Shown piece by piece: positions 1-64,000 of a stretch of DNA of 64,000 bases (within the stretch, counting starts at the first letter, position 1; every line of letters begins with the position of its first letter). The notes under the pieces were generated by a model. The model was given only the letters and a program-made list of their open reading frames with translations, did no database searches and was not told where the DNA came from. Made by a program: the position numbers and the translations under genes. Source of the stretch: a virus. The stretch is from the IMG/VR virus record IMGVR_UViG_3300025405_000013, positions 6,339 through 70,338 of that record. One strand, 5' to 3'.

Positions 1-4
1 CATC

Positions 5-316
5 ATGACCTCGATGTTCGATTACAACGATGAAGTAAATCTCGTTTTTGATGCCAAGATTGCCGGTAAGAATCTGGTTACCGCCAAGCATGAAGTTCTT
101 ACCAAGACCGGAGAGTTTCTCTTCTTGGCCCACTCTGATCGTGAGTTTGCCTACCGTTGCCAGATGGTAGAAGAAGACATCGAAAATGTTGCCCGTAGAA
201 AGATGTCCACTGTTAGTGATAGTAAGGCCAAGCTAGTTCGTGCTCTACACGAAGAGTGGAAGCTACGTCACGCTTCCTGCCTAGATTGCAAGACTGATAC
301 AAATTTTACCGTATAG
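5..316 (+). CDS. Hypothetical protein; probable N-terminal half of a -1 frameshift fusion with the downstream Cys-rich ORF
   Basis: 103-aa ORF ending ACA AAT TTT ACC GTA TAG. At the window edge, so the true start cannot be confirmed. Confidence 0.7.
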   Translation: MTSMFDYNDEVNLVFDAKIAGKNLVTAKHEVLTKTGEFLFLAHSDREFAYRCQMVEEDIENVARRKMSTVSDSKAKLVRALHEEWKLRHASCLDCKTDTNFTV

Positions 317-2520
317 GCAACCCTGTTAAAGTAGCAGGAGCCTCTACTTGTCAAGAATGCTGGGAGGATGCACTTCCGGACAGTGACTACTGTCAAAAGC
401 ACACTCTCAATATTAGGCCTGAAAGTGCTCCCTATGTACACCATCAAGGGACCCCTGTAAATACCAGGCCCGGTATCTATACTGACCTTAATGACTTCAA
501 TAGAGTTTGGTATCACAATCAAAACTCTAGTCCTGAAGAGCAAGAAAACCAAGGCTTAAGAGTTGCTGGTCCTGAAGAGGCTGACGCTCTAGTTAAGCAT
601 GTTACTAAGGGTCAGTTTAAGACTGCCAAAGACTATCTTAACACTGGAGATGACGTCGATCACAAGTTCCGAGTGCTTAATGACGGTAGTGGTCTAGAGA
701 GTGGTTACAGAAGTCTTAAGAATCACTTGCAGCTATGGCAGAGTGGTGGAGTAACCAGTGATCGAGTCAATAGGCCGGAAGACAGACGTCAATACCCTGG
801 TGGTACAAAGCAAGTACAATTTACTCAATCTACCGACTATGATGATCAAGGTAATCCGGTTGTAGGCCCCGCTCATGTAACTCCTGATGACAGAAATAGA
901 ATGCCTGGTCCTTACGAACCTAATGGTATTAAGTGCATTTTCTGTGGACGGGGTAGAAATCGTCGAGAGAATTCCACCTGGCCTTCTGTGATTCCTGCTC
1001 CTGGTGGTTCTAGTACCGATGGCATCTGTAATCCATTTATTAATGGTGCTAATACTTGTAGGCCTCTAAGAGACAAGTCTGAGCGTAGTATTGTACTTCC
1101 CCCGGGGAGAACATTTAGAGAGAGTTCAACTCCGGCATTGAGTCCCGAAGACTTTGGTACTGGAGCATTTGACTCTATTGCACAACGTGATGAAGTATTG
1201 AGTGGTCGACACTTTAAGAAGTCCCAGGGTAAAAAGAAGGCCAGTCGCTTGGTCTTGGCTACCCAGGAAGAGCTTGCTGAAGAGCTTAGGCCCCAGCCCT
1301 ACCGTTCAGAACTGAACCCTAGTTCTAACCTTTATGACTACAATGATCTAGATGTTACCCATCGGGATACAAGACTTCCAGGTATTAATTTCCATGGTGA
1401 AGATGCAGAATCACTGGCCAACTTGGGTATTACTCAAGAGCCAGAAGGATCCAATGCTGGACCCACTCAACCGTGTCCAGTTTGTGAAGGAGCTTCCGAA
1501 TTCCATGGACGAGAAGTAGGGCACTGCTCTTCTTGTAGACATGACCGACCGGGAGTTGGAGCATGTAAGGAAGGTTCTACCCCCGGACACTGCTACGCTT
1601 GCATAGACCCTGATAGCTGCACTGGAAAAAAGACTTATACCTACCATAGCCCATTAGGAAATGAAGGTTGTCCGGCCTGTAAAAACCGTGGGTGGATTCC
1701 CACTGATGCTGCAAAGTGTGAAGCCTGTGGTGGTAGTGGAGAAAACCTTCACCTATGTCCCAATTGTGATGGAAATGGCTGCAACAAGTGTGACAATAAA
1801 GGCTCCTGCCCGACCTGTAACGGTATTGGGCAACTACCGGGGAGTGGGGAATCCTGCCCGACCTGTACTATTCCGGGTCATGAGCATGTTTGCCCGACTT
1901 GTGAAGGTAATAAGCTTAGTAGAAGTATTCTAGAGAGTCACACGGGAGTTACTAGAGCTCCAGCTCAGTCTATGGGTGAAGAGTCCCCCGAACCTGATGA
2001 GCATGACGAAGGCTTTGGCGAAGACGAAGAGTTTATCCCTGGAAATAGTAACGAATACACTAACGAAGAGATTGAGAACGAGCTAGACCCTGAGGAACAA
2101 GAGGAATATCACCGTAAGAGAGAAGAAGCCGATAGAGCGGCTCAACAAGAGCGTAGACGTCAAGAGAATGAATCACGTATTCGATTTGAAGAGCATAATA
2201 CAGCAGAGACGAGAGCGGGTTGGGGACAAAATGGTGCTATCCCCCTTGCTGACCCCGAAGTGTTAGATCGTTTGCAGAACTCCGTTGAAAAAGAAGAGGA
2301 TGAAGACAACTCGGGAATTACTGGAACTGTTGAAACTCCTCGCAGAGAGGTGAAAGGTTGTAAGACTTGCAACTTTACCGGTAGACATCCAGAAGCTGAT
2401 AGTATTGAGAGAAGCCCTGAATTTAAAGATACAGTAGCTCACTTCCTATCAAAGGGTGACTTCCAGAGAATGAATGAATATACAACTCACATGCTATCTT
2501 GCCCGAACTGTTCTAGATAA
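298..2520 (+). CDS. Large Cys-rich protein with DnaJ-type CxxCxGxG zinc-finger repeats; frame open from 298, not only from GTG 673
   Basis: Frame 1 has no stop from TGA 295-297 to 2518. The extra 125 codons read KFYRIGNPVKVAGASTCQEC...YCQKH. Repeats include CEACGGSG, CPNCDGNG, CPTCNGIG, CKTCNFTG. Confidence 0.75.
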   Translation, partial: YKFYRIGNPVKVAGASTCQECWEDALPDSDYCQKHTLNIRPESAPYVHHQGTPVNTRPGIYTDLNDFNRVWYHNQNSSPEEQENQGLRVAGPEEADALVKHVTKGQFKTAKDYLNTGDDVDHKFRVLNDGSGLESGYRSLKNHLQLWQSGGVTSDRVNRPEDRRQYPGGTKQVQFTQSTDYDDQGNPVVGPAHVTPDDRNRMPGPYEPNGIKCIFCGRGRNRRENSTWPSVIPAPGGSSTDGICNPFINGANTCRPLRDKSERSIVLPPGRTFRESSTPALSPEDFGTGAFDSIAQRDEVLSGRHFKKSQGKKKASRLVLATQEELAEELRPQPYRSELNPSSNLYDYNDLDVTHRDTRLPGINFHGEDAESLANLGITQEPEGSNAGPTQPCPVCEGASEFHGREVGHCSSCRHDRPGVGACKEGSTPGHCYACIDPDSCTGKKTYTYHSPLGNEGCPACKNRGWIPTDAAKCEACGGSGENLHLCPNCDGNGCNKCDNKGSCPTCNGIGQLPGSGESCPTCTIPGHEHVCPTCEGNKLSRSILESHTGVTRAPAQSMGEESPEPDEHDEGFGEDEEFIPGNSNEYTNEEIENELDPEEQEEYHRKREEADRAAQQERRRQENESRIRFEEHNTAETRAGWGQNGAIPLADPEVLDRLQNSVEKEEDEDNSGITGTVETPRREVKGCKTCNFTGRHPEADSIERSPEFKDTVAHFLSKGDFQRMNEYTTHMLSCPNCSR
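301..347 (+). other. Candidate -1 programmed frameshift signal (A AAT TTT plus 3' hairpin)
   Basis: X XXY YYZ heptamer at 301-307 in phase with ORF 5..316. AGGC 315-318 pairs with GCCT 340-343, and CCTGTT 322-327 pairs with AGCAGG 333-338. Spacer is 7 nt. Confidence 0.6.
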
Positions 2521-2528
2521 GAGAAATT

Positions 2529-3122
2529 ATGAGTAGAGTTATTACAGCTGCATGGTTTGCATCAGACAATAGATTTTGCCCCTTAGCAGAGGAACACCAA
2601 AAATGTGGTGTTTGTGGACTTCCTCCACAAATGCATGAAGTCCCGGGAGCAGATATTAATGGACAAAGAATTTCATTTAACCCTCAAGGGCATACTTTTG
2701 CTCCTCCATATAGAGCCCCTGAGGCCGAACGAGTAACTCATAACCCAGATCAACCGTGTGTAGTCGAAAAGATTGTAACTCAACATCCAACTCTAGCTCG
2801 ACTATGGGGCCTAGAGGGTTCCAAATGTAGCTATGGACAGTTACCGGGCAAGGAGTTTAACTCCACACAGCAATTTAGTCATGCTTTTGTTCACAGAGAT
2901 ACAGTTACTCCTTGCTGTACTGCTCATCGCGATCTACTAGAGCGAGAGTTTGGAATGAATTTGGGCAATCTCGGATTGGCTGACATCATCCACTCACTTG
3001 CCTCAGATGCTAGCCCCCATGAAACTCGTACACAAGTTACTATTAATAGAGCAAGAGAGGGTATGCTAACCGCTCAAGAGAAGAAGTGGCTAAATGCCCA
3101 GGGCCAAAGAGGACCACAATGA
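2529..3122 (+). CDS. Hypothetical Cys/His-containing protein
   Basis: 197-aa ORF with GAGA RBS and CGVCGLPPQMH motif; stop overlaps next ATG (ATGA). Confidence 0.75.
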   Translation: MSRVITAAWFASDNRFCPLAEEHQKCGVCGLPPQMHEVPGADINGQRISFNPQGHTFAPPYRAPEAERVTHNPDQPCVVEKIVTQHPTLARLWGLEGSKCSYGQLPGKEFNSTQQFSHAFVHRDTVTPCCTAHRDLLEREFGMNLGNLGLADIIHSLASDASPHETRTQVTINRAREGMLTAQEKKWLNAQGQRGPQ

Positions 3123-6100
3123 AATTTCGTTTTGTTAAGAGTTCAAACACAGAAGACACCTGCCAGGCTTGTGGACTTACCGAGGCCCAACACCCGGAAA
3201 CCCACCTTATCAATCCTGATGTTGGTCCTCACGCATTTATTACCACCCAGCACAGTCATGAACTAAAAAAGAATTGCTGGTTACATGACGAAGCAGGCTT
3301 TGGTGATGCTTTTGGACGTAGTGCCCTTGGAGAAGAGTTTCCAGACCGCATTAATGTCATTAGCCCTTCACGTGGCAATAGGTGGTTTAAGTCACAGACG
3401 GTAGAAACTGAGGCTCGTCCTGACAAGAAGGTAAAGGAACTATGTAAGATTCACGGTCGTGAGTGCAGAGGGAAGATTAACCCTGACGCTCGTGAATTTA
3501 AGCTACCTGACCCAGAATGTGCACCTGGTGCTCCTGTTATGAAGAAGAATGATGATGGTTCACTAGAGCAAGTGGCAGTTGGTATGGGTGATGGCCGTGT
3601 TAAGCCACTTCCTGGCCAATTTCGCACTTGTTCAACTTGCGGTGGTAGTGGAACACGTACTATTAATGACAAGAGTGGTACCAGAGAAGGACCCTGCTTA
3701 AGTTGTAAGGGTAGTAAGGTACAAGACACAGACGTAGACGGTTACTACCCTTGTGAAAACTGTGTACACTCTGACGATGAAGGAGTCCGAGTTTCTACCG
3801 GAGAGCTATTCTCCACCCCTGACAACACTCACAAGCCTTGTGGTGGTAGAGGTTGGCGTGAAAGACTAAGTATCGGTCGTGGAACCAGGTACAAGAAGAA
3901 TACCACGGGTTTTGGTACACCTGTGTTTTCTATTAGCTGCCCCCACCATGATGTTATTTATAAGTCACTGCCTAACCCCGACTGCCCGGTCTGTAAGGGT
4001 ACGGGTGAGCATCAGGGTAAAGAATGTCTTTGCCGAGCCACTCACACTGGGCTTGGTGCAAACGGTAGTGCTCTCCCCGAAGGCCTAAGAGGACATATTC
4101 CACTAGCATGGATGGCTCGTTTTGCTGGTTCTCCCACTCGTTTTGTTGATACTAGTCTGTCGCCTAATGCTACTCATGCAGAAGGTATTGGCGCTGATCT
4201 TAATGACCCTGCAACTCGTAGGTTCCTTACACCTATTCAACGACTTAAGGATATGAATAAGTGGCCTCGCACTGACCGAGCACTCCCCGTCAAGTACGTT
4301 AAAGATCCAACGTCTGGCTCTCTACCAGGCAACCCCAGTGCTAGACCAGAAGTGGGACCATTATTCCCCGGTAGGTCAGTTAAGGTCGGCTACCTAACCC
4401 CAGGATTTGATTGGCAACACCCGGATGTACAGGGAGCTATGTCCGGAGCTAGTAGTAATCAAAAGCCCGGTCGTTGGACTCTAGGCCATTCTCTTACCAG
4501 TCTAAGGCGTTTGATCAATAGTCGAGGTTCTCTCCCCCTAGAAGTGCCAGGACCCAATCCTTATGGAGAAGATGGCACTCGCACTAAGATTAGTAGAACA
4601 CTGCGTAGAGTCTTTAACCGACGATTTGCTATGCAACCGCCTACTGATGAAGAAGACCCATTTGCAACTCCAAGCCCATATGGCACTTCAACTCAATCAG
4701 TCGGTGATAAAAAAATTATAAAGCCCCTCGGTGAAGAAGTCACTGAAGTTAATGGACCCATTAGAACACTTAAGCCGGATACTCCTGAATACCAGGACCG
4801 TTTGGACTCTATTAACGAGCGTGAACGTGCAATGAGACTTATGGGAGTTCCTCCTACTCGACAAAAGAGTGATGTTGACCGTCAAAATGCTGTAGATACA
4901 GTTGGAGACTTTCGTAAGTTAGTAGATGATAGAACTAATGAGGTTAAGCATCAAAGCCCATGTGAATGTGTTCAAACTCAAAGCTGTCACTGCACTAAGG
5001 GTGGCACTCTAAGTCCCAGACGAGGATGTGGTTCTTGTGTAGGCACCGGAAATAAGCTTGTAAGTAACCCACAGAGTGACTGTGCACTATGTCATGGACT
5101 TGGCTATACTCCAGAAGCCGGTAATAGCTACCTAGGTGGAGATGCTATAACCACTAGAAATACTCAGCGTAATATCCACGAAGAAGTATGTCAGCCTGGT
5201 GGATTTACCGACAGTATGCATCCACTTCCGGGTTGTGTTGACCAATGCCCCAAGAAAAAGTGGTGGGACCAGGCTCGTAAGGCTCTTATGGGTCGTGGTG
5301 AAAACCAGCAAGATGTACCGGGTCTAAGCAAGCCTCGTGGTCGTGATAGAGGCCGTAGAATCCTACGATCTTTTACCCACCCCAAGAGTTGGCAAACTGG
5401 CCCTGAACGAGTTGACGGGTCATTTAGGCCACTTCCTGAAGCACTAGAGATGCACTCTAATCATGACTCTAGTGATGGTCACATGTGTACTCCTGGACAC
5501 TTTGGCCGTATATTTAGTGAGGGTAATCCCCACCCGTATATTTCTACGGGTAATAGCACTCTGGGTATGGTTCTAGGTAATGACGCTTGTGAACACTGTC
5601 AAGGTCAAGAGGGCGGTTGTGAACACTGTCACTACACTGGTGATAGTCAGTCCGGTATGATTCGTGTTCTTCAAGCCTACATCCCGTCACGTGATCGTGA
5701 AGACCCGACACGAACTGATCAACTTGATCCATTCTCTCGTGCAATAACTGATACGAGTTTTGGTGGGCCTAGAAGACAACCCAATCCCGATACTGTCCGT
5801 CCGAGTGATAACTGGCACTACAACATTGTTAGTATGCACCACAGCCACTTTGCACACATTAATAATGCCATCCTTCCTAGTCTCCTAAACTTTGGAGAGC
5901 GTAAGGTTGTAGACCGTGCCGGTAACTTCGAAGGAAGTCACTTTGGTAAGGATTACGACCCCAACAAGGAAGTTAGCGGTCGTGAGCACATGATCGCCGA
6001 TAATCCGTTTGCTGAACACCATCTTCGTGAACTAGCAGTTACTGGTGGGCAAAATGGTGATGATGAAATTAAGTCTTCGGTTACTAGACTTCTAAATCAG

Positions 6101-6394
6101 GCCGATGAAGCCAGTAGAGGGACTGCCCCTACTGTAGCCCCTAGAACTCCTAGAAGGCCCAAGAAGGACAAGACAGTTAAGACGGTTAAGTCGGACATGT
6201 CTCCAGATGATGTAGTAGGCCACATTGAAGGCCACTTGGGCCGAGGCCTAGAACCACATGAGCAGTTTGAAGTGGCTTCTAGACTCTTCCAAGGCCATAA
6301 GCCTCAGCACATTATCAATGACTTTAAGAGTCGTAATGCACAGAGTCCAACTACTGGAACTACTGCCAAGAGAAAGTTTAACAGCCGCGTATGA
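3119..6394 (+). CDS. Large Cys-rich protein with CxxCxGxG zinc-finger repeats (start more likely ATG 3119)
   Basis: CSTCGGSG, CLSCKGS, CPVCKGTG, CGSCVGTG, CALCHGLG, CEHCHYTG. AGAGGA RBS and ATGA overlap at 3119. Confidence 0.8.
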   Translation: MKFRFVKSSNTEDTCQACGLTEAQHPETHLINPDVGPHAFITTQHSHELKKNCWLHDEAGFGDAFGRSALGEEFPDRINVISPSRGNRWFKSQTVETEARPDKKVKELCKIHGRECRGKINPDAREFKLPDPECAPGAPVMKKNDDGSLEQVAVGMGDGRVKPLPGQFRTCSTCGGSGTRTINDKSGTREGPCLSCKGSKVQDTDVDGYYPCENCVHSDDEGVRVSTGELFSTPDNTHKPCGGRGWRERLSIGRGTRYKKNTTGFGTPVFSISCPHHDVIYKSLPNPDCPVCKGTGEHQGKECLCRATHTGLGANGSALPEGLRGHIPLAWMARFAGSPTRFVDTSLSPNATHAEGIGADLNDPATRRFLTPIQRLKDMNKWPRTDRALPVKYVKDPTSGSLPGNPSARPEVGPLFPGRSVKVGYLTPGFDWQHPDVQGAMSGASSNQKPGRWTLGHSLTSLRRLINSRGSLPLEVPGPNPYGEDGTRTKISRTLRRVFNRRFAMQPPTDEEDPFATPSPYGTSTQSVGDKKIIKPLGEEVTEVNGPIRTLKPDTPEYQDRLDSINERERAMRLMGVPPTRQKSDVDRQNAVDTVGDFRKLVDDRTNEVKHQSPCECVQTQSCHCTKGGTLSPRRGCGSCVGTGNKLVSNPQSDCALCHGLGYTPEAGNSYLGGDAITTRNTQRNIHEEVCQPGGFTDSMHPLPGCVDQCPKKKWWDQARKALMGRGENQQDVPGLSKPRGRDRGRRILRSFTHPKSWQTGPERVDGSFRPLPEALEMHSNHDSSDGHMCTPGHFGRIFSEGNPHPYISTGNSTLGMVLGNDACEHCQGQEGGCEHCHYTGDSQSGMIRVLQAYIPSRDREDPTRTDQLDPFSRAITDTSFGGPRRQPNPDTVRPSDNWHYNIVSMHHSHFAHINNAILPSLLNFGERKVVDRAGNFEGSHFGKDYDPNKEVSGREHMIADNPFAEHHLRELAVTGGQNGDDEIKSSVTRLLNQADEASRGTAPTVAPRTPRRPKKDKTVKTVKSDMSPDDVVGHIEGHLGRGLEPHEQFEVASRLFQGHKPQHIINDFKSRNAQSPTTGTTAKRKFNSRV

Positions 6395-6801
6395 ATAGAC
6401 ACCTAAGTTACACCGAACCTGGAATGCTCCCCGAAGAGAAGCGTAATGATAAACCGTGTAGATTTTGTGATCTAACTTCACACGAAGAAGGTAGAGGACC
6501 AATCGTACAAACCAGTACGGCTCCAGATGGAACCGCTCTTTATGCACATGAAGAATGTGAACCCGATGATTTTGCCTTTACTCAAAACTTTAAGTTTCCG
6601 GGTAGGCCAGTAGAGCCTCCGTTCTTGACCAGTCTACAAGATGTTATTGACACTGATGAAATGCATTATGCTAGTGCAGACATAGAAACTAGTGTACCCA
6701 CTAGTGACGGTATCCAGCCCATGCAAACGACCCAGGTCCCAATGGTAGTCCCCGGCAATCCAATGACTCAACTAGACAATATGCCACACGGTGAAGACTA
6801 A
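6391..6801 (+). CDS. Hypothetical protein with CxxC...HxxC motif
   Basis: 136-aa ORF coupled to the previous gene by ATGA. Confidence 0.7.
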   Translation: MNRHLSYTEPGMLPEEKRNDKPCRFCDLTSHEEGRGPIVQTSTAPDGTALYAHEECEPDDFAFTQNFKFPGRPVEPPFLTSLQDVIDTDEMHYASADIETSVPTSDGIQPMQTTQVPMVVPGNPMTQLDNMPHGED

Positions 6802-6805
6802 TAAA

Positions 6806-6828
6806 TGTAATTTACGGTAGTAATTAAC
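6806..6828 (+). promoter_or_regulatory. Putative phage late promoter TGTAA-N13-TTAAC
   Basis: Same bipartite motif and spacing at 29370, 33720 and 47725. Confidence 0.55.
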
Positions 6829-6872
6829 TTAGGATATAGATCTCAATCTATCCGGAAGAGAGAAAGACCAAC

Positions 6873-7418
6873 ATGGAACCACGTTTGAATATCAAGATCG
6901 CCGATTTATGGCAAGAAATGGGTGACAATGCACCCAACCCTGTTGACGTAGACTTCGAAAACCCGAAACAACAACCCCAATGGGAAGGCGACTACATTAG
7001 TGTAGTAGATGACGCCGATCGTAACTGGGCTGACAAACAAAGTCTCCGTGATGACTGGGCTCAAGAAATTGACCGAGACAACTCCATTAAGCAAAACACT
7101 GATGCTGCCACCGCCACCAATAACCCGGGTTCACAGGGTCCTTGGAACATGGCTAATGATGTCAAGCAAGGCAGCAAGATCAATAAGCAGGCTAGTGGTT
7201 TTAGAAACCAGCAGGCTCGTGAGAACTTTACCTTTGGTGTAATTGCTAATGTTAACAGCGGCACTCTAGTTAACGGTAGAGTCTATGCTGAGACACCTAC
7301 TACCAAGATTGCCGGTACAGTTATCGCTGTTGGTGATCAAGAGTTTGCTGTTATCTGGGATGACAAGACTGCCAGTGTAGAGCGTAAGAGTGACTACGAG
7401 TTGGTAGTTAAGAACTAA
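6873..7418 (+). CDS. Hypothetical protein, possibly head-internal; small beta-rich (SH3-like) C-terminus
   Basis: 181-aa ORF ending IAGTVIAVGDQEFAVIWDDKTASVERKSDYELV. Confidence 0.7.
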   Translation: MEPRLNIKIADLWQEMGDNAPNPVDVDFENPKQQPQWEGDYISVVDDADRNWADKQSLRDDWAQEIDRDNSIKQNTDAATATNNPGSQGPWNMANDVKQGSKINKQASGFRNQQARENFTFGVIANVNSGTLVNGRVYAETPTTKIAGTVIAVGDQEFAVIWDDKTASVERKSDYELVVKN

Positions 7419-7423
7419 CCATA

Positions 7424-8029
7424 ATGTTTAAGACTAGAAGAACTGAGATCGTTTCTATCCCCGTAGAAGAGATCCTTGAGGTTAAAGAACCGATTGTAGA
7501 AACTCCCAAAGTACAGTCGGTTAGTAACATAGAATTTCTAACAGTAGATGCTACTGCAAATGAAATTTCTAGTGGTAAGCTTATCGACTATGATAAGAAC
7601 ATTTACCGCTATGACTGGGACCACAAGTCCAAGCGTATTATGAGACTAACCGGTACTGAAGTGAACAAACTCACTTGGGATCTAGCCAATCGAGTTCTAG
7701 AGAAGTACTTTATTAAACCAGAGCCGGTTAAGCCCGTAGAGAGTGTATCTAGTCAAATAGAACGCAATCTAAGGCCGGTACAAGAGATGGTGCGGGGTGT
7801 AGAAGGTAAACTAGATAAGTTACTCCTTCGTCCGGTTACTCCCACTGTCTCAACCCCTCGACCAGCTCCAAGCTATCCAGCGCCAACTACAGTACAGTCT
7901 AGTCAATCTGCAGTTAATATGGATACTCCGGCCATTTCAGTTGGAGATGACCAAATAGCAGCAAATGCTATGAAATTTTTACAAGAATCCCAGGGACAAG
8001 ATCTCGGTATTGACTACTTGAGTCTATAG
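7424..8029 (+). CDS. Hypothetical protein
   Basis: 201-aa ORF in tight operon packing. Confidence 0.7.
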   Translation: MFKTRRTEIVSIPVEEILEVKEPIVETPKVQSVSNIEFLTVDATANEISSGKLIDYDKNIYRYDWDHKSKRIMRLTGTEVNKLTWDLANRVLEKYFIKPEPVKPVESVSSQIERNLRPVQEMVRGVEGKLDKLLLRPVTPTVSTPRPAPSYPAPTTVQSSQSAVNMDTPAISVGDDQIAANAMKFLQESQGQDLGIDYLSL

Positions 8030-8037
8030 GAGCAGAC

Positions 8038-8796
8038 ATGAATATTGCAGAAGGTAACGGCCCTAAGCAAGTTAAAAGAACGTGGCCTACAGGCCAGTTT
8101 GTTAGTATTTACGGCAATGGTAGTCAAGCCAATGTTAATCCAGCTGCTGTACCCTACCCCGCTGCTTTTAGTGGTGGCCAAGTAGGAGCTATTAGTGGTA
8201 GTAGTAGTACCATTAACTACACGAGCCCTGGAGCTATGAACCCTGGCCTTAATCTTAATGTTAATGGTAATGCTGCTCTTGATGTAAGTTTTATTTGTGC
8301 TCCAGATGCAGCTGTAACACTTCAAGATATTCAATCAATTACTGTCGCTCTCAATGCAGAAAGTGGTTGGAGTGGTACTTCTGCTGTAGCACTACAGGGC
8401 ACTTATGACCGCTATACTCCTAATGCCTACTATACTTCAATCTCCGGACTCTACAACTCCACTAACTGGACAACGATTGTAACCGGTTCAGTTACTACTG
8501 CTAATAGTACTGTACTTCTTAAGGTTCCGGTTGCAAGTGGCGTCTTCTATAATGCCTATAGAATTATCGCTTCTGGTGGCACCGGTATTATCGACTGGAC
8601 AATTCCGGGTATGTTCCTTGACCTTAGTGCTAAGCAGGTTGGCCAGGAAGCCATCTGGGCTAATGGCAATATTGGCCAGGCCAATATCCAAGACAACGAC
8701 GTTCTTATGATCTCTGGTGGAGCTGTAGCAGGCTATACTGAAAATGTTCCTCCACTAAGTAATATCCAGGCCAACACCAACTACATCGGCCGTTAA
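8038..8796 (+). CDS. Putative virion surface protein (low charge, SG-rich)
   Basis: GGAG RBS; beta-rich Ser/Thr/Asn/Gly composition like the tail proteins. Confidence 0.65.
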   Translation: MNIAEGNGPKQVKRTWPTGQFVSIYGNGSQANVNPAAVPYPAAFSGGQVGAISGSSSTINYTSPGAMNPGLNLNVNGNAALDVSFICAPDAAVTLQDIQSITVALNAESGWSGTSAVALQGTYDRYTPNAYYTSISGLYNSTNWTTIVTGSVTTANSTVLLKVPVASGVFYNAYRIIASGGTGIIDWTIPGMFLDLSAKQVGQEAIWANGNIGQANIQDNDVLMISGGAVAGYTENVPPLSNIQANTNYIGR

Positions 8797-8824
8797 AAAA
8801 TTAATATACTATACTGGAGACATC

Positions 8825-9016
8825 ATGGAGAGAGAACAAAGAATTCACAAGACAGCTTCACGTACTGTAGTAAGCACTAACTGGACTCTGGGTGGTGACA
8901 AGATCCTACTAGTAGAGGGCGGTGGTGGTATTATTCGTCACTCTGGCGGTGCTGGATTTTACGGATGTGGTTGTGAACGAATTGCCGGAATTGATTCTTG
9001 TAGTTGCGGCTTCTAG
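8825..9016 (+). CDS. Small Cys-containing hypothetical protein
   Basis: GGAG RBS; 63 aa with CGC...CSCG. Confidence 0.6.
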   Translation: MEREQRIHKTASRTVVSTNWTLGGDKILLVEGGGGIIRHSGGAGFYGCGCERIAGIDSCSCGF

Positions 9017-9029
9017 ATAGGAATAGTTA

Positions 9030-12000
9030 ATGTCTTCCAAGGACTGGAGTGCTTCCACCGAATTCAGTAGAATGAAAAAGGCCGGAATCACTCTTCCCAA
9101 GAACCCGATTGCCAGTCGAGTGGCAGCACGGGATATGCTTAATAGAGCTAAAACGAGTGGCTCTATGGCCAGTGAGATTGGTCCTATGGCTATGGCCATG
9201 GGTGGGCCTCCGGAAGGTCGTCAAAGACTCAATAACCTCAAGCAGGGTTTTAGTCTAGAGGGTATGGCCAATACCCCAAATCGTAGATTGGGTGCTGCTA
9301 GTGGTTCAGACGCCCAATGGGCTTGGCCCAAGCTACATGACCCATTTGAATACTGGCGTGAGCGTACGTGGTGGTTCAATATGGAGGACCCCGATGAGCA
9401 AACGAGAAAGATCCGAGATTGGGCTCGTCTACTTTATACTACTCACCACTTGGTACCTGGTCTTATCGATATTTATACTAGGTTTCCACTTCTAGACGTT
9501 GAACTTATCCACCCGGACAAGAGAATTAGTGAATTCTATAATGAGCTGTTTTTTGACGGCTTAAATTATAACGAATTTCTATTCGACTTGGGCCGGGAGC
9601 ACTGGACAGTAGGTGAAGCTTTCGCCATGGGATCCTGGCATGATGGTTTGGGTGCCTGGGAAGAAGATGAAATCATTAACCCCAATGATGTCATTGTTGC
9701 CAAGAATCGTGCCCTTAGAACATACCAATACCACATTAAGGTTCCCGACGAGATTAAGAAGCTTATCGAGCGTAGAGATCCCCCACAAGAGTATGCTATG
9801 CTTATGCAAATGTACCCGGATGTTGTAGCCTGGGCCAGACAAGACAAAGAGATTCCGGTCTCTGATGTCATTATGAAGCAACTTAAGTTTAAGTGTGTAA
9901 CTCCCGACACTGACGTACTTACACCTTCTGGACCAGTACCAGCTGGAAAATTGAAGGTTGGGGACCCAGTTTTTGCCTGGGACACTGAGAATGATAGAGC
10001 TGTAGTTAGTCATGTACAGGCAAATAGTCTACGTGAGCCCGAAACTGTAGTCAAAATTACTACAAAGTTTGGTCGTACTATTAAGACGACTCTTGAGCAC
10101 CCATTCTGGATTAAGAAGACTATTAAATCAGAAAACACATGCTTGGCCTGTAATAGAACTTTTGACAATCCTAAGTCAAAGGCAGGCCATATTGGTGGTT
10201 CTAAAAACGGTTCAAACCCCCACTATTTCCCGGCTAGTTCTATAAGTCAGGAATGGGTACAGGCACAAGATCTTAAGGTTGGAGATCTAGTACGTGTTGG
10301 CTCCCATTGTAGTTTTGGTTCAGAATTCCTAGACCCAGACCTAGCTAGATTTATTGGAATGATGATTGGTGATGGTTCATATACTAATTCTGACTTTAGT
10401 ATAACTAGTAACGACCAAGAGATAGTAGACTGGACTAGAGAGTTCGTAGATAAGTATGACTGCTCTATCCCCGAAATGGCCAGTTCATCTTTGCAATACA
10501 GAATCAAGTCCAATGAAAACTCGGGTAAGAGAGCCGGAAAGACGGGGAGCAATAAGTTAATCAATCTCTTCCGTGAAGTTGGTATATTTGGCCAAACTTG
10601 TCATAATAAGATAGTTCCTCAGATTATTTGGGAGAGTGGTCCCCAAGCCTGGTGGAACTTCCTATCGGGCTACCTGGACACTGATGGTTGTTTCTTTGAT
10701 GGAGACTACCCCAGAGTCTACTGGACTTCCAGTAATGAGGGACTGTTAAACGACGTACAGTTAATGCTATCTTTACTTGGAGTATCTAGTACTTTAAATG
10801 ACGGTTGTGTAGTAGTACAAAATCATATTGGTCTATCAATTCTTTCTGAAAACTTAGACACTCTCCTGCCTAGAAAGCAAGTACATTCGAGGGAAGTAGT
10901 TAAGAATGTCTATAAGGATACAGTTGAATGGGACGCCGTTGAGAATATCGAAGTAATTGGAGAAGAAGTAACTTGTGCTCTAAGCATTGCCGACTACCAT
11001 AGTCACATTACTGCTGGTCTTGTAACCCACAATACCAACCCGTGGAGTGAGCATGGTACCCCGATTCTTCTTAGAGCTTTTAGAATGCTTATGCTCGAAG
11101 AATCCCTTAATGCTGCTCAAGACGCTATTGCTGACCGTCTATACTCTCCTCTTATTCTGGCTACTCTTGGTCTTCCTGATGTAGACCAGGACGGTCCATG
11201 GATCCCGGATGCTCAAGAACTCCAGAGCCTAAGAGACGACCTGGCCATGGCCATTAACTCGGACTTCCGACTAATGACCTATCACCACGGCCTAACCATC
11301 CAGAACGCTTTTGGTCGTGAAGCAATGCCTCGACTAGACCAAGACTTTATGAGAGTACAGACCAATGTTATGGGAGTATTCGGTATTGGTGCTGACCTTA
11401 TCCAGGGTGGTCAGGGTGGTACTTATGCTGCTGGTGCTCTTAATCGTGAGCTTATTACCCAGATGCTTTCTACCTACCAACACAAGATTGAAGCATTTAT
11501 TCGTTCTCGTATGGAACCGGTTGCCGAAAGACAAGGTCACTATGAGTTCCGTAATGTAGGCGGCCAAAAGGTTCCGATTATGGAAACTGTACTTATGGTC
11601 GATGAAGAGACCGGTGCTGAATATGTAGAAGAGCGTCCAAAGCTGGCCATTCCGGAAGTCAGATTTCGTAGTATGAACCTAAGAGATGAAACCGTAGAGC
11701 GTGGCTTCCTACAGCAACTACAGGCTTCCGGGTTTCCGATCTCTCTTGGCACTCTTGCAGTTAATATCCCCATTGACTTTGATGATGAAGTAGAAGCTCG
11801 TAAGAGTGAAAAGATCAAGACGGTTGTTGCTGAACAACAGTACAAGAAAGAACTCTTCGACCGACTAATGACTCTGCAGTTGCCTATTCCGCCGGAATAT
11901 ATGCAGGAATACCAGGCCTATCTAATGATGATGGAAGATCCGGCAATGGCAGCTCAATTAGCTCCAGGAGCTATGGCCGGTCTTACCGCTATGCCTGCTG

Positions 12001-12536
12001 CTCCCAATATGACCGGTGGTAGTCCGGGGAGTGATGTTAGTCAGATTCCCGATATGTATCCGAGTATGGCTAATGCCACTCAACAAAGACAGCGGCCTGA
12101 AATCTCTTATGAACAGAGAAAGAGTGCTCCTAAGCCATCTAAGAAGGGCCCTAAGAATGGACCTCAAAAGAAGGCCAGTGCCGAGAGTGACATTACCAGT
12201 AACTTCGGTGAAGGCTTCAATGAACTAGATGGAGTTCGTGTAGAGTATGGTGGACGCATGAAGTTCGCTAGCCCTATTGAGAGCAAAAAGCGTAAGCGTA
12301 TGAAGCTAGCCAAGGGCATGAAAATTGTCGTAGATGATAGCTACGAAAAGTTCTCGGAAGATGAGTTCAAGGAGCACCTGGCTAGTGTAATTGAGTCCAG
12401 TGATACCTTTATCCCCAGTGGAACTGAACACCCGGGTATAGACCCTATGGGTGCCGGTAACCACGGTAGTGGAGATGGTAGTAGCATGGACCTTCCTGAT
12501 CGAGAAAAAGCCAACCCCACTGATATTCCCGAATAA
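9030..12536 (+). CDS. Portal protein interrupted by an intein
   Basis: Located upstream of protease/scaffold/capsid. Portal-like segments IRDWARLLY, IDIYTRFPL, GEAF, PWSEHGTPILLRAF. About 788 aa after splicing. Confidence 0.8.
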   Translation: MSSKDWSASTEFSRMKKAGITLPKNPIASRVAARDMLNRAKTSGSMASEIGPMAMAMGGPPEGRQRLNNLKQGFSLEGMANTPNRRLGAASGSDAQWAWPKLHDPFEYWRERTWWFNMEDPDEQTRKIRDWARLLYTTHHLVPGLIDIYTRFPLLDVELIHPDKRISEFYNELFFDGLNYNEFLFDLGREHWTVGEAFAMGSWHDGLGAWEEDEIINPNDVIVAKNRALRTYQYHIKVPDEIKKLIERRDPPQEYAMLMQMYPDVVAWARQDKEIPVSDVIMKQLKFKCVTPDTDVLTPSGPVPAGKLKVGDPVFAWDTENDRAVVSHVQANSLREPETVVKITTKFGRTIKTTLEHPFWIKKTIKSENTCLACNRTFDNPKSKAGHIGGSKNGSNPHYFPASSISQEWVQAQDLKVGDLVRVGSHCSFGSEFLDPDLARFIGMMIGDGSYTNSDFSITSNDQEIVDWTREFVDKYDCSIPEMASSSLQYRIKSNENSGKRAGKTGSNKLINLFREVGIFGQTCHNKIVPQIIWESGPQAWWNFLSGYLDTDGCFFDGDYPRVYWTSSNEGLLNDVQLMLSLLGVSSTLNDGCVVVQNHIGLSILSENLDTLLPRKQVHSREVVKNVYKDTVEWDAVENIEVIGEEVTCALSIADYHSHITAGLVTHNTNPWSEHGTPILLRAFRMLMLEESLNAAQDAIADRLYSPLILATLGLPDVDQDGPWIPDAQELQSLRDDLAMAINSDFRLMTYHHGLTIQNAFGREAMPRLDQDFMRVQTNVMGVFGIGADLIQGGQGGTYAAGALNRELITQMLSTYQHKIEAFIRSRMEPVAERQGHYEFRNVGGQKVPIMETVLMVDEETGAEYVEERPKLAIPEVRFRSMNLRDETVERGFLQQLQASGFPISLGTLAVNIPIDFDDEVEARKSEKIKTVVAEQQYKKELFDRLMTLQLPIPPEYMQEYQAYLMMMEDPAMAAQLAPGAMAGLTAMPAAPNMTGGSPGSDVSQIPDMYPSMANATQQRQRPEISYEQRKSAPKPSKKGPKNGPQKKASAESDITSNFGEGFNELDGVRVEYGGRMKFASPIESKKRKRMKLAKGMKIVVDDSYEKFSEDEFKEHLASVIESSDTFIPSGTEHPGIDPMGAGNHGSGDGSSMDLPDREKANPTDIPE
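9894..11033 (+). mobile_element. Intein (380 aa) with LAGLIDADG homing endonuclease
   Basis: Block A CVTPDTDV; block B TTLEHPF; FIGMMIGDGS and FLSGYLDTDG motifs; C-terminal GLVTHN followed by Thr. Confidence 0.93.
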
Positions 12537-12569
12537 TGTAATACGCCCTTTAGTCTTAGGATAGTTAGT

Positions 12570-12761
12570 ATGAGCAATCCCTTTTCACCCGACTCAACTC
12601 CTCGTATGCTTCCTAAGCAGGCCAAGGTTAAGACTGCACTAACCATTGTTAGCCCTCTTGTCAAGCTGGATATTATCAAAGAGGGTGAAGGGCTTACGTG
12701 TCGAAATGCCAATAAACTGGACCTAACCGACTCTATCTACGAAAAGATTGACGAGGACTAA
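12570..12761 (+). CDS. Small hypothetical protein
   Basis: 63-aa ORF filling the gap after the portal. Confidence 0.55.
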   Translation: MSNPFSPDSTPRMLPKQAKVKTALTIVSPLVKLDIIKEGEGLTCRNANKLDLTDSIYEKIDED

Positions 12762-12762
12762 A

Positions 12763-13101
12763 ATGCTTGCAACATTCTTCGATAGTTCTAACATTTGGTT
12801 TAGCTACCTCTCTAACTTCTTTTTTGCTGGTGCCGGTATTCTTACTGTAGCCAAATATACTGCTAGATTCTTTACCAAAGACAGTAAGAAGAAAATGGAA
12901 GAACTAGAGACCGAACTCAAATTCACCAGAGAAGACATGGACGAAAAGTTTGAGCAACTAATCTCTCAGCACCGTAATAATGGTGGCAGTAGTTCCAAGG
13001 ACCAGTGGGATCGTATGGAAAGAAAAGTCGACGAACTTACTCACACTATGGACCGTCACCTAGGGTATCACGAAGGACTAAGAGACGCTGAGGAGGAATA
13101 A
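12763..13101 (+). CDS. Membrane protein with one N-terminal TM and a coiled coil (possible holin/lysis accessory)
   Basis: Hydrophobic IWFSYLSNFFFAGAGILTVA then charged helix; GAGG RBS before ATG 12763. Confidence 0.6.
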   Translation: MLATFFDSSNIWFSYLSNFFFAGAGILTVAKYTARFFTKDSKKKMEELETELKFTREDMDEKFEQLISQHRNNGGSSSKDQWDRMERKVDELTHTMDRHLGYHEGLRDAEEE

Positions 13102-13538
13102 TGGCCAGGAAGTACAAACATCCGGTAACCGGAGAGGCCATTAGTCTAGGGCAACACATCTCTTGGATTCTACAAAAACTCATTCGTAAATGGCCATTTA
13201 TTATTGCAATAAATCTCATTAGTTATCTCTGCTGGATTTTGGGTGGTACTACTGTACTGCTTTGGTGGAATCTTTGTGCCTCTCTTATGGCACTAAATAT
13301 CGAGAGTGTTGTAGGTATTGCAATGTTTGAGCAGACTCAAGCTGACGCTAGAATTATTCGAGAGAGTCTGGACATTATTCGTAGAGTTCTAAGTCTAGAA
13401 AAGGATCAGTTCCAAGAGGTCAAAGATCTTATGGAGTTTATTGAAGCTGAAATGTCTAGACACCACGAAGAAGAGTATAGACACCATATGACAGAAGAGA
13501 AAACCAAGCCCGCCAACAATGTAAAGCCCACTAAGTAA
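13101..13538 (+). CDS. Two-TM membrane protein (DUF1003-like / possible holin)
   Basis: WPFIIAINLISYLCWIL and LWWNLCASLMALNIESVVGIAM segments, then a coiled coil. Confidence 0.6.
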   Translation: MARKYKHPVTGEAISLGQHISWILQKLIRKWPFIIAINLISYLCWILGGTTVLLWWNLCASLMALNIESVVGIAMFEQTQADARIIRESLDIIRRVLSLEKDQFQEVKDLMEFIEAEMSRHHEEEYRHHMTEEKTKPANNVKPTK

Positions 13539-13557
13539 TCATATAAGTCACTGTCAT

Positions 13558-14223
13558 ATGATTAAGTTTGGTGCTCCTTCTGTAACTCTAATGGGTAGGT
13601 CGTCTACCATGGGTTCTAGCACTGAGACCATTCAGTTGCCGTCTATTACTTTCGAAGATTTTAAGCCGGTAAAGATGGCAAGCGGTTACCTTTATGTAGT
13701 TAGTAGAGCGATCTCCTCTCGAGTAAATGCTAACTATGACGGATGGCCGGTAGATCAGATCAAGCAAAGTTACAAGACTTTCGTAGGAAAGCCGATCTTT
13801 GTAGAGCACAATAATAGTGATCCGGATAGAGCACGGGGAGTAATTCTCGATGCAATCTATCGGGAGCACAAACTAGCTAGTGGAATTACAGATGCTAGTG
13901 TCTACTGTCTTATGGAAGTAGATGCTAAAACTTTCCCCAAGTTGGGAAAAGCCATTATGAACGGGCAACTCAATGCCGTAAGTATGGGAGCAGACGTAGA
14001 GGGTACTATTTGCAGTGCTTGTGGTAAGTATGCCAGCAAGCCCAAAGAGTATTGTACACACATTCCGGGCCTTAAGGGTCGGACTGTAACGGTTTATAAG
14101 CAGGGCAAGCGCATTGAAAGCATGGTTTACGAAAGCTGTGTAAAGCCTAAGTTCTTCGAATTAAGTTTCGTATTCGAACCGGCTGACGAAAGTGCTTGGT
14201 TACTACAAAAGAGAATGATTTAA
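13558..14223 (+). CDS. Prohead (capsid maturation) protease
   Basis: RAISSRVNANYDGW, TFVGKPIFVEHNN (His), VSMG (Ser), FFELSFVFEPADESA; CSACG..CTH zinc ribbon. Confidence 0.85.
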   Translation: MIKFGAPSVTLMGRSSTMGSSTETIQLPSITFEDFKPVKMASGYLYVVSRAISSRVNANYDGWPVDQIKQSYKTFVGKPIFVEHNNSDPDRARGVILDAIYREHKLASGITDASVYCLMEVDAKTFPKLGKAIMNGQLNAVSMGADVEGTICSACGKYASKPKEYCTHIPGLKGRTVTVYKQGKRIESMVYESCVKPKFFELSFVFEPADESAWLLQKRMI

Positions 14224-14858
14224 TGCCTATTCTAAAAGTTTCCTCTAGCCTAGTAAAGCAGGCCATGGAAGTAATTAGAATTAACATTACGATCCTTGGT
14301 GACTGTCCACAATGTGGCGGTAACGATTATCGTAGTGGGGTTTGTGAAGATTGCTCCTATATTGCCCCAGAAGTTATGGAAGCAATTCAGGAGTGGAATG
14401 AGTCACAGGGAGTTGAACAAAAGGCCGCAAGTGCCCGGTTCAGTTTTGCAGACTACTTTCCTTCACATGCTACAACGGATGAAGAGTGTCCTAAGTGTGG
14501 CAAAAGAGGTTTTGACTTATTCTGTGAGAATCCCAAGTGTGGTTATGAAAGACCACCTCGGGATCTAGACCACAGATCTCCAGAGTTTACTGGTATTAGT
14601 CCGGATATGGAAATCAGACGGAAGTTCGTCAGTCCTGCCGGTCATAAGATCAAGAAACACAAGAAGAAGTTGAAGAATAAAAAGCATCACAAGAAGAGTT
14701 CTTTAGATCCAGCAGCCGCCGGTTTAGACGACTCCGAAGTTGTTAAGAGTGATGGATCTACTCGGATTCATCAAATGCAATTAACGGACGCTGATGCTAA
14801 GAGAAGACAGAACTTACAAGGACAGGGTCAAGGCCCGGACGAAGAAGAACAGGAGTAG
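14223..14858 (+). CDS. Zinc-ribbon head-module protein (start probably ATG 14223)
   Basis: CPQCGG..CEDC and CPKCG..CENPKC; TAATG coupling with the protease gene. Confidence 0.7.
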   Translation: MPILKVSSSLVKQAMEVIRINITILGDCPQCGGNDYRSGVCEDCSYIAPEVMEAIQEWNESQGVEQKAASARFSFADYFPSHATTDEECPKCGKRGFDLFCENPKCGYERPPRDLDHRSPEFTGISPDMEIRRKFVSPAGHKIKKHKKKLKNKKHHKKSSLDPAAAGLDDSEVVKSDGSTRIHQMQLTDADAKRRQNLQGQGQGPDEEEQE

Positions 14859-14860
14859 CG

Positions 14861-16159
14861 ATGAGTCGTTTCGACAATGAGCTTACTAAGACGGCAGATA
14901 ATGCCTGGCAACAGAGAAACCTTCCGGGTTCTACCACCCCTAGACAAGAGGGCTACAACCAGAGTGAACAGCCTTTTGGTGACGCTCTAGTTCCAGCTCA
15001 AGTTAACGTTAAGGAAGAGGCCGGTGATTGGATCGCCAATATGCCCATGATGCGTCAAGTTGATGCACAAGACTTGGATGCAGCCATGAAGGGTGAAATT
15101 GTTGGTGGCCCCGGTAGTAGTGCAGTCTATGCAGAGGGTGGCCCCATGTACGCTAGTACTAATCTAGACGACACTCTATACAATATTTACCGTGCCAGTC
15201 GTGAGATTCGTGATGCCATTGATACCGCTCAGGACTTCGACTTCGAGAATTTGGTTACTGCTGCCATTAATGCCAATAGTTTTGTTCGTAAGGCCAGTGC
15301 CGATCAGGACCTAGTCTACAGTATCGGTAGTATCGCCGGTATCGTTAACGACATCGAAAACAGTCTAGTGGTCACTGCCAACTACCAACAAGCCTACCGT
15401 GATCTTATGGACCTTGAGGGTTTGACTGAATCCATTAACAAGATCGCTAGTGGTGAAGCCGACGATGAAGACGAAGATGACTCAGAAGGTACTACTGCTT
15501 CTAAGAAGGTCTCCGGAGAGCACTGCACTGGCCCCGGTTGTGAAAAGCTTAATTGTGACGGTAAGATGTCTAATGGCAATATCCACAAGGGTTCTAATGG
15601 TAACCAAGAGAGTCTACAAATTGTAGACGTTCGTGACCTAGATGACGCTGCTGGAGTCTTTGACAAGCAAAAGGTTATGACTCCTGACCACATGACCAAT
15701 GTGCAGGAAGCCGAAGAAGTCAATGGTGAAGATGCCGGTTACGTCAACTACTACAATGATGGTGCTGAAACCGGTAAGGTCCCCCAGGACGGTGATGACC
15801 TCAGTCCGTGGCCTTATGACGGTACTAACCCGGCTCTAGTTCCCTACCAGAAGGCCGCTAGTGCCGCTCGTGAAAAGATCTTCGAAAGCCTACAAATTGT
15901 AGAGCGACTGGAGAAGCTGGGTATGGTCCAACGTGATGACCGTGCCAAGCACATTGCAAAGTTTGAACAAATGTCAGATGCTAAGCTTGCAGGTTTTAAG
16001 ACAGCACTTGACGCGTTTGAAGAGTCTGGGGCCCGTCAACCCCGGAGCCAGAAAGTGGCAAGTGGAAGTAATCGCATGCCAGAGATGGGTCGCCTGACGA
16101 CGGCCTCAACAATTAGCCGCCAGGACATTGCTTCTGACGACTGGTTGATGACACTTTAA
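14861..16159 (+). CDS. Probable scaffolding / internal head protein
   Basis: Acidic 432-aa ORF between protease and capsid genes; many KxAS-like motifs; GGAG RBS. Confidence 0.65.
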   Translation: MSRFDNELTKTADNAWQQRNLPGSTTPRQEGYNQSEQPFGDALVPAQVNVKEEAGDWIANMPMMRQVDAQDLDAAMKGEIVGGPGSSAVYAEGGPMYASTNLDDTLYNIYRASREIRDAIDTAQDFDFENLVTAAINANSFVRKASADQDLVYSIGSIAGIVNDIENSLVVTANYQQAYRDLMDLEGLTESINKIASGEADDEDEDDSEGTTASKKVSGEHCTGPGCEKLNCDGKMSNGNIHKGSNGNQESLQIVDVRDLDDAAGVFDKQKVMTPDHMTNVQEAEEVNGEDAGYVNYYNDGAETGKVPQDGDDLSPWPYDGTNPALVPYQKAASAAREKIFESLQIVERLEKLGMVQRDDRAKHIAKFEQMSDAKLAGFKTALDAFEESGARQPRSQKVASGSNRMPEMGRLTTASTISRQDIASDDWLMTL

Positions 16160-16184
16160 TCCCTAACCTAAGGAGAAAGAAAAT

Positions 16185-16715
16185 ATGCTACAGCTAAACT
16201 CTGTTGCTAACGTTGGGGTTCACCGTACGTGCACCCCTCTGTACGAAAAGTACGAAGCTACCCCATACAACACCTTCCTGGACCCCTCTGAGACTGGTAA
16301 CATCTACTCAGGTATGCTCCTTGCAAGAACCGGTCCCGACACTGTCGCCCTTTTGGGTGGTACTGTTGCTAACGGTACTGGTGCCGAAGTATTCGGCCTT
16401 AGTGCTCTCGACCGTAACCCGAACATTGACGACGTCAGTCAAGTTGGTGTCAACGCTTGGGCCGTATGGTTGGGTGGCTCTAACGCCTTCTTTACCATTA
16501 CTGCTCCTGCTTTTGACACCAGTGCTGCTGGTGGTTACGCTGTTCCTACGAACGGTACTCGTCAGTGGTTGTACGCTAGCTCCAACACCCCTGGTGCCTT
16601 GACCACTACTAGTGGTTCTAACCAGTACGGTAAGGCAGTTGCCGAGCTTATTGATGTTATTAGCCCCACTCAGATCGTTATTCGTCTGATTAACAACGTC
16701 AACCCACAGAACTAG
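16185..16715 (+). CDS. Capsid decoration / minor capsid protein
   Basis: Directly upstream of MCP; strong AAGGAG RBS; highly biased codons. Confidence 0.7.
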   Translation: MLQLNSVANVGVHRTCTPLYEKYEATPYNTFLDPSETGNIYSGMLLARTGPDTVALLGGTVANGTGAEVFGLSALDRNPNIDDVSQVGVNAWAVWLGGSNAFFTITAPAFDTSAAGGYAVPTNGTRQWLYASSNTPGALTTTSGSNQYGKAVAELIDVISPTQIVIRLINNVNPQN

Positions 16716-16745
16716 TAGTTACTGGTAAGAAAGGAAATATCCATA

Positions 16746-17759
16746 ATGAGTACAATTACTCCTAATGGCGCAGTAGCTGAGCACCTTGCTCCTCGTACGG
16801 CCAGAAAGTCCGACGACTACGTCGCCAGTATTGTAGAGGCTCAAGAGCGTCTCAAGACTGCAACCGGTCGTACCACCGCTTCCCGTGAGGAGAAGCAACG
16901 TCGTCTTGCCGGTATCTTGGCAGACAAGGACAACTACATGGTCCGTTTGGGCCAGGGTATGATTGGTCCTATCCAGCTTAAGCTTCGTTACCAGGGTATG
17001 ACTCGTAACGTTCTTCTGGAAGACCCGCTAACCCCCGGTGTACCGGTTATGTACGATGTCTTGGACGAGTACGGCCAGGCCTACATTCTTTCCGGTAATG
17101 AAGGTGAAGTCCGTGTGACTCCTTTCGAAGGTAAGAAGGTTCCGGTCCGTTTGTTCCGTATCGCTACTTTCCCTCAGATTAAGAAGGAAGACTTGTGGTA
17201 CCTCCGTGTAAACATCGTAGAGTATGCTCAGGACATGTCCAAGCAAGCTATTATGATGCAGGAAGACGCTCGTTTGATTACGGTTCTTGAGGCCGCCATC
17301 AACAACTACGCTGTTGACCCCAACCACACGGTTTCTCCTAACCACATCGTTAACGAGTTGTCCGGTTACGTAACACCTGACTCCTTGTATGACCTTGTCG
17401 CTTTGATTGAAGTCCACCAGTTGGAGGCTTCACGCTTGTTGTTCAACCCGATCGACTACCGTGACCTTTACAAGTGGGACATCAACCAGACCGGTTGGGC
17501 CTTTAAGGACCGTGTTGTTGCCGGTGAGCGCATCGTTCAATTCGGTGGTTTCCAAGTCCAGCGTTCTATCGAAGTTCCGCAGGGTACCGTTTACATGACT
17601 CCTAGCCCCGAGTTCCTCGGTGTCTTCCCGGTTATGTACTCCCTCGACGTCGAAGAGAACCACACTCCCGAGAAGTTCCACAAGGGTTGGGTCATGGACG
17701 AGCTCGTTTCCGAGATTGTTCTTAACCCCCGTGGTCTCGGTAAGATCGTTAAGGCTTAG
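16746..17759 (+). CDS. Major capsid protein
   Basis: GQGMIGPIQLKLRYQGMTRNVLLEDPL, FRIATFPQIKKEDL, QEDARL, EIVLNPRG; highly biased codons; GAAAGG RBS. Confidence 0.88.
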   Translation: MSTITPNGAVAEHLAPRTARKSDDYVASIVEAQERLKTATGRTTASREEKQRRLAGILADKDNYMVRLGQGMIGPIQLKLRYQGMTRNVLLEDPLTPGVPVMYDVLDEYGQAYILSGNEGEVRVTPFEGKKVPVRLFRIATFPQIKKEDLWYLRVNIVEYAQDMSKQAIMMQEDARLITVLEAAINNYAVDPNHTVSPNHIVNELSGYVTPDSLYDLVALIEVHQLEASRLLFNPIDYRDLYKWDINQTGWAFKDRVVAGERIVQFGGFQVQRSIEVPQGTVYMTPSPEFLGVFPVMYSLDVEENHTPEKFHKGWVMDELVSEIVLNPRGLGKIVKA

Positions 17760-17775
17760 TCTTAACATTTACTAC

Positions 17776-17818
17776 GAAGTGGGGTGTAGGCTATTAAAAA
17801 CGGCCTGCACCTCACTTC
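17776..17818 (+). terminator. Long hairpin after MCP (terminator or mRNA stabiliser)
   Basis: GAAGTGGGGTGTAGGCT / GGCCTGCACCTCACTTC, 17-bp stem with G-U pairs; no clear U tract. Confidence 0.65.
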
Positions 17819-17929
17819 TGACGTAAACAGTTTTAAAGCAGTAAATGTAATACCCTCGATGTAACAACTAGGTATTGAAGATCTCTTTACCTACCTAGGA
17901 CGAAAGTCCCTTGAAGATAGGAAATTAAA

Positions 17930-18484
17930 ATGGCAAGAACAGTATCAAGATCCGGCGATAATGGTCAAAGCATTCCGGTAGGTGTACCGGAGTTCGATGG
18001 TCACATTGAAGAGCACAAGCCTAGTCCTGAAGACATTATGGCCGCTCGTAGTCCACTTCCGACTGCCTTTAAGGGTATGCAGGATGTAGAAACCGGTAAC
18101 TGGATTGAGAACCTAACCGCCTCGAACACGGTATTCAGTAGTGCTAAGGGCAGTTTTAAGCTTGCTTCTAATGGTCTCCACGGAAGTGTACAGACCATCG
18201 ATGAAGTTCTTAGAAGAGATCCTTACATTCTTCGTGCAGTACAACGTGGTAAGATTCGTTTCCTAAACGACGATGAAGCCATGAACAGAATTAATGAACT
18301 CGTAGATGAGGTAAGTGAAAGTGATAACCACTTGTCTCACCTAATGGAAAGTCTCGGTCCTGACGCTTCTAATAACAACGGTATGTACAAGATTAGTCTA
18401 CCGGATGAAGCAGAACCCAAGGGCCCGAGCCAAACTGTAGAGCAGATCTGGGGCAACTCAGTGAAACCCAAAAATCTCAAGTAA
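17930..18484 (+). CDS. Hypothetical protein downstream of MCP
   Basis: 184-aa ORF with AGGA RBS. Confidence 0.7.
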   Translation: MARTVSRSGDNGQSIPVGVPEFDGHIEEHKPSPEDIMAARSPLPTAFKGMQDVETGNWIENLTASNTVFSSAKGSFKLASNGLHGSVQTIDEVLRRDPYILRAVQRGKIRFLNDDEAMNRINELVDEVSESDNHLSHLMESLGPDASNNNGMYKISLPDEAEPKGPSQTVEQIWGNSVKPKNLK

Positions 18485-18486
18485 CC

Positions 18487-18504
18487 ACGGGAGTTCGCTC
18501 CCGT
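18487..18504 (+). other. Intergenic UUCG-loop hairpin
   Basis: ACGGGAG-TTCG-CTCCCGT. Confidence 0.6.
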
Positions 18505-18519
18505 ATATAAGGAGCTTAA

Positions 18520-18819
18520 ATGAGCAAAGAGACAGAAAAAGACGAAGTAATCGAGACCGAGGCTAAGGCTCCTGTCTCCGAGCTTGATGTCCCGAGTGAG
18601 CCTGCTGTAGGCGCCATTGTTCCCAGTGGTGTAGTTCTTAGTGGTGCCACTTTCGCTAGTGCCGCCTTCTTTGATCCCTGGGCTTTCCAAACCCTCAACG
18701 GTACTCTAGTTAGTGGCGTCATTGTACCCGCTGCCAGTGGTAACGGTTGGGGTGGACAGAATAATGCTGGATTTGTATTCCAGTATGGCCAATACAACAC
18801 TACCGTGAGAGGATTCTAA
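18520..18819 (+). CDS. Small putative virion protein
   Basis: AAGGAG RBS; four xSG motifs in 99 aa. Confidence 0.65.
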   Translation: MSKETEKDEVIETEAKAPVSELDVPSEPAVGAIVPSGVVLSGATFASAAFFDPWAFQTLNGTLVSGVIVPAASGNGWGGQNNAGFVFQYGQYNTTVRGF

Positions 18820-18820
18820 C

Positions 18821-19501
18821 ATGGCTACAACTCCCAATGTTGCAACAGAACAGACAGTAAAGCAGACAGTACGTGCTGCTACTCAAGGTGGTGCCAACAG
18901 CTATACTGCTCAGCCGCTTAGTTTAATTAACGCTGCAAACCTTACCAACGGCCTTTGGACCCTGCTCGTACCTAGTGGTACTAGTACCTTTACTATCCAG
19001 AGTTCACTCGGTACCACAGCAACCATCACCGGTTCCTTTACTAGTGGTACTACGGTTAGCGGTCTAGTTACTGCCCTGTCTACTACCGCTTTGAGTGGTG
19101 TAGCCTTTACGGTCAATGCCAACGGTGGTCAGTTCCTCGGTACTGGTGCTGTAGATCTCATCCTAGGTAGTGGTGTAAGCTTGAGTGTCAACTCTCTTAC
19201 CGGTGCTACTCCTACAATTACCAACGTTAGTGTTAGTACAGCCAATGAGACCATCGCTTACCCCAACTATGTAGGTACCCCCAATGCCACTCCCACCTGG
19301 GTAGATGACGCTACAGTTCACGCCTACCAGCTGGTCGGTAACGGTGTAGTGGCCACTAACTCCGGTATTGTTGAGCAAAAGCAAGTTCGTCAGATCCAGA
19401 CCAACTTCTCCGAAACTCAGGTATACAACGGTTACTTTACACTCTACAGTGGTAACCTTAACCAAACCAAGCAACGGAATACTAAGCAACAGCAGTGCTA
19501 G
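18821..19501 (+). CDS. Putative virion structural protein
   Basis: 226 aa, Thr/Ser/Gly-rich, almost no charged residues. Confidence 0.7.
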   Translation: MATTPNVATEQTVKQTVRAATQGGANSYTAQPLSLINAANLTNGLWTLLVPSGTSTFTIQSSLGTTATITGSFTSGTTVSGLVTALSTTALSGVAFTVNANGGQFLGTGAVDLILGSGVSLSVNSLTGATPTITNVSVSTANETIAYPNYVGTPNATPTWVDDATVHAYQLVGNGVVATNSGIVEQKQVRQIQTNFSETQVYNGYFTLYSGNLNQTKQRNTKQQQC

Positions 19502-19627
19502 ATGGAACATGAGCCTTTTAATGTAAAGGTCGAAGCAGTAATTATTAGAGCCAATGGTGACCGGGAAGATCTCGGCACCATTGGTTCTACTACTTTAAAG
19601 GACGATCATGAACACGGTATTGACTAG
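19502..19627 (+). CDS. Small ORF not in the track (41 aa, MEHEPFNVKVEAVIIRANGDREDLGTIG...)
   Basis: ATG directly after the previous TAG; fills the gap and overlaps the next start. Confidence 0.5.
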   Translation: MEHEPFNVKVEAVIIRANGDREDLGTIGSTTLKDDHEHGID

Positions 19628-21203
19628 TGCTACCAGAAGTAACCTGGTTCAAGCATTTTTGGGTAATTTTAGTACAGCATCAGGCAACTATCTTCCTCTT
19701 ACTGGCGGCACGATTAGTGGCAACTTAGTAGTTGTTTCAGGTTTAACTGTTAGTGGAACAGTTACTGCAACTGGTATCCAAATCACTGAAAGCCAAGTTA
19801 CAAATCTTACTTCTGACTTAACAAATATTTCAGGCGCACTGAATACGAACGCCAATAATATTGCCAACCTTAGTGGATCATTAACAACCCTAAGCGGTCA
19901 ATTTGTTACGTTATCTGGTCAGTATAACACTACTAGCGGGATTGTAACTACCGCAACAGGCAACATTGCTTCTCTAAGCGGTAGTCTTAACACCGTTAGT
20001 GGTGTAGCTTACGGTGCTTTACAACGTTCTGGTGGAACTATCACTGGTAACTTAACGGTTACTGGTTCTTCAACGTTCCAAGGTGGTGTATATTTCACCA
20101 GTCCTTATGTTGGTGGCATAGCAGCAACTTCTGGCCAGTCAATAGTTTACAATGGCACGCAATGGTTGCCAATCTCAATTAGTGGTGGTGGAGCCAGTGG
20201 TACCAATGCCACTACTCTACAAGGCTACCCCATTTCGTCTTCTACTCCAGCTAGCGGTCAAAGCTTGGTATGGAATAACACTGCGTGGACACCAATTACA
20301 ATTTCTGGTGGGACATCAGGCAATTTCTTGCCAATCTCAGGTGGAACAATATCAGGCAACTTAACAGTTGTCAGCGGTTTGACCGTTAGCGGTGCGGTAA
20401 CAGCAACTGGTATTCAGATTACCAAAAACCAAGTTACTGGTCTTGTAACTGATCTTACTAATATTAGTGGGAATATAACGACTACCAATTCTAATTTGGC
20501 TACACTTAGTGGCCAGTACGTATCTACTTCAGGGAGCTTGACAACTCTTAGTGGCCAGTATGTTGTAACTAGCGGCAATGTAACCACGCTAACCAGCCAG
20601 TTTGTAGCCTTGAGTGGATCATACGCAGTTACATCAGGCAACTTGAATACAGTTAGTGGTGTAGCTTATGCAGCGTTGCCATCAGCCGGTGGTTCTATCA
20701 CTGGCAACCTTGCTGTAGCAAGTGGTTTGACTGTAAGCGGAAATAACGTTCTTACCACTATCAGTGGCATTTCTGCCGCTGGTGACTTGATTGGAACTTA
20801 CCCAGCTCCAATCCTAAACGACACAGCAAACGTAAGAAGAATTGTCACCGGTATTATCGATGGTAATCCCCGTGTAATTACAGTCCCGGGCTCAGCAACA
20901 CCTTTATCTTCTGTAAACCCTGCTAATTATGATGTAGTATTAGTTAGCGGACAAGGCGTTTCAGTTACATCCATGGCATTTGCAAGCAATACAGTATCAG
21001 GTGAAAAAACAATACGCATTGCCTTCACCAATATTGCAGGGCCATTTAACATTCCTGGTTCTGCTTGGACAGCGGGAAGTTTTGAGCCTTCTAGCATTGC
21101 ACTGCCTACAGTTCCACCCTCTTCAGGTCGTGTAGATTACGCATTTGTTTGGGATCTAACGATTAACCCTAGTGGAGCTTGGCGCATTGTTGGAATCGTA
21201 TAA
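19608..21203 (+). CDS. Fibre-like protein with SG-heptad coiled coils
   Basis: YLPLTGGTISGNL repeats, LSGQFVT heptads, NATTLQGYPI..GQSLVWN..W repeats. Confidence 0.8.
   Translation: MNTVLTSATRSNLVQAFLGNFSTASGNYLPLTGGTISGNLVVVSGLTVSGTVTATGIQITESQVTNLTSDLTNISGALNTNANNIANLSGSLTTLSGQFVTLSGQYNTTSGIVTTATGNIASLSGSLNTVSGVAYGALQRSGGTITGNLTVTGSSTFQGGVYFTSPYVGGIAATSGQSIVYNGTQWLPISISGGGASGTNATTLQGYPISSSTPASGQSLVWNNTAWTPITISGGTSGNFLPISGGTISGNLTVVSGLTVSGAVTATGIQITKNQVTGLVTDLTNISGNITTTNSNLATLSGQYVSTSGSLTTLSGQYVVTSGNVTTLTSQFVALSGSYAVTSGNLNTVSGVAYAALPSAGGSITGNLAVASGLTVSGNNVLTTISGISAAGDLIGTYPAPILNDTANVRRIVTGIIDGNPRVITVPGSATPLSSVNPANYDVVLVSGQGVSVTSMAFASNTVSGEKTIRIAFTNIAGPFNIPGSAWTAGSFEPSSIALPTVPPSSGRVDYAFVWDLTINPSGAWRIVGIV
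19985..20035 (+). repeat. Exact 51-bp direct repeat, copy 1
   Basis: TCTTAACACCGTTAGTGGTGTAGCTTACGGTGCTTTACAACGTTCTGGTGG, identical at 26839-26889. Confidence 0.9.
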
Positions 21204-24200
21204 TGGCTGACTACGCTTTTCAAATTGTTAGTGGGTACCCTAACACTTGGTACTGGAATCAACCACAGGTTAACTGGGGTTATCCTGACGTAACCATTAC
21301 TGGTGCATACTATAACAACCCGGTTACGTATACGGGTGGTCCAATTACCAATGCTATTTCTTATAACATTGGTGTCTCCGCTACGATCAGTGGCGCAAAT
21401 TTATCCAATTCAACCCCTACTTATTTTGTTAGTGGAACCAATCCTTTTGTAGTTGGACAACTTGTAAGAACAAAAAACATTGTCTCAACAAGTGGGTTGT
21501 TTAACGTCTTTGCAACCATAACGCGTGTAACAACATCTTCTTTTACTACAAACGCAACAGTTTCTGGTGATAGTTATAGTTCTGGTGGTTTTGCTTATGG
21601 GCAAAGCACTGTAAACATTAATAACATCACTGTAAGCGGTAGTAGCAGTCCATATACAATTACTTTTAATACAGCCGGTGGGTATGCCAATCCATTTGTG
21701 GTCGGAGAGCCAATAAGCGTATTTGAAACATCTCCGACTATATTTAGTGATAACTGGGTGGTAACTTCAGTTACTGCTTCCTCTTTTAGTGTGCAGTCTA
21801 CATCGTCAGCTTTTGCTGGCATTTCTGGTTCTGGTGGGTTTGCTGATTCTAATGGTGGTGCACTATATATATGTAACAACAACTTCATCCCAGGTCAATT
21901 GGTTACTGTAACTGGTGCTACAGGAAATGCTGGATCTGGGACAGCTTTTAACATTACGGCTCTGCCAATTACTTCTTGTACAGCATCAAGTTTTTATGTT
22001 GCATATAACAACTATGTAACTGACCTTTATGTGTCAGGTGGTAACCCTTCAATTTCCCCAACTGTAACATATCTAGGATCTAATAATTTTGTAGTTGGCC
22101 AAACCGTTGTAATCACTGGAACGACTCCAAATGATTACAACCAAAACCAACAGATAGTAGGAACCACTAGCGGTGGTTTTCAAATATTTCCCACTTCAGT
22201 TCCTAGTAGCGGATACTCATCAGGTGGTATTGCATCTGTATTCCCAGTGAATGGCGACTCTGTTACCTTTTATGGGCTTTCGGCACCAGTGACAACTTCC
22301 GGAAACATTAACCTTGGCAATGGTAGGATTAGCATATATAATAACTCTTCTTTATCGTTGAGTGGCTCTTATATAGGTAATCTTTATTTAGATACCAATG
22401 GTAATTTTACAACTAACAACAATAGCTGTACATTATCAACGTTAACTGCAAATAACTTATCTACTATTAATTTTGGGTCTTCCAATATTGTTATCAATAG
22501 CGGTCCAACATCATCTGGAGACTTAACTCCAACTATTGCAATTAATGGAAGTGTTACAAGTCAATACTCAGCAGGCGCATCAATCGTTCTTAGCAATACG
22601 CTCCCTTATGGTTCTGTGGTTAGTTATAACGGCACATCAACTACATTGCCTCCGATTACGTATAGTGGTCAAGGCCCTTTGTATTTCTATGATGCTACTG
22701 GTACAGGTTCTACATTCCCTCTTTCCAACCTGACATTCTCTCCAACACTGTCAACCACTACATCAGGCAATAATTTAATTATCTCTAGTGGATCAAACCT
22801 CGTAATCAATGGGCTTTTCACCGTATCTGGCATCAATCAATTTACTAATGGGGTTGGACACGTACCAACTTATATCGCCAGTGATCAATCTATTGTGTAT
22901 ACACCTAGTTGGTCATACACACCATCAACAATTACAGCAAGTAGTCTTGCAATCAAATATGTTATTTTTCAAAATATTAAAGTATCAGGAGTTGCTAACT
23001 GGTCTTCACCAGATGCAACCGGTTGGGGAGATGGCGGCGGTAATAGTGGTATTACTTTTAGTCCTTCTATATCAGGGTATTTTTACAACGCAGCAGTAAC
23101 TTCAGGAAACTGGTCTGACGCCAAATGGTATACATCTACTAGCGGAAACGGTGGGGTAGTTCGCAATCCATTGCCACAAGATATTGCTGTTTTTGACAAA
23201 AATTCAGCTAAATCGAACGCAACAATCAAAGTAGATCCACCATTAATCCCTGGGTTTAATGCAACAACTTTTACAGGGACTTTAAACTTTTTTAACCCCA
23301 ACTATTTTATCTTTAGTAGTATTTCATTGGGGTCAAAAACTACGGGCAGTCCTAACTGGATTTTGCTTGGTAGCAATGTCAATACAATTACCTCAAATGG
23401 ATATAAATGGCCGCGTGCTACTTATATTGATCTATACCCCGGATCAACTGTAATGTTGCAAGACAATTTCTCTACCGCATTAGCTTTAACAGTTAATAGT
23501 GGAACACTATCTGCTAATAATCCCAATATTAACTCAGTTGTTTTGCAAAACTTTACCGTTGGACCTAGCGGTAAAGTTATTATGGGTGGCACTTCATCTA
23601 ACCCCCAAGCGTGGGCTGTTTCAGGTACTTGGACGTTTAAAAATACTTCATCAGGTGCACTAACAAGTAACTATGGATCAATTCAATTAACTAACTTAAG
23701 TACCTCAACTTTTTATGGCGGTAACCAACAATATTATTCACTGACTATGCCTAGCGGTGCGTCATACACTGCATATACAACTTTTACAATTAGTGGGAAC
23801 AATTCATTTACTAATTTTATTGGTCCAAAGACAGCAACCTCACCTAGCCCTTCGCCATTGCAACAAACAAATGGATTTGGTTGGACAGTTAATTTTAACG
23901 GTAACAATTCATTTAATTCATTGCTTTTTTACCCAATGACAACCGTAGGTTTCCAAGGTACAAAGCAAACCATAAACTATCTAAATGCAAACAGCTTTAG
24001 AACATATGGTAACATATTTGATAACACTATCACGAATGTTTCTGGCAATGCTTCTCAGTATCAAACAAATGGCGACGTAGATGTTCGTACGTTTATAAAT
24101 CCAGTTTCATGGCAGCCAACTACTGCTACAGCAATTATCAAAGATAGCACTGGGGCAGATGGCTGGACATTCGGACTTAATCCAGCCACAGGGAATAACT

Positions 24201-25195
24201 TAGGTTTATACTTTTCTTATAAAGATTCAACTGGGATCATCAATACTGTAAGTGGCACTCTATCACTTAATAGCATCCCAACAAATGCTAGTTGGGTTAA
24301 TGTAACAAGATCGCAAAGCACTGGAGTCGTTACTTTTAACTATTCTCCAGATCCAGGCACTGGTGATTTACCAATAACGTGGCCATATTCGGTTTCAGTG
24401 ACATCAGCAACTGGGTCGATTACAATGGGGCAAAAACCAGCTATTATTGCTGGATCAACCAACTTTGGTCAGTTCCTGAGAGCACAAGTATACAACGGAA
24501 TTAGCGGGTATAATCCATCACCTTACTATATTGGTAGCTCTGTGTCTGTTTCAGGAGCAACTTACACGATTACTTCTGGAGCATATACTTATATTTACCA
24601 ACTTGTAAGTCCGCTTGCAAACACTAACGATTTCCACATTGGTGCAAATGTTAACGTGACTGGGTTTAGTGGCGGTGTTAACCCAGCTAGCAATCCATAT
24701 AACGGATCTTATGTTGTTAGCAATGCTGTCGTTAGTGGTACTACGTTCTCGGTAATAGGTAGTGGTGTCCCGACTGCAACAGTTGGTGATTTTCCAGGCC
24801 CTGACCAGGATTTTTATGCATTAGCATCAATAATTACTGCATGGTGGCCTTCAACTTCAAGCACTTCTGGTACAACAACCCAACCACCATCAGGAACATA
24901 CGTTGGTCCTGTGCTCGATTTGAATTTTACAACTGTTCCATTTGGCACTTATTCATTCAATGAATCATCAAAATATGGTTCTGTATGGAACACAATCTCT
25001 AACCGTGACGGTGCATTGATCATAAATGGTGGAACATTATCAGTAGCATCCGTTGCAACTATGAATTACGTTGTCTTGAATGGTGTTACTGCCAGTGGTA
25101 ATCCAATATACGCTTTGAATTCAACACTCAAAGGTACCAACAATAACGTACTTACAAGCAATTTCCCGATGTATTACACGCAAAGATTGGGCTAG
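21203..25195 (+). CDS. Large beta-rich adhesin/fibre-like protein (start probably ATG 21203)
   Basis: Repeated N-x-F-V-V-G-Q-x-V domains; very low charge; TAATG coupling. Confidence 0.75.
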   Translation: MADYAFQIVSGYPNTWYWNQPQVNWGYPDVTITGAYYNNPVTYTGGPITNAISYNIGVSATISGANLSNSTPTYFVSGTNPFVVGQLVRTKNIVSTSGLFNVFATITRVTTSSFTTNATVSGDSYSSGGFAYGQSTVNINNITVSGSSSPYTITFNTAGGYANPFVVGEPISVFETSPTIFSDNWVVTSVTASSFSVQSTSSAFAGISGSGGFADSNGGALYICNNNFIPGQLVTVTGATGNAGSGTAFNITALPITSCTASSFYVAYNNYVTDLYVSGGNPSISPTVTYLGSNNFVVGQTVVITGTTPNDYNQNQQIVGTTSGGFQIFPTSVPSSGYSSGGIASVFPVNGDSVTFYGLSAPVTTSGNINLGNGRISIYNNSSLSLSGSYIGNLYLDTNGNFTTNNNSCTLSTLTANNLSTINFGSSNIVINSGPTSSGDLTPTIAINGSVTSQYSAGASIVLSNTLPYGSVVSYNGTSTTLPPITYSGQGPLYFYDATGTGSTFPLSNLTFSPTLSTTTSGNNLIISSGSNLVINGLFTVSGINQFTNGVGHVPTYIASDQSIVYTPSWSYTPSTITASSLAIKYVIFQNIKVSGVANWSSPDATGWGDGGGNSGITFSPSISGYFYNAAVTSGNWSDAKWYTSTSGNGGVVRNPLPQDIAVFDKNSAKSNATIKVDPPLIPGFNATTFTGTLNFFNPNYFIFSSISLGSKTTGSPNWILLGSNVNTITSNGYKWPRATYIDLYPGSTVMLQDNFSTALALTVNSGTLSANNPNINSVVLQNFTVGPSGKVIMGGTSSNPQAWAVSGTWTFKNTSSGALTSNYGSIQLTNLSTSTFYGGNQQYYSLTMPSGASYTAYTTFTISGNNSFTNFIGPKTATSPSPSPLQQTNGFGWTVNFNGNNSFNSLLFYPMTTVGFQGTKQTINYLNANSFRTYGNIFDNTITNVSGNASQYQTNGDVDVRTFINPVSWQPTTATAIIKDSTGADGWTFGLNPATGNNLGLYFSYKDSTGIINTVSGTLSLNSIPTNASWVNVTRSQSTGVVTFNYSPDPGTGDLPITWPYSVSVTSATGSITMGQKPAIIAGSTNFGQFLRAQVYNGISGYNPSPYYIGSSVSVSGATYTITSGAYTYIYQLVSPLANTNDFHIGANVNVTGFSGGVNPASNPYNGSYVVSNAVVSGTTFSVIGSGVPTATVGDFPGPDQDFYALASIITAWWPSTSSTSGTTTQPPSGTYVGPVLDLNFTTVPFGTYSFNESSKYGSVWNTISNRDGALIINGGTLSVASVATMNYVVLNGVTASGNPIYALNSTLKGTNNNVLTSNFPMYYTQRLG

Positions 25196-25200
25196 ATAAT

Positions 25201-25737
25201 ATGGCAAATAATTTTTATATTGGTTGGGGAACGGGTAGTGGTACCGCTTCAGCAACAGACATATCTCTTTTTAACCCCGTAGGAACAGTTATTTCTGGTA
25301 CGACCAGCGCTTTTACTACCTCTACTTCTGGAGATACTTTTATATCTACTGGTTTGTTGACTGCGAACAATCTCTACTCAATTACCGAGGTCGGCCTTTT
25401 TGATAGTAATTCTAGTTCAACCGTTAGTTCATTGTCAAATCAAGTTAACCCCACAGATACCACAATTACTGTCAGCGGTTACAACCTTTTTCCAGCTACG
25501 TTCCCGTTCAATATCCAAGTCACTTCAGAAGTAATGACTGTAATTTCTGGTAATGGGACCAATAGCTTCAATGTAATTAGGGCTACAAATGGCTCTAGTA
25601 AGGTGACAAGTATTATTCCTTCGCTTACTCCAGTAGTGTTGCCAAATAGCAACATGTATATCAAAAGTACTTTTGCTGGTATCCATTTGTTTCCTGAAGA
25701 TAGCGTTCTGTTTAAAGTAATTGTCCAATTTTCTTAG
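25201..25737 (+). CDS. Virion protein of the YIGWGTG...ITEVGLFD type
   Basis: Motifs typical of fibre-anchor/collar proteins (recalled, not searched). Confidence 0.65.
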   Translation: MANNFYIGWGTGSGTASATDISLFNPVGTVISGTTSAFTTSTSGDTFISTGLLTANNLYSITEVGLFDSNSSSTVSSLSNQVNPTDTTITVSGYNLFPATFPFNIQVTSEVMTVISGNGTNSFNVIRATNGSSKVTSIIPSLTPVVLPNSNMYIKSTFAGIHLFPEDSVLFKVIVQFS

Positions 25738-25747
25738 GAAATAACTG

Positions 25748-28700
25748 ATGGCTTACCCAGACTACACAACTCCTAGATCTCTCGCAGGTGCTGCTACACC
25801 CACGTACCTTTCTGCAACGCTTATCAGTGGGTACACAAGCGGTCAAGCATTGACCTTGGCAAATACAGCAGGTTGGTACGAAGTAAGCTCGAGCGGCACT
25901 GCCACTACTAACCCCCTTGGAACTAGTGGTGTTTTCACCCTTGTAGTTGACTACGGCTTGGGCACGGAAGAGAAGATCCTTTGTGCTTCAGGTGCTATCA
26001 CTATTGGTGCAAACGCAGTAATCCCTGTATGGACTGATGGCACATACAATGGACGTGGCTGGGATGGAACGACTCCTTACGCTCACGCTATCGGCACTTC
26101 ATCGGGATTCAATGTATTCCCTGTTAGAACAGCTGTAGATGATCTTCAATTCAACACATCAGCGTCTATGCTAACTAACAACTACATAGCCCTTAGTGGC
26201 ACCGTAAGTGGCCAGGGTAGCCAAATTACAACCATATCGAATAATCAAATTGTTGATGAGACAAACATCAATAACATTTCAATTCAGCTGGAATACGTTG
26301 CTAACAAACAAATTGTAGATGAAGCAAATATTGTCAGCTTGTCAGGTAGTTTGGCAACTCTTTCTGGTCAGTTTGTAGCGCTAAGCGGTTCATACGCTTC
26401 TACGTCGGGTAGCCTCAATACTGTTAGCGGCGTGGCATATGGAGCTCTGCAAAGATCAGGCGGTACGATCAGTGGTGCATTGAACATCACCAGCCCCATC
26501 ATTGGTGGTGTAACTGCTACCAGCGGGCAAGCTATCGTATGGAATAGCACACAATGGGTGCCAGCAACGGTTAGCGGTGGAGGAAGCGGTGGAGGAATCA
26601 CTTCACTTACTGGTGACGTTACTGCAACTGGGACAGGAGCTGTAGCTGCAACCTTAGTTGGCACCACAGCAGTTAGCGGTGTTGTTAATGCCATCATCAA
26701 TGCCAACTCAACGGTAACAGGGACTGTTGCTAATCTTGCTACGCTTTCAGGTCAGTTCGTTACTTTGAGCGGTGCATACAACACAACATCTGGTATTGTT
26801 ACTGGACACACGAGCTCTATCGCTCTAATTTCAGGCAATCTTAACACCGTTAGTGGTGTAGCTTACGGTGCTTTACAACGTTCTGGTGGCACAATCTCTG
26901 GTGCTCTGACAGTCCTTAGTGGTTTAACTGCTAGCGGTGCAATCACCTTCAATGGATCAACAGTACCTTCTGGTGTACTAGTTAATGGTTATAACTTCGT
27001 TGTGCGTACTACGAGCACAACATCAGGATCACCATGCACAGTTGATGAGTTCACCTGGACTACAGGCAGTGGTTTAACATTCTATTTGCCATCAAACCCA
27101 CCATCTGGTTCTACCTATGGTATTTATGCTCACCCAGCTAGTGGTCCAATTACATTGAACGGCAATGGAACTACCATTGCTCCATTTAACTCGACAAGCG
27201 GAACCACAACATATTCAACGCAGAATGCTGGTGTTGAAATGTCTTTCTTTGTATATAACGGTACTTTCTGGAACATGTTGTTCTCCAACAACATGTCAAA
27301 CACTTCTGCCGGTAAGCTTTCTGTCAATAACGGTGGTACGGGCTCTCAGCTTACTGCTACAAGTGGTTCAATGCTTATTGGTAATGGATCTGTCTACACT
27401 AACTTAGCAATTGGTACAAGCGGTACTGCTCTCGTATCTAATGGAGCCACAGCAGCATGGACAGGAAACTTTGTTCCGACATCTGGTGGAACAATATCTG
27501 GATCATTGACCGTGACAGGTGCCATCACCGTTGGTAGTGAAATGGATGCAGGCAACTTAAACGTAGGCGGTAACATCACTGTAACCGGCACAGCTACACA
27601 GATTGGCAATGCTACGTTTAGTGGTACCGTTGCAGTCACAAGTGGTATTACTGGTCAATATTCCTCGTCTACTGGTCTCACGGGTGCAACGGCTGGCGCT
27701 CGCTTCGTCGGTGGCACGGTTAACGGCGCACCAACTTCAGGAACGTGGACGGTTGGTGACTTTGTTATTGACCAGACCGCAACCGTGTGGGTTTACACCG
27801 GCTCAACGGCTGGCTGGTCTACCACTATCTCGAACCACCTTGTCCTGCGCTCGGCAACGGCAACGGTCGGACGCAACGAGATAACGGTATTCACCGGAGC
27901 CGCAGGTCAAACGCTTTCGACACCCAGCAACCCCATTGACGGTTCCTCCTGGACACTCATTAACAACAGCGCCAACCCAGTTACGTTGAGTTTTGCTAAC
28001 TCTATGTACCCACTCGGTTCGGGCTCAAGCGTTACCACCTACACCTTGTCCGCCTATGGCACGTTGAGTTTTGTGAACTACAACGGCGGCAATTGGTACA
28101 TGACAAACAGCAACAACTTGTCAAACCTCATTGGAACGCTGTCGCTTACCAGCAACGTAACCGGAACGCTCGCAGTTGCTAACGGTGGCACGAACCTCAC
28201 CTCCGTCGGCTCTAACGGCACGGTGTTGACCTCAAACGGCTCATCGCTCTCCTACGCCACCCCAGTCGCCATGACCCCACCGTCGCTCAACGGTCTAACT
28301 GCATGGACGTATGACGCAGCAACAAACACGGTGGCTACGGGTGGTCTAACGCTGGCGACCAGCACGGTCTACTTCATGGCGGTCTACCTCCAAGCGGGCG
28401 TGACCTACTCCAACGTCTATGTCATCATCGCCACGGGTGTCGGTAGCAGTTACGTCACGGTCGGCCTCTACAATGCCACGACGCAGTTGGCTGTCACGGG
28501 TAACATCGCCACGACGCCACCGAGCAACACGCAGGCTTCCGGCAGTTTCGGCACCGCCTACACCCCGACCAACTCGGGTGTCTACTGGCTCGGCATAATT
28601 ACGTCGACGGCGGCAAGCCACCTGTTCGCCTACAACCAGACCACGGCGGCAGCCATCAACGTCGGCCCCAACACGGTCGCGGCGAACACCCTCAACCAGC

Positions 28701-28795
28701 GTTGCAGTACGTTGACCGGCTTTACCTCGCTCCCCACGACCATCTCGGGAACCCCAGCAGTTAGCGGCTCGCCCATCTGGGTCGGTCTGTCATGA
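25748..28795 (+). CDS. Mosaic tail/head fibre protein
   Basis: Shares heptad and GGTISG repeats with 19608 and 44997; GC-richer 3' third. Confidence 0.8.
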   Translation: MAYPDYTTPRSLAGAATPTYLSATLISGYTSGQALTLANTAGWYEVSSSGTATTNPLGTSGVFTLVVDYGLGTEEKILCASGAITIGANAVIPVWTDGTYNGRGWDGTTPYAHAIGTSSGFNVFPVRTAVDDLQFNTSASMLTNNYIALSGTVSGQGSQITTISNNQIVDETNINNISIQLEYVANKQIVDEANIVSLSGSLATLSGQFVALSGSYASTSGSLNTVSGVAYGALQRSGGTISGALNITSPIIGGVTATSGQAIVWNSTQWVPATVSGGGSGGGITSLTGDVTATGTGAVAATLVGTTAVSGVVNAIINANSTVTGTVANLATLSGQFVTLSGAYNTTSGIVTGHTSSIALISGNLNTVSGVAYGALQRSGGTISGALTVLSGLTASGAITFNGSTVPSGVLVNGYNFVVRTTSTTSGSPCTVDEFTWTTGSGLTFYLPSNPPSGSTYGIYAHPASGPITLNGNGTTIAPFNSTSGTTTYSTQNAGVEMSFFVYNGTFWNMLFSNNMSNTSAGKLSVNNGGTGSQLTATSGSMLIGNGSVYTNLAIGTSGTALVSNGATAAWTGNFVPTSGGTISGSLTVTGAITVGSEMDAGNLNVGGNITVTGTATQIGNATFSGTVAVTSGITGQYSSSTGLTGATAGARFVGGTVNGAPTSGTWTVGDFVIDQTATVWVYTGSTAGWSTTISNHLVLRSATATVGRNEITVFTGAAGQTLSTPSNPIDGSSWTLINNSANPVTLSFANSMYPLGSGSSVTTYTLSAYGTLSFVNYNGGNWYMTNSNNLSNLIGTLSLTSNVTGTLAVANGGTNLTSVGSNGTVLTSNGSSLSYATPVAMTPPSLNGLTAWTYDAATNTVATGGLTLATSTVYFMAVYLQAGVTYSNVYVIIATGVGSSYVTVGLYNATTQLAVTGNIATTPPSNTQASGSFGTAYTPTNSGVYWLGIITSTAASHLFAYNQTTAAAINVGPNTVAANTLNQRCSTLTGFTSLPTTISGTPAVSGSPIWVGLS
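26839..26889 (+). repeat. Exact 51-bp direct repeat, copy 2
   Basis: Identical to 19985-20035. Confidence 0.9.
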
Positions 28796-29106
28796 CCTCG
28801 CGCAAGAATTACACGCGCCCCTATTTCGGCGCAGGCTTCGTCGGTTGGTTTCTCGGCAAACTGGGTCACAAGACCTCACCAGGCACGGTGGAGGGCGCAT
28901 CAAACGCCAACTACAACGCCACATTTGGTGCACGTTCTGGTACTTCTAGAGTTTCATATCTTGACTATTATTTAGCACCTTCAACACTAACTAATCAAAC
29001 ATATGTTTCTCCACAATCCAGCTCTGCCTATTTAGTCCCAGCAGTTTATGGATACACTATTAGCCCAGCTTCAAATGGCAACATGTTTTTAGCAATAAGG
29101 TTCTAA
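28792..29106 (+). CDS. Chimeric ORF or remnant; C-terminal ~60 aa paralogous to 47043..47720
   Basis: ARSGTSRVSYLDYYLAPS...YVSPQS...PASNGNMFLA aligns with ARNGTTRMVFLDYLIAPS...YVSPQS...PASNGNMFLA. Confidence 0.6.
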   Translation: MTSRKNYTRPYFGAGFVGWFLGKLGHKTSPGTVEGASNANYNATFGARSGTSRVSYLDYYLAPSTLTNQTYVSPQSSSAYLVPAVYGYTISPASNGNMFLAIRF

Positions 29107-29369
29107 TGTTAGGTAATAGAGGGTACTACAGTCCTAATGCAAAAGTATATGAAGGCTATAAAGGCATACGTGAACTAAAGAACTATATACTAAGCATAGT
29201 TCTTGTTGAGGGTGCAAAAGTTCAACCGTCACTATCAGTTAATAATTATGCCCTAGACAATAATGAAAATATTGATGATGTAGGCAACTATACAGCAAAT
29301 AATGATCAGAATGAGCTTGACTACGCTGAACCCGACTACCAGTCTGGAGAAGACGTAGTTCCCTTCTAA
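29106..29369 (+). CDS. Hypothetical protein
   Basis: 87-aa ORF, TAATG coupling. Confidence 0.5.
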   Translation: MLGNRGYYSPNAKVYEGYKGIRELKNYILSIVLVEGAKVQPSLSVNNYALDNNENIDDVGNYTANNDQNELDYAEPDYQSGEDVVPF

Positions 29370-29392
29370 TGTAAAACTGCCTTGTTATTAAC
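29370..29392 (+). promoter_or_regulatory. Putative late promoter TGTAA-N13-TTAAC
   Basis: Intergenic copy of the repeated motif. Confidence 0.55.
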
Positions 29393-29419
29393 GTAGATAG
29401 TAGACATCAAGGAGATAGT

Positions 29420-29974
29420 ATGACTACACCTATTGACCACCGCCAAGCAGAAGTCGCATGGGCCAACTGGGCCGTTGCCAACCACCAACACTTTAATTAC
29501 TCCGAAGGCAGTGACCGTATGTCTGCTGTCGGTGTTTGGCCCATCAAGTTTCCAGTCAACACCGACTGCTCTGGATCGGTCACACTCTACGCCTGGTGGG
29601 CAAATGGCAATGACCCGAACGGACTGGGCTTTGACCACGAGGGCTACAGTGGTACATTTTTAACCCATGAGGAGCACATTCCTCTATTGACTAAGACTTT
29701 GAAGAATATCACCATCGATGAGATTGAGGTTGGTGACCACGTAGTTTATGGTGCAGGCACAGGCGAACATGTAGCAATTATCGTGGAAATCTACGGTACC
29801 GACGTACTTACAGTCAGCCACGGTCAGCAAGGCGGTCCCGGCTACTGCTGGGTTAATCCCCCGAAGGTTGCCCCTTCGCGTGGCTACCCTTCAGATGGCC
29901 GTACACCCCAGACATACTTGCGCAACGTCACCAACAACAACAAGCCTGTTCGTCTTCCTCCGACCACTAAGTAG
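29420..29974 (+). CDS. NlpC/P60-family peptidoglycan hydrolase (candidate endolysin)
   Basis: TDCSG catalytic Cys, GDHVVYG, EHVAI His, SHG; AAGGAG RBS. Confidence 0.75.
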   Translation: MTTPIDHRQAEVAWANWAVANHQHFNYSEGSDRMSAVGVWPIKFPVNTDCSGSVTLYAWWANGNDPNGLGFDHEGYSGTFLTHEEHIPLLTKTLKNITIDEIEVGDHVVYGAGTGEHVAIIVEIYGTDVLTVSHGQQGGPGYCWVNPPKVAPSRGYPSDGRTPQTYLRNVTNNNKPVRLPPTTK

Positions 29975-29979
29975 GATAA

Positions 29980-30915
29980 ATGTCCACACGTTCTCGTGTC
30001 AATTTTTCTGCTGGTGTAGCTAGTGGTATAAGTTCTACCAGTCAAACTGTTATTAGTGGTACCACTTGGCCCGTACCTTCTGGCGGTTATACCGGCAGTA
30101 ACTATGTTCCGGTTGTTCTTAACCCCGGCTATTTTGGTGCCAGTAACCAACAAGAGATCATTTACATCACCAATGTAGTTAGTAGTGGTGGTGGTACCAA
30201 TAATGTTGCCACTGTTACTCGTAATCAAGAGGGCTCTCCCACTACTGTTACCGGGACTACAGTCAACTGGGTGGCTGGTCCACTAGTTGCTGACTTTGAT
30301 GTAAGTAACCTTACCAGTACGGGAACTCTAACACTCAATAATGGATTGATCTCCAGTACCATTAGTGGGTCTGCAGTATTTGCTACCTATACTGTTAGTG
30401 GACAAAATATCATTGCTGGACAAAATGCCAGTGTTGGAAGTCTAGCTGTTAGTGGTAGTACTACCATTGGTGGTACCACTAGCATCAGTGGTAACCTTGT
30501 AGTAACCAGTGGAGTAACCGTTACTGGAACTACCACTACTGGTGGGCTACTAGTAACTGGTAATATTACCACCGGCTATGGAAACTACCAGCAGGGTTAT
30601 GTGCCTGGAATTCTTGTAGCTAACCTAGCTTATGGATCAGTCCCCGCTAGTCCAAACTGGTTACTATGTTCTTTTAGTACTGTTATTAATCCGAGTGGTT
30701 CAGCCAATACCTTTATAACCTTCCCCACTGCCGTCTATAATGTAGTAACAGCTGCCTATGGCTATCCGGTTATTAATATTGGCTCAGCAAGTGATGCAGT
30801 TGTTGCAGAGGCGAATAGCTATCAATTTAATGGATTCTACTGCAACTTCTACAATAGTAGTGGCGGTTATTTTAGTGGTAGTATTAGAGTTGATGTAATG
30901 GTATTGGTTTGCTAA
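29980..30915 (+). CDS. Virion fibre/collar protein
   Basis: N-terminal EIIYIT...VTRNQEGS module, then SG-rich beta repeats. Confidence 0.7.
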   Translation: MSTRSRVNFSAGVASGISSTSQTVISGTTWPVPSGGYTGSNYVPVVLNPGYFGASNQQEIIYITNVVSSGGGTNNVATVTRNQEGSPTTVTGTTVNWVAGPLVADFDVSNLTSTGTLTLNNGLISSTISGSAVFATYTVSGQNIIAGQNASVGSLAVSGSTTIGGTTSISGNLVVTSGVTVTGTTTTGGLLVTGNITTGYGNYQQGYVPGILVANLAYGSVPASPNWLLCSFSTVINPSGSANTFITFPTAVYNVVTAAYGYPVINIGSASDAVVAEANSYQFNGFYCNFYNSSGGYFSGSIRVDVMVLVC

Positions 30916-31779
30916 ATGCGAGTAAGACCCATCCCCCAATACGCTGTTGAACCTCTAGGAATTACAACATATATTAGTGGTACCCTTGCTGACCCAGACA
31001 ATCAATTTGTATGGCTGAGTATAGTTAACTCTGATAACGGTACAGTAGTCCTTGCTTCTGGACAAGCAACCTGGGAGAGTGTAGGCACTTATCAGTATAG
31101 TACCAACTCTAGCCAGACTGCAATTCAAGGCAACTATGATGCAACCTGGAACTATACAATTAATGGTAGTCCGAGAACTTATGTAGATAGCTTTATAGTT
31201 ACTGAGCAAATGCCCTATTGGAGCAATCTAACTCAAGAAGAAAGACAGATTGCTGCCGGTATTGTTCACCGACTAGACCGTAGTTTTGACTCTACAGCCG
31301 GTGGACCCTACCTCCAGGAAATGCAACAAAGCGGCTTTAATATGTACGAAGATGTTGCTTTTATTATGAGTACAGAAGCCATCGACTATATTAACTACGA
31401 GTTCCAACCGGTCTTTAGTCCGGCTTATGAAATTGGTCAAAATGCCAATGTTTACTTCCCCAGTAACTACTATGGGGTTTTGGCCACTCAAACTTACGCT
31501 CATTTCTTAAAGCATATTGCCAGACAGTATATTGAGCAACCGACTCCGGCCAATATAACTGCTGCCTGGATGGACCGTAGAGATTACTATAATCGTTGGT
31601 GGCAACTCTATACTTTCGAGAAAGAAATTGCAGACAAGCAACTTCGCCAGATGAAGCGTTGGTTTATGGTCGGTTCCAAGAGAAGCCTTTTGGTTGCTGG
31701 TGGTCTCATCCCTCGAATGTTTGTTAATCCTGCCCGTCCTCACTTCCAGTATGCTGCTGTCAATATGGGTGGTATGTAG
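30916..31779 (+). CDS. Head-tail adaptor/neck protein
   Basis: Position before tail genes; Ig-like N-terminus and helical C-terminus with MDRRDYYNRW. Confidence 0.6.
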   Translation: MRVRPIPQYAVEPLGITTYISGTLADPDNQFVWLSIVNSDNGTVVLASGQATWESVGTYQYSTNSSQTAIQGNYDATWNYTINGSPRTYVDSFIVTEQMPYWSNLTQEERQIAAGIVHRLDRSFDSTAGGPYLQEMQQSGFNMYEDVAFIMSTEAIDYINYEFQPVFSPAYEIGQNANVYFPSNYYGVLATQTYAHFLKHIARQYIEQPTPANITAAWMDRRDYYNRWWQLYTFEKEIADKQLRQMKRWFMVGSKRSLLVAGGLIPRMFVNPARPHFQYAAVNMGGM

Positions 31780-32582
31780 TGACATGGATAAACCCCAATC
31801 CCTACTACGAAAATCCAGACCCCAGTCCGTTTAGTCCACTAAACCCTCAGCCCGAGTCTGAAGTTCCAGCAAATCCTCCATCTACCACTCTACCCGTACA
31901 GACCACTTCTCCTCTCTTAGTAGTCAAGCAAAGAGATGTTTTTGCAGAAGTAAATCAGCAAAGATTCCATAATGAAACTCTGCAATGGTACGGAGAAGAG
32001 TGTATTGTACGATTAATTTGGCGTGCGGAAGATGCTGCTGCTGGTCTAGTCACTTATTGTCAAGAGTGTCAAGATAGCCCCAACCCCACTGATCCGGATA
32101 CTAGTATCCAGTCACGAGTTAGTAAGGTATATCGTCAAACCGGTAATAGCTATTGCCCCACCTGCTACGGGACCACTTTTACCGGTGGTTTCCAGCCGGT
32201 AGTCTACCATGTTTATATGCTGGCTAGTGATACTACTGACAATCGACAAAACCTAACTACCGGTCAGTTTTGGAAGCAAAACCCTAGTGTACAGTTCTCT
32301 TGGTTTCCACAGATAAGAACTGGAGATCTAGTGGCTCGAGTAGAAGGTTGGAACAGAAATACTCCTACTAGTATCTCCGAGATCTTCCAGGTTAGTACAG
32401 TTGCTCCACAAACTATTAGAACCGGGCCTGGCCCTAGCGCCACTTATCCGAATAGAGTAGGTCCCCAAATTTTTCCGGGATCAGCATCCTCACTACCGAA
32501 TAATACCAAGATCATTAGTCAAACAGCCACTCTAGAAAATCTATGGCCTAGCCATCCCTACTACTCGGTGCCACTAGTATGA
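31779..32582 (+). CDS. Neck/head-closure protein with zinc finger
   Basis: CQEC...CPTCYGTTFTGGF and IRTGDLV motifs; position. Confidence 0.6.
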   Translation: MTWINPNPYYENPDPSPFSPLNPQPESEVPANPPSTTLPVQTTSPLLVVKQRDVFAEVNQQRFHNETLQWYGEECIVRLIWRAEDAAAGLVTYCQECQDSPNPTDPDTSIQSRVSKVYRQTGNSYCPTCYGTTFTGGFQPVVYHVYMLASDTTDNRQNLTTGQFWKQNPSVQFSWFPQIRTGDLVARVEGWNRNTPTSISEIFQVSTVAPQTIRTGPGPSATYPNRVGPQIFPGSASSLPNNTKIISQTATLENLWPSHPYYSVPLV

Positions 32583-33073
32583 GACTTCCCTCCAGTGAAA
32601 CCTATAAGATCTCTAGAAATGCTATGCAATGGCTGCAACTTCTAGCGCCTAAAAAGACCGGTCGTGGTCTTTCTCAGTTAAGTCCAGTATCAGAAGAAGG
32701 CATGGTGGGGATTAATGTCCCCAACCGTGTATCCTATATGCTTTCTGAAGACGAAGGAACTCCAGCCTACAATATGAATAGTCTGGCCGGGAAGAATATC
32801 CCGATTCGTGGAGCAGACGGTAATATTGTTTTTAGAAGAGCTCAGCCTAGTGCTATTGGTCAGCAAAAGATAATTAGTAGAAAAAATAACGGAGAATTGA
32901 TCACTGAGAAGATACAGTGGCAACACCCGGCTGAAAAACCCAGGCAATTTATAGAGAAATCAATTGATCTAGCATTTAGAGAATGGAAGAGACAGCTTAC
33001 TACCAAGAGTGTAATTGCCATACTCAGACAGACTGAAGCTAAAGACGCTATGAGAGAACTATTCGGACGATAA
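32579..33073 (+). CDS. Tail completion / virion morphogenesis protein
   Basis: APKKTG...WQHPAEKPRQFIE motif; position. Confidence 0.55.
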   Translation: MRLPSSETYKISRNAMQWLQLLAPKKTGRGLSQLSPVSEEGMVGINVPNRVSYMLSEDEGTPAYNMNSLAGKNIPIRGADGNIVFRRAQPSAIGQQKIISRKNNGELITEKIQWQHPAEKPRQFIEKSIDLAFREWKRQLTTKSVIAILRQTEAKDAMRELFGR

Positions 33074-33076
33074 AAA

Positions 33077-33715
33077 ATGTTTCTTACAGCTACTAAAACT
33101 GCCATAGTAGAAGCCCTAGTATCAGGTTTTCAGCAACTGGCTAGTGGACCCTCAAATACTAGTCTAGACCTAGTACCCAATAGTATTACTATCGAGTATC
33201 CTTTACAGCAAGTGCTATGGCCTGCAATCTTTGTACAGTTTCGACCGGATAAGGTACAGTGGACCGGTCTAATGCCCGATCAGTATACTACTGCCGTTTC
33301 TGGTTCAGTAACCACTTCCCGGATGGGTTACTTTGAGGGCAGTGTAGACTTACAGATTATGGCCATGCACTCGGAGGAACGAGACAAGCTCTGGGACTCA
33401 GTGGTTAATCTAGTGCTAATGGGGGCAGGAAGTCCGGCTAGTACAGCATTCTATGACTCTATTGCCAATAATGATCTAGTATCCCTAACTTTCCTCCCTG
33501 ACACTGTAACTCCCCTTGGAGATACAGTAAGTCCTGGAACTCCTTTTAGTCCTGAAGAGCTCACTTATGAAGCCAGTGTTAGATTGCGCTGCATTGGAAC
33601 TTATTCTGAGAGCAAGTACAACTACCCGTCCATTGCTGTTGATGAAATTACAGTTAGTGGTACTCTAACTCTTATAAGTGGAGCCTACGTGTTCCATAAC
33701 CCGTATGCCAATTAA
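33077..33715 (+). CDS. Probable tail terminator/completion protein
   Basis: ITIEYP...PAIFV...IMAMHSEERD; immediately upstream of sheath. Confidence 0.55.
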   Translation: MFLTATKTAIVEALVSGFQQLASGPSNTSLDLVPNSITIEYPLQQVLWPAIFVQFRPDKVQWTGLMPDQYTTAVSGSVTTSRMGYFEGSVDLQIMAMHSEERDKLWDSVVNLVLMGAGSPASTAFYDSIANNDLVSLTFLPDTVTPLGDTVSPGTPFSPEELTYEASVRLRCIGTYSESKYNYPSIAVDEITVSGTLTLISGAYVFHNPYAN

Positions 33716-33719
33716 ACAT

Positions 33720-33742
33720 TGTAACTCTTTGCCAAACTTAAC
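33720..33742 (+). promoter_or_regulatory. Putative late promoter TGTAA-N13-TTAAC upstream of sheath
   Basis: Intergenic copy of the repeated motif. Confidence 0.55.
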
Positions 33743-33762
33743 ATTGTAACGAAGGAGAAGTT

Positions 33763-35304
33763 ATGCCCATCCCCAACTATTCGAATCCCGGTGTATACGT
33801 CACTCAAACCGGTAATTCCTATGTCACTCCTAGTACTGCAGCACTAAACCTTTGCATTGTAACTGACACTCTGGTTAGTGGAACTGGTTCTGACACTTTT
33901 AACACAACTGGTGCTAGTGGAGTAAACATCGGTGTACTAAGCAACCCTCTTGTTAACTCTGGTACAATTACCTGCTATCAGACTACTGCAACCGGTACTA
34001 CCTTTACTGCCATTACCGGTTTCCAGACACAGCGTTGTAACTCTGACGGTACTCTAAGTGCTAGTGGTATCTATACTCTAATTACCACTAGTGGTATTAC
34101 CGGTACTGGAACAGCCGTAGTTAGTGGCCAAGTGACCTTTAGTTACCAGCACAGCTTTGGTGGTAATGGTTCTTATGCCAACTATAATGCAGTCACTAGT
34201 GTCTTTGGGTCTGCTGTAAGTGGTACTACAGTCGTTTCTCCCGCCAGTCTAGCTGCTTATCTTGCCTACCAAAATGGTGCGAATAATGTCACCATTCTTC
34301 CTGTAGCTCGTGCTAGTAGTTACAATGGTGTTACAGTTACCGGTACTTCTGCCGCTGATGCTGACTGGCTACGTACCTTTACTACCAGTGGTACCGGTAC
34401 TGATGTTACTGTTCTATCCAATAAGAGTCCGGTTGATGTTATTGTCCCCACTTATGGCTTTACTGCTGCAAGTGGTGTACAGATCGCTACTGCAACTGTT
34501 CCTTCCGGTATTACCAACTACCTTGCCGCTCAAGCCAATAACGGTGTTTACCAGAGAGTCTTCGCCGGTATTGACGGTACCAGTGGACTTACCCCGGCTA
34601 GTGGAGTAGTTAACCTTGCCAGTGGGTGGAGCAACTCTAGAATTAGTCTGGTCTACCCGGGTGTATTTAGTTATAACCCCGGTCTAAATACCACCACTCA
34701 GCTTACCACTACGGTTATTAATGTTGCCGGTTACTATGGAGCTGCTGCTGTAGCCGGTCAATTTGTCGGTAGTCCTACAGTTGCTACTCCGATTACCAAC
34801 AACCAAGTATTCGGCTTTACCGGTGTACCTAATCAGATTAGCCAGGTTGACTCCACTAACATCTACCAGACTAATGGTCTTCTAGTCATTAGACAGCGTA
34901 GAGACGGTAACCTATATATTCAGCACGGTCTTACCACTAATGTCAGTAACTGGCTAACCCAAGAGGTTTCCATTAGTGCCATTGGTGACTACTTGGCTAA
35001 TGCAGTCACTAACGCTCTAAATAATGGTCAAGTGGTCGGTGGTCCTCTAAATCTCTACACCTTTGCTGGTACTCAAAGTATTGTTGTAGGCGTACTAAAT
35101 AATGCACTCTCCAATGGAATTATCCAGGGCTTCCAAAACCTAGCTGTTACCAATAGTCCTAGTGCTCCAACCACTCTGAATATTACCTTCCAGTACTCAC
35201 CGACCTTCCCGTTGAACTACATTAATGTGGTAATGAGCTTGAACGCTAGTACCGGTGTACTTAGCACTTCCAATAGCTTGACTTCCAACGTTACTACTGC
35301 CTAG
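33763..35304 (+). CDS. Tail sheath protein
   Basis: N-terminal YSNPGVYV, RISLVYP, HGLTT, C-terminal YSPTFPLNYINV. Confidence 0.88.
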   Translation: MPIPNYSNPGVYVTQTGNSYVTPSTAALNLCIVTDTLVSGTGSDTFNTTGASGVNIGVLSNPLVNSGTITCYQTTATGTTFTAITGFQTQRCNSDGTLSASGIYTLITTSGITGTGTAVVSGQVTFSYQHSFGGNGSYANYNAVTSVFGSAVSGTTVVSPASLAAYLAYQNGANNVTILPVARASSYNGVTVTGTSAADADWLRTFTTSGTGTDVTVLSNKSPVDVIVPTYGFTAASGVQIATATVPSGITNYLAAQANNGVYQRVFAGIDGTSGLTPASGVVNLASGWSNSRISLVYPGVFSYNPGLNTTTQLTTTVINVAGYYGAAAVAGQFVGSPTVATPITNNQVFGFTGVPNQISQVDSTNIYQTNGLLVIRQRRDGNLYIQHGLTTNVSNWLTQEVSISAIGDYLANAVTNALNNGQVVGGPLNLYTFAGTQSIVVGVLNNALSNGIIQGFQNLAVTNSPSAPTTLNITFQYSPTFPLNYINVVMSLNASTGVLSTSNSLTSNVTTA

Positions 35305-35312
35305 GAGACTAA

Positions 35313-35816
35313 ATGGCTAACAAACCACAATCAATTTTTCGCGTAGGTGGAGGTTATACTACCTTCAAGTACAACAATAACGTCTTGGCTTACTGCCAGA
35401 TGATTCGTGAAACTGCTCCTCAGCCAGTTGCACAGCCTACGCCCGTACAACCCCTAAACTCATCCTACCCGATTGAGATCGCTCTACCGAATGCATTGAG
35501 TGCTGGTACTCTAGAACTTACTTTCTACGAAACTTGGATTACTGAAGTCTGGGCTGAGCTAGCCTTGGGTGATGTTAATAGTCCATACTATAAGGCCGGA
35601 GACCTATTGGCAGTTTATCAAGCCCAACTGTCTAAGGGTGCAGTCAGTTGCAGTAAGATTATTGCTGCTCCAGGTGGAGGTTCAAGAGTTATTACTTACA
35701 CTGGCTGTACAGTTACCAATGTTACGATCGATGAAATGATTCAGATCGGAACAATGACCATTCCCAAGTCCATCACCTTGATGTACCTCTCAAGAAGTGA
35801 AAACGTATTCTCCTAG
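35313..35816 (+). CDS. Tail tube protein
   Basis: 167 aa directly after sheath; PVQPL..YPIEI, GTLELTFYETW, YTGC. Confidence 0.8.
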   Translation: MANKPQSIFRVGGGYTTFKYNNNVLAYCQMIRETAPQPVAQPTPVQPLNSSYPIEIALPNALSAGTLELTFYETWITEVWAELALGDVNSPYYKAGDLLAVYQAQLSKGAVSCSKIIAAPGGGSRVITYTGCTVTNVTIDEMIQIGTMTIPKSITLMYLSRSENVFS

Positions 35817-35833
35817 AAAGGAAATGAATTAAA

Positions 35834-37084
35834 ATGCCAGCTCGTTCATTTATTGTACAGCTCCAACCCGGGATCGGCCAGGCCGTACTTCCAGACCACC
35901 GCAAGATGGTTCCTGGTATCCAGTACGTAGTTGACGCCGAAACCTTCTCCAAGATTTCAGTTGGTGCTCGTCAAAGTGTTATCCAGGTTGTCAGTGTCAA
36001 CACTGATGCCACTACTTCTACCGGTGGTTATGTACCCGCTCAAACTTCAACTGGTGTTAATGCCCAGCTTAGTTTGCAGAGTATTCTCACTACTGTCAAT
36101 GCAACTACTACCTCCTACAGTCTAGCCGGTTTTGCCGGTCAAGGTTATGACGCTGGTGGAGAGACGGGTACTAACACCGGTGTCGGTCTTAGTGGTGTAA
36201 ACGGTAATGCTGCCAACCAGACTCTAACTGGTCCTGCCGGTGAGCGATACATGTACGTATATAACGGTACTAGTATTACCATTCCGGCTAATGCTCCCGT
36301 TGTTTGGTTTGACGAGAACAACCGTTACATTTCCCTTGGTAGTGCCGCCACTCTTCTCGTTAAGGTTGACGGTCAAGGTACTCCCTACATCGCTAGTACC
36401 AACACTACCCTTTCCGGTCTAACCTGGAACGGTGCCGGTAATGTTACTACAGTAGGCACCAAGCAGGGTAACTTTGCCGGTATTACTCTAGTGGCTATCC
36501 CGGCCGGTTACTTTGGTTGGATTCTGATCGAAGGTATTGCTCCTAGTGTAGCAGTAGCCAGTGGTACTACTATTGGCGCTACTGTTGGTGTAAACTCCTC
36601 CACTAACCTTGCCGGTGTACCTGCTAACACCACTACTAGTATTAGTGCTGCTGGTGTAGTTACCGGTAGTGCTCTGGCCAACAACATTATCGGTACTGTT
36701 CAAAGCACTCCTGCTGCTGCTAGTAACCCGGTTGTTGTTGGTACCGGTACTAACGGTATCGCCAGTATTAGTGGTTATGGTTCTACCATTAGTGGTTACA
36801 TCATTACTCTTAACAGTGGTAACGTCTTCCCGACTGGTACTACAATTGCCATTAGTGGTACTGGTACTGCTGCCTTTAACCAGAGTTACTTGGTTACCAG
36901 TGGTATCCTAGGTGTTAGCACTCTCCTGGCTAGTGGTGTAAGCAACAACACTACCAGTGGTACTGTTACCTTGAGTGGTAATACTACCATTAGTGGTAAT
37001 GGTGCTTTCTACTATGCACAGGTAGAAGTTCGTCGTGCTGACAAGGTCAAGAAGCCTTACGTACGAGTTTACAACAAGAACTAG
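35834..37084 (+). CDS. Abundant virion decoration/fibre protein (cement-like YMYV...AIPAGYFGWI segment)
   Basis: GAAAGG RBS, biased codons, SG-rich. Confidence 0.6.
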   Translation: MPARSFIVQLQPGIGQAVLPDHRKMVPGIQYVVDAETFSKISVGARQSVIQVVSVNTDATTSTGGYVPAQTSTGVNAQLSLQSILTTVNATTTSYSLAGFAGQGYDAGGETGTNTGVGLSGVNGNAANQTLTGPAGERYMYVYNGTSITIPANAPVVWFDENNRYISLGSAATLLVKVDGQGTPYIASTNTTLSGLTWNGAGNVTTVGTKQGNFAGITLVAIPAGYFGWILIEGIAPSVAVASGTTIGATVGVNSSTNLAGVPANTTTSISAAGVVTGSALANNIIGTVQSTPAAASNPVVVGTGTNGIASISGYGSTISGYIITLNSGNVFPTGTTIAISGTGTAAFNQSYLVTSGILGVSTLLASGVSNNTTSGTVTLSGNTTISGNGAFYYAQVEVRRADKVKKPYVRVYNKN

Positions 37085-37154
37085 TCCCTAGTACGACTAA
37101 TTAAGTATATATAATCAGATAGACCGTAGTGGTCCTTAACCTGAGAGAGTTAGT

Positions 37155-37682
37155 ATGATTTCTAAGAATAATGCTGGAACCTGGACGGAAGATCAAAATT
37201 CTGTCCAGGTTCCAGCCAAAGACACTAGTTTTCCAGAAGAGTGGAAGCAAGAGTTCGAAGGCCTTCTATACCTCGGTTATCTCGAGAAAGAAGTCACTCA
37301 TATTCCCTTCCACCATTTTGTAGTTAGAACACTTACAGTGAACGACAAGCTAGAAGTATCTCTTCTTACCAAACCGTTTGCTGAAACCCTGGGTTACGGT
37401 AGAGCTTATAAGTCTGCTGTTGTAGCCGCTGGTCTAGTAAGTGTAGATCATCAGAGTCTACTACCCACTCTCAAGACCGTTAATGGTGTTAGACAAAAGT
37501 ATGAATACGTAGTCAATAACTGGTATGATGCCGTAGTTGACGTTCTTTTCCAGGCTATTGATGATCTAGAGAACCAAGTGGTACTGGTTCTTGAAGCATT
37601 AAACATTATCGAACTTCCCAAGGCCTTTAGTGTCTTTGAAAAAGATAATGAGGAAACGGATAACCCAAAAGATACGAACTAG
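37155..37682 (+). CDS. Tail assembly chaperone (short form)
   Basis: Between tube and tape measure; ends AAC CCA AAA GAT ACG AAC TAG. Confidence 0.8.
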   Translation: MISKNNAGTWTEDQNSVQVPAKDTSFPEEWKQEFEGLLYLGYLEKEVTHIPFHHFVVRTLTVNDKLEVSLLTKPFAETLGYGRAYKSAVVAAGLVSVDHQSLLPTLKTVNGVRQKYEYVVNNWYDAVVDVLFQAIDDLENQVVLVLEALNIIELPKAFSVFEKDNEETDNPKDTN

Positions 37683-38110
37683 ATCCCTACGTAGTATTTC
37701 ATACTGAGTTGGCCTATGAAAGAGGCCTACTACAGAGTAAGGACCCTAGTGAAGTACAAGAAAAGCTTCTTAGAGTGTATGTCACTCGAAAAGCCGAACA
37801 AAAAATACAGATGGAAGAAACCAGATTTGAACAGGACTTGTTGATTAATCAACCGGAAATGTATCGAGAGTGGAAGAAGCATCAAGAAGAGAATAAAGAG
37901 AACGAAGACATCGTTTGGGGCTTCCCACAAAGCATTGAAGAAGCTCGTGAGATCGAAAAACTTATTGCTCAAATGGAGCAGCAGAGTGTACAGACTGCTA
38001 AAGCTCCAGACGAAGGTGTTGTAATAGTTGACACTCTGGGCAATAGACTCAATACCCTAGAAGCAATACCCGGACTAGACCTAGACCAACTTGGAGAGAC
38101 TGATGGCTGA
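37155..38110 (+). CDS. Tail assembly chaperone long form via -1 frameshift at C CCA AAA (37664-37670)
   Basis: The -1 frame is open from 37664 (RYELDPYVVFHTELAYERG...) and joins the 37709 ORF; established G/GT arrangement. Confidence 0.8.
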
Positions 38111-40877
38111 TATTCCTAATGGCGATAATACAGAATCAGTAAATTTTAGAATTGATGGTGATGCCACAGGCCTCAAGAGAGAGCTAGGTGAAGCCGGTCG
38201 TATAGCCGGTGAACTAAATGACAATCTTAGGGCCGGAGAAAATGCTGTTAGTGGTATCATCGAACGCTTGATCAAGCTCAAGGGTGTTCTCAAAGATGAT
38301 GATGAACTTGCAGATAACTTTAAGTCCATTATGGAGACTGCAGGAAGCTTTGTAGAGAGCACTAACTACTCTCTATCACAAGCAGTTCAAAATATTAGAG
38401 AACTACTGGTTACCGCTAGTAAGCTAGGGGTAAATGGTAATAATGTTCTCGGAGTACTTGGTGGTATGGGCTTTGGTGGCCTAGGTGGTGGTCTAGGTGG
38501 AACTTTTGGTGACGCTAACCTAATAAACCTACTGTCTAACCTAGGTGTAACCGGGAATGTCGGGTCCAATCAGTCCAACCCTAATCTTCGAGAGAGAACG
38601 GTAAACGGCTCCCCAGAGAGTGTTGCAGATACCGGTTATTATAGACGAACAGAGATTAAGGGAGGCCGTCAACGAGCCAGAACCCTCTTTGGTGGACGAC
38701 GTAATCCTCCCCCACCTCCAGGAGGACCCGTCCCTCATCTTTCTGATGATGATGACGAAGATCCATTTGCTAGTGCTAGTGCCAGTAGATGGGGTACTAC
38801 TAGTGTTCGAATAGGGGATAGCTTTCGGTCTACGGGTAATGCCACTATTGACAATTTTGCCAAAGCCTACCCCGAACTCTATAGGACTATGCTAGAAAAT
38901 GGAGAACTTCCTTCAGCTCGGCCGGCTAGAGATGTACTCTTACAGCGTCAAAAAACTGTAGATGCTATCTTTGGACAGAGAAGCACTGCTGGAAGATTCT
39001 TTCGTAATCGTATTAGGAATCAATTAGAGCAAGAAGAGCGTCAATTTAAAGCTTCTGGTGATGAAGTTATCTACGGTGGCCGACGTTTTAGTACCCCACC
39101 GGTTTCAGGGTATGAACGAGAAGTTTATACAAAAGTAGAGCAAAGAGTTCTCGGTAGTGCCAATGAAGGATTGGGCAAGTTTCTTACCGGACTAAGTGAC
39201 AGTGCTCTAAGATTAAGTGAGTTTGGTAATGCTTTAACATTCGGCTACCAGGCTGCTAGACAGGCAATGGCACCAGTTCAGCAGCTTATGCAGATTTCCG
39301 AGCAGTATGGTAGTGTAAACGGAAGTAACAACCCTATGCGTGCTCTAGGGCTTGGTTTGCAAGCTCAGTTTAAGTCGGGATTTGGTTTTAACCCGTTTGT
39401 AAACTCACAGCAAGTGGCACAAGCTCAAATGGCCGGTTTTGGACTGGGCTTTAATAACAATAATAGTGCCTATGTCTCTTATGCCATTAACGCTCAAAAT
39501 CGTTATGGTATGACCGGTCAGACGTCTGCTCAATATGCCCAGACCGGTTTGGCCGCTGGCATGAACCTTCAGCAAATTAATGCTATGGTTGGCGGACTTA
39601 TGATGTCTACCCAGGGCACTAATACCAGTACCTCTTGGCTTAACTCAACCGCTCAAAGTGCAGTAGCTCAATTTGGTGCTGCATACGGTAATGTAGGTGG
39701 AGCCGGTGGAGCAATTGCCGGTGGAGCAACTGCCCCCGGTATGAATGACCAAACTTTGCAGGCAGCAGGAGCAGCCGGTAACTCGGGTTTGGCTAGTGGT
39801 AGTCCCATGGCCTTAGCCTGGTTGAGTAAAACTCTCGGTATTCCATATATGCAAGTACAGGGCACTGTAGCAAATATGATTCAGAAGAACCCTGCTCTAT
39901 GGAATCAGCTTAATCACCAGTATGATATGATGGTTCTAAAGATCGCTATGGGTGGCTCAATCCCTCCAGGTCTAAAGCAATCGGACTTTGCTGCTAAATA
40001 CACCGGTATGTTAACTGCCATTACTCAAAGTTACGGTTATCCATCTGCCCTAACCAGTAATGCTACTGCCCTAATCGACTACTTCTATAAGATCTATACC
40101 AACTCTAGTGCAACTGCTCAGACAAATGCCAATAAGAATATGTCCAGTACTAGTAGAGCCGGAACTGGTGGAATTTTGGGTGGGATTGGCAACTTCTTGG
40201 GCAATCTAGGGAGTGATGTTAGTTCGGTGGCTAGTGCTGCTGGAGACTATGTAAATTCTGCAGTAGTAGCAGTTGGTGGTGGAGCAATTGGTGCAGTAAC
40301 ACAAGCAGTTACTCTAGGGAACTATGGACATGGCATCTGGTCTAACTCAATGAATGAAGCACATAGCTCTCTCACCGCCGGTAATAATGCCGTAACTTTT
40401 GTTGCTAGTAATATTGCTACCGGAGAAATTCTCTCTAGTGCCGTACAAAATCAAGCAACACAAACCATGAAGAGTTATGCTGGAAATGTACAGTTCCAGG
40501 GCAGAACTTGGACTTACGATAACTTTATGAAAATGGTTCCCAATGCACAGCAATTGCTTAATGACGGTATTGCAAAGGTACAGGGCTATAGTGGTGGAGC
40601 TTACCAAACCTATTCGGCCTTCCTACAGCAACACGGTTTTACAGGCTTAAATAGTACAGTTGCTGCACAAGCAAGTACTCCTAGCTACTTGGCCCCGGGA
40701 TCTGTAAACTTTGGTGGAAACGGCAATAACGTTACTGTAACTTTTGCCAAGGGTATGAATAACGTACTAACTCAGATTGCTAATGGCAACTCTTATGTTG
40801 GGCAGACTTCTACTTATGGTTATATTACCGCTAATTCAGCAGTTGTCCCCGGAGCTAATGGTGGAGCCCGAGGCTAA
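38103..40877 (+). CDS. Tape measure protein (start probably ATG 38103)
   Basis: Long Ala/Gly/Gln-rich helical ORF after the chaperones; GGAG RBS. Confidence 0.8.
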   Translation: MADIPNGDNTESVNFRIDGDATGLKRELGEAGRIAGELNDNLRAGENAVSGIIERLIKLKGVLKDDDELADNFKSIMETAGSFVESTNYSLSQAVQNIRELLVTASKLGVNGNNVLGVLGGMGFGGLGGGLGGTFGDANLINLLSNLGVTGNVGSNQSNPNLRERTVNGSPESVADTGYYRRTEIKGGRQRARTLFGGRRNPPPPPGGPVPHLSDDDDEDPFASASASRWGTTSVRIGDSFRSTGNATIDNFAKAYPELYRTMLENGELPSARPARDVLLQRQKTVDAIFGQRSTAGRFFRNRIRNQLEQEERQFKASGDEVIYGGRRFSTPPVSGYEREVYTKVEQRVLGSANEGLGKFLTGLSDSALRLSEFGNALTFGYQAARQAMAPVQQLMQISEQYGSVNGSNNPMRALGLGLQAQFKSGFGFNPFVNSQQVAQAQMAGFGLGFNNNNSAYVSYAINAQNRYGMTGQTSAQYAQTGLAAGMNLQQINAMVGGLMMSTQGTNTSTSWLNSTAQSAVAQFGAAYGNVGGAGGAIAGGATAPGMNDQTLQAAGAAGNSGLASGSPMALAWLSKTLGIPYMQVQGTVANMIQKNPALWNQLNHQYDMMVLKIAMGGSIPPGLKQSDFAAKYTGMLTAITQSYGYPSALTSNATALIDYFYKIYTNSSATAQTNANKNMSSTSRAGTGGILGGIGNFLGNLGSDVSSVASAAGDYVNSAVVAVGGGAIGAVTQAVTLGNYGHGIWSNSMNEAHSSLTAGNNAVTFVASNIATGEILSSAVQNQATQTMKSYAGNVQFQGRTWTYDNFMKMVPNAQQLLNDGIAKVQGYSGGAYQTYSAFLQQHGFTGLNSTVAAQASTPSYLAPGSVNFGGNGNNVTVTFAKGMNNVLTQIANGNSYVGQTSTYGYITANSAVVPGANGGARG

Positions 40878-41479
40878 TGTCCAATACTATAGCGAGTACA
40901 AATAAGAACCTTGTAGCTTCTTTTACTGACCCTATTGCAAATAAAACCTATGACTTTCCGTTTAACATTAATGGAGTAGAGTGGCAGTACCAAATGAATA
41001 ATCAGTCATTTGATACTATCGGCGGCCGAGTGACTCAATTGCTTTCAGTAAAGATTTCCACTATGTCACTCCAGGGGGATGCTGGAAGTAGAAACGGTCT
41101 TATTCAGCTGTATACTAATTTTAAGAACATGCAGGATAATCAAAATATTCGTCAAACTAGCATGGGTCTGTATATTCCAATTGTCACTCTTACAGAGACC
41201 ACTAGCTTAAAGTTTTCAGTATGGCTTACTCAAATGCAGATCGGCTGGGACCCCACTACTAGTACTTATCCTTATCAAATGCAATTGGAAGTAGACCAAG
41301 ACTTTACCGGACTCGCTAGTGGTGCCTCTACTGCCAATGCACTAAATAAAATTTCAGCTGACGTCGGCTTTAGTCCATTCTGGAACGGTCTTAGTACTAG
41401 TATTGCATCAATGACAGCATCACAGGTACAACTATATGTTCAAGCATTACAAGCAGGAAGTGGAGGAAGTACATCATGA
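40877..41479 (+). CDS. Baseplate/tube-initiator-like protein
   Basis: Follows tape measure; FPFNIN..QY...DTIGGRVTQLLSVKI. Confidence 0.6.
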   Translation: MSNTIASTNKNLVASFTDPIANKTYDFPFNINGVEWQYQMNNQSFDTIGGRVTQLLSVKISTMSLQGDAGSRNGLIQLYTNFKNMQDNQNIRQTSMGLYIPIVTLTETTSLKFSVWLTQMQIGWDPTTSTYPYQMQLEVDQDFTGLASGASTANALNKISADVGFSPFWNGLSTSIASMTASQVQLYVQALQAGSGGSTS

Positions 41480-41643
41480 ATCAAATTCATGCTAATTGTA
41501 GGGTTTCTATGCCCATACTAAAGTTAGATCAACAACACGTTTTAATGAACGGCTTTGCTTTTTCTATAGATCAAGGCCTTATTCATCAGGCAATTAGTAA
41601 CAACCAAGGAAGCTGGCAGCAATGGCTGGGAACGCAACAGTAG
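41476..41643 (+). CDS. Small ORF not in the track (55 aa)
   Basis: GGAGG RBS and ATGA overlap; fills the gap. Confidence 0.45.
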   Translation: MNQIHANCRVSMPILKLDQQHVLMNGFAFSIDQGLIHQAISNNQGSWQQWLGTQQ

Positions 41644-42299
41644 CACTCTATAGTCCTAAATCGAACTCTACTATAGTATACGATGTTTGGATAGCAAGTA
41701 TCTCTACTGCTACTAATAATCAGTATGCACAGCAGCAGCTAAGAGATCACATGAGCTTTCAGCCCATTCGTCGTAGTGAAATGTATGTTCAGTTTACGAT
41801 CGCTTGGCCTCTACAAACTGCCAATGTTCCCCTTACAGTTCCAGCAGGTTTTGAGGGCATTGATTATAGAGACGGTTTTACTAGAATGAATACTTTTCAG
41901 TCTGCTATTAGAGACCATCAGCAGGCAGCAGTTAGTTCATTAGCAGCACTTCCTATGGTACTTAACTACAACCCGTCTATGGTACACGGAAAGGTTGATA
42001 AATTAACCTCTCTTTCCTGGACCGGTAATACAGCCCCTACACCATCTACTCTAGTATATAGCGGTTGGGTACAACAGTCAGAGCAAGAGTATACTCGCTA
42101 TAAGAACCTCTTTCTTAGAAACTATACTATGAATATTCTAAACCCCAATATCTCTTCGACTCCTCTTACCAGTATGGTAGTAAATAGTCAGTTTGCCCCT
42201 TCTTCTTCTACACAAAATAATTATGGTTCAGATTGGCCCAATATTGCAATTTTGGCAACTCAAACAGCAGCAGCTATAAACGGGATTAAGCAACAATGA
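41622..42299 (+). CDS. Baseplate-associated protein
   Basis: 225-aa ORF in the baseplate cluster. Confidence 0.6.
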   Translation: MAGNATVALYSPKSNSTIVYDVWIASISTATNNQYAQQQLRDHMSFQPIRRSEMYVQFTIAWPLQTANVPLTVPAGFEGIDYRDGFTRMNTFQSAIRDHQQAAVSSLAALPMVLNYNPSMVHGKVDKLTSLSWTGNTAPTPSTLVYSGWVQQSEQEYTRYKNLFLRNYTMNILNPNISSTPLTSMVVNSQFAPSSSTQNNYGSDWPNIAILATQTAAAINGIKQQ

Positions 42300-44995
42300 G
42301 TTTTGACCGTTCGGGTACATTTGCCTATAGCCCAGATATCCAAGTGTCGATCTATACCCAAAAACAAGGGGCTATAGACGTCTCTAGAGATATCGTAGAT
42401 TTCTCAATAAACCGACAGACTAACGCTGTTAGTAATTTTAGTTGCACTCTAAGCAACCCACTACGTAAGTACAATCAGGTAATTAATACCATGGACCGTA
42501 TTGTAGTGTTCCTCAAGAGGACCAGTTGGTTGCAAGCATTTACCGGTTATGTCACTATGGCCCCTATTGAGACCCTGGTCCCTACTCCGGTTACTATCCA
42601 GGCCAGTTGCACCCTTTACCAGTTGCAAAACACTTACTGGGATGATACACTAGTACAGTTCCAGCAACTCTTACTTAACGCTTCTGACAGTGCTGCGGTA
42701 AACACTGACGCCCTTATTAATGATGGTGGTATTGTACAGGCTACAGTAAATGTACTAAAGGGAGTTGCCGGATGGAACCCCAGTAGAATTCATGTTCAAA
42801 ATATTCCTAGTTCTTTCGTTAAGGCAGCTTCTTCAGCCTATAATTTTGCTGCACTACAAGACTCACAACTAGATCAAACTGCAGTAACTCAGCTAGCTAC
42901 ACTACTAGGCGCTGCTGGAGTAATTAATGGTAATCCGGTAAATAGCTATAGTAATAATGCTCTACTACCTTTAGGCGCACCCAACTATGTAACCTTTAAT
43001 GCCAACTCTGTATCCCCAATGCCCTATCTAATAAGTAGCCCGAGTCAGTCATCTCCCAAAAACCTTCCGGGATTGGCTCCAGTTGGGCCAGTTAATACCA
43101 ATAAAGATATCTACTGGTGTGCTGCACACTGGGCTTACCTAGACTTACCGGGGAGTGGAACCTCTACTATTTCTGGAGTACAGGCAGCACAAAAGTGGCT
43201 TGCTGGAACTAGTGGGACTGGCCAGTACCTTTATGTAGCAAACACCACCACCGGTAGTGGAGTAGTGCTTAGAGCCACTAGTGTACCCGAAGACTATGAC
43301 GGTAACTATGATTCCAATTTCCAGGGTCTACAAGTACACCCTACAGTCTTTACATACTTGGGTGGAGAGCTTAATAGTAAACTACCCCCACCCGCACTTC
43401 AAACTTATACTCCAATAACCACTCTACTAGTCCAATGGGCTGACCCCGCCAAAGTATCAGGTACCGGTCCTCAAAATCTTACCACTCCCCAAGTGGGAAC
43501 TGCACAAAGTGAACTGGGAGTTAACCCTCTAAGTTCTGGGACAGTTACTCCTACAGAACTTGCTTCAGCTGCTGTTTCTTTGGCTTTAAAGTATGTAGGT
43601 GCAAACTATAGTGAGCTATCAAACTGGCGAGAGAATGCTCAAACAAGTGCTCAGCAAAGTAGTTTTGACTGTTCGGGATTTGTTAACTTTATTTGGAAGC
43701 AAGTGCTACAAAAAGACATTGGCAGCTATACTGGAGCCCAGTGGGGGACTCCTCCAAGCCCAAGCCCAGCCGGTATCTATATTGCCAATACTTCTCAACC
43801 ACAACCCGGAGACCTACTATACTGGCAGGCGGGTGGATCAGCAGCAACCATCGATAGTGAACCTAGTCACGTAACTATGCTAGTAGACTCCTTTGGGTCT
43901 AATGGTACTGCTACACAAATTGGAGACTCTTATTCAGCAGGTTCTGATAGTAGTGGAACTACTCTAATTAACGGTAAGCCAGACGGTTGGAATGCTTCTA
44001 GTAATGGTAAGACTACGGGTGTTACTACTGGCACTGTTAAATGGACTCTAATATCGGGTGGAGGAAATTCCAGCACTAACGGTATGGGTATGTACTATAT
44101 GGGTGCAAGAAGACCGGTTAGCCTTTCTTCGTCCTATAATGCTAGTACACAAAATGTCACTATTAGTGGAGTTAATGGAACCGCTATTGACCTTACCAAC
44201 TCATTTAACTTCCTACTTAATCCGCCAAATGTTAACCCACTAACTCAGCAGCTACAGGGTACTCCCCAAGCTTTTATTATGGACAATAGTCTTTTGAGTG
44301 ACCTACAAAACATTGTGGGTGCTGGACTAAGAAGCTTTATGAGTGCACCGAATGGTGATTTTGTTGCCTGGTTTCCTGACTACTATGGTGTTTATGGAAC
44401 TACCCCCGCTCTAGAAATTAGTGATGTAGAAATTATTGACTTTGAGATTTATCACGATGACTCACAGTTGGCTACACATGTAGCAGTCGTCGGTGATACT
44501 AACGGAGTCGGCCAGCAAGTTATTAGTGCCGACTATCTAACCAGTCAAGGTATTGTAAGTATCCAAGACAATACTACTCTCAATCTATTATTTGGCACTC
44601 TGGGAATTGGACCGAGTGGAGTTACGGCTGCTAAACTTAAGACTCAAGAGTTTTTGAACAAATACGGTATGAGACCTTATGTAGTTCAGCAGCAAATGAT
44701 TCACTCACACGAACTAGAATATTTATATGCTCTCCAAACCTTTATGCAAAAGTGGGCCAGTCAGTATGCTAGCCAAGTGAACCTAACCTTTATGCCCGAA
44801 CTATATCCGGGTATGAGAGTGATTATGAATCTTAGTGACGAAAATGGAGTTAGTCATCAGTACCAACTGTACTGTATGAATGTACAGCATCAAGGAAGTA
44901 GAGCTGGGGGGTTTACCACTCAAGCGACCTTTACCGGTATTATTAAAGACGGAAATGTTCTAGACTACGGTCTAAGTCTGTTCGGAAACGGTTAG
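42296..44995 (+). CDS. Baseplate hub protein with internal NlpC/P60 domain
   Basis: Hub-like termini (DVSRDIV, MDRIVVFLKR, FMPELYPGMRV) around FDCSGFV...QPGDLLYW...SHVTM. Confidence 0.8.
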   Translation: MSFDRSGTFAYSPDIQVSIYTQKQGAIDVSRDIVDFSINRQTNAVSNFSCTLSNPLRKYNQVINTMDRIVVFLKRTSWLQAFTGYVTMAPIETLVPTPVTIQASCTLYQLQNTYWDDTLVQFQQLLLNASDSAAVNTDALINDGGIVQATVNVLKGVAGWNPSRIHVQNIPSSFVKAASSAYNFAALQDSQLDQTAVTQLATLLGAAGVINGNPVNSYSNNALLPLGAPNYVTFNANSVSPMPYLISSPSQSSPKNLPGLAPVGPVNTNKDIYWCAAHWAYLDLPGSGTSTISGVQAAQKWLAGTSGTGQYLYVANTTTGSGVVLRATSVPEDYDGNYDSNFQGLQVHPTVFTYLGGELNSKLPPPALQTYTPITTLLVQWADPAKVSGTGPQNLTTPQVGTAQSELGVNPLSSGTVTPTELASAAVSLALKYVGANYSELSNWRENAQTSAQQSSFDCSGFVNFIWKQVLQKDIGSYTGAQWGTPPSPSPAGIYIANTSQPQPGDLLYWQAGGSAATIDSEPSHVTMLVDSFGSNGTATQIGDSYSAGSDSSGTTLINGKPDGWNASSNGKTTGVTTGTVKWTLISGGGNSSTNGMGMYYMGARRPVSLSSSYNASTQNVTISGVNGTAIDLTNSFNFLLNPPNVNPLTQQLQGTPQAFIMDNSLLSDLQNIVGAGLRSFMSAPNGDFVAWFPDYYGVYGTTPALEISDVEIIDFEIYHDDSQLATHVAVVGDTNGVGQQVISADYLTSQGIVSIQDNTTLNLLFGTLGIGPSGVTAAKLKTQEFLNKYGMRPYVVQQQMIHSHELEYLYALQTFMQKWASQYASQVNLTFMPELYPGMRVIMNLSDENGVSHQYQLYCMNVQHQGSRAGGFTTQATFTGIIKDGNVLDYGLSLFGNG

Positions 44996-44996
44996 T

Positions 44997-47042
44997 ATGC
45001 CAGCACCAGTTAATAGAATCCAAACTAATGATATGGTTCGTAGAGTGGTTCTACTTACCAGCCCCACCAAGAGCCCTATGAGTACGGCTGATAATCCCAC
45101 CTACTACTGTATGTCAGTAGATATGAAGGGTTTTCAGATCCAAGTAGACCTACAAGCTCTCCCTCCAGGAGTAAGTATATCCCAGCTTCAACCAAACCAG
45201 GTTTGGTGGGTAGAAAGACGTACCACTCTATTTAGACTCTACCTCTATAGTGGAGTAATGGACCCGGTCACTCGGTCAATTAATACTGACTCACCACTAC
45301 CGGTTAATGCTACAGAGATTCAGGGAATTGCAGTTTCACCCACTACCCCCACTAACGGCCAAGTACTAGAGTATAATTCTACTATTAGTGGTTGGATTCC
45401 AACTACACTTAGTGGGGGAAGTAGTGGTAATGCTACACAACTTCAAGGCTATCCTATTGCTACAACAGCTCCTGCTAGTGGGCAGGTCCTAGGATGGAAT
45501 GGTGCTGACTGGATTCCTACTACCCCTAGTGGCAGTAGTGGTGGAAGTGGTATCACCCAACTCACTGGGGATGTTACCGCTGGCCCTGGTTCAGGCTCTC
45601 AGGCTGCCACTCTACAAGCGACCACTAATGTAGAAAATATTATTTCCAACAACCCTACAGTTACAACTCTAAGTGGTAATTTTGTCACTCTTAGTGGACA
45701 GCTTGCTACTGTTAGTGGAGTAGCATATGCTGCTCTACCTATTTCAGGTGGTACAGTCTCAGGCAACTTGGTTGTTGCATCAGGTTTAACTGTTAGTGGT
45801 GCTTTAACCGTTGGTAGTGAAGTAGACACTGGTGCAATGACAGTTGGCGGCAATCTCACCGTTACAGGCACAACCACTCTTAACAACACACTCGCTGCCA
45901 ACAGCGGTATCACCCTTGGTCAAGCAACAAATATAAATTTCCTAACTGGTGGTGGTTACCAGCTTTCTGTAAGCGGGTCAAACCCAGGAACAATTATTAT
46001 TCCTGGCCCTGGCCTTGGTTCAACCGATACTCTTGCAACTCTAAATGGTACTCAAACGCTTAGTAATAAAACACTTGCCACTACTACGGTATCGGGTAAT
46101 CTTGTTGTAGCTAGTGGTCTTACAGTTAGCGGTACTGTAACCGCTACTGGCATCCAGATCTCTGAAAGTCAAGTAACTAATTTAACTACAGATCTTGCTG
46201 CTAAATTCCCATATTCTGGTGGTACTATAAGCGGCAACCTTACGGTTGCTTCAGGTCTTACTGTTAGTGGTGGTATAAATATTAGTGGTACACTAGCCTA
46301 TAATGGGCAAACCGTTCCTTCAACCAACTATATTGCCAACTATAACTCAGGTTATGGTCCAGCTACTGGCTATGTACTGACATATAACCCCGGACTTGGA
46401 GTAATCTATAATAATTCTATTACCGGTGGTCTTATCCTACAGGGTGCTTCATCAGTCCAGAGCACCCTTACAGTAACATCAGGACTTACTGTCACCGGTA
46501 CCACTACTCTGGGTAGTGGTTATGTATCTGTAAGTGGATCAGGAACTTCAGGTTATATAACTGTTGGTGGAGCAGGTGGTTTAGTCTCTGCTGCCAATAT
46601 TAATGGAACTTCTGGTGTTTTTTCATCTAGCTTAACTAGTAGTGGCACACTATTTGTAACAGGTACCTCTACCCATGTTGGTAATGCTACTTTTAGTGGT
46701 ACAATTACATCAAATGCTTATCTACCTAACGTTGCAAGCATTACTGCTACATCCAATGCAGCCACCGTTAGTGGATCAACCTATACGTCTACTAAGGTAA
46801 CCAACAACTCTGCGGCAACCCTAGCTATTACTATGTCTACTACTGGTGCAGTAGACGGTATGCAGGCGATAGTTCGCATCCTCGATTTTAGCGCAGTTGC
46901 TCAAACTATTAGCTGGACAAATACTGAAAATTCACAGGTATCTGCTCCCACTACATCGAATGGTTCAACGACTCTTCCCCTAACTGTTGGCTTTATTTAT
47001 AATGGTTCCACTTCTAAGTGGCGCTGTGTGGCGGTGGCTTAA
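44997..47042 (+). CDS. Spike/fibre protein: baseplate-type N-terminus fused to fibre repeats
   Basis: Position after hub; repeats shared with 19608 and 25748; C-terminal KWRCVAVA. Confidence 0.75.
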   Translation: MPAPVNRIQTNDMVRRVVLLTSPTKSPMSTADNPTYYCMSVDMKGFQIQVDLQALPPGVSISQLQPNQVWWVERRTTLFRLYLYSGVMDPVTRSINTDSPLPVNATEIQGIAVSPTTPTNGQVLEYNSTISGWIPTTLSGGSSGNATQLQGYPIATTAPASGQVLGWNGADWIPTTPSGSSGGSGITQLTGDVTAGPGSGSQAATLQATTNVENIISNNPTVTTLSGNFVTLSGQLATVSGVAYAALPISGGTVSGNLVVASGLTVSGALTVGSEVDTGAMTVGGNLTVTGTTTLNNTLAANSGITLGQATNINFLTGGGYQLSVSGSNPGTIIIPGPGLGSTDTLATLNGTQTLSNKTLATTTVSGNLVVASGLTVSGTVTATGIQISESQVTNLTTDLAAKFPYSGGTISGNLTVASGLTVSGGINISGTLAYNGQTVPSTNYIANYNSGYGPATGYVLTYNPGLGVIYNNSITGGLILQGASSVQSTLTVTSGLTVTGTTTLGSGYVSVSGSGTSGYITVGGAGGLVSAANINGTSGVFSSSLTSSGTLFVTGTSTHVGNATFSGTITSNAYLPNVASITATSNAATVSGSTYTSTKVTNNSAATLAITMSTTGAVDGMQAIVRILDFSAVAQTISWTNTENSQVSAPTTSNGSTTLPLTVGFIYNGSTSKWRCVAVA

Positions 47043-47720
47043 ATGGCTATTACAGTTGGCACAACTTCAAACACAACTCCTCTTGCCTTAAGTACGTCCC
47101 CAATATCATTGCCAAACAGCTATACAACCAAGGCAAATGATGTCGCAGTTATTATCATTGGTACTCCCAGTGCTGACTGGACTGGCGTAACAGTATCTGG
47201 GTTAGGCGCTTCTTGGATTATTAAAAGTCTCCCCGCTACAAGCGGTAATAACGGTAACTGGTTTGCAATTGGCTATGGATGTTCTGCTGGAAATACCACA
47301 TTTACTCTGTCTAGTAACCCTGCCAGTGGTACAGCAGTTGGTGTTGGAATTTTTTCTGGAGCTTCCTCTGCTGCACCAACCCAGCTATTTGGCCCTTTAT
47401 CAAATACAAATAACTTCTCCACTGTTACAGGTACTAATTTGTCATGGTCAGCTGGTCAGTTATTAATTGCCTTTGGCCAAGCATATCAATGGAACAACCT
47501 TACTCCTTCAGGAACTTGGGCAGGAACTTTTGACACTTTTGCTGCACGTAATGGTACTACTAGAATGGTTTTTCTTGACTACTTAATAGCACCATCATCT
47601 CAGACCAACCAATCGTACGTCTCTCCTCAGTCTGCATCAGCATATCCAATTGGTTCTGTTTATGGTTTTGCCATAAAACCAGCAAGCAATGGCAATATGT
47701 TCCTAGCAATGGGTTTTTAG
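47043..47720 (+). CDS. Fibre-associated protein
   Basis: MAIT start; follows the fibre; paralog of the 28792 C-terminus. Confidence 0.65.
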   Translation: MAITVGTTSNTTPLALSTSPISLPNSYTTKANDVAVIIIGTPSADWTGVTVSGLGASWIIKSLPATSGNNGNWFAIGYGCSAGNTTFTLSSNPASGTAVGVGIFSGASSAAPTQLFGPLSNTNNFSTVTGTNLSWSAGQLLIAFGQAYQWNNLTPSGTWAGTFDTFAARNGTTRMVFLDYLIAPSSQTNQSYVSPQSASAYPIGSVYGFAIKPASNGNMFLAMGF

Positions 47721-47724
47721 AGAA

Positions 47725-47747
47725 TGTACTACAGCCCGTATTTTAAC
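47725..47747 (+). promoter_or_regulatory. Putative late promoter TGTAC-N13-TTAAC
   Basis: One-mismatch copy 9 nt upstream of ATG 47757, which has no RBS. Confidence 0.5.
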
Positions 47748-47756
47748 TAAGATACT

Positions 47757-48209
47757 ATGAAGACACTTGCAGTAAGTAATGGTGATATCCAGTTAAGTGG
47801 TGGTAGACTACTATTTAATACTGGAACTACAAAGCTCATCCAGGACCTCACTCTTTGGCTGCAAGAGCCACTAGGAACCGGCTATACTACCCCAGGTTTT
47901 GGGTCTACTCTTACAAGCCTAATTGGTGGGCCCCAAAATGGAAGTACCTTAAACACTGTACAAACTGAAATTCTTCGAGTGCTACAGCTCTACCAGGGTC
48001 AACAGATCTTAAATATCAAATCCGCTCAAAATAGTGCACAACTTGCTAACTGGAATAAAGACGAGATCATTCAGAGTATTCAGTCTGTAACAGTAGATCT
48101 ATACTATAATAGTATCGTAGCACAAGTCACTCTTCAAACACTAACTGGTAACCTAGTGAATCTTGGACTCACCATCGGAAATAATGGAGTAACCGTTAAC
48201 AATGGCTAA
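47757..48209 (+). CDS. Baseplate wedge gp25-like protein
   Basis: MKTLAVSNGDI...KLIQDL.LWLQEPLG...PGFGSTL. Confidence 0.75.
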   Translation: MKTLAVSNGDIQLSGGRLLFNTGTTKLIQDLTLWLQEPLGTGYTTPGFGSTLTSLIGGPQNGSTLNTVQTEILRVLQLYQGQQILNIKSAQNSAQLANWNKDEIIQSIQSVTVDLYYNSIVAQVTLQTLTGNLVNLGLTIGNNGVTVNNG

Positions 48210-50646
48210 TACTAATGACGTTTTAACTCGACTACTATCTACTCTCTCCCTTTCCGACCCAACCTGGGACACTAGTGTAGGTACTGCTACATATAAGATT
48301 CTAGAGTCAGTCGCTCAAGAAATCGCTAATGCTAGCAATAACTCCACCCTCCAAACTTATAGCTACAACATTAATACCAAGTTTGGCGCTGAACTAGATA
48401 GTTTTGTCAATCTTTTTGGGCTCTATAGACAGTTGGGAACTAGAGCCACTGGCACAGTTACTTTCTCTCTCCCCAACGGGTCTAGTACCAATACACTCTA
48501 CCCCATTCCGCTGGGTACCCAAGTGGCAGTCCCAATCGGCAACGGTTACTCTACAGCAATCTACTTTGCCACTACAGCACCTGCAGTTATTCCTTCAGAC
48601 AGTAACTATGTAGAAATTCCCGTAAGTGCAGTAATCCCTGGCTCACAGGGCAATGTACCTGCAGGAGCAGTTACTAACCTTATTAGTACTCTAGTGGGTA
48701 TTACTACGGTTATTAACAGTAATCCCATCTCTGGGGGAGCAGATCCAGAGACAGATAGTCAGCTTAGAGGGCGTTGGAACAATACTGTCTTTAATAACAA
48801 TCTAGGTACTAACGGCAAGTATATTGTCACTGCTCTACAAAACTCTAATGTCAGTCAAGCTACCTCACTTGGCCCCCAGCAGTACCTAAGTGAGCAACTA
48901 CAGGTTTCTGGTACTCTTTCTAACACTGGTGGTACCCCCACCACACTTACCTTTAACTTCGTAGCCTATAGCGGTATGACCGTAGGAAACACTACTTATA
49001 ATGCAACTACAAATGTCTCCTCCAGTGGTATTACAGTTGCCGGACTAACTCCTGCCTCTCTTCAGTCTTCTCTTAATACTATGATTTCTGGAGCACTCAA
49101 TACTGTTAGTGCTACAACTAGTGGTATTAACTTTACTGTTAGTGGCACTCTAGCAACTCTAAGTGGTGGAACTTTTACCATAACTTCCAACATTGCCTGC
49201 CCTTATGACCTTACTATGAGTGGTACTACTAATGCCACTACCGGTATTACCACGAGTGGTGGTACTACTTACTACCAATCCATTACCTCTAATAATCCAG
49301 ACATTGTCTACAATCTTTATGGAGCCACTTATTCTGGTTACCTTTTTCCACAGGGTGGAGAACTTGTAGGGCAATACCTAGGAACCAATAATCAGATCGT
49401 CTACTCTAATGGTACTGACTACATCTTTCCCAGTAGTCCATCTATCCAGCTAGCTCTTAACATCTATAATGGAAGTCACAACCCAGCAGAGTTTATCGGT
49501 AATACCATACAGTTAAACTCTGAATATACTTCAGCAGCTAGTAGAGCATCAGCCACTATGCCTACAGTTTCCAACTATGCTGACATCTTTATTAACGGCA
49601 CTACTCCCTCTACAGTAACTGAGCAAGTGATCTTTAACCCCTCTGCAACACTTAGTGGGCAAAATACAGCACAGACGGCCAGTAACTACATTTTAGCTAG
49701 TGGAATTAATGCTACAACTACTGCTTCAGGTGACTACTACATTCCGTTAACTCAGCAACCGGTTATTAACTTTCCCTCTCAGCTTACTACTAGTAACTCC
49801 GGTGTAGCCGACTATGTATACATTTGGAACACTACTATTAATAGCGGTATTAATTATCCGATTACCGTCAACTACTACAATGTAGGAACAGGTACTAGTC
49901 CGGTAGTATTCTCTGGTACTCTGGTTAGTGGCACCAACTTTATTCGCTGTACTAGCGGTAGTAGTATCCCTACAGGTCTAACTCTCCCTAGTGGCTCTGG
50001 AATCCCCGCTTGGAGCTATATCACTCAAACTACCAGTTCGGGTGTTACGATTAACAATACCGTTACCAGTAATAGCAGTATCACCACAATTACCGGAAGA
50101 AGTATCCTGTACCCCATTTATGACAATACTAGAACCGCTCTTAGTGTTCAAAGCATGACCGGTATTGCCGTAGAAGCAAATGTCTTTAATCCTGGTTGGA
50201 GTATCCCGGCTTCCACCACTTGGGGTACCTATACACACTCGGTAAATAGTGATGTTACTAGTGTAGAAACTCTTATCCAGCAATCTCGTCCGGTTGGAGT
50301 TAATACTCTAGTACACCAGGCAACTTTTGTTCCATTAGCTCTAAATGTCTCTATTGTATACTCAACTGGAGCCAATCAATCCACTACTAATGCCACTATT
50401 AATAACATAGTGAGTAATTACCTGGCAGGAGTCCCTTATCTAGGCACAATCTCTTTTGGTGCTCTATTGGGTCAAATGATCAATGTCTATGGAGTTAGTA
50501 ATATAAGACTAAATAGCATTAATATTGTCTCACCGGACCTAAGTACCACTATTAAGTCCTACACTAGTGACTTCAATCTTGCTAGTAATCAATTGCCCGT
50601 TCTCAATACCATTAACTTTACTGTAAAGGGAATGAGTAACTTCTAA
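48202..50646 (+). CDS. Baseplate J-like protein
   Basis: GAELDSFVNLFGLYR..GTRATGTVTF, GSQGNVPAGAV, GGADPETDSQLRGR. Confidence 0.85.
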   Translation: MANTNDVLTRLLSTLSLSDPTWDTSVGTATYKILESVAQEIANASNNSTLQTYSYNINTKFGAELDSFVNLFGLYRQLGTRATGTVTFSLPNGSSTNTLYPIPLGTQVAVPIGNGYSTAIYFATTAPAVIPSDSNYVEIPVSAVIPGSQGNVPAGAVTNLISTLVGITTVINSNPISGGADPETDSQLRGRWNNTVFNNNLGTNGKYIVTALQNSNVSQATSLGPQQYLSEQLQVSGTLSNTGGTPTTLTFNFVAYSGMTVGNTTYNATTNVSSSGITVAGLTPASLQSSLNTMISGALNTVSATTSGINFTVSGTLATLSGGTFTITSNIACPYDLTMSGTTNATTGITTSGGTTYYQSITSNNPDIVYNLYGATYSGYLFPQGGELVGQYLGTNNQIVYSNGTDYIFPSSPSIQLALNIYNGSHNPAEFIGNTIQLNSEYTSAASRASATMPTVSNYADIFINGTTPSTVTEQVIFNPSATLSGQNTAQTASNYILASGINATTTASGDYYIPLTQQPVINFPSQLTTSNSGVADYVYIWNTTINSGINYPITVNYYNVGTGTSPVVFSGTLVSGTNFIRCTSGSSIPTGLTLPSGSGIPAWSYITQTTSSGVTINNTVTSNSSITTITGRSILYPIYDNTRTALSVQSMTGIAVEANVFNPGWSIPASTTWGTYTHSVNSDVTSVETLIQQSRPVGVNTLVHQATFVPLALNVSIVYSTGANQSTTNATINNIVSNYLAGVPYLGTISFGALLGQMINVYGVSNIRLNSINIVSPDLSTTIKSYTSDFNLASNQLPVLNTINFTVKGMSNF

Positions 50647-51596
50647 TGCCCGGTAATATTTTTGCCATTACACTTCATCCGACTTTTGAACAAAAGGTTA
50701 GCAACTTCCCGGATGATGTTTATGCCTTTAATAATTTTGACAATCTAACCCTACTTATGAAAACTCTTCTGGGTCATGCTGGAACCGGGCAGTTGTCTAT
50801 GCTACAGACTGCTGCTAGACTCAATCAGCAGACAATAGAGTTCTCAGATCTAGATAATATTCTAGGACTAGTGGTCGGGTTGCAAAGAGCGGCTAGTGAA
50901 GTATATTCATTTGCCACCAACCCGTTTATTGACCAACTAAACTATACTCAATGGCAAGAGGTCAACCGCAAAGACGCATCCTACAGAGAGAGATTGATTG
51001 GAGCTGCTGAAGCACTACAATTAGGAGCAACTGTATGGGGCATCCAAGTACTGGCAGAAGCAGTTACTGGAGTTCCCTTTACAGTTGTAGAAAGTTGGAG
51101 GACTCCTAACTTAGGCCGTTTTAGTAGTCTCTCCACTGAAGTGGTTCTAGTGCCCATCTTGGATACTGGTGCCACTGTTACCCTTACCCAAGATGAGACC
51201 AATCAGTTACTAAGAACAATTGGTTCACTACTTCCTGCAAACTTTGTAGCTTCTGTTGCTAAATCACCCAAAACTCTATTGACAAATGTCACTGCATCCT
51301 GGGTAAGTGCCAAAGAAGGCTATAGTGAAAATTTCTTCATGAATCGAGTAGTGCAGGCCAACGGGGTCAATACTAGTTCAGTACAACAACCGGGTAGTAG
51401 TACTCGTTATTGGGTACAAAACTCTACCCCTACTACTGCTCCAGTATTTGCTCATTTACAGTCACAAGAAAAGATCATCGACAGTACTAGAAATATTTCT
51501 AGTGTAACAGTAAGCGGAAGTGCCGTAGCAAACCCCCAAGATAGTCTGGCAAACCCCCAGCTAACTGTTGGTGCTACAGTATACGGAGGACAATAA
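50646..51596 (+). CDS. Baseplate wedge (gpI-like) protein
   Basis: DASYRERL...GATVWGIQVLAEAVTG; follows J. Confidence 0.65.
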   Translation: MPGNIFAITLHPTFEQKVSNFPDDVYAFNNFDNLTLLMKTLLGHAGTGQLSMLQTAARLNQQTIEFSDLDNILGLVVGLQRAASEVYSFATNPFIDQLNYTQWQEVNRKDASYRERLIGAAEALQLGATVWGIQVLAEAVTGVPFTVVESWRTPNLGRFSSLSTEVVLVPILDTGATVTLTQDETNQLLRTIGSLLPANFVASVAKSPKTLLTNVTASWVSAKEGYSENFFMNRVVQANGVNTSSVQQPGSSTRYWVQNSTPTTAPVFAHLQSQEKIIDSTRNISSVTVSGSAVANPQDSLANPQLTVGATVYGGQ

Positions 51597-54500
51597 TGTC
51601 AGTTACTCCCCAGACAACTAACCCATTGCAGGCTTATGTAATCCCCAATATTAGCCCGTCTATGAGTGTAGATGGTCTAGTAGTAGACGGAGTATACGGT
51701 TATACCGGAGTTATTGACTCAATCCCTTCTAGTACAAACCCGAACTTCTTAGACCCAAACCTTAATCGCACTGATAGTAATAATAGTGTAACTACTCTAA
51801 CTCCACAGCCCAGTACCAGTTGGATTTCAGAGTCCGGTTATGGTGGCTTGTCTTCTACTCCCGTTGTACTAAACTATACCTTTGCTAGTGCCACCTACTT
51901 TAACCTAGTAGAGTTTCAGGTCCTTAACACCCCATGCTCTGTAAATCTATCTCTAGTCCAAACTGTTAGTGGAGTAACTACAACTAGTGGACTATACAGT
52001 GCTAGCTCTACGGGTGGAAACAATATCTACACTACCACCGACTGGGTCAATTACACTTTTGAGTCCAGTAATGGCACTATCCTAGCACCGGCCAATAGCT
52101 ATCTACAGCTCACTCTTACTAGAAATACTCAGGCTCAGCAATACTCTAGTACAGGAGCAACTGTCGATATTGCCTATAGTGTAGGTGTACAAAATCTATC
52201 TGTCAAATTACAGATTCTAGAACTATCAGATGCAACTCTAGCCAGTAAATATAACATTAGTGATGACAACCCCCAGCCGTTTCCTACAATTGTTACACAG
52301 AATGCACTAGGGTTTACCGAGAGTTACTCCCCGGTTATTGACTCAGTAGGCACTCTATTCAGTGGTTCTAACACAGCATTTGGCTCATATTGGAAGTGTA
52401 GTCCACAACCGGTCAAGGATGCTGTAGTGTACTTTTACACTCAGATCGGTTCTAATGCCACTCAAGTGACCACTAGTGGAGTTACCACTATGTCAGTTAC
52501 TCCTCAGACCATCAATCGAATGAGACTGGACCCTCTCTACACGGGCTGTAGAATGAACGTCTACTACACTACTGCCGGTTATGGTGGGCAGACTGGCCCG
52601 GTAGTGACAACCGGAGACACTCAAGATACTCCACTGGACTTTACCAATGTAGTCTGGTATCCGGTCAATAAAGACTTCGTGTTACGTAAGGGTTTTTACG
52701 AGTTGCCTCAAATTAACGCAACTTACCTTAAGTTCGAGTTTACTAGTTTAATACCGGAAGTGTATGATTTAGGATCATTTGATTCTATTACTAGAACTTT
52801 TAATGCATATCCTTATTGGGTAGAAGAATACTATGTTACTCTAGAATCTAATATCCAAGATATAAATAGTAATCAATACTCCGTATATTCTAATAATAAC
52901 ATCATAGTGCCGCCCAATGGTAGTAATCAACTTACTACTTCTACTGCTTTTGGTCTCGGTAATGCTACAGTTGCTCAAACTAATAACTGGCCCAACCTTT
53001 CAGCACTGAATAATTCTCAGATGGACAGTACTACAGTTGCCGCTTTAAATACTCAGTCATACATTACTGACCCTACTGTTAGTTATAATCTAATAAGTTC
53101 TAGTGGGCAATACAACGATACCAGTTATAGCAATTTTCTAACTCGCAGGTTCCCCTACGGCTCCACTCACTCTTATGAACAACTGACTCTAAGTCAAAAC
53201 TGGAACCAAGCGTACTTTACCGGCCTAAAGAGTCTTAGCTTTTTCTACCAGCAAACATATGATCAGCTTAATGCTATTCCTGGAACTCTTATCGCCAAAA
53301 ATGGTACGGTTAGTGGGTTTGTATCACAGGATGTAGAGTATGTTCTAATGAACCCTGATGACTACGCTCTTACTCCATACTTTAATACACTAGATACTTT
53401 TAGTAGTTTTTCAGTTGGAGTTGAAACCGTAGACTGGAAGAGTTTCTTAACCCAGGGACAACCTCTTAGTTCGGATATAAGTCTACTAAATGGACCTGCT
53501 GGCAATATTCTTAATATGGCCATGGGTAATACGACGGTTAGTCAAGTAGGCCCACTAGGCCTTAGTACCATCTATAGTGTTAGTGGCAGTAGTACCGGTT
53601 ACTCCTATGGACTACAGACCAGTAGCTATAATTCTGCTAACAACCTAGTGAGCTACTATGACTCTAACTTCCTCATCCCTAGTGGAAGCCCTGGCTTTAA
53701 CTGGTACTCGATTTCGGGTTCTACTATTACTCCAACTGGAGTAGTTGTCAGTGGAACATCTATTAGTGGACTTACCGTTAGTGGTGGGTCTTGGACTACG
53801 GCCTACAACTTTACTATCCCCAATGTCTATAGTGTTAGTGGTACTACTCCTTGGAGGGTCTCTCTGGGTACAGCAGAACTTGGTGGTATAGGATATGCCA
53901 CTTATGTACCTTCAGGGGGAGTTAACTACTACTTCCTGGTAAATGCTCAAACTCCTAATGCCAATACACTTCAACTCTATACTCGTTTTGTAACTACAGC
54001 AACTGGTATTATTGCAGGAACTACAGTTAGTGGCTCTGTAGTGGCAACATCTGGTGGAGCTATTACCACCCTAACCGGAACTAACTACTCAGCCGGCACC
54101 CCTAGTAACACTATCCAGCTGGTAATTAGTGGTAGTACAGCCACTCCCTACAACCTATACCAAATGGGTGTCTTTAATAGTCCTACTACTAGTTGGGTTA
54201 GTAGTACAGACCGAAGCAATATGAGAGTTAGTGCTGCTGCTAGAATCTTTTTGCCCAAGACCAATAATGGAACCTACCAATTGCAGTTAATTGCCACTAA
54301 TATTAGCACTGGCGGGTTAGTAATCTTGAAGAGTCAGAACTATACTAGTACTTCACTTCCCACACAAACTTGGATAGACCTAGGTATTAGTACCTTTACC
54401 CCAGGCAATAACTACACAAACTTTAAAGCCATTATCCAGCAAATTAATCCTGCTGTAAATGAGCAGTTCTATGTAGCTATGTTGGCTCCATTCTACTATC

Positions 54501-54871
54501 CACTTAGATTTGAGTATAATGTTACTTCTAGTGGGTCTCCTTCTTGGTCTCCCATTACTACTGGAATCAATAACCCGAATGCTATGATTAATGTCGGTAG
54601 TGCAAGTGGTATTCAGTTAAGGATGACCGCTCTCGATCCCAACACTTTCCTTTCGGGAGTGACTATTGTTCCAAACTATAAGCAGAACCCATACTATAGC
54701 AATATTGATATTGACTATATCGGGGACGGTATGACCAATGAACTTAATTCCAGAACTGACATCCATAAGAAGACCTACTTTATGCTTAACCAGGACCCAC
54801 ACCCCCTAGCCTTTAGTCTAGAAAATGTATGTAGTACGGTTAGTGCCTTTACACTAGATCTTTATTCTTGA
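51596..54871 (+). CDS. Large baseplate/tail structural protein
   Basis: 1091 aa, beta-rich, low charge; last gene of the structural block. Confidence 0.7.
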   Translation: MSVTPQTTNPLQAYVIPNISPSMSVDGLVVDGVYGYTGVIDSIPSSTNPNFLDPNLNRTDSNNSVTTLTPQPSTSWISESGYGGLSSTPVVLNYTFASATYFNLVEFQVLNTPCSVNLSLVQTVSGVTTTSGLYSASSTGGNNIYTTTDWVNYTFESSNGTILAPANSYLQLTLTRNTQAQQYSSTGATVDIAYSVGVQNLSVKLQILELSDATLASKYNISDDNPQPFPTIVTQNALGFTESYSPVIDSVGTLFSGSNTAFGSYWKCSPQPVKDAVVYFYTQIGSNATQVTTSGVTTMSVTPQTINRMRLDPLYTGCRMNVYYTTAGYGGQTGPVVTTGDTQDTPLDFTNVVWYPVNKDFVLRKGFYELPQINATYLKFEFTSLIPEVYDLGSFDSITRTFNAYPYWVEEYYVTLESNIQDINSNQYSVYSNNNIIVPPNGSNQLTTSTAFGLGNATVAQTNNWPNLSALNNSQMDSTTVAALNTQSYITDPTVSYNLISSSGQYNDTSYSNFLTRRFPYGSTHSYEQLTLSQNWNQAYFTGLKSLSFFYQQTYDQLNAIPGTLIAKNGTVSGFVSQDVEYVLMNPDDYALTPYFNTLDTFSSFSVGVETVDWKSFLTQGQPLSSDISLLNGPAGNILNMAMGNTTVSQVGPLGLSTIYSVSGSSTGYSYGLQTSSYNSANNLVSYYDSNFLIPSGSPGFNWYSISGSTITPTGVVVSGTSISGLTVSGGSWTTAYNFTIPNVYSVSGTTPWRVSLGTAELGGIGYATYVPSGGVNYYFLVNAQTPNANTLQLYTRFVTTATGIIAGTTVSGSVVATSGGAITTLTGTNYSAGTPSNTIQLVISGSTATPYNLYQMGVFNSPTTSWVSSTDRSNMRVSAAARIFLPKTNNGTYQLQLIATNISTGGLVILKSQNYTSTSLPTQTWIDLGISTFTPGNNYTNFKAIIQQINPAVNEQFYVAMLAPFYYPLRFEYNVTSSGSPSWSPITTGINNPNAMINVGSASGIQLRMTALDPNTFLSGVTIVPNYKQNPYYSNIDIDYIGDGMTNELNSRTDIHKKTYFMLNQDPHPLAFSLENVCSTVSAFTLDLYS

Positions 54872-54896
54872 TATAGAACATAAGTAGTACTATAAT
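54868..54896 (+). promoter_or_regulatory. Sigma70/SigA-type promoter, probably leaderless
   Basis: TTGATA-17 nt-TATAAT; 6 nt between the -10 and ATG 54903. Confidence 0.7.
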
Positions 54897-54902
54897 AGGA
54901 GT

Positions 54903-56765
54903 ATGTCTTCTAAAGAGATAGTCTACGTACAGAAAAGCGAGCTTCTCAATGGAGTATTGCGTTTTTCTAGTTTGAGCAATAACCTCAAAGAGTCACGTAT
55001 GCTGGATAGTTATGGCACTCTTCGCAATCGTGATAAGATATTAGAGTTCGAGCAGTTTCTAGAAAAAGCTGGACTTTCACTAGAGTTCAATGATGTAGAA
55101 GCTGAACTATACTATCAGTCACTAGTAAATGCTGCCGCCAACCCTTTTGAGGTTGAGAGTCCATTCCTAGAAAAGAACAGCCTCTTTCCATTCCAACATA
55201 TTGGACTTAATACTGTTTGGGACAAACTAGAAACTGAAAGTCCTAGAGTATTAGTCCAGTGGGATACTGGTGCCGGTAAAACTCTACTATCCTGCCTAAT
55301 TAGTCAAAAACTATTTGATGAAGAAAAAATCGATAGAGTTCTAGTCTTCTGTAAGAAGATCAAGCAGTATGACTGGGAGCAAGAGTTCAAGAGGATGACC
55401 TACTTGGATGTAGCTCGAGTTAGTGAAAAATTAAGTAGGCAAGGGCGTCATGATTTTTATGAAAAGAGTGAGCATCAAGTCCTAGTTCTCAACTATGAAA
55501 AAGTTAGAGGACCAAGTAAAGTTAAGGTAAGTGGAAAACGAGCGAGAGTAAGTGACTATTCTCGGACCGACCTTCAGCAAGTGCTTGAAATGGTTAAGGG
55601 TCAAAGACTACTGGTCATTATTGATGAGGCCCAAAAGATCAATACTGGGACCAGTCTCTTAAGTGAGGGTTTTGATATCCTTCTTAATACCCCTGGAGAA
55701 AAGGTAAAGAGCTTAGCCTTAACCGCCACTCCCTACACCACCAGTCCTTTGAACATTCGTAATATTATGGCCACTATTGCTCCCGGTATTCCTGGGGTTA
55801 GTGATCTAGCAAGAGATGCTTTTAAGCTAGCTTATGCCAAGGATGTTCAATATTTCGAAAAGGGTTATGTTAGAGAAATCTATGTAAAAGAGTGGGATCG
55901 TACCAAGCTTCCTTTGCTGGGTAAGAAGCATGAAAACTGGACTCATATTGCTATGAAGAGTGATCCTAGTATCGCCAAGCAATTCCCAGAAAGTATGCCT
56001 AAGAGAATTATCTATGAACTCTCTGAGCAAGATCGAGAGATCTACAACTATGCTGAAAAGTGGGCTCAAGAAAAATTTGACCCCGACAATCCGGTTAGTG
56101 CTTGGGGTTATATTGACACCCTTAGAATGATCTGTAATACCACTACAGGTCTACTAACCAGTGAGAGTAAGCTGGCTAAAGAACTAGTAAGCAAGTTTGG
56201 AAAAGACATACTACTAGAAAACTCTAGCAAGTACCAACTAATAGAAGGTAATCTAGAAAACTACATAGAGAATGATGATAAGGTCGTACTCTTTACCTTT
56301 TGGACTAATGGAACCTTATTCCCTTACTTAGAGGCCTTAAAGAGCAAGTTCTCAAGTGTACCAGTTCTTCCCATCTGGGGAGTGGGTATGAGTAGTGATG
56401 AAGTAACCAAAAATATCCAAACATTTAATGGTACTAAGGGTCCGGCAATTCTTATTACTAGTGATGTCGGTCAGGAAGGTCTTAACCTATATGCTCCATA
56501 CCTCTGGAATATCGAAGTGCCAAGAACTTATTCAGAATATAAACAGAGAGCTAACCGAATTAATCGAGCAGACTCAAAGTCAAAAGGTATTACCAATACC
56601 TGGATTTATCGAACAGTTGCAAGTAATACGATCGAGGAACGAGTTGATGCTAAGGTTCTTAGAAGAAGAGCAGAAGCAGAAGCAATCAGAGGAGTAGTTG
56701 ACGAAAGTGTCGATATGGAAGACACAATTGATGTTAGTCCCCGAGGTTTCTTGTTCGGATCATAA
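54903..56765 (+). CDS. SNF2-family helicase/translocase
   Basis: DTGAGKT, IIDEAQ, LTATP, SDVGQEGLNL, QRANRINR. Confidence 0.9.
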   Translation: MSSKEIVYVQKSELLNGVLRFSSLSNNLKESRMLDSYGTLRNRDKILEFEQFLEKAGLSLEFNDVEAELYYQSLVNAAANPFEVESPFLEKNSLFPFQHIGLNTVWDKLETESPRVLVQWDTGAGKTLLSCLISQKLFDEEKIDRVLVFCKKIKQYDWEQEFKRMTYLDVARVSEKLSRQGRHDFYEKSEHQVLVLNYEKVRGPSKVKVSGKRARVSDYSRTDLQQVLEMVKGQRLLVIIDEAQKINTGTSLLSEGFDILLNTPGEKVKSLALTATPYTTSPLNIRNIMATIAPGIPGVSDLARDAFKLAYAKDVQYFEKGYVREIYVKEWDRTKLPLLGKKHENWTHIAMKSDPSIAKQFPESMPKRIIYELSEQDREIYNYAEKWAQEKFDPDNPVSAWGYIDTLRMICNTTTGLLTSESKLAKELVSKFGKDILLENSSKYQLIEGNLENYIENDDKVVLFTFWTNGTLFPYLEALKSKFSSVPVLPIWGVGMSSDEVTKNIQTFNGTKGPAILITSDVGQEGLNLYAPYLWNIEVPRTYSEYKQRANRINRADSKSKGITNTWIYRTVASNTIEERVDAKVLRRRAEAEAIRGVVDESVDMEDTIDVSPRGFLFGS

Positions 56766-56813
56766 ACCCGAACTATACTATTAATAATCAGTAATATAAC
56801 ACAAAGGATAAAT

Positions 56814-57032
56814 ATGCCAGTAAATAAATATGACAAGATTCACCGTGATTTGATGAACTATATTCTTTCGGGAGAAATTCACTCTACACTAGTGGGAAAG
56901 GCCATTACCCTGGACTCTACTACCAAGGCTAATGACATTCGGTCAGTAGAAGAGTTTACCGAATATGTAGTTAGTCTACTTAAGAAGGCAGAAAGTTTCT
57001 CCAAAAAGGGAAAGGATAATGTAAAAGCCTAG
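56814..57032 (+). CDS. Small hypothetical protein
   Basis: AAGGA RBS; 72 aa. Confidence 0.6.
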   Translation: MPVNKYDKIHRDLMNYILSGEIHSTLVGKAITLDSTTKANDIRSVEEFTEYVVSLLKKAESFSKKGKDNVKA

Positions 57033-57083
57033 ATTAATTAGGTAATTACTTGAGGGTGGCCTTTAGAGCGTAAATCTCCCTTT

Positions 57084-57146
57084 GAAGGGGACTCGTCCCT
57101 GGGGTTGAGTTGGTATCTCACACCTTGACTCCCCCAGGGCCCCTTC
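57084..57146 (+). ncRNA. Structured intergenic RNA or long terminator
   Basis: GAAGGGG/CCCCTTC, CCCTGGGG/CCCCAGGG and GAGTT/GACTC nested stems followed by TTTCTT. Confidence 0.45.
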
Positions 57147-57150
57147 TTTC

Positions 57151-57179
57151 TTGTAATCCTCATTGACCTCTTTTATAAT
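57151..57179 (+). promoter_or_regulatory. SigA-type promoter, probably leaderless
   Basis: TTGTAA-17 nt-TATAAT; 6 nt between the -10 and ATG 57186. Confidence 0.65.
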
Positions 57180-57185
57180 TAGAGT

Positions 57186-58169
57186 ATGAAGATTTCTTTT
57201 ACCGGAGTAGCCAATAGAGAAGAGTTTCACTCTCAAAATGCCGGCTATGGACGAGTTGCTAGGCAGATCTATGATTCACTACAGCGTCATGGATATGAAG
57301 TGGCCATTAATGATTTTTCTGCACCAGTTAATATCTGTTGTGAAAATCCCGGATTGCTATATAGAAGCCCAGGCCAATACAATATCGGTATCTCCACTCA
57401 CGAAAGTACAGAACTGGCTTCTGGATGGCCTGAAGGACTTCGTTCCATGGACGAGGTATGGACTACGGCCACTTGGACTAAGAATGAATGTTTTGATCGT
57501 TATGTTGATAATACCTCTCTAGTAGTAAGAGCGTGTATCTCTAATCCTTTTCAGCTAGTAAAACGTTCTGTAGATGATGTTTTCTACTTTATTCATACCG
57601 GAGAACCCACTCCCAGAAAGAATGGCCGACTAGTTCTCGAGGCTTTTGAGCAAGAATTTGCCAACGAAGAGAATGTCCACTTAATTTTTAAGTCCTCTGG
57701 GCCTAACTCTATTCCGAACATTAATTTCTATGATCGTGTTATCAATCTAGAGGGTTCTCTAGATGATGAAGAGTATGCTGCCATACTATCAAATGTACAC
57801 TGTCTAGTGTATCCGAGTATGGGAGAGGGTGGAGGTATGATGCCTCTAGAGTGTATGGCCACCGGTATGCCCTCTATCGTAGTACCCAACTGGGCTGACT
57901 ATAGTGAGTATATCCATCTAAAGCTGGATTCCACCCTAGGTCCAGTACCCGAAGAAATAGAGCGTAGTAGTTTTCTTAGAGGTCAAGTGTACTTGACTAC
58001 AGTACAAGAAGTTCGTAAGCAAATGAGAGAGGTCTACTCTAACTATAGTGACTATCAAAAGCTATATGAAGAGCAAGCCGAGCAATTGGTTCAAGAGTAC
58101 AACTGGGACCGTGAAGTAGAGACAAGAGTTATTCCAAGACTCGAAGTAGTAGAAAAGAAAATTAAATGA
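57186..58169 (+). CDS. Glycosyltransferase, GT4 (GT-B) family
   Basis: N-terminal GYGRVA, RKNG, VYPSMGEGGGMMPLECMATGMP (EX7E motif). Confidence 0.85.
   Translation: MKISFTGVANREEFHSQNAGYGRVARQIYDSLQRHGYEVAINDFSAPVNICCENPGLLYRSPGQYNIGISTHESTELASGWPEGLRSMDEVWTTATWTKNECFDRYVDNTSLVVRACISNPFQLVKRSVDDVFYFIHTGEPTPRKNGRLVLEAFEQEFANEENVHLIFKSSGPNSIPNINFYDRVINLEGSLDDEEYAAILSNVHCLVYPSMGEGGGMMPLECMATGMPSIVVPNWADYSEYIHLKLDSTLGPVPEEIERSSFLRGQVYLTTVQEVRKQMREVYSNYSDYQKLYEEQAEQLVQEYNWDREVETRVIPRLEVVEKKIK

Positions 58170-64000: not shown

Follow-up and report, generated by a model that had tools for sequence, protein, structure and literature searches.

In phages, programmed ribosomal frameshifts have been annotated almost only in tail-chaperone genes. 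Outside these genes, a -1 frameshift extends the capsid protein in the T7 gene 10A/10B system, and the major head protein of Lactobacillus phage A2 is reportedly extended in the same way. The -1 frameshift of the lambda G/GT-type tail chaperone has been annotated in thousands of SEA-PHAGES genomes, according to PMC10885494. The IS3/IS911 OrfA-OrfAB and dnaX tau/gamma systems, as treated in PMC4066793, likewise combine a slippery heptamer with a stem-loop 5-9 nt downstream and leave the ratio of their two products to be set by translation. Here we describe a member of a different, unannotated gene family; in this member, a canonical -1 signal stands between a conserved domain of 100 aa and an extension of 737 aa that is rich in zinc fingers, and the case would be a new example of an already known recoding type. 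Its place is upstream of the portal gene in a freshwater myovirus related to the cluster C mycobacteriophages, with whose major capsid protein its own is 64% identical; all coordinates below refer to the window, the whole stretch of 64,000 nt that was analysed.

The locus shares with G/GT an in-phase X_XXY_YYZ heptamer, a frame-0 stop a few codons on, and the layout of a short product plus a C-terminally extended fusion. It differs in belonging to another gene and module, upstream of the portal, in that neither the first open reading frame (ORF A) nor the extension matches a TAC family, in the length of the extension, which far exceeds a T domain, and in that the site is present in just two (perhaps three) sub-lineages rather than family-wide. 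The tail chaperone of the same phage (phrog_2792, 37155-37682), which adjoins a 928-aa gene at 38091-40877, has a frameshift site of its own, C_CCA_AAA at 37664-37670, so that the site described here is indeed a second one besides the tail module, as had been claimed from the sequence alone. With the A2 and T7 10A/10B cases it shares a non-chaperone frameshift, a C-terminal extension on some copies and a position near head genes; those, however, are capsid proteins with short extensions, whereas the short product here is just a 100-aa domain. Unlike IS911 and dnaX, the site has no visible upstream SD-like stimulator and uses A_AAU_UUU rather than A_AAA_AAG, and in dnaX it is the shifted product that is the short one.

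Two reading frames and the signals at their overlap

Gene callers split the gene into 103-aa and 615-aa proteins, dropping 125 codons, and the protein database holds it as exactly these two fragments. The features of the site are the following.

5..316, plus strand: ORF A, frame 0, 103 aa; conserved helical N-domain (residues 1-96) and a tail ending ...CKTDTNFTV before the stop
295..297, plus strand: TGA of the -1 frame, the 5' limit of the shift window
296..316, plus strand: 21-nt cassette GAT ACA AAT TTT ACC GTA TAG, identical in the L025/L026/L027/L029 lineage
301..307, plus strand: slippery heptamer A_AAU_UUU, in phase with ORF A
307..2520, plus strand: -1 frame extension, 737 codons and stop
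311..347, plus strand: predicted stimulatory hairpin, core 315-343, outer pairs 311-313/345-347
314..316, plus strand: frame-0 stop TAG, two codons past the heptamer, at the 5' foot of the hairpin
673..675, plus strand: GTG, the earliest ATG/GTG/TTG of the -1 frame, a possible additional internal start; product 615 aa

ATG 5 is the first start past the upstream stop of ORF A on the 70,338-bp contig. In the -1 frame, no stop interrupts the 740 codons from 298 to 2520, and the overlap with ORF A is 298-316; across the extension the three frames contain 0, 24 and 105 stops, the open one being the -1 frame only. At its head stands a start-less run of 125 codons; in all other plus-strand open frames of the genome that reach 90 codons or more, such a run measures at most 22. 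This stretch, 298-672, is coding: read in the -1 frame, its codon usage is like that of the phage's genes (log-likelihood +0.153 per codon, as compared with -0.41 and -0.92 in the other two frames), and ORF A scores +0.158 on the same scale. It holds a zinc-ribbon motif (CQEC...CQKH) of a kind present in the extensions of relatives, and the extension as a whole is Cys-rich, with many CxxC and CxxCxG motifs, an acidic stretch and a C-terminal CxxC...RSPEF...MLSCPNC. The sequence-only reading had the Cys-rich frame open from 298 with no start before GTG 673, took the 125 skipped codons for real protein, and confined the overlap with ORF A to 298-316; each of these statements holds. Upstream of GTG 673 no SD-like motif was seen, by a crude test that was positive in just 24 of 47 genes.

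Within the overlap, AAATTTT at 301-307 is the sole in-phase XXXYYYZ; given a frequency of 0.0027 per nt and four in-phase overlap positions, its presence by chance has a probability of about 1%, to be multiplied further by about 1-3% for the hairpin. In the latter, AGGC 315-318 pairs with GCCU 340-343 and encloses a 7-bp inner stem (322-328/332-338), with three outer pairs joining 311-313 to 345-347. The spacer from the heptamer is 7 nt when counted to the AGGC stem, or 3 nt when the weak outer pairs are included. The hairpin has a predicted dG of -15.5 kcal/mol (z -2.7, equalled in 0 of 200 shuffles), and among the genome's 23,431 windows of 45 nt it ranks within the top 1.3%; it is just moderately stable, and inclusion of the upstream flank (280-360) weakens the signal to z -0.96. 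Both the in-phase heptamer and the two-part hairpin 7 nt past it had been proposed from the letters alone, and the hairpin was recovered by folding. As an SD-like stimulator about 10 nt 5' of the heptamer, neither GGAG nor AGGAGG occurs in the window (GATTGCAAGACTGATAC) or in L026 (AAGGAATCAAAAGATAC), a contig of the second lineage described below. PMC4066793 ranks the class H_HH.U_UU.Y among the most efficient heptamers in E. coli, values which may not fit the host here, probably an actinobacterium. The heptamer, the frame layout and the predicted structure all match a canonical programmed -1 frameshift site.

We give a probability of roughly 75% to the reading that one message is recoded by a programmed -1 ribosomal frameshift, its products being a 103-aa protein and an 838-aa fusion; this proposal of the sequence-only reading is supported by the in-register signals, the coding start-less frame and the recurrence in a second lineage. 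Ribosomes translating ORF A would reach A_AAU_UUU, tRNA-Asn occupying the P site and tRNA-Phe the A site, and the hairpin, its core 7 nt downstream of the heptamer, would pause them. We infer that a fraction slips back one base and then reads the -1 frame to 2520, with an efficiency that would keep the two products at a fixed ratio. After the slip, Phe would be cognate on UUU, and Asn on AAA would pair at two of three positions. Those that stay in frame 0 would terminate at TAG 314-316, two codons further on. The short product, 103 aa, would essentially be the conserved helical N-domain; the long product would join 101 aa with the N-domain to the 737-aa Cys-rich extension, by arithmetic 838 aa, with the junction ...TDTNF/YRIG....

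Architectures of the N-domain family

The N-domain is 56-81% identical across 39 IMG/VR loci and is present in 158 database proteins; its AlphaFold2 model is helical (pLDDT 78). Most other homologues have it joined in frame to variable extensions: N-domain and extension share a single ORF in 12 of 13 loci (9 distinct proteins, including the 102-aa one of L013), and the same layout is seen in many of the 120 longer database proteins. Since the family consists of an N-domain plus an extension in one ORF, a frameshift fusion would recreate the family architecture, and the architecture of the extension itself resembles that of a 432-aa protein of L003/L015, which is read in frame. In L016/L017/L053, the nearest relatives (81% identity in the N-domain), a separate downstream gene with its own GTG start codes for a protein to which residues 197-560 of the extension are 30% identical, which makes independent expression of the downstream part from GTG 673 plausible. 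Short forms with the N-domain only also occur, such as the 102-aa versions of L013/L053, which arose via deletion, and several database forms of 97-117 aa. The family includes separate genes (L016/L053), in-frame fusions (L015, P0088, P0142) and putatively frameshift-linked versions (the window, L025-L029, perhaps also 12 proteins ending DTNFIG), a series that offers natural material on the ratio of short to long products.

The same Cys-rich extension was sought in several collections. An IMG/VR scan gave 5 pattern matches, none related, and a metagenome scan 1 weak unrelated locus (L014); a search of 5.8 billion proteins returned only the window's own 615-aa fragment among the 8000 candidates scored, and blastn against GenBank phages found no match. 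Pfam and PHROGs yielded no family for ORF A, the extension or the next two Cys-rich genes, Rfam no match at E up to 1 on 1-3000, and Foldseek against the PDB no match at E of 0.001 or better; the best ESM Atlas score, 0.79, was uninformative.

Cluster C phages code for large proteins near the portal, namely Alice gp81 (1236 aa) and those of Shifa (1192 aa) and Rhodococcus phage Finch (799 aa), the latter two compared as BFVD models. The gene for Alice gp81 precedes the portal by two genes, which is comparable to the place of the window gene, and the genomes are of related type. For the N-terminal ~100 aa, Foldseek gives a weak match to the cluster C proteins (E 0.03-0.06, probability 1.0, TMq ~0.6), and hhalign a weak profile resemblance of residues 18-63 to 22-67 (E 0.037). 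The sequence relationship is not significant: tblastn of the N-domain against GenBank phages found no match, and the probability given by hhalign is 1.4%. Unlike the window gene, each of these cluster C genes forms a single ORF, and the region inspected carries no frameshift annotation.

Recurrence of the cassette and the rival explanations

The 21-nt cassette occurs, letter for letter, in a second lineage comprising four IMG/VR contigs from four metagenomes (L025, L026, L027, L029), at a non-homologous position: codon ~396 as against ~97 in the window. There it sits past a Gly/Ala-rich extension quite different from the window's. The -1 frame 3' of it is open for 181-417 codons and start-less for 175-186, with stops per frame of 0/21/24, 0/19/29, 0/18/30 and 0/9/15 at the four loci, and it remains open despite block replacements and indels among them. 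In the L026 lineage, a hairpin of unrelated sequence begins 6 nt past the heptamer (dG -19.9 kcal/mol, z -2.9 to -3.2, top 0.2% of 8,513 windows). The gene's first codons excepted, the cassette is the longest exact word common to both genes. Its flanks have nothing in common, and the DNA identity between the N-domains of the two lineages is 70% overall and 45% in third codon positions; plain shared ancestry of a neutral segment therefore does not account for the 21-nt identity. The ending ...KDTNFTV is found, too, in database proteins of 311, 402 and 405 aa. As a control, at all 17 chance matches to a degenerate cassette in bacterial genomes, the frame-0 ORF upstream was at most 16 codons long. 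Some homologues read in frame (P0088, P0104, P0142 and a second site of L026) have DTNF as a motif of the protein as well, and protein constraint together with codon bias could account for part of the nucleotide identity of the cassette. The recurrence of the signal in a different sequence context constitutes comparative support obtained without experiment. Conservation in relatives, which the sequence-only reading had set as a check, gave a mixed picture. The site, hairpin and -1 ORF recur in these four contigs, yet 19 of the 24 distinct N-domain proteins in the 39 IMG/VR loci need no frameshift, so that for most relatives the refuting condition named by that reading, homologues with one in-frame ORF, holds true. 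The other five proteins are those of the four contigs above and of L028, whose contig ends before the site is reached.

A fixed frameshift mutation would dispense with recoding altogether: a 1-nt loss in the A3 or T4 run would have split the gene, or be part of its decay, leaving the 103-aa protein only, possibly with a 615-aa one from GTG 673, and the 125 codons as a young relic. Homopolymer runs are places where indels arise, the natural short forms noted above indicate that loss of the extension is tolerated, and in the closest relatives the extension homologue has a gene to itself; moreover, the IMG/VR, metagenome and protein searches found no diverged relative with the same extension that would show purifying selection. 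Nevertheless, we regard this explanation as unlikely, since it accounts neither for the in-phase heptamer and the top-1.3% hairpin nor for the presence of the identical 21-nt site at another position, and the 740-codon frame has remained intact, as has its codon usage. A one-off mutation would not predict the second lineage, in which four loci repeat the identical cassette together with a separate hairpin and a -1 ORF devoid of starts; there, the hairpin stands at the same distance, and some 400 codons of the -1 frame have stayed open despite indels among the four contigs.

Termination-coupled re-initiation at ATA 313-315, which forms an 'ATAG' overlap with TAG 314-316, would instead give two separate proteins, the Cys-rich one beginning at the ATA and unfused to the N-domain. 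The GTATAG within the cassette is conserved in both lineages, a possible third lineage (see below) too stops two codons past DTNF, relatives with the separate-gene organization exist, and ATGA-type coupling is found elsewhere in the genome, for example, at ATG 3119 and TGA 3120-3122. This overlap makes the second junction examined, 3086-3122, an ordinary one, and the other gene overlaps in the window have starts nearby and do not require a frameshift. ATA, however, is a very poor bacterial start codon, it has no SD-like motif upstream, and it lies at the foot of a stable hairpin that would hinder initiation and yet resembles a frameshift stimulator. As re-initiation also leaves unexplained the conservation of the heptamer at the nucleotide level in three places, we deem it quite improbable.

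A sequencing or assembly error in a gene that is truly one in-frame ORF deserves next to no credence: some platforms are error-prone at homopolymers and the homologues are mostly in frame, but separately assembled Logan contigs of the runs X1, X2 and X4 are identical across the site (0 other letters, 0 gaps), the matching frame structure is seen in four IMG/VR contigs of the other lineage, and no other gene of the contig has a broken frame. X1 (depth 23) is possibly the source run, while X2 covers 1-600 and X4 157-367; the contig of X3 (58-324) is concordant, yet stops 17 nt past the heptamer. Depth in X2-X4 is just 2.9-4.3, all four are freshwater metagenomes of one year, maybe of one campaign, and contigs conceal rare variants. 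As far as contigs can tell, the 1-nt indel that the sequence-only reading had named as a danger is excluded.

Three further mechanisms were rejected. Reassignment of TAG is ruled out, as TAG is an ordinary stop that terminates 16 of 47 long genes of this phage and the extension lies in a different frame. Transcriptional slippage or phase variation is ruled out as well: with 3 A and 4 T, the runs fall short of the length needed for either, and the contigs contain no length variant. A gene-60-like hop from GTA 311-313 to GTA 331-333 is possible in the window and fails to explain the shared cassette because L026 has no matching landing codon.

Possible uses of the cassette within the family

The recurrence of the cassette suggests that, under the programmed frameshift, recoding cassettes are reusable within this fast-evolving family. 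It is our guess that the N-domain is a constant N-terminal 'anchor' bearing variable cargo. The larger proposition, that the 21-nt DTNF cassette serves a hypervariable family as a portable module for recoding and so sets the ratio of bare anchor to anchor with cargo, is one we entertain tentatively and would sooner doubt than hold.

A possible third lineage consists of 12 proteins ending DTNFIG (P0096, P0141, P0143, P0145-P0152 and P0154, with the longer ending SNDTNFIG), which are known as proteins only. A scan of IMG/VR for their DNA with P0150 recovered the L026 lineage only (44-57% identity), and a 17-nt guess at the cassette matched 19 unrelated loci; L078 and L083, with a stop after the 17-nt match, were rejected as they are not family members.

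In-frame copies of the heptamer may work in the opposite sense, giving nested products from one message. At the second DTNF site of L026, the 3' hairpin is not significant (z -0.85), and a -1 slip would meet TAA after one codon.

Frame structure and signals at the candidate slip site

The sequence-only reading described a start-less −1 frame behind ORF A together with an in-phase heptamer and a hairpin, and sequence, frame and folding analysis bear this description out.

Features at the junction (window coordinates, strand as presented)
5-316: ORF A, frame 0, 103 aa, from the first start codon after the upstream stop to TAG 314-316
295-2520: −1 frame, TGA 295-297 and then open up to 2520; earliest ATG/GTG/TTG is GTG 673
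301-307: AAATTTT, in phase as A_AAT_TTT
308-360: region of the predicted hairpin; outer pairs 311-313/345-347, stem 315-318/340-343, inner stem 322-328/332-338

The 125 start-less codons of the −1 frame are unique in the genome, where no further open frame of 90 or more codons exceeds 22. Under a codon model based on the contig's 47 long genes, the −1 frame scores +0.153 per codon over 298-672, close to the +0.158 of ORF A, against −0.41 and −0.92 for the remaining frames; the stops per frame across 307-2517 number 0, 24 and 105. Reassignment of the TAG is ruled out because 16 of these 47 genes terminate with this codon. Slippage at the heptamer would join 101 to 737 residues in a computed product of 838 aa, with TDTNF running directly into YRIG at the junction.

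The heptamer is the sole in-phase XXXYYYZ within the frame overlap. Such heptamers occur 190 times on this strand (0.0027 per nt), and the chance of one falling in phase is about 1%, given about four permitted positions. The hairpin folds at −15.5 kcal/mol (z −2.7), a value equaled by none of 200 shuffles, and ranks in the top 1.3% among 23,431 genome windows of 45 nt. The z drops to −0.96 once 28 nt of upstream flank are added to the fold; the folding signal belongs to the hairpin proper and not to the wider region. Several eukaryotic RNA viruses also use A_AAU_UUU. After a −1 slip, tRNA-Phe would re-pair cognately on UUU and tRNA-Asn would match AAA at two of three positions. Sharma et al. 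(PMC4066793) list H_HH.U_UU.Y among the most efficient E. coli heptamers and emphasise cognate A-site re-pairing.

Recurrence of the cassette in a second lineage

Four contigs from four metagenomes (L025, L026, L027 and L029) code for N-domain proteins 402-425 aa long, whose Gly/Ala-rich tail ends in KESKDTNFTV. The final 21 nt of their frame-0 ORF, GAT ACA AAT TTT ACC GTA TAG, match window 296-316 exactly, with nothing in common in the flanks, and the N-domain DNA of the two lineages is only 70% identical (45% at third codon positions). An exact IMG/VR search with 18 nt of this cassette matched those four contigs only. In all four, the −1 frame opens immediately 5' of the heptamer, runs for 181-417 codons (one contig ends early), includes 175-186 codons without a start codon and is the sole open frame (stops per frame 0/21/24, 0/19/29, 0/18/30 and 0/9/15), being kept open across the indels and the block replacement by which the contigs differ from one another. 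Their predicted hairpin begins six nt past the heptamer, is unrelated in sequence to that of the window and folds at −19.9 kcal/mol (z −2.9 to −3.2), in the top 0.2% among 8,513 windows of 50 nt from those loci. Bacterial genomes served as a control: a degenerate cassette matched there 17 times by chance, and the upstream frame 0 was open for at most 16 codons.

Heptamer, stop and hairpin position, whose conservation in related genomes was to be checked, recur in one diverged lineage, and this recurrence of cassette, hairpin and start-less −1 ORF supports a programmed −1 frameshift, to which we assign a probability of roughly three in four. A frameshift mutation fixed in one phage would agree with the existence of short N-domain-only forms and with relatives in which the downstream part may be encoded separately; however, such a mutation does not predict the recurring heptamer, spacer, stop, hairpin position and −1 ORF, as a functional recoding signal does, and we regard it as unlikely. 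Coupled re-initiation at ATA 313-315, which overlaps the TAG as ATAG and would give two separate proteins, appears quite improbable, with this codon lying at the hairpin foot and lacking an SD-like motif. An assembly error is very unlikely: independently assembled contigs from four sequencing runs agree with 1-2600 at every base they cover, without gaps, and four IMG/VR contigs from the second lineage show the same frame structure, which likewise speaks against an artefact.

Run contigs matching the window start
X1: covers the whole of 1-2600; depth 23; may be the source run
X2: covers 1-600, spanning the site
X3: covers 58-324, ending 17 nt beyond the heptamer
X4: covers 157-367, spanning the site

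The suspected indel error is accordingly answered at the contig level by X1, X2 and X4, which show no difference across the site; the four runs are freshwater metagenomes from a single year, and in contigs of such low depth (2.9-4.3 for X2-X4) rare variants are invisible. A gene-60-like hop and transcriptional slippage were considered and rejected.

DTNF is also a protein motif, which somewhat weakens the argument from nucleotide identity. Of 158 database proteins, 16 stop exactly two residues past DTNF. Four end in DTNFTV, namely the window's own and P0091, P0098 and P0135 (311-405 aa). Twelve N-domain proteins of 324-472 aa (P0096, P0141, P0143, P0145-P0152 and P0154) end in SNDTNFIG (LLKGSNDTNFIG); known from protein sequence alone, they may be a third lineage with a like site. 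The motif is read in frame in P0088/P0104 (SNDTNFTKSAG, immediately after the N-domain), in P0142 and at a second site of L026, L027 and L029 within the −1 segment (L026 5306-5330; L027 and L029 from 5276), where GAT ACA AAT TTT is read through as SNDTNFIKDG. There, any −1 slip would run into TAA one codon on, perhaps yielding a truncated product; the hairpin that follows in L026 is not significant (z −0.85). L083 (IMG/VR, 114,915 bp), a chance match to a 17-nt pattern modelled on the third-lineage cassette and unrelated to the frameshift site, has at 700-4000 a tape-measure-like region that table 11 splits into numerous short stop-to-stop frames, as if this phage had reassigned a stop codon.

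The N-domain family and its variable tails

The first 96 residues of ORF A constitute a conserved domain, 56-81% identical across 39 IMG/VR loci (24 distinct proteins) and present in 38 database proteins that are 56-172 aa long and, among the longer ones listed (173-837 aa), in 120. It matched no family in Pfam or PHROG. Its AlphaFold2 model is a helical bundle (pLDDT 78) with no clear match in the PDB. Beyond an invariant CxxC the proteins diverge fully, with tails that are Cys-rich, Gly/Ala-rich, Pro/Thr-rich or Lys/Pro/Asn-rich and range from a few residues to about 740. Most homologs do form one in-frame ORF, with the tail in frame with the N-domain, but L025, L026, L027 and L029 repeat the two-frame layout. 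Among the former, L003/L015 (432 aa) share the overall plan of the predicted fusion, with zinc fingers, an acidic stretch and, at the C-terminus, CxxC...RSPEW...MLNC. L016/L017/L053, the closest relatives (N-domain 81% identical), carry the homolog of extension residues 197-560 (30% identity over 379 aa) as a downstream gene of its own that starts at GTG. Judged by sequence, the downstream part is therefore a gene by itself in some phages, fused in frame in others and, in the window, placed in the −1 frame, three states in all.

A clean 240-nt in-frame deletion separates the otherwise near-identical phages L001/L016 and L013/L053, taking out the 80 Cys-rich residues that form the tail of the N-domain protein (182 versus 102 aa); natural phages can therefore do without this tail, or exchange it.

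The N-domain also resembles, weakly, the N-terminal region of some large, uncharacterised proteins of actinophages. Mycobacterium phage Alice gp81 (L111 7791-11501), a hypothetical protein of 1236 aa two genes before the portal, may be a distant counterpart of the N-domain-plus-extension family; its profile match to the N-domain is not significant (hhalign E 0.037), and the BFVD fold matches of the N-domain are to proteins of phages Shifa and Finch that look homologous to it.

Known recoding sites and the phage

The ORF A site would be a canonical heptamer-plus-hairpin −1 frameshift of a kind already known. The novelty lies in the gene family itself, a hypervariable one, and in the fact that its members reuse a single 21-nt cassette at positions that are not homologous. 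A limited search of the main texts on heptamer frameshifting and on PRFect/phage frameshifts found no such gene described, and Rfam held no matching element. That this is a second recoding site besides the tail module agrees with the separate position of the phage's own tail-chaperone site.

Further features (window coordinates)
37664-37670: expected tail assembly chaperone frameshift site C_CCA_AAA, in phase; genes 37155-37682 and 37664-38110
9030-12536: portal gene (1168 aa) with an inserted intein and LAGLIDADG homing-endonuclease domain (LAGLIDADG_3, 41.7 bits)

The tail-chaperone site has the same layout as that of ORF A, with a −1-frame stop (TAA 37661-37663) just 5', a frame-0 stop three codons 3' and a −1 frame open to 38110, which adjoins a 928-aa gene (38091-40877). 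The ORF A site differs from tail-chaperone sites in lying in another gene, and it has no upstream SD-like element.

The 70,338-bp contig (44% G+C, genes all on the same strand; the window is bases 6339-70338) belongs to a myovirus, coding for a tail sheath, baseplate J, tail assembly chaperone and intein-bearing portal. The intein scores 35.7 bits against Intein_splicing (cut-off 35.8), and the portal match picks up again at residue 665. The major capsid protein is 64% identical to its counterparts in cluster C mycobacteriophages, which makes an actinobacterium the probable host; the runs containing the window DNA are freshwater metagenomes. Two more family-less Cys-rich genes follow the extension (2529-6394; 197 aa, then 1091 aa, with ATG 3119 of the latter overlapping TGA 3120-3122) and have distant homologs (28-36% identity) downstream of the N-domain gene in L016/L053. 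Upstream of the window, the early region carries a ferritin-like (Dps-type) gene (contig 1471-1986; PF00210, E 1e-18), and window 60088-60298 holds two phage tRNA genes, Arg(tct) and Val(tac).

Follow-up and report, generated by a model that had tools for sequence, protein, structure and literature searches.

Our analysis has shown that, in the tail, fibre and baseplate proteins that face outwards in the uncultured phage represented by IMG/VR record IMGVR_UViG_3300025405_000013, the dipeptide Ser-Gly (SG) occurs about two to four times as often as expected by chance. The window, i.e. the whole stretch of DNA that was analysed, comprises 64,000 nucleotides (positions 6,339 to 70,338 of that record). 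Based on these observations, we tentatively propose that SG is a short recognition unit on solvent-facing parts of the tail, fibres and baseplate, most likely read by the phage's cytoplasmic GT4 glycosyltransferase as a putative glycosylation site; we hold this explanation with slightly less than even confidence. The genes concerned are given below with their SG counts, GS counts where compared, expected SG counts and p values.

8038..8796, + strand: SG-rich protein, 252 aa, role unassigned, upstream of the portal gene; no PHROG family matched; 8 SG, 3 GS, 2.6 expected, p 0.0015
18821..19501, + strand: SG-rich protein, 226 aa, downstream of the major head protein and, from this position, possibly a head decoration protein; 7 SG, 2 GS, 1.9 expected, p 0.001
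19608..21203, + strand: fibre, 531 aa, whose heptad module h-S-G-x-h-x-x is duplicated within the protein; 37 SG, 9 GS, 9.7 expected
21179..25195, + strand: SG-rich virion protein, 1338 aa, without a match in PHROG and Pfam searches; 44 SG, 21 GS, 20.2 expected, p 0.0005
25201..25737, + strand: small SG-rich protein, 178 aa; 5 SG, 2 GS, 2.2 expected, p 0.04
25748..28795, + strand: fibre, 1015 aa, heptad modules paralogous to 19608 and 44997; 46 SG, 23 GS, 17.0 expected
29980..30915, + strand: SG-rich protein, 311 aa; 12 SG, 9 GS, 5.4 expected, p 0.004
33077..33715, + strand: protein, 212 aa, phrog_2748, just upstream of the sheath gene; 5 SG, 3 GS, 1.4 expected, p 0.0095
33763..35304, + strand: tail sheath, phrog_2839; 13 SG, 4 GS, 5.7 expected
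35313..35816, + strand: tail tube, phrog_2756, an internal control buried under the sheath; 0 SG, 0.9 expected
35834..37084, + strand: protein, 416 aa, with an SG-rich C-terminal module; 12 SG, 5.4 expected
38091..40877, + strand: Gly- and Ser-rich protein, 928 aa, in tape-measure position (a role suggested by gene order, after the tail assembly chaperone 37155), an internal control; 7 SG, 10 GS, 10.5 expected
42296..44995, + strand: virion structural protein, 899 aa, phrog_2810; 12 SG, 8.3 expected, p 0.12
44997..47042, + strand: fibre, 681 aa, paralogue of 19608 and 25748; 36 SG, 13 GS, 10.8 expected
48202..50646, + strand: baseplate J protein, PF04865; 22 SG, 5 GS, 8.8 expected
51596..54871, + strand: distal tail protein, 1091 aa; 21 SG, 14 GS, 10.2 expected, p 0.0015
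57186..58169, + strand: GT4 glycosyltransferase, 327 aa; PF00534 30.8 bits (cut-off 26.4), phrog_2170 E 3.3e-30
58591..59865, + strand: GT4 glycosyltransferase, 424 aa, a core lineage gene; PF00534 48.6 bits, phrog_2170 E 8.9e-44
60300..61259, + strand: GDP-mannose 4,6-dehydratase (Gmd); TIGR01472 443.4 bits (cut-off 415), PF16363 E 3.4e-128

A scan of all 400 dipeptides, with expectations corrected for the composition of each protein, placed SG first over the 50 ORFs of the window (349 vs 175.7 expected, z 13.1), followed by NP with a z of 5.0. In 15 SG-rich virion proteins the count was 285 vs 113.1 expected (observed/expected, O/E, 2.52; z 16.2); since this set was picked after the shuffle results, the value for all ORFs is the one free of selection bias. 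The remaining 35 ORFs gave 64 vs 62.6 (O/E 1.02). With 2000 shuffles per protein across the 50 ORFs, p fell below 0.05 for 13 structural proteins (8038, 18821, 19608, 21179, 25201, 25748, 29980, 33077, 33763, 35834, 44997, 48202 and 51596), with O/E values of 2.1 to 3.8, and likewise for the small ORF 61302. The excess persists when the three fibres are left out (166 vs 75.5). It is specific to the order of the pair and to Ser: in the 15 SG-rich proteins, the mirror pair GS occurs 119 times (O/E 1.05), while TG and NG stand at 0.95 and 1.11. The observation made in the sequence-only reading is thus confirmed and proves stronger than stated there. Its hand counts were correct for 19608, 18821, 33077 and the sheath, for the 40 SG in the first 635 residues of 25748 (46 over the full length), and for the low values in the tube, the major capsid protein (16746; 2 SG) and the helicase (54903; 1 SG).

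Ser and Gly are both abundant in the SG-rich proteins, and the excess could in principle be an artefact of composition, of local Ser/Gly-rich stretches or of a DNA-level word. We rejected this explanation, and its chance of being correct is negligible. GS has the same composition expectation and shows no comparable excess, and the per-protein shuffles gave p values of 0.0005 to 0.04. The SG-coding pentamers lie in frame (e.g. AGTGG, 141 times in frame vs 14 out of frame), and Ser is encoded by each of its six codons (AGT 0.49, AGC 0.14, TCA 0.14, TCT 0.15, TCG 0.04, TCC 0.03). The pattern therefore exists at the level of protein, as had been proposed from the variety of codons. The residue preceding SG was said to be mostly V, I, L, T or A, and this holds for 200 of 285 sites against a background of 0.43 (V, I or L: 127/285, background 0.21). 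A T / I-V / S-G / T-V-I context is common to fibre and non-fibre proteins.

The SG excess is restricted to the outward-facing parts of virion proteins, in agreement with the earlier suggestion that the motif marks exposed surfaces. All 13 SG of the window sheath fall within residues 39-287, which form its outer domains, and residues 291-513 have none (1.8 expected). Across 96 sheath relatives, the outer domains hold 1007 SG vs 344.5 expected (O/E 2.92) and the core 56 vs 136.7 (O/E 0.41). Similarly, every SG of the baseplate J protein lies in an insert (residues 177-620), with none in residues 1-176 or 621-814. In 88 relatives this insert has 1763 SG vs 500.8 expected (O/E 3.52), and the N-terminal core 115 vs 115.4 (O/E 1.00). 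Clustering is also seen in 51596 (11 SG vs 4.4 expected in residues 651-860), in 35834, where 9 of the 12 SG are in the last 116 residues (2.05 expected there), and more weakly in 42296, where the excess is confined to the middle part (10 vs 5.7 in residues 281-630). In L003, the closest relative, the 35834 homologue has a length of 308 aa and a single SG.

The pair evolves as a unit, in that gains and losses of Ser go together with those of Gly. This was seen at polymorphic neighbouring alignment columns, where S at one position was scored with G at the next. The mean log-odds was +1.77 in the sheath (above zero for 87% of the 30 column pairs) and +2.41 in baseplate J (above zero for 86% of 43). 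Control pairs at neighbouring positions (G-S, T-G, N-G, S-T, S-A, S-N and A-G) gave -1.28 to -0.08. Controls with S and G two positions apart gave -0.72 and -0.64; three positions apart, the sheath gave -0.08 and baseplate J +0.43, the sole positive control.

The sequence-only reading also held that many unrelated proteins had converged on the motif. This was overstated. The fibres 19608, 25748 and 44997 are true paralogues in modules that hold 80 of the 285 SG (BLASTP against 19608: E 9e-39 for 25748 and 8e-21 for 44997), and because they share these modules they are neither unrelated proteins nor a case of pure convergence. Further, the motif is inherited across the whole lineage with partly conserved sites. 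The other elements of that interpretation, namely a protein-level, ordered and outward-facing pattern in a phage with sugar genes, are retained.

Two GT4 genes (57186 and 58591) and Gmd (60300) were found, as the sequence-only reading had presupposed. The 58591 type is present in 21 of 23 lineage contigs. The 57186 gene is confined to the window and its closest relatives; among the 23 contigs, only G001 and G002 gave a second GT4 hit. One relative combines a GT4 with a GT10 fucosyltransferase and a weak GT25-like match (22.8 bits, cut-off 24), and GT9-like genes occur only in a second lineage (L072 contig). We infer that a GT4 acts on proteins, that SG is the acceptor, and what the sugar may be. 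In this scheme, 58591 would be the candidate Ser-Gly transferase and, aided in the window phage by 57186, would attach a sugar to the hydroxyl group of Ser; a GDP-linked 6-deoxyhexose precursor would come from Gmd, and the Gly after Ser would leave room for the enzyme. If this is true, the virion surface would bear numerous O-linked glycans, located on the outer domains of the sheath, the fibres and the baseplate periphery. The major capsid protein and the tube, neither of which is enriched, speak against glycosylation. Since GT4 is a broad family and 58591 also matches PF20706, a 'conflict-system' GT4 (27.3 bits, cut-off 26), it may act on targets other than virion proteins.

Relatives that lack glycosyltransferases (GT) had been predicted to lack the enrichment, and this was borne out in direction. 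Among 25 contigs with usable GT status, sheath SG O/E was 1.56-3.23 with GT (n=16) vs 0.63-1.46 without (n=9); GT status is confounded with GC content and habitat in this sample. All three independent pairs agree, and with only three phylogenetically independent contrasts the two-sided sign test gives p 0.25. The same sheath pattern recurs in the distant L072/L084 lineage, where genes for GT4, GT9, GT2 and Gmd are present: its sheaths have O/E values of 3.23 and 2.38, with SG sites that likewise lie outside the core. The syntenic, complete Gordonia phage Stormageddon, searched for the 58591-type GT4 family and Gmd only, has neither; its 22 structural proteins hold 84 SG and 80 GS vs 64.9 expected, and, like the other relatives that lack the transferase, it does not show the pattern. 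Against the link, the isolates with the nearest GT, TJE1 and S-CBS4, show only weak excesses (TJE1, 82 SG vs 65.8 overall and 23 vs 10.5 in five tail ORFs; S-CBS4, 137 vs 103.7). In contrast to the prediction, the L149 lineage has three GT matches (best 4.6e-39) and no excess: 12 SG stand beside 14 GS in its sheath, and the O/E over its locus is 1.01.

The main rival explanation, to which we give roughly one chance in three, is that SG serves the fold itself, in the fibre shafts and outer decoration domains of this lineage. It could be a pair of a polar and then a small residue at heptad positions e/f, a beta-helix or beta-roll arc, or a Ser-capped turn. SG would then be inherited with these domains and multiplied by repeats, and the GTs would have some other purpose, e.g. 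host envelope change or conflict systems; the lack of excess in L149 fits this. In the three fibre paralogues, with their 80 SG in shared modules, SG sites are spaced by 7 residues 26 times and by 5 residues 14 times, 7 being the dominant spacing in 19608. The 19608 homotrimer model (score 0.85 vs 0.00 for the best control) has a contact period of 3-4, as in a coiled coil. It places the residue before Ser in a core position in 3/3 copies, and the hydrophobic character of this residue would thus be at least partly structural. Ser contacts the neighbouring chain in 2/3 copies. Gly, however, lies outside the interface (0/3 copies) at all 7 heptad sites, which argues that packing there would not need Gly. 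In the solved gp26 coiled coil, the aligned positions likewise carry a polar followed by a small residue (E-S, N-V, E-G, Q-T, D-G and Q-A), and 4 out of 20 homologues of the fibre match the beta-roll family PF21300, which consists of similar heptads.

Outside the fibres, SG occupies 107 columns of the 96 sheaths, and five of these are SG in at least half of the sequences, a point in favour of the structural reading. On the other hand, about two-thirds of sheath SG lie in variable columns and the density is nevertheless kept (mean 10.5 per sheath vs 3.6 expected). On the sheath AF2 model (pLDDT 86.8; Foldseek matches to phi812, pyocin and AFP sheaths), 5 of the 13 sites are in loops, 4 in helices and 4 at strand edges, so that in this model SG does not correspond to one structural motif. 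N-G and T-G, the usual turn pairs, show no enrichment and are negatively correlated at those same columns, and about 75 other contractile-tail loci reach a locus O/E of only 0.70-1.47. A different trans-acting reader, through another Ser modification (phosphate, acyl or ADP-ribose) or a host or environmental ligand that binds exposed SG, is improbable, with perhaps one chance in eight; the observations point to an exposed, order-specific unit under selection and would be compatible with such a reader. Nevertheless, a PHROG scan of the 50 window ORFs (the record is 46% complete) saw no kinase, acyltransferase or ADP-ribosyltransferase, and only sugar genes came to light. Reading by the phage's own GT4 remains our preferred proposal.

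Among known structures, the P22-type tail needle gp26 (PDB 4lin, 4zxq), which forms a trimeric coiled coil, aligns in heptad register with residues 61-126 of 19608 (E 0.026 for 4lin; PHROG 1219 E 3.4e-6). This similarity is weak, and gp26 mixes polar and small residues where 19608 has S-G in nearly every heptad. As in the Lolium-type ice-binding beta-roll PF21300, the 19608 heptads end in a hydrophobic residue, Ser and Gly, but in the trimer model the contact period is that of a coiled coil, and the PF21300 score is 17.8 bits, below the cut-off of 30.

In animal proteoglycan xylosylation, Ser followed by Gly is the minimal acceptor, which resembles the proposed site. In contrast to that system, the window has neither a GT14 nor a UDP-xylose synthase, its dehydratase is Gmd, and its SG sites are flanked by T, V and I, not by acidic residues. 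Chlorovirus PBCV-1 also brings its own GT4, B736L, which is the best and only PDB match of 58591 (3oy2, E 2.6e-5), and encodes GDP-sugar enzymes; unlike the window phage, it is a eukaryotic virus, and its capsid glycans are N-linked.

Closer in kind are the mycobacteriophages Che8, Corndog and Myrna, whose own glycosyltransferases glycosylate virion proteins, with the capsid as the target reported in the excerpted account (Freeman et al. 2023 via PMC12363180). Like these actinobacteriophages, the window phage encodes its own glycosyltransferases, and it is distantly related to cluster C myoviruses (sheath ~25% identical). In contrast to the capsid target given in that excerpt, its capsid protein and tube are SG-poor. 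Neither the capsid protein nor the major tail protein of Che8 is SG-rich, and each of them terminates in G-S. Our literature search found no virion-wide internal dipeptide site described for these mycobacteriophages. According to the excerpted PMC4358343, TibC and AAH are cytoplasmic heptosyltransferases that hyper-glycosylate Ser in the repeat-built fibrous surface proteins TibA and AIDA-I; TibC adds heptose to Ser but not to Thr residues of TibA, with one mapped site in an N-S-G-G and a second in a T-S-A-A context. Unlike TibC and AAH, the window enzymes belong to GT4 and a GDP-sugar pathway. As far as that excerpt goes, the arrangement we propose for the window phage would share with TibA/TibC a cytoplasmic enzyme, Ser-only modification, repeat-built fibres and an S-G site context.

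Our recount has shown that the hand counts of the Ser-Gly dipeptide (SG) in the sequence-only reading were all correct, and that the pattern it described holds for a whole phage lineage. Over all 50 ORFs of the window, 349 SG were observed against 175.7 expected from composition (z 13.1; the next dipeptide reached z 5.0). When each protein was permuted 2000 times, 13 structural proteins among the 50 ORFs were enriched at p < 0.05, with observed/expected ratios (O/E) of 2.1-3.8. A set of 15 SG-rich proteins, picked after these shuffle results, carries 285 SG versus 113.1 expected (O/E 2.52), and the remaining 35 ORFs carry 64 versus 62.6 (O/E 1.02). Control pairs in the 15-protein set lie near expectation (GS 1.05, TG 0.95, NG 1.11), the TG value marking the excess in the window as Ser-specific. 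Because GS has the same expectation as SG, neither composition nor local Ser/Gly-rich stretches cause the excess. The coding word AGTGG occurs 141 times in frame against 14 in the other frames, and SG is encoded with all six Ser codons; selection therefore acts at the protein level, and a DNA-word explanation is ruled out by the reading-frame counts. T, V and I are enriched in the flanking residues, and N-x-S/T sequons in the window are not enriched (196 versus 183.0 expected).

The source virus record has 70,338 bases and is ~46% complete; every gene of the window lies on its + strand. The genes of interest, with bare numbers naming ORFs by their start positions, are as follows.

Portal, protease and major head protein (16746); + strand; PHROG and Pfam scans
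Sheath (33763), tube (35313) and tail chaperone; + strand; PHROG and Pfam scans
Baseplate proteins including baseplate J (48202), helicase and WhiB regulator; + strand; PHROG and Pfam scans
Two GT4 glycosyltransferases (57186, 58591) and GDP-mannose 4,6-dehydratase (Gmd, 60300); + strand; PHROG, Pfam and TIGR01472

By sheath, the closest isolates are cluster C mycobacteriophages and myoviruses of Gordonia and Rhodococcus (~25% identity); nearer relatives come from metagenomes only. The window's proteins are also present on a 137,996-base contig, and no megablast match for 25 kb of the window was found among phage records. The portal region (phrog_2833, E 6.6e-158) occupies residues 665-1050 of a single 1168-aa ORF (9030-12536, +) whose N-terminal part matches helicase and endonuclease PHROGs weakly (residues ~289-645). 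The WhiB-type regulator (58166-58549, +; phrog_472, E 4.5e-20) lies between both GT4 genes and, as judged from sequence, points to an actinobacterial host. Two small proteins (28792-29106 and 47043-47720, +), each encoded directly 3' of a fibre gene, have in common a 61-residue C-terminal module (66% identity, E 6e-25).

The enrichment was followed through two families of homologues, and in both it is confined largely to one part of the protein.

Ser-Gly dipeptides in sheath and baseplate-J homologues
Protein and part; SG observed; SG expected; O/E
96 sheath homologues (33-60% identical), whole; 1068; 470.0; about 2.3
Sheath, outer part; 1007; 344.5; 2.92
Sheath, core; 56; 136.7; 0.41
88 baseplate-J homologues, insert; 1763; 500.8; 3.52
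Baseplate J, N-terminal core; 115; 115.4; 1.00
Baseplate J, C-terminal part; 186; 142.3; 1.31

Three short matches (P0056, P0067, P0095) of 99 were removed from the sheath alignment, as were 15 of 103 baseplate-J matches (outside 780-870 aa, or after P0212). The 96 sheaths contain 396 GS, and 586 TG versus 634 expected. Beyond reference residue 290 there is a depletion of SG (O/E 0.41), and GS numbers 89 (0.65), which, given shared ancestry, amounts to nearly a single observation. SG averages 10.5 per sheath versus 3.6 expected and is spread over 107 alignment columns: 5 where half or more of the sequences have it (322 SG), 11 with SG in 20-50% (350 SG) and 91 with SG in <20% (335 SG). At adjacent columns where both residues are polymorphic, Ser and the following Gly co-occur: the mean log-odds is +1.77 over 30 column pairs of the sheath, 87% of them positive, and +2.41 over 43 pairs of baseplate J, 86% of them positive. 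Controls taken from neighbouring residues (G-S, T-G, N-G, S-T, S-A, S-N and A-G) range from -1.28 to -0.08. Ser and Gly at offset 2 score -0.72 (sheath) and -0.64 (baseplate J). At offset 3 the sheath scores -0.08 and baseplate J +0.43, which is the sole positive control. Common ancestry widens the spread of such log-odds but should not prefer one ordered pair over the controls.

The positions of SG are similarly restricted within the window. All 13 SG of the sheath (phrog_2839, E 2.4e-34; homologues with PF17482 or PF04984) fall within residues 39-287, and the final 223 residues have 0 versus 1.8 expected. An AF2 model of the sheath (pLDDT 86.8) matched the phi812, AFP and pyocin sheaths in Foldseek over ~350 columns (E down to 3.7e-12); the C-terminal domain is, as in two-domain sheaths generally, probably the inner one. 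The 13 sites in the model comprise 5 in loops, 4 in helices and 4 at strand edges. Baseplate J has its 22 SG exclusively within the insert (residues 177-620). There is no SG excess in the tube (0 SG), connector proteins or chaperones, and an internal Gly/Ser-rich 928-aa protein has 7 versus 10.5 expected. We regard SG as a dipeptide of fixed order, specific for Ser and presumably exposed, on which selection acts as on a single unit.

One element of the sequence-only reading does not stand in full, namely that the enriched proteins are unrelated: the fibres 19608, 25748 and 44997 have true paralogous modules in common, which hold 80 of the SG. Composition-corrected BLASTP found only these three and the 28792/47043 pair to be related; the long alignments (20-25% identical) by which an uncorrected all-against-all search linked nearly all SG-rich proteins were rejected as composition artefacts. 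Without the three fibres SG is still in excess (166 versus 75.5 expected; GS 74), and its context outside the fibres is the same as within them, with T at -2/-3, I/V at -1 and T/V/I at +2. Neighbouring SG in the three fibres are spaced by 7 residues 26 times and by 5 residues 14 times.

An ESMFold2 trimer of 19608 residues 40-165 scored 0.85 (best of 3 controls, 0.00). In the calibration, 21 of 30 proteins with structures solved as same-chain pairs attained this mark, against 0 of 23 solved as single chains; three copies are unlike that calibration, and the model may pass via memory of solved coiled coils. Its runs share at least 99% of contacts (pLDDT at least 94), which are in register with a 3-4 period. 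The residue preceding Ser makes contact in 3/3 copies at every one of the 7 heptad sites, Ser itself in 2/3 and Gly in 0/3. Since the preceding hydrophobic residue makes core contacts in this model, it would be at least partly a packing feature; a uniform S-G after it appears not obviously needed for packing. Residues 61-126 of 19608 align weakly with the solved trimeric needle gp26 (E 0.026), which has E-S, N-V, E-G, Q-T, D-G and Q-A at places where the fibre has S-G. The AF2 monomer model of the fibre was unusable (pLDDT 44.8). Among 20 fibre homologues, 4 contain the beta-roll family PF21300, which speaks against a coiled coil; P0114 and P0117 were left out of the alignment of these 20 matches. 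In the closest relative (G001:C1:78317-96300, reverse strand), whose major head protein shares 97% identity with that of the window, ORF 7064-13237 encodes a 2057-aa fibre with 103 SG versus 25.8 expected and 23 GS.

The GT4 genes match PF00534 at 48.6 bits (58591) and 30.8 bits (57186) against a cut-off of 26.4, and Gmd scores 443.4 bits with TIGR01472, above the equivalog cut-off of 415. The 58591 product also marginally passes a 'conflict-system' GT4 model (27.3 bits versus 26), and its sole PDB match is the chlorovirus glycosyltransferase B736L. Its type occurs in 21 of 23 contigs of the lineage, the two without it being 35% and 42% complete. A tblastn search of 50,697 phage records with 58591 matched 11, of which 0 were mycobacterial. 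Outside the lineage the family was found in 5/20, 4/18 and 6/23 contigs, the second count coming from fragmentary contigs of which those without a match are 4-26% complete and uninformative. A Gmd-family search gave 5 of 24 contigs, and Gmd was dropped as a dose marker, being found in too few contigs and confounded by incompleteness. Adjoining gmd in the window, a 142-aa ORF (61302-61730, +) has 3 SG versus 0.4 expected (p 0.0015) and no family in PHROGs or NCBIfam. A high-SG relative (G010:C1:63500-80000) has a run of sugar genes at 2425-9879: GT4, GT25-like (a weak match just under the Pfam cut-off, 22.8 versus 24 bits), a GT10 fucosyltransferase, three unassigned ORFs and a Gmd-like dehydratase/epimerase. 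L082 and L083 (G040:C1:1-6000 and 70000-82000), two segments of the distant SG-rich lineage to which L072 belongs, encode two GT9 (heptosyltransferase-like) ORFs, a GT2-methyltransferase fusion, a PfkB-type sugar kinase, a nucleotidyltransferase fused to an RpiB-type isomerase, a sugar C-methyltransferase and Gmd.

Sheath O/E for SG was 1.56-3.23 in contigs with the glycosyltransferase (n=16) versus 0.63-1.46 without (n=9); contigs <60% complete and lacking a match were excluded, except L074, retained as negative because its match contains a stop. On the sheath-core tree there are 3 changes of glycosyltransferase state and 3 of high-SG state; the independent contrasts agree in 3 of 3 (p 0.25), three pairs being too few for significance. 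The clearest replicate is the L072/L084 group, distant from the window's lineage with 25% identity in the sheath core, which has a GT4 besides the sugar genes just listed and sheath O/E of 3.23 and 2.38; 21 of the 23 SG in the L072 sheath lie within residues 70-330 and 0 in the last 270. Stormageddon, a complete and syntenic Gordonia phage, has 84 SG and 80 GS in 22 structural proteins where 64.9 are expected, and a search limited to the 58591 GT4 family and Gmd found no member of either. Locus O/E lies between 0.70 and 1.47 at some 75 other contractile-tail loci. A counter-case is L149, with three glycosyltransferase matches, 12 SG and 14 GS in the sheath and a locus O/E of 1.01 (21 kb of record). 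An index of SG load over the sheath +/-10 kb was rejected, as it wrongly cast the nearest relatives L003 and L004 as counter-examples (O/E 1.17 and 1.14); in an additional 18 kb of upstream sequence from the closest relative, which includes the 2057-aa fibre, 14 ORFs have 143 SG versus 51.1 expected. Because the index under-samples, its low values are weak evidence, that of L149 included. The excess is small in the isolates whose glycosyltransferases are nearest to the window's: TJE1, with 82 SG versus 65.8 overall and 23 versus 10.5 in five tail ORFs, and the Synechococcus phage S-CBS4, with 137 versus 103.7. In S-CBS4 a glycosyltransferase, a galactosyltransferase and a methyltransferase (9916-12282) separate the portal gene from the head protease gene within the structural module.

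Taken together, these analyses suggest that SG may be an O-glycosylation site of the phage GT4, a reading that we judge the most likely, at a little short of an even chance. Against it count L149, the small excess in TJE1 and S-CBS4, the breadth of the GT4 family together with the marginal 'conflict-system' match of 58591, and the capsid protein, which is not SG-enriched (2 versus 0.9 expected). The alternative that Ser-Gly is a structural motif is less likely though well within reason: the heptad spacing and modelled trimer of the fibres are compatible with it, and the seeming dispensability of a uniform S-G for packing counts against it. That some other reader recognises the dipeptide we hold improbable. 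An artefact, in view of the GS control and the reading-frame counts, is very unlikely indeed. In its full form the glycosylation reading is slightly more tentative: SG would be a sequon of two residues at which a phage GT4 using GDP-sugars attaches O-glycans, present in ~350 copies on outward-facing virion domains. Selection would preserve it as one unit throughout a large, uncultured lineage of actinophage-like myoviruses, and it would have re-arisen in a second, distant lineage with its own sugar cassette.

Phage virion glycosylation is, to our knowledge, described for a few mycobacteriophages, and we know of no sequence rule by which to read it from a genome. As a sequon, SG would parallel in a virus the Ser-Gly site of proteoglycans, and would give phages their first glycan shield legible from sequence. 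Were Ser-Gly the acceptor, metagenomic phage sequence would by itself suffice to predict glycan coats, the surfaces targeted on sheath outer domains, fibres and the baseplate periphery would be mapped per residue, and a very simple enzyme and peptide pair would be available for glyco-engineering. Even a structural motif would be remarkable here: in ~90 homologues of each of two families, a single dipeptide in fixed order persists as a unit at 3 to 3.5x expectation in outer domains, with no excess in cores. This is an unusual evolutionary signal that calls for explanation in either case.

The literature searched, a part of what is in print, yielded no phage Ser-Gly acceptor site, and passages of PMC13445384 gave no usable information on phage acceptor sites. 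The text of the Jabs preprint contains nothing on glycosylation. The Kuenenia S-layer was dropped as a parallel, no sequon being found in the paper on it. According to passages of PMC12363180, the virions of Che8, Corndog and Myrna are glycosylated by enzymes that these phages encode. Phage-encoded glycosyltransferases are common to these and the window phage (two GT4, with Gmd), but the capsid, their reported target, is not matched by the SG pattern: the window's major head protein and tube have no SG excess, and their C-termini do not resemble the terminal G-S of Che8 gp6 and gp11. The Che8 major capsid (5051-5872) and major tail protein (7613-8422) both end in G-S, and neither is SG-rich. 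TibC transfers heptose onto Ser, not Thr, of TibA, with mapped sites N-S-G-G and T-S-A-A (passages of PMC4358343). TibC and AAH are heptosyltransferases of a GT9-like type, whereas the window's enzymes are GT4; GT9-like ORFs were seen only in the L072 contig. In proteoglycan xylosylation, acidic residues flank Ser-Gly. The window's SG is flanked instead by T, V and I, and in place of a GT14 xylosyltransferase with a UDP-xylose supply the phage has GT4 enzymes and Gmd.
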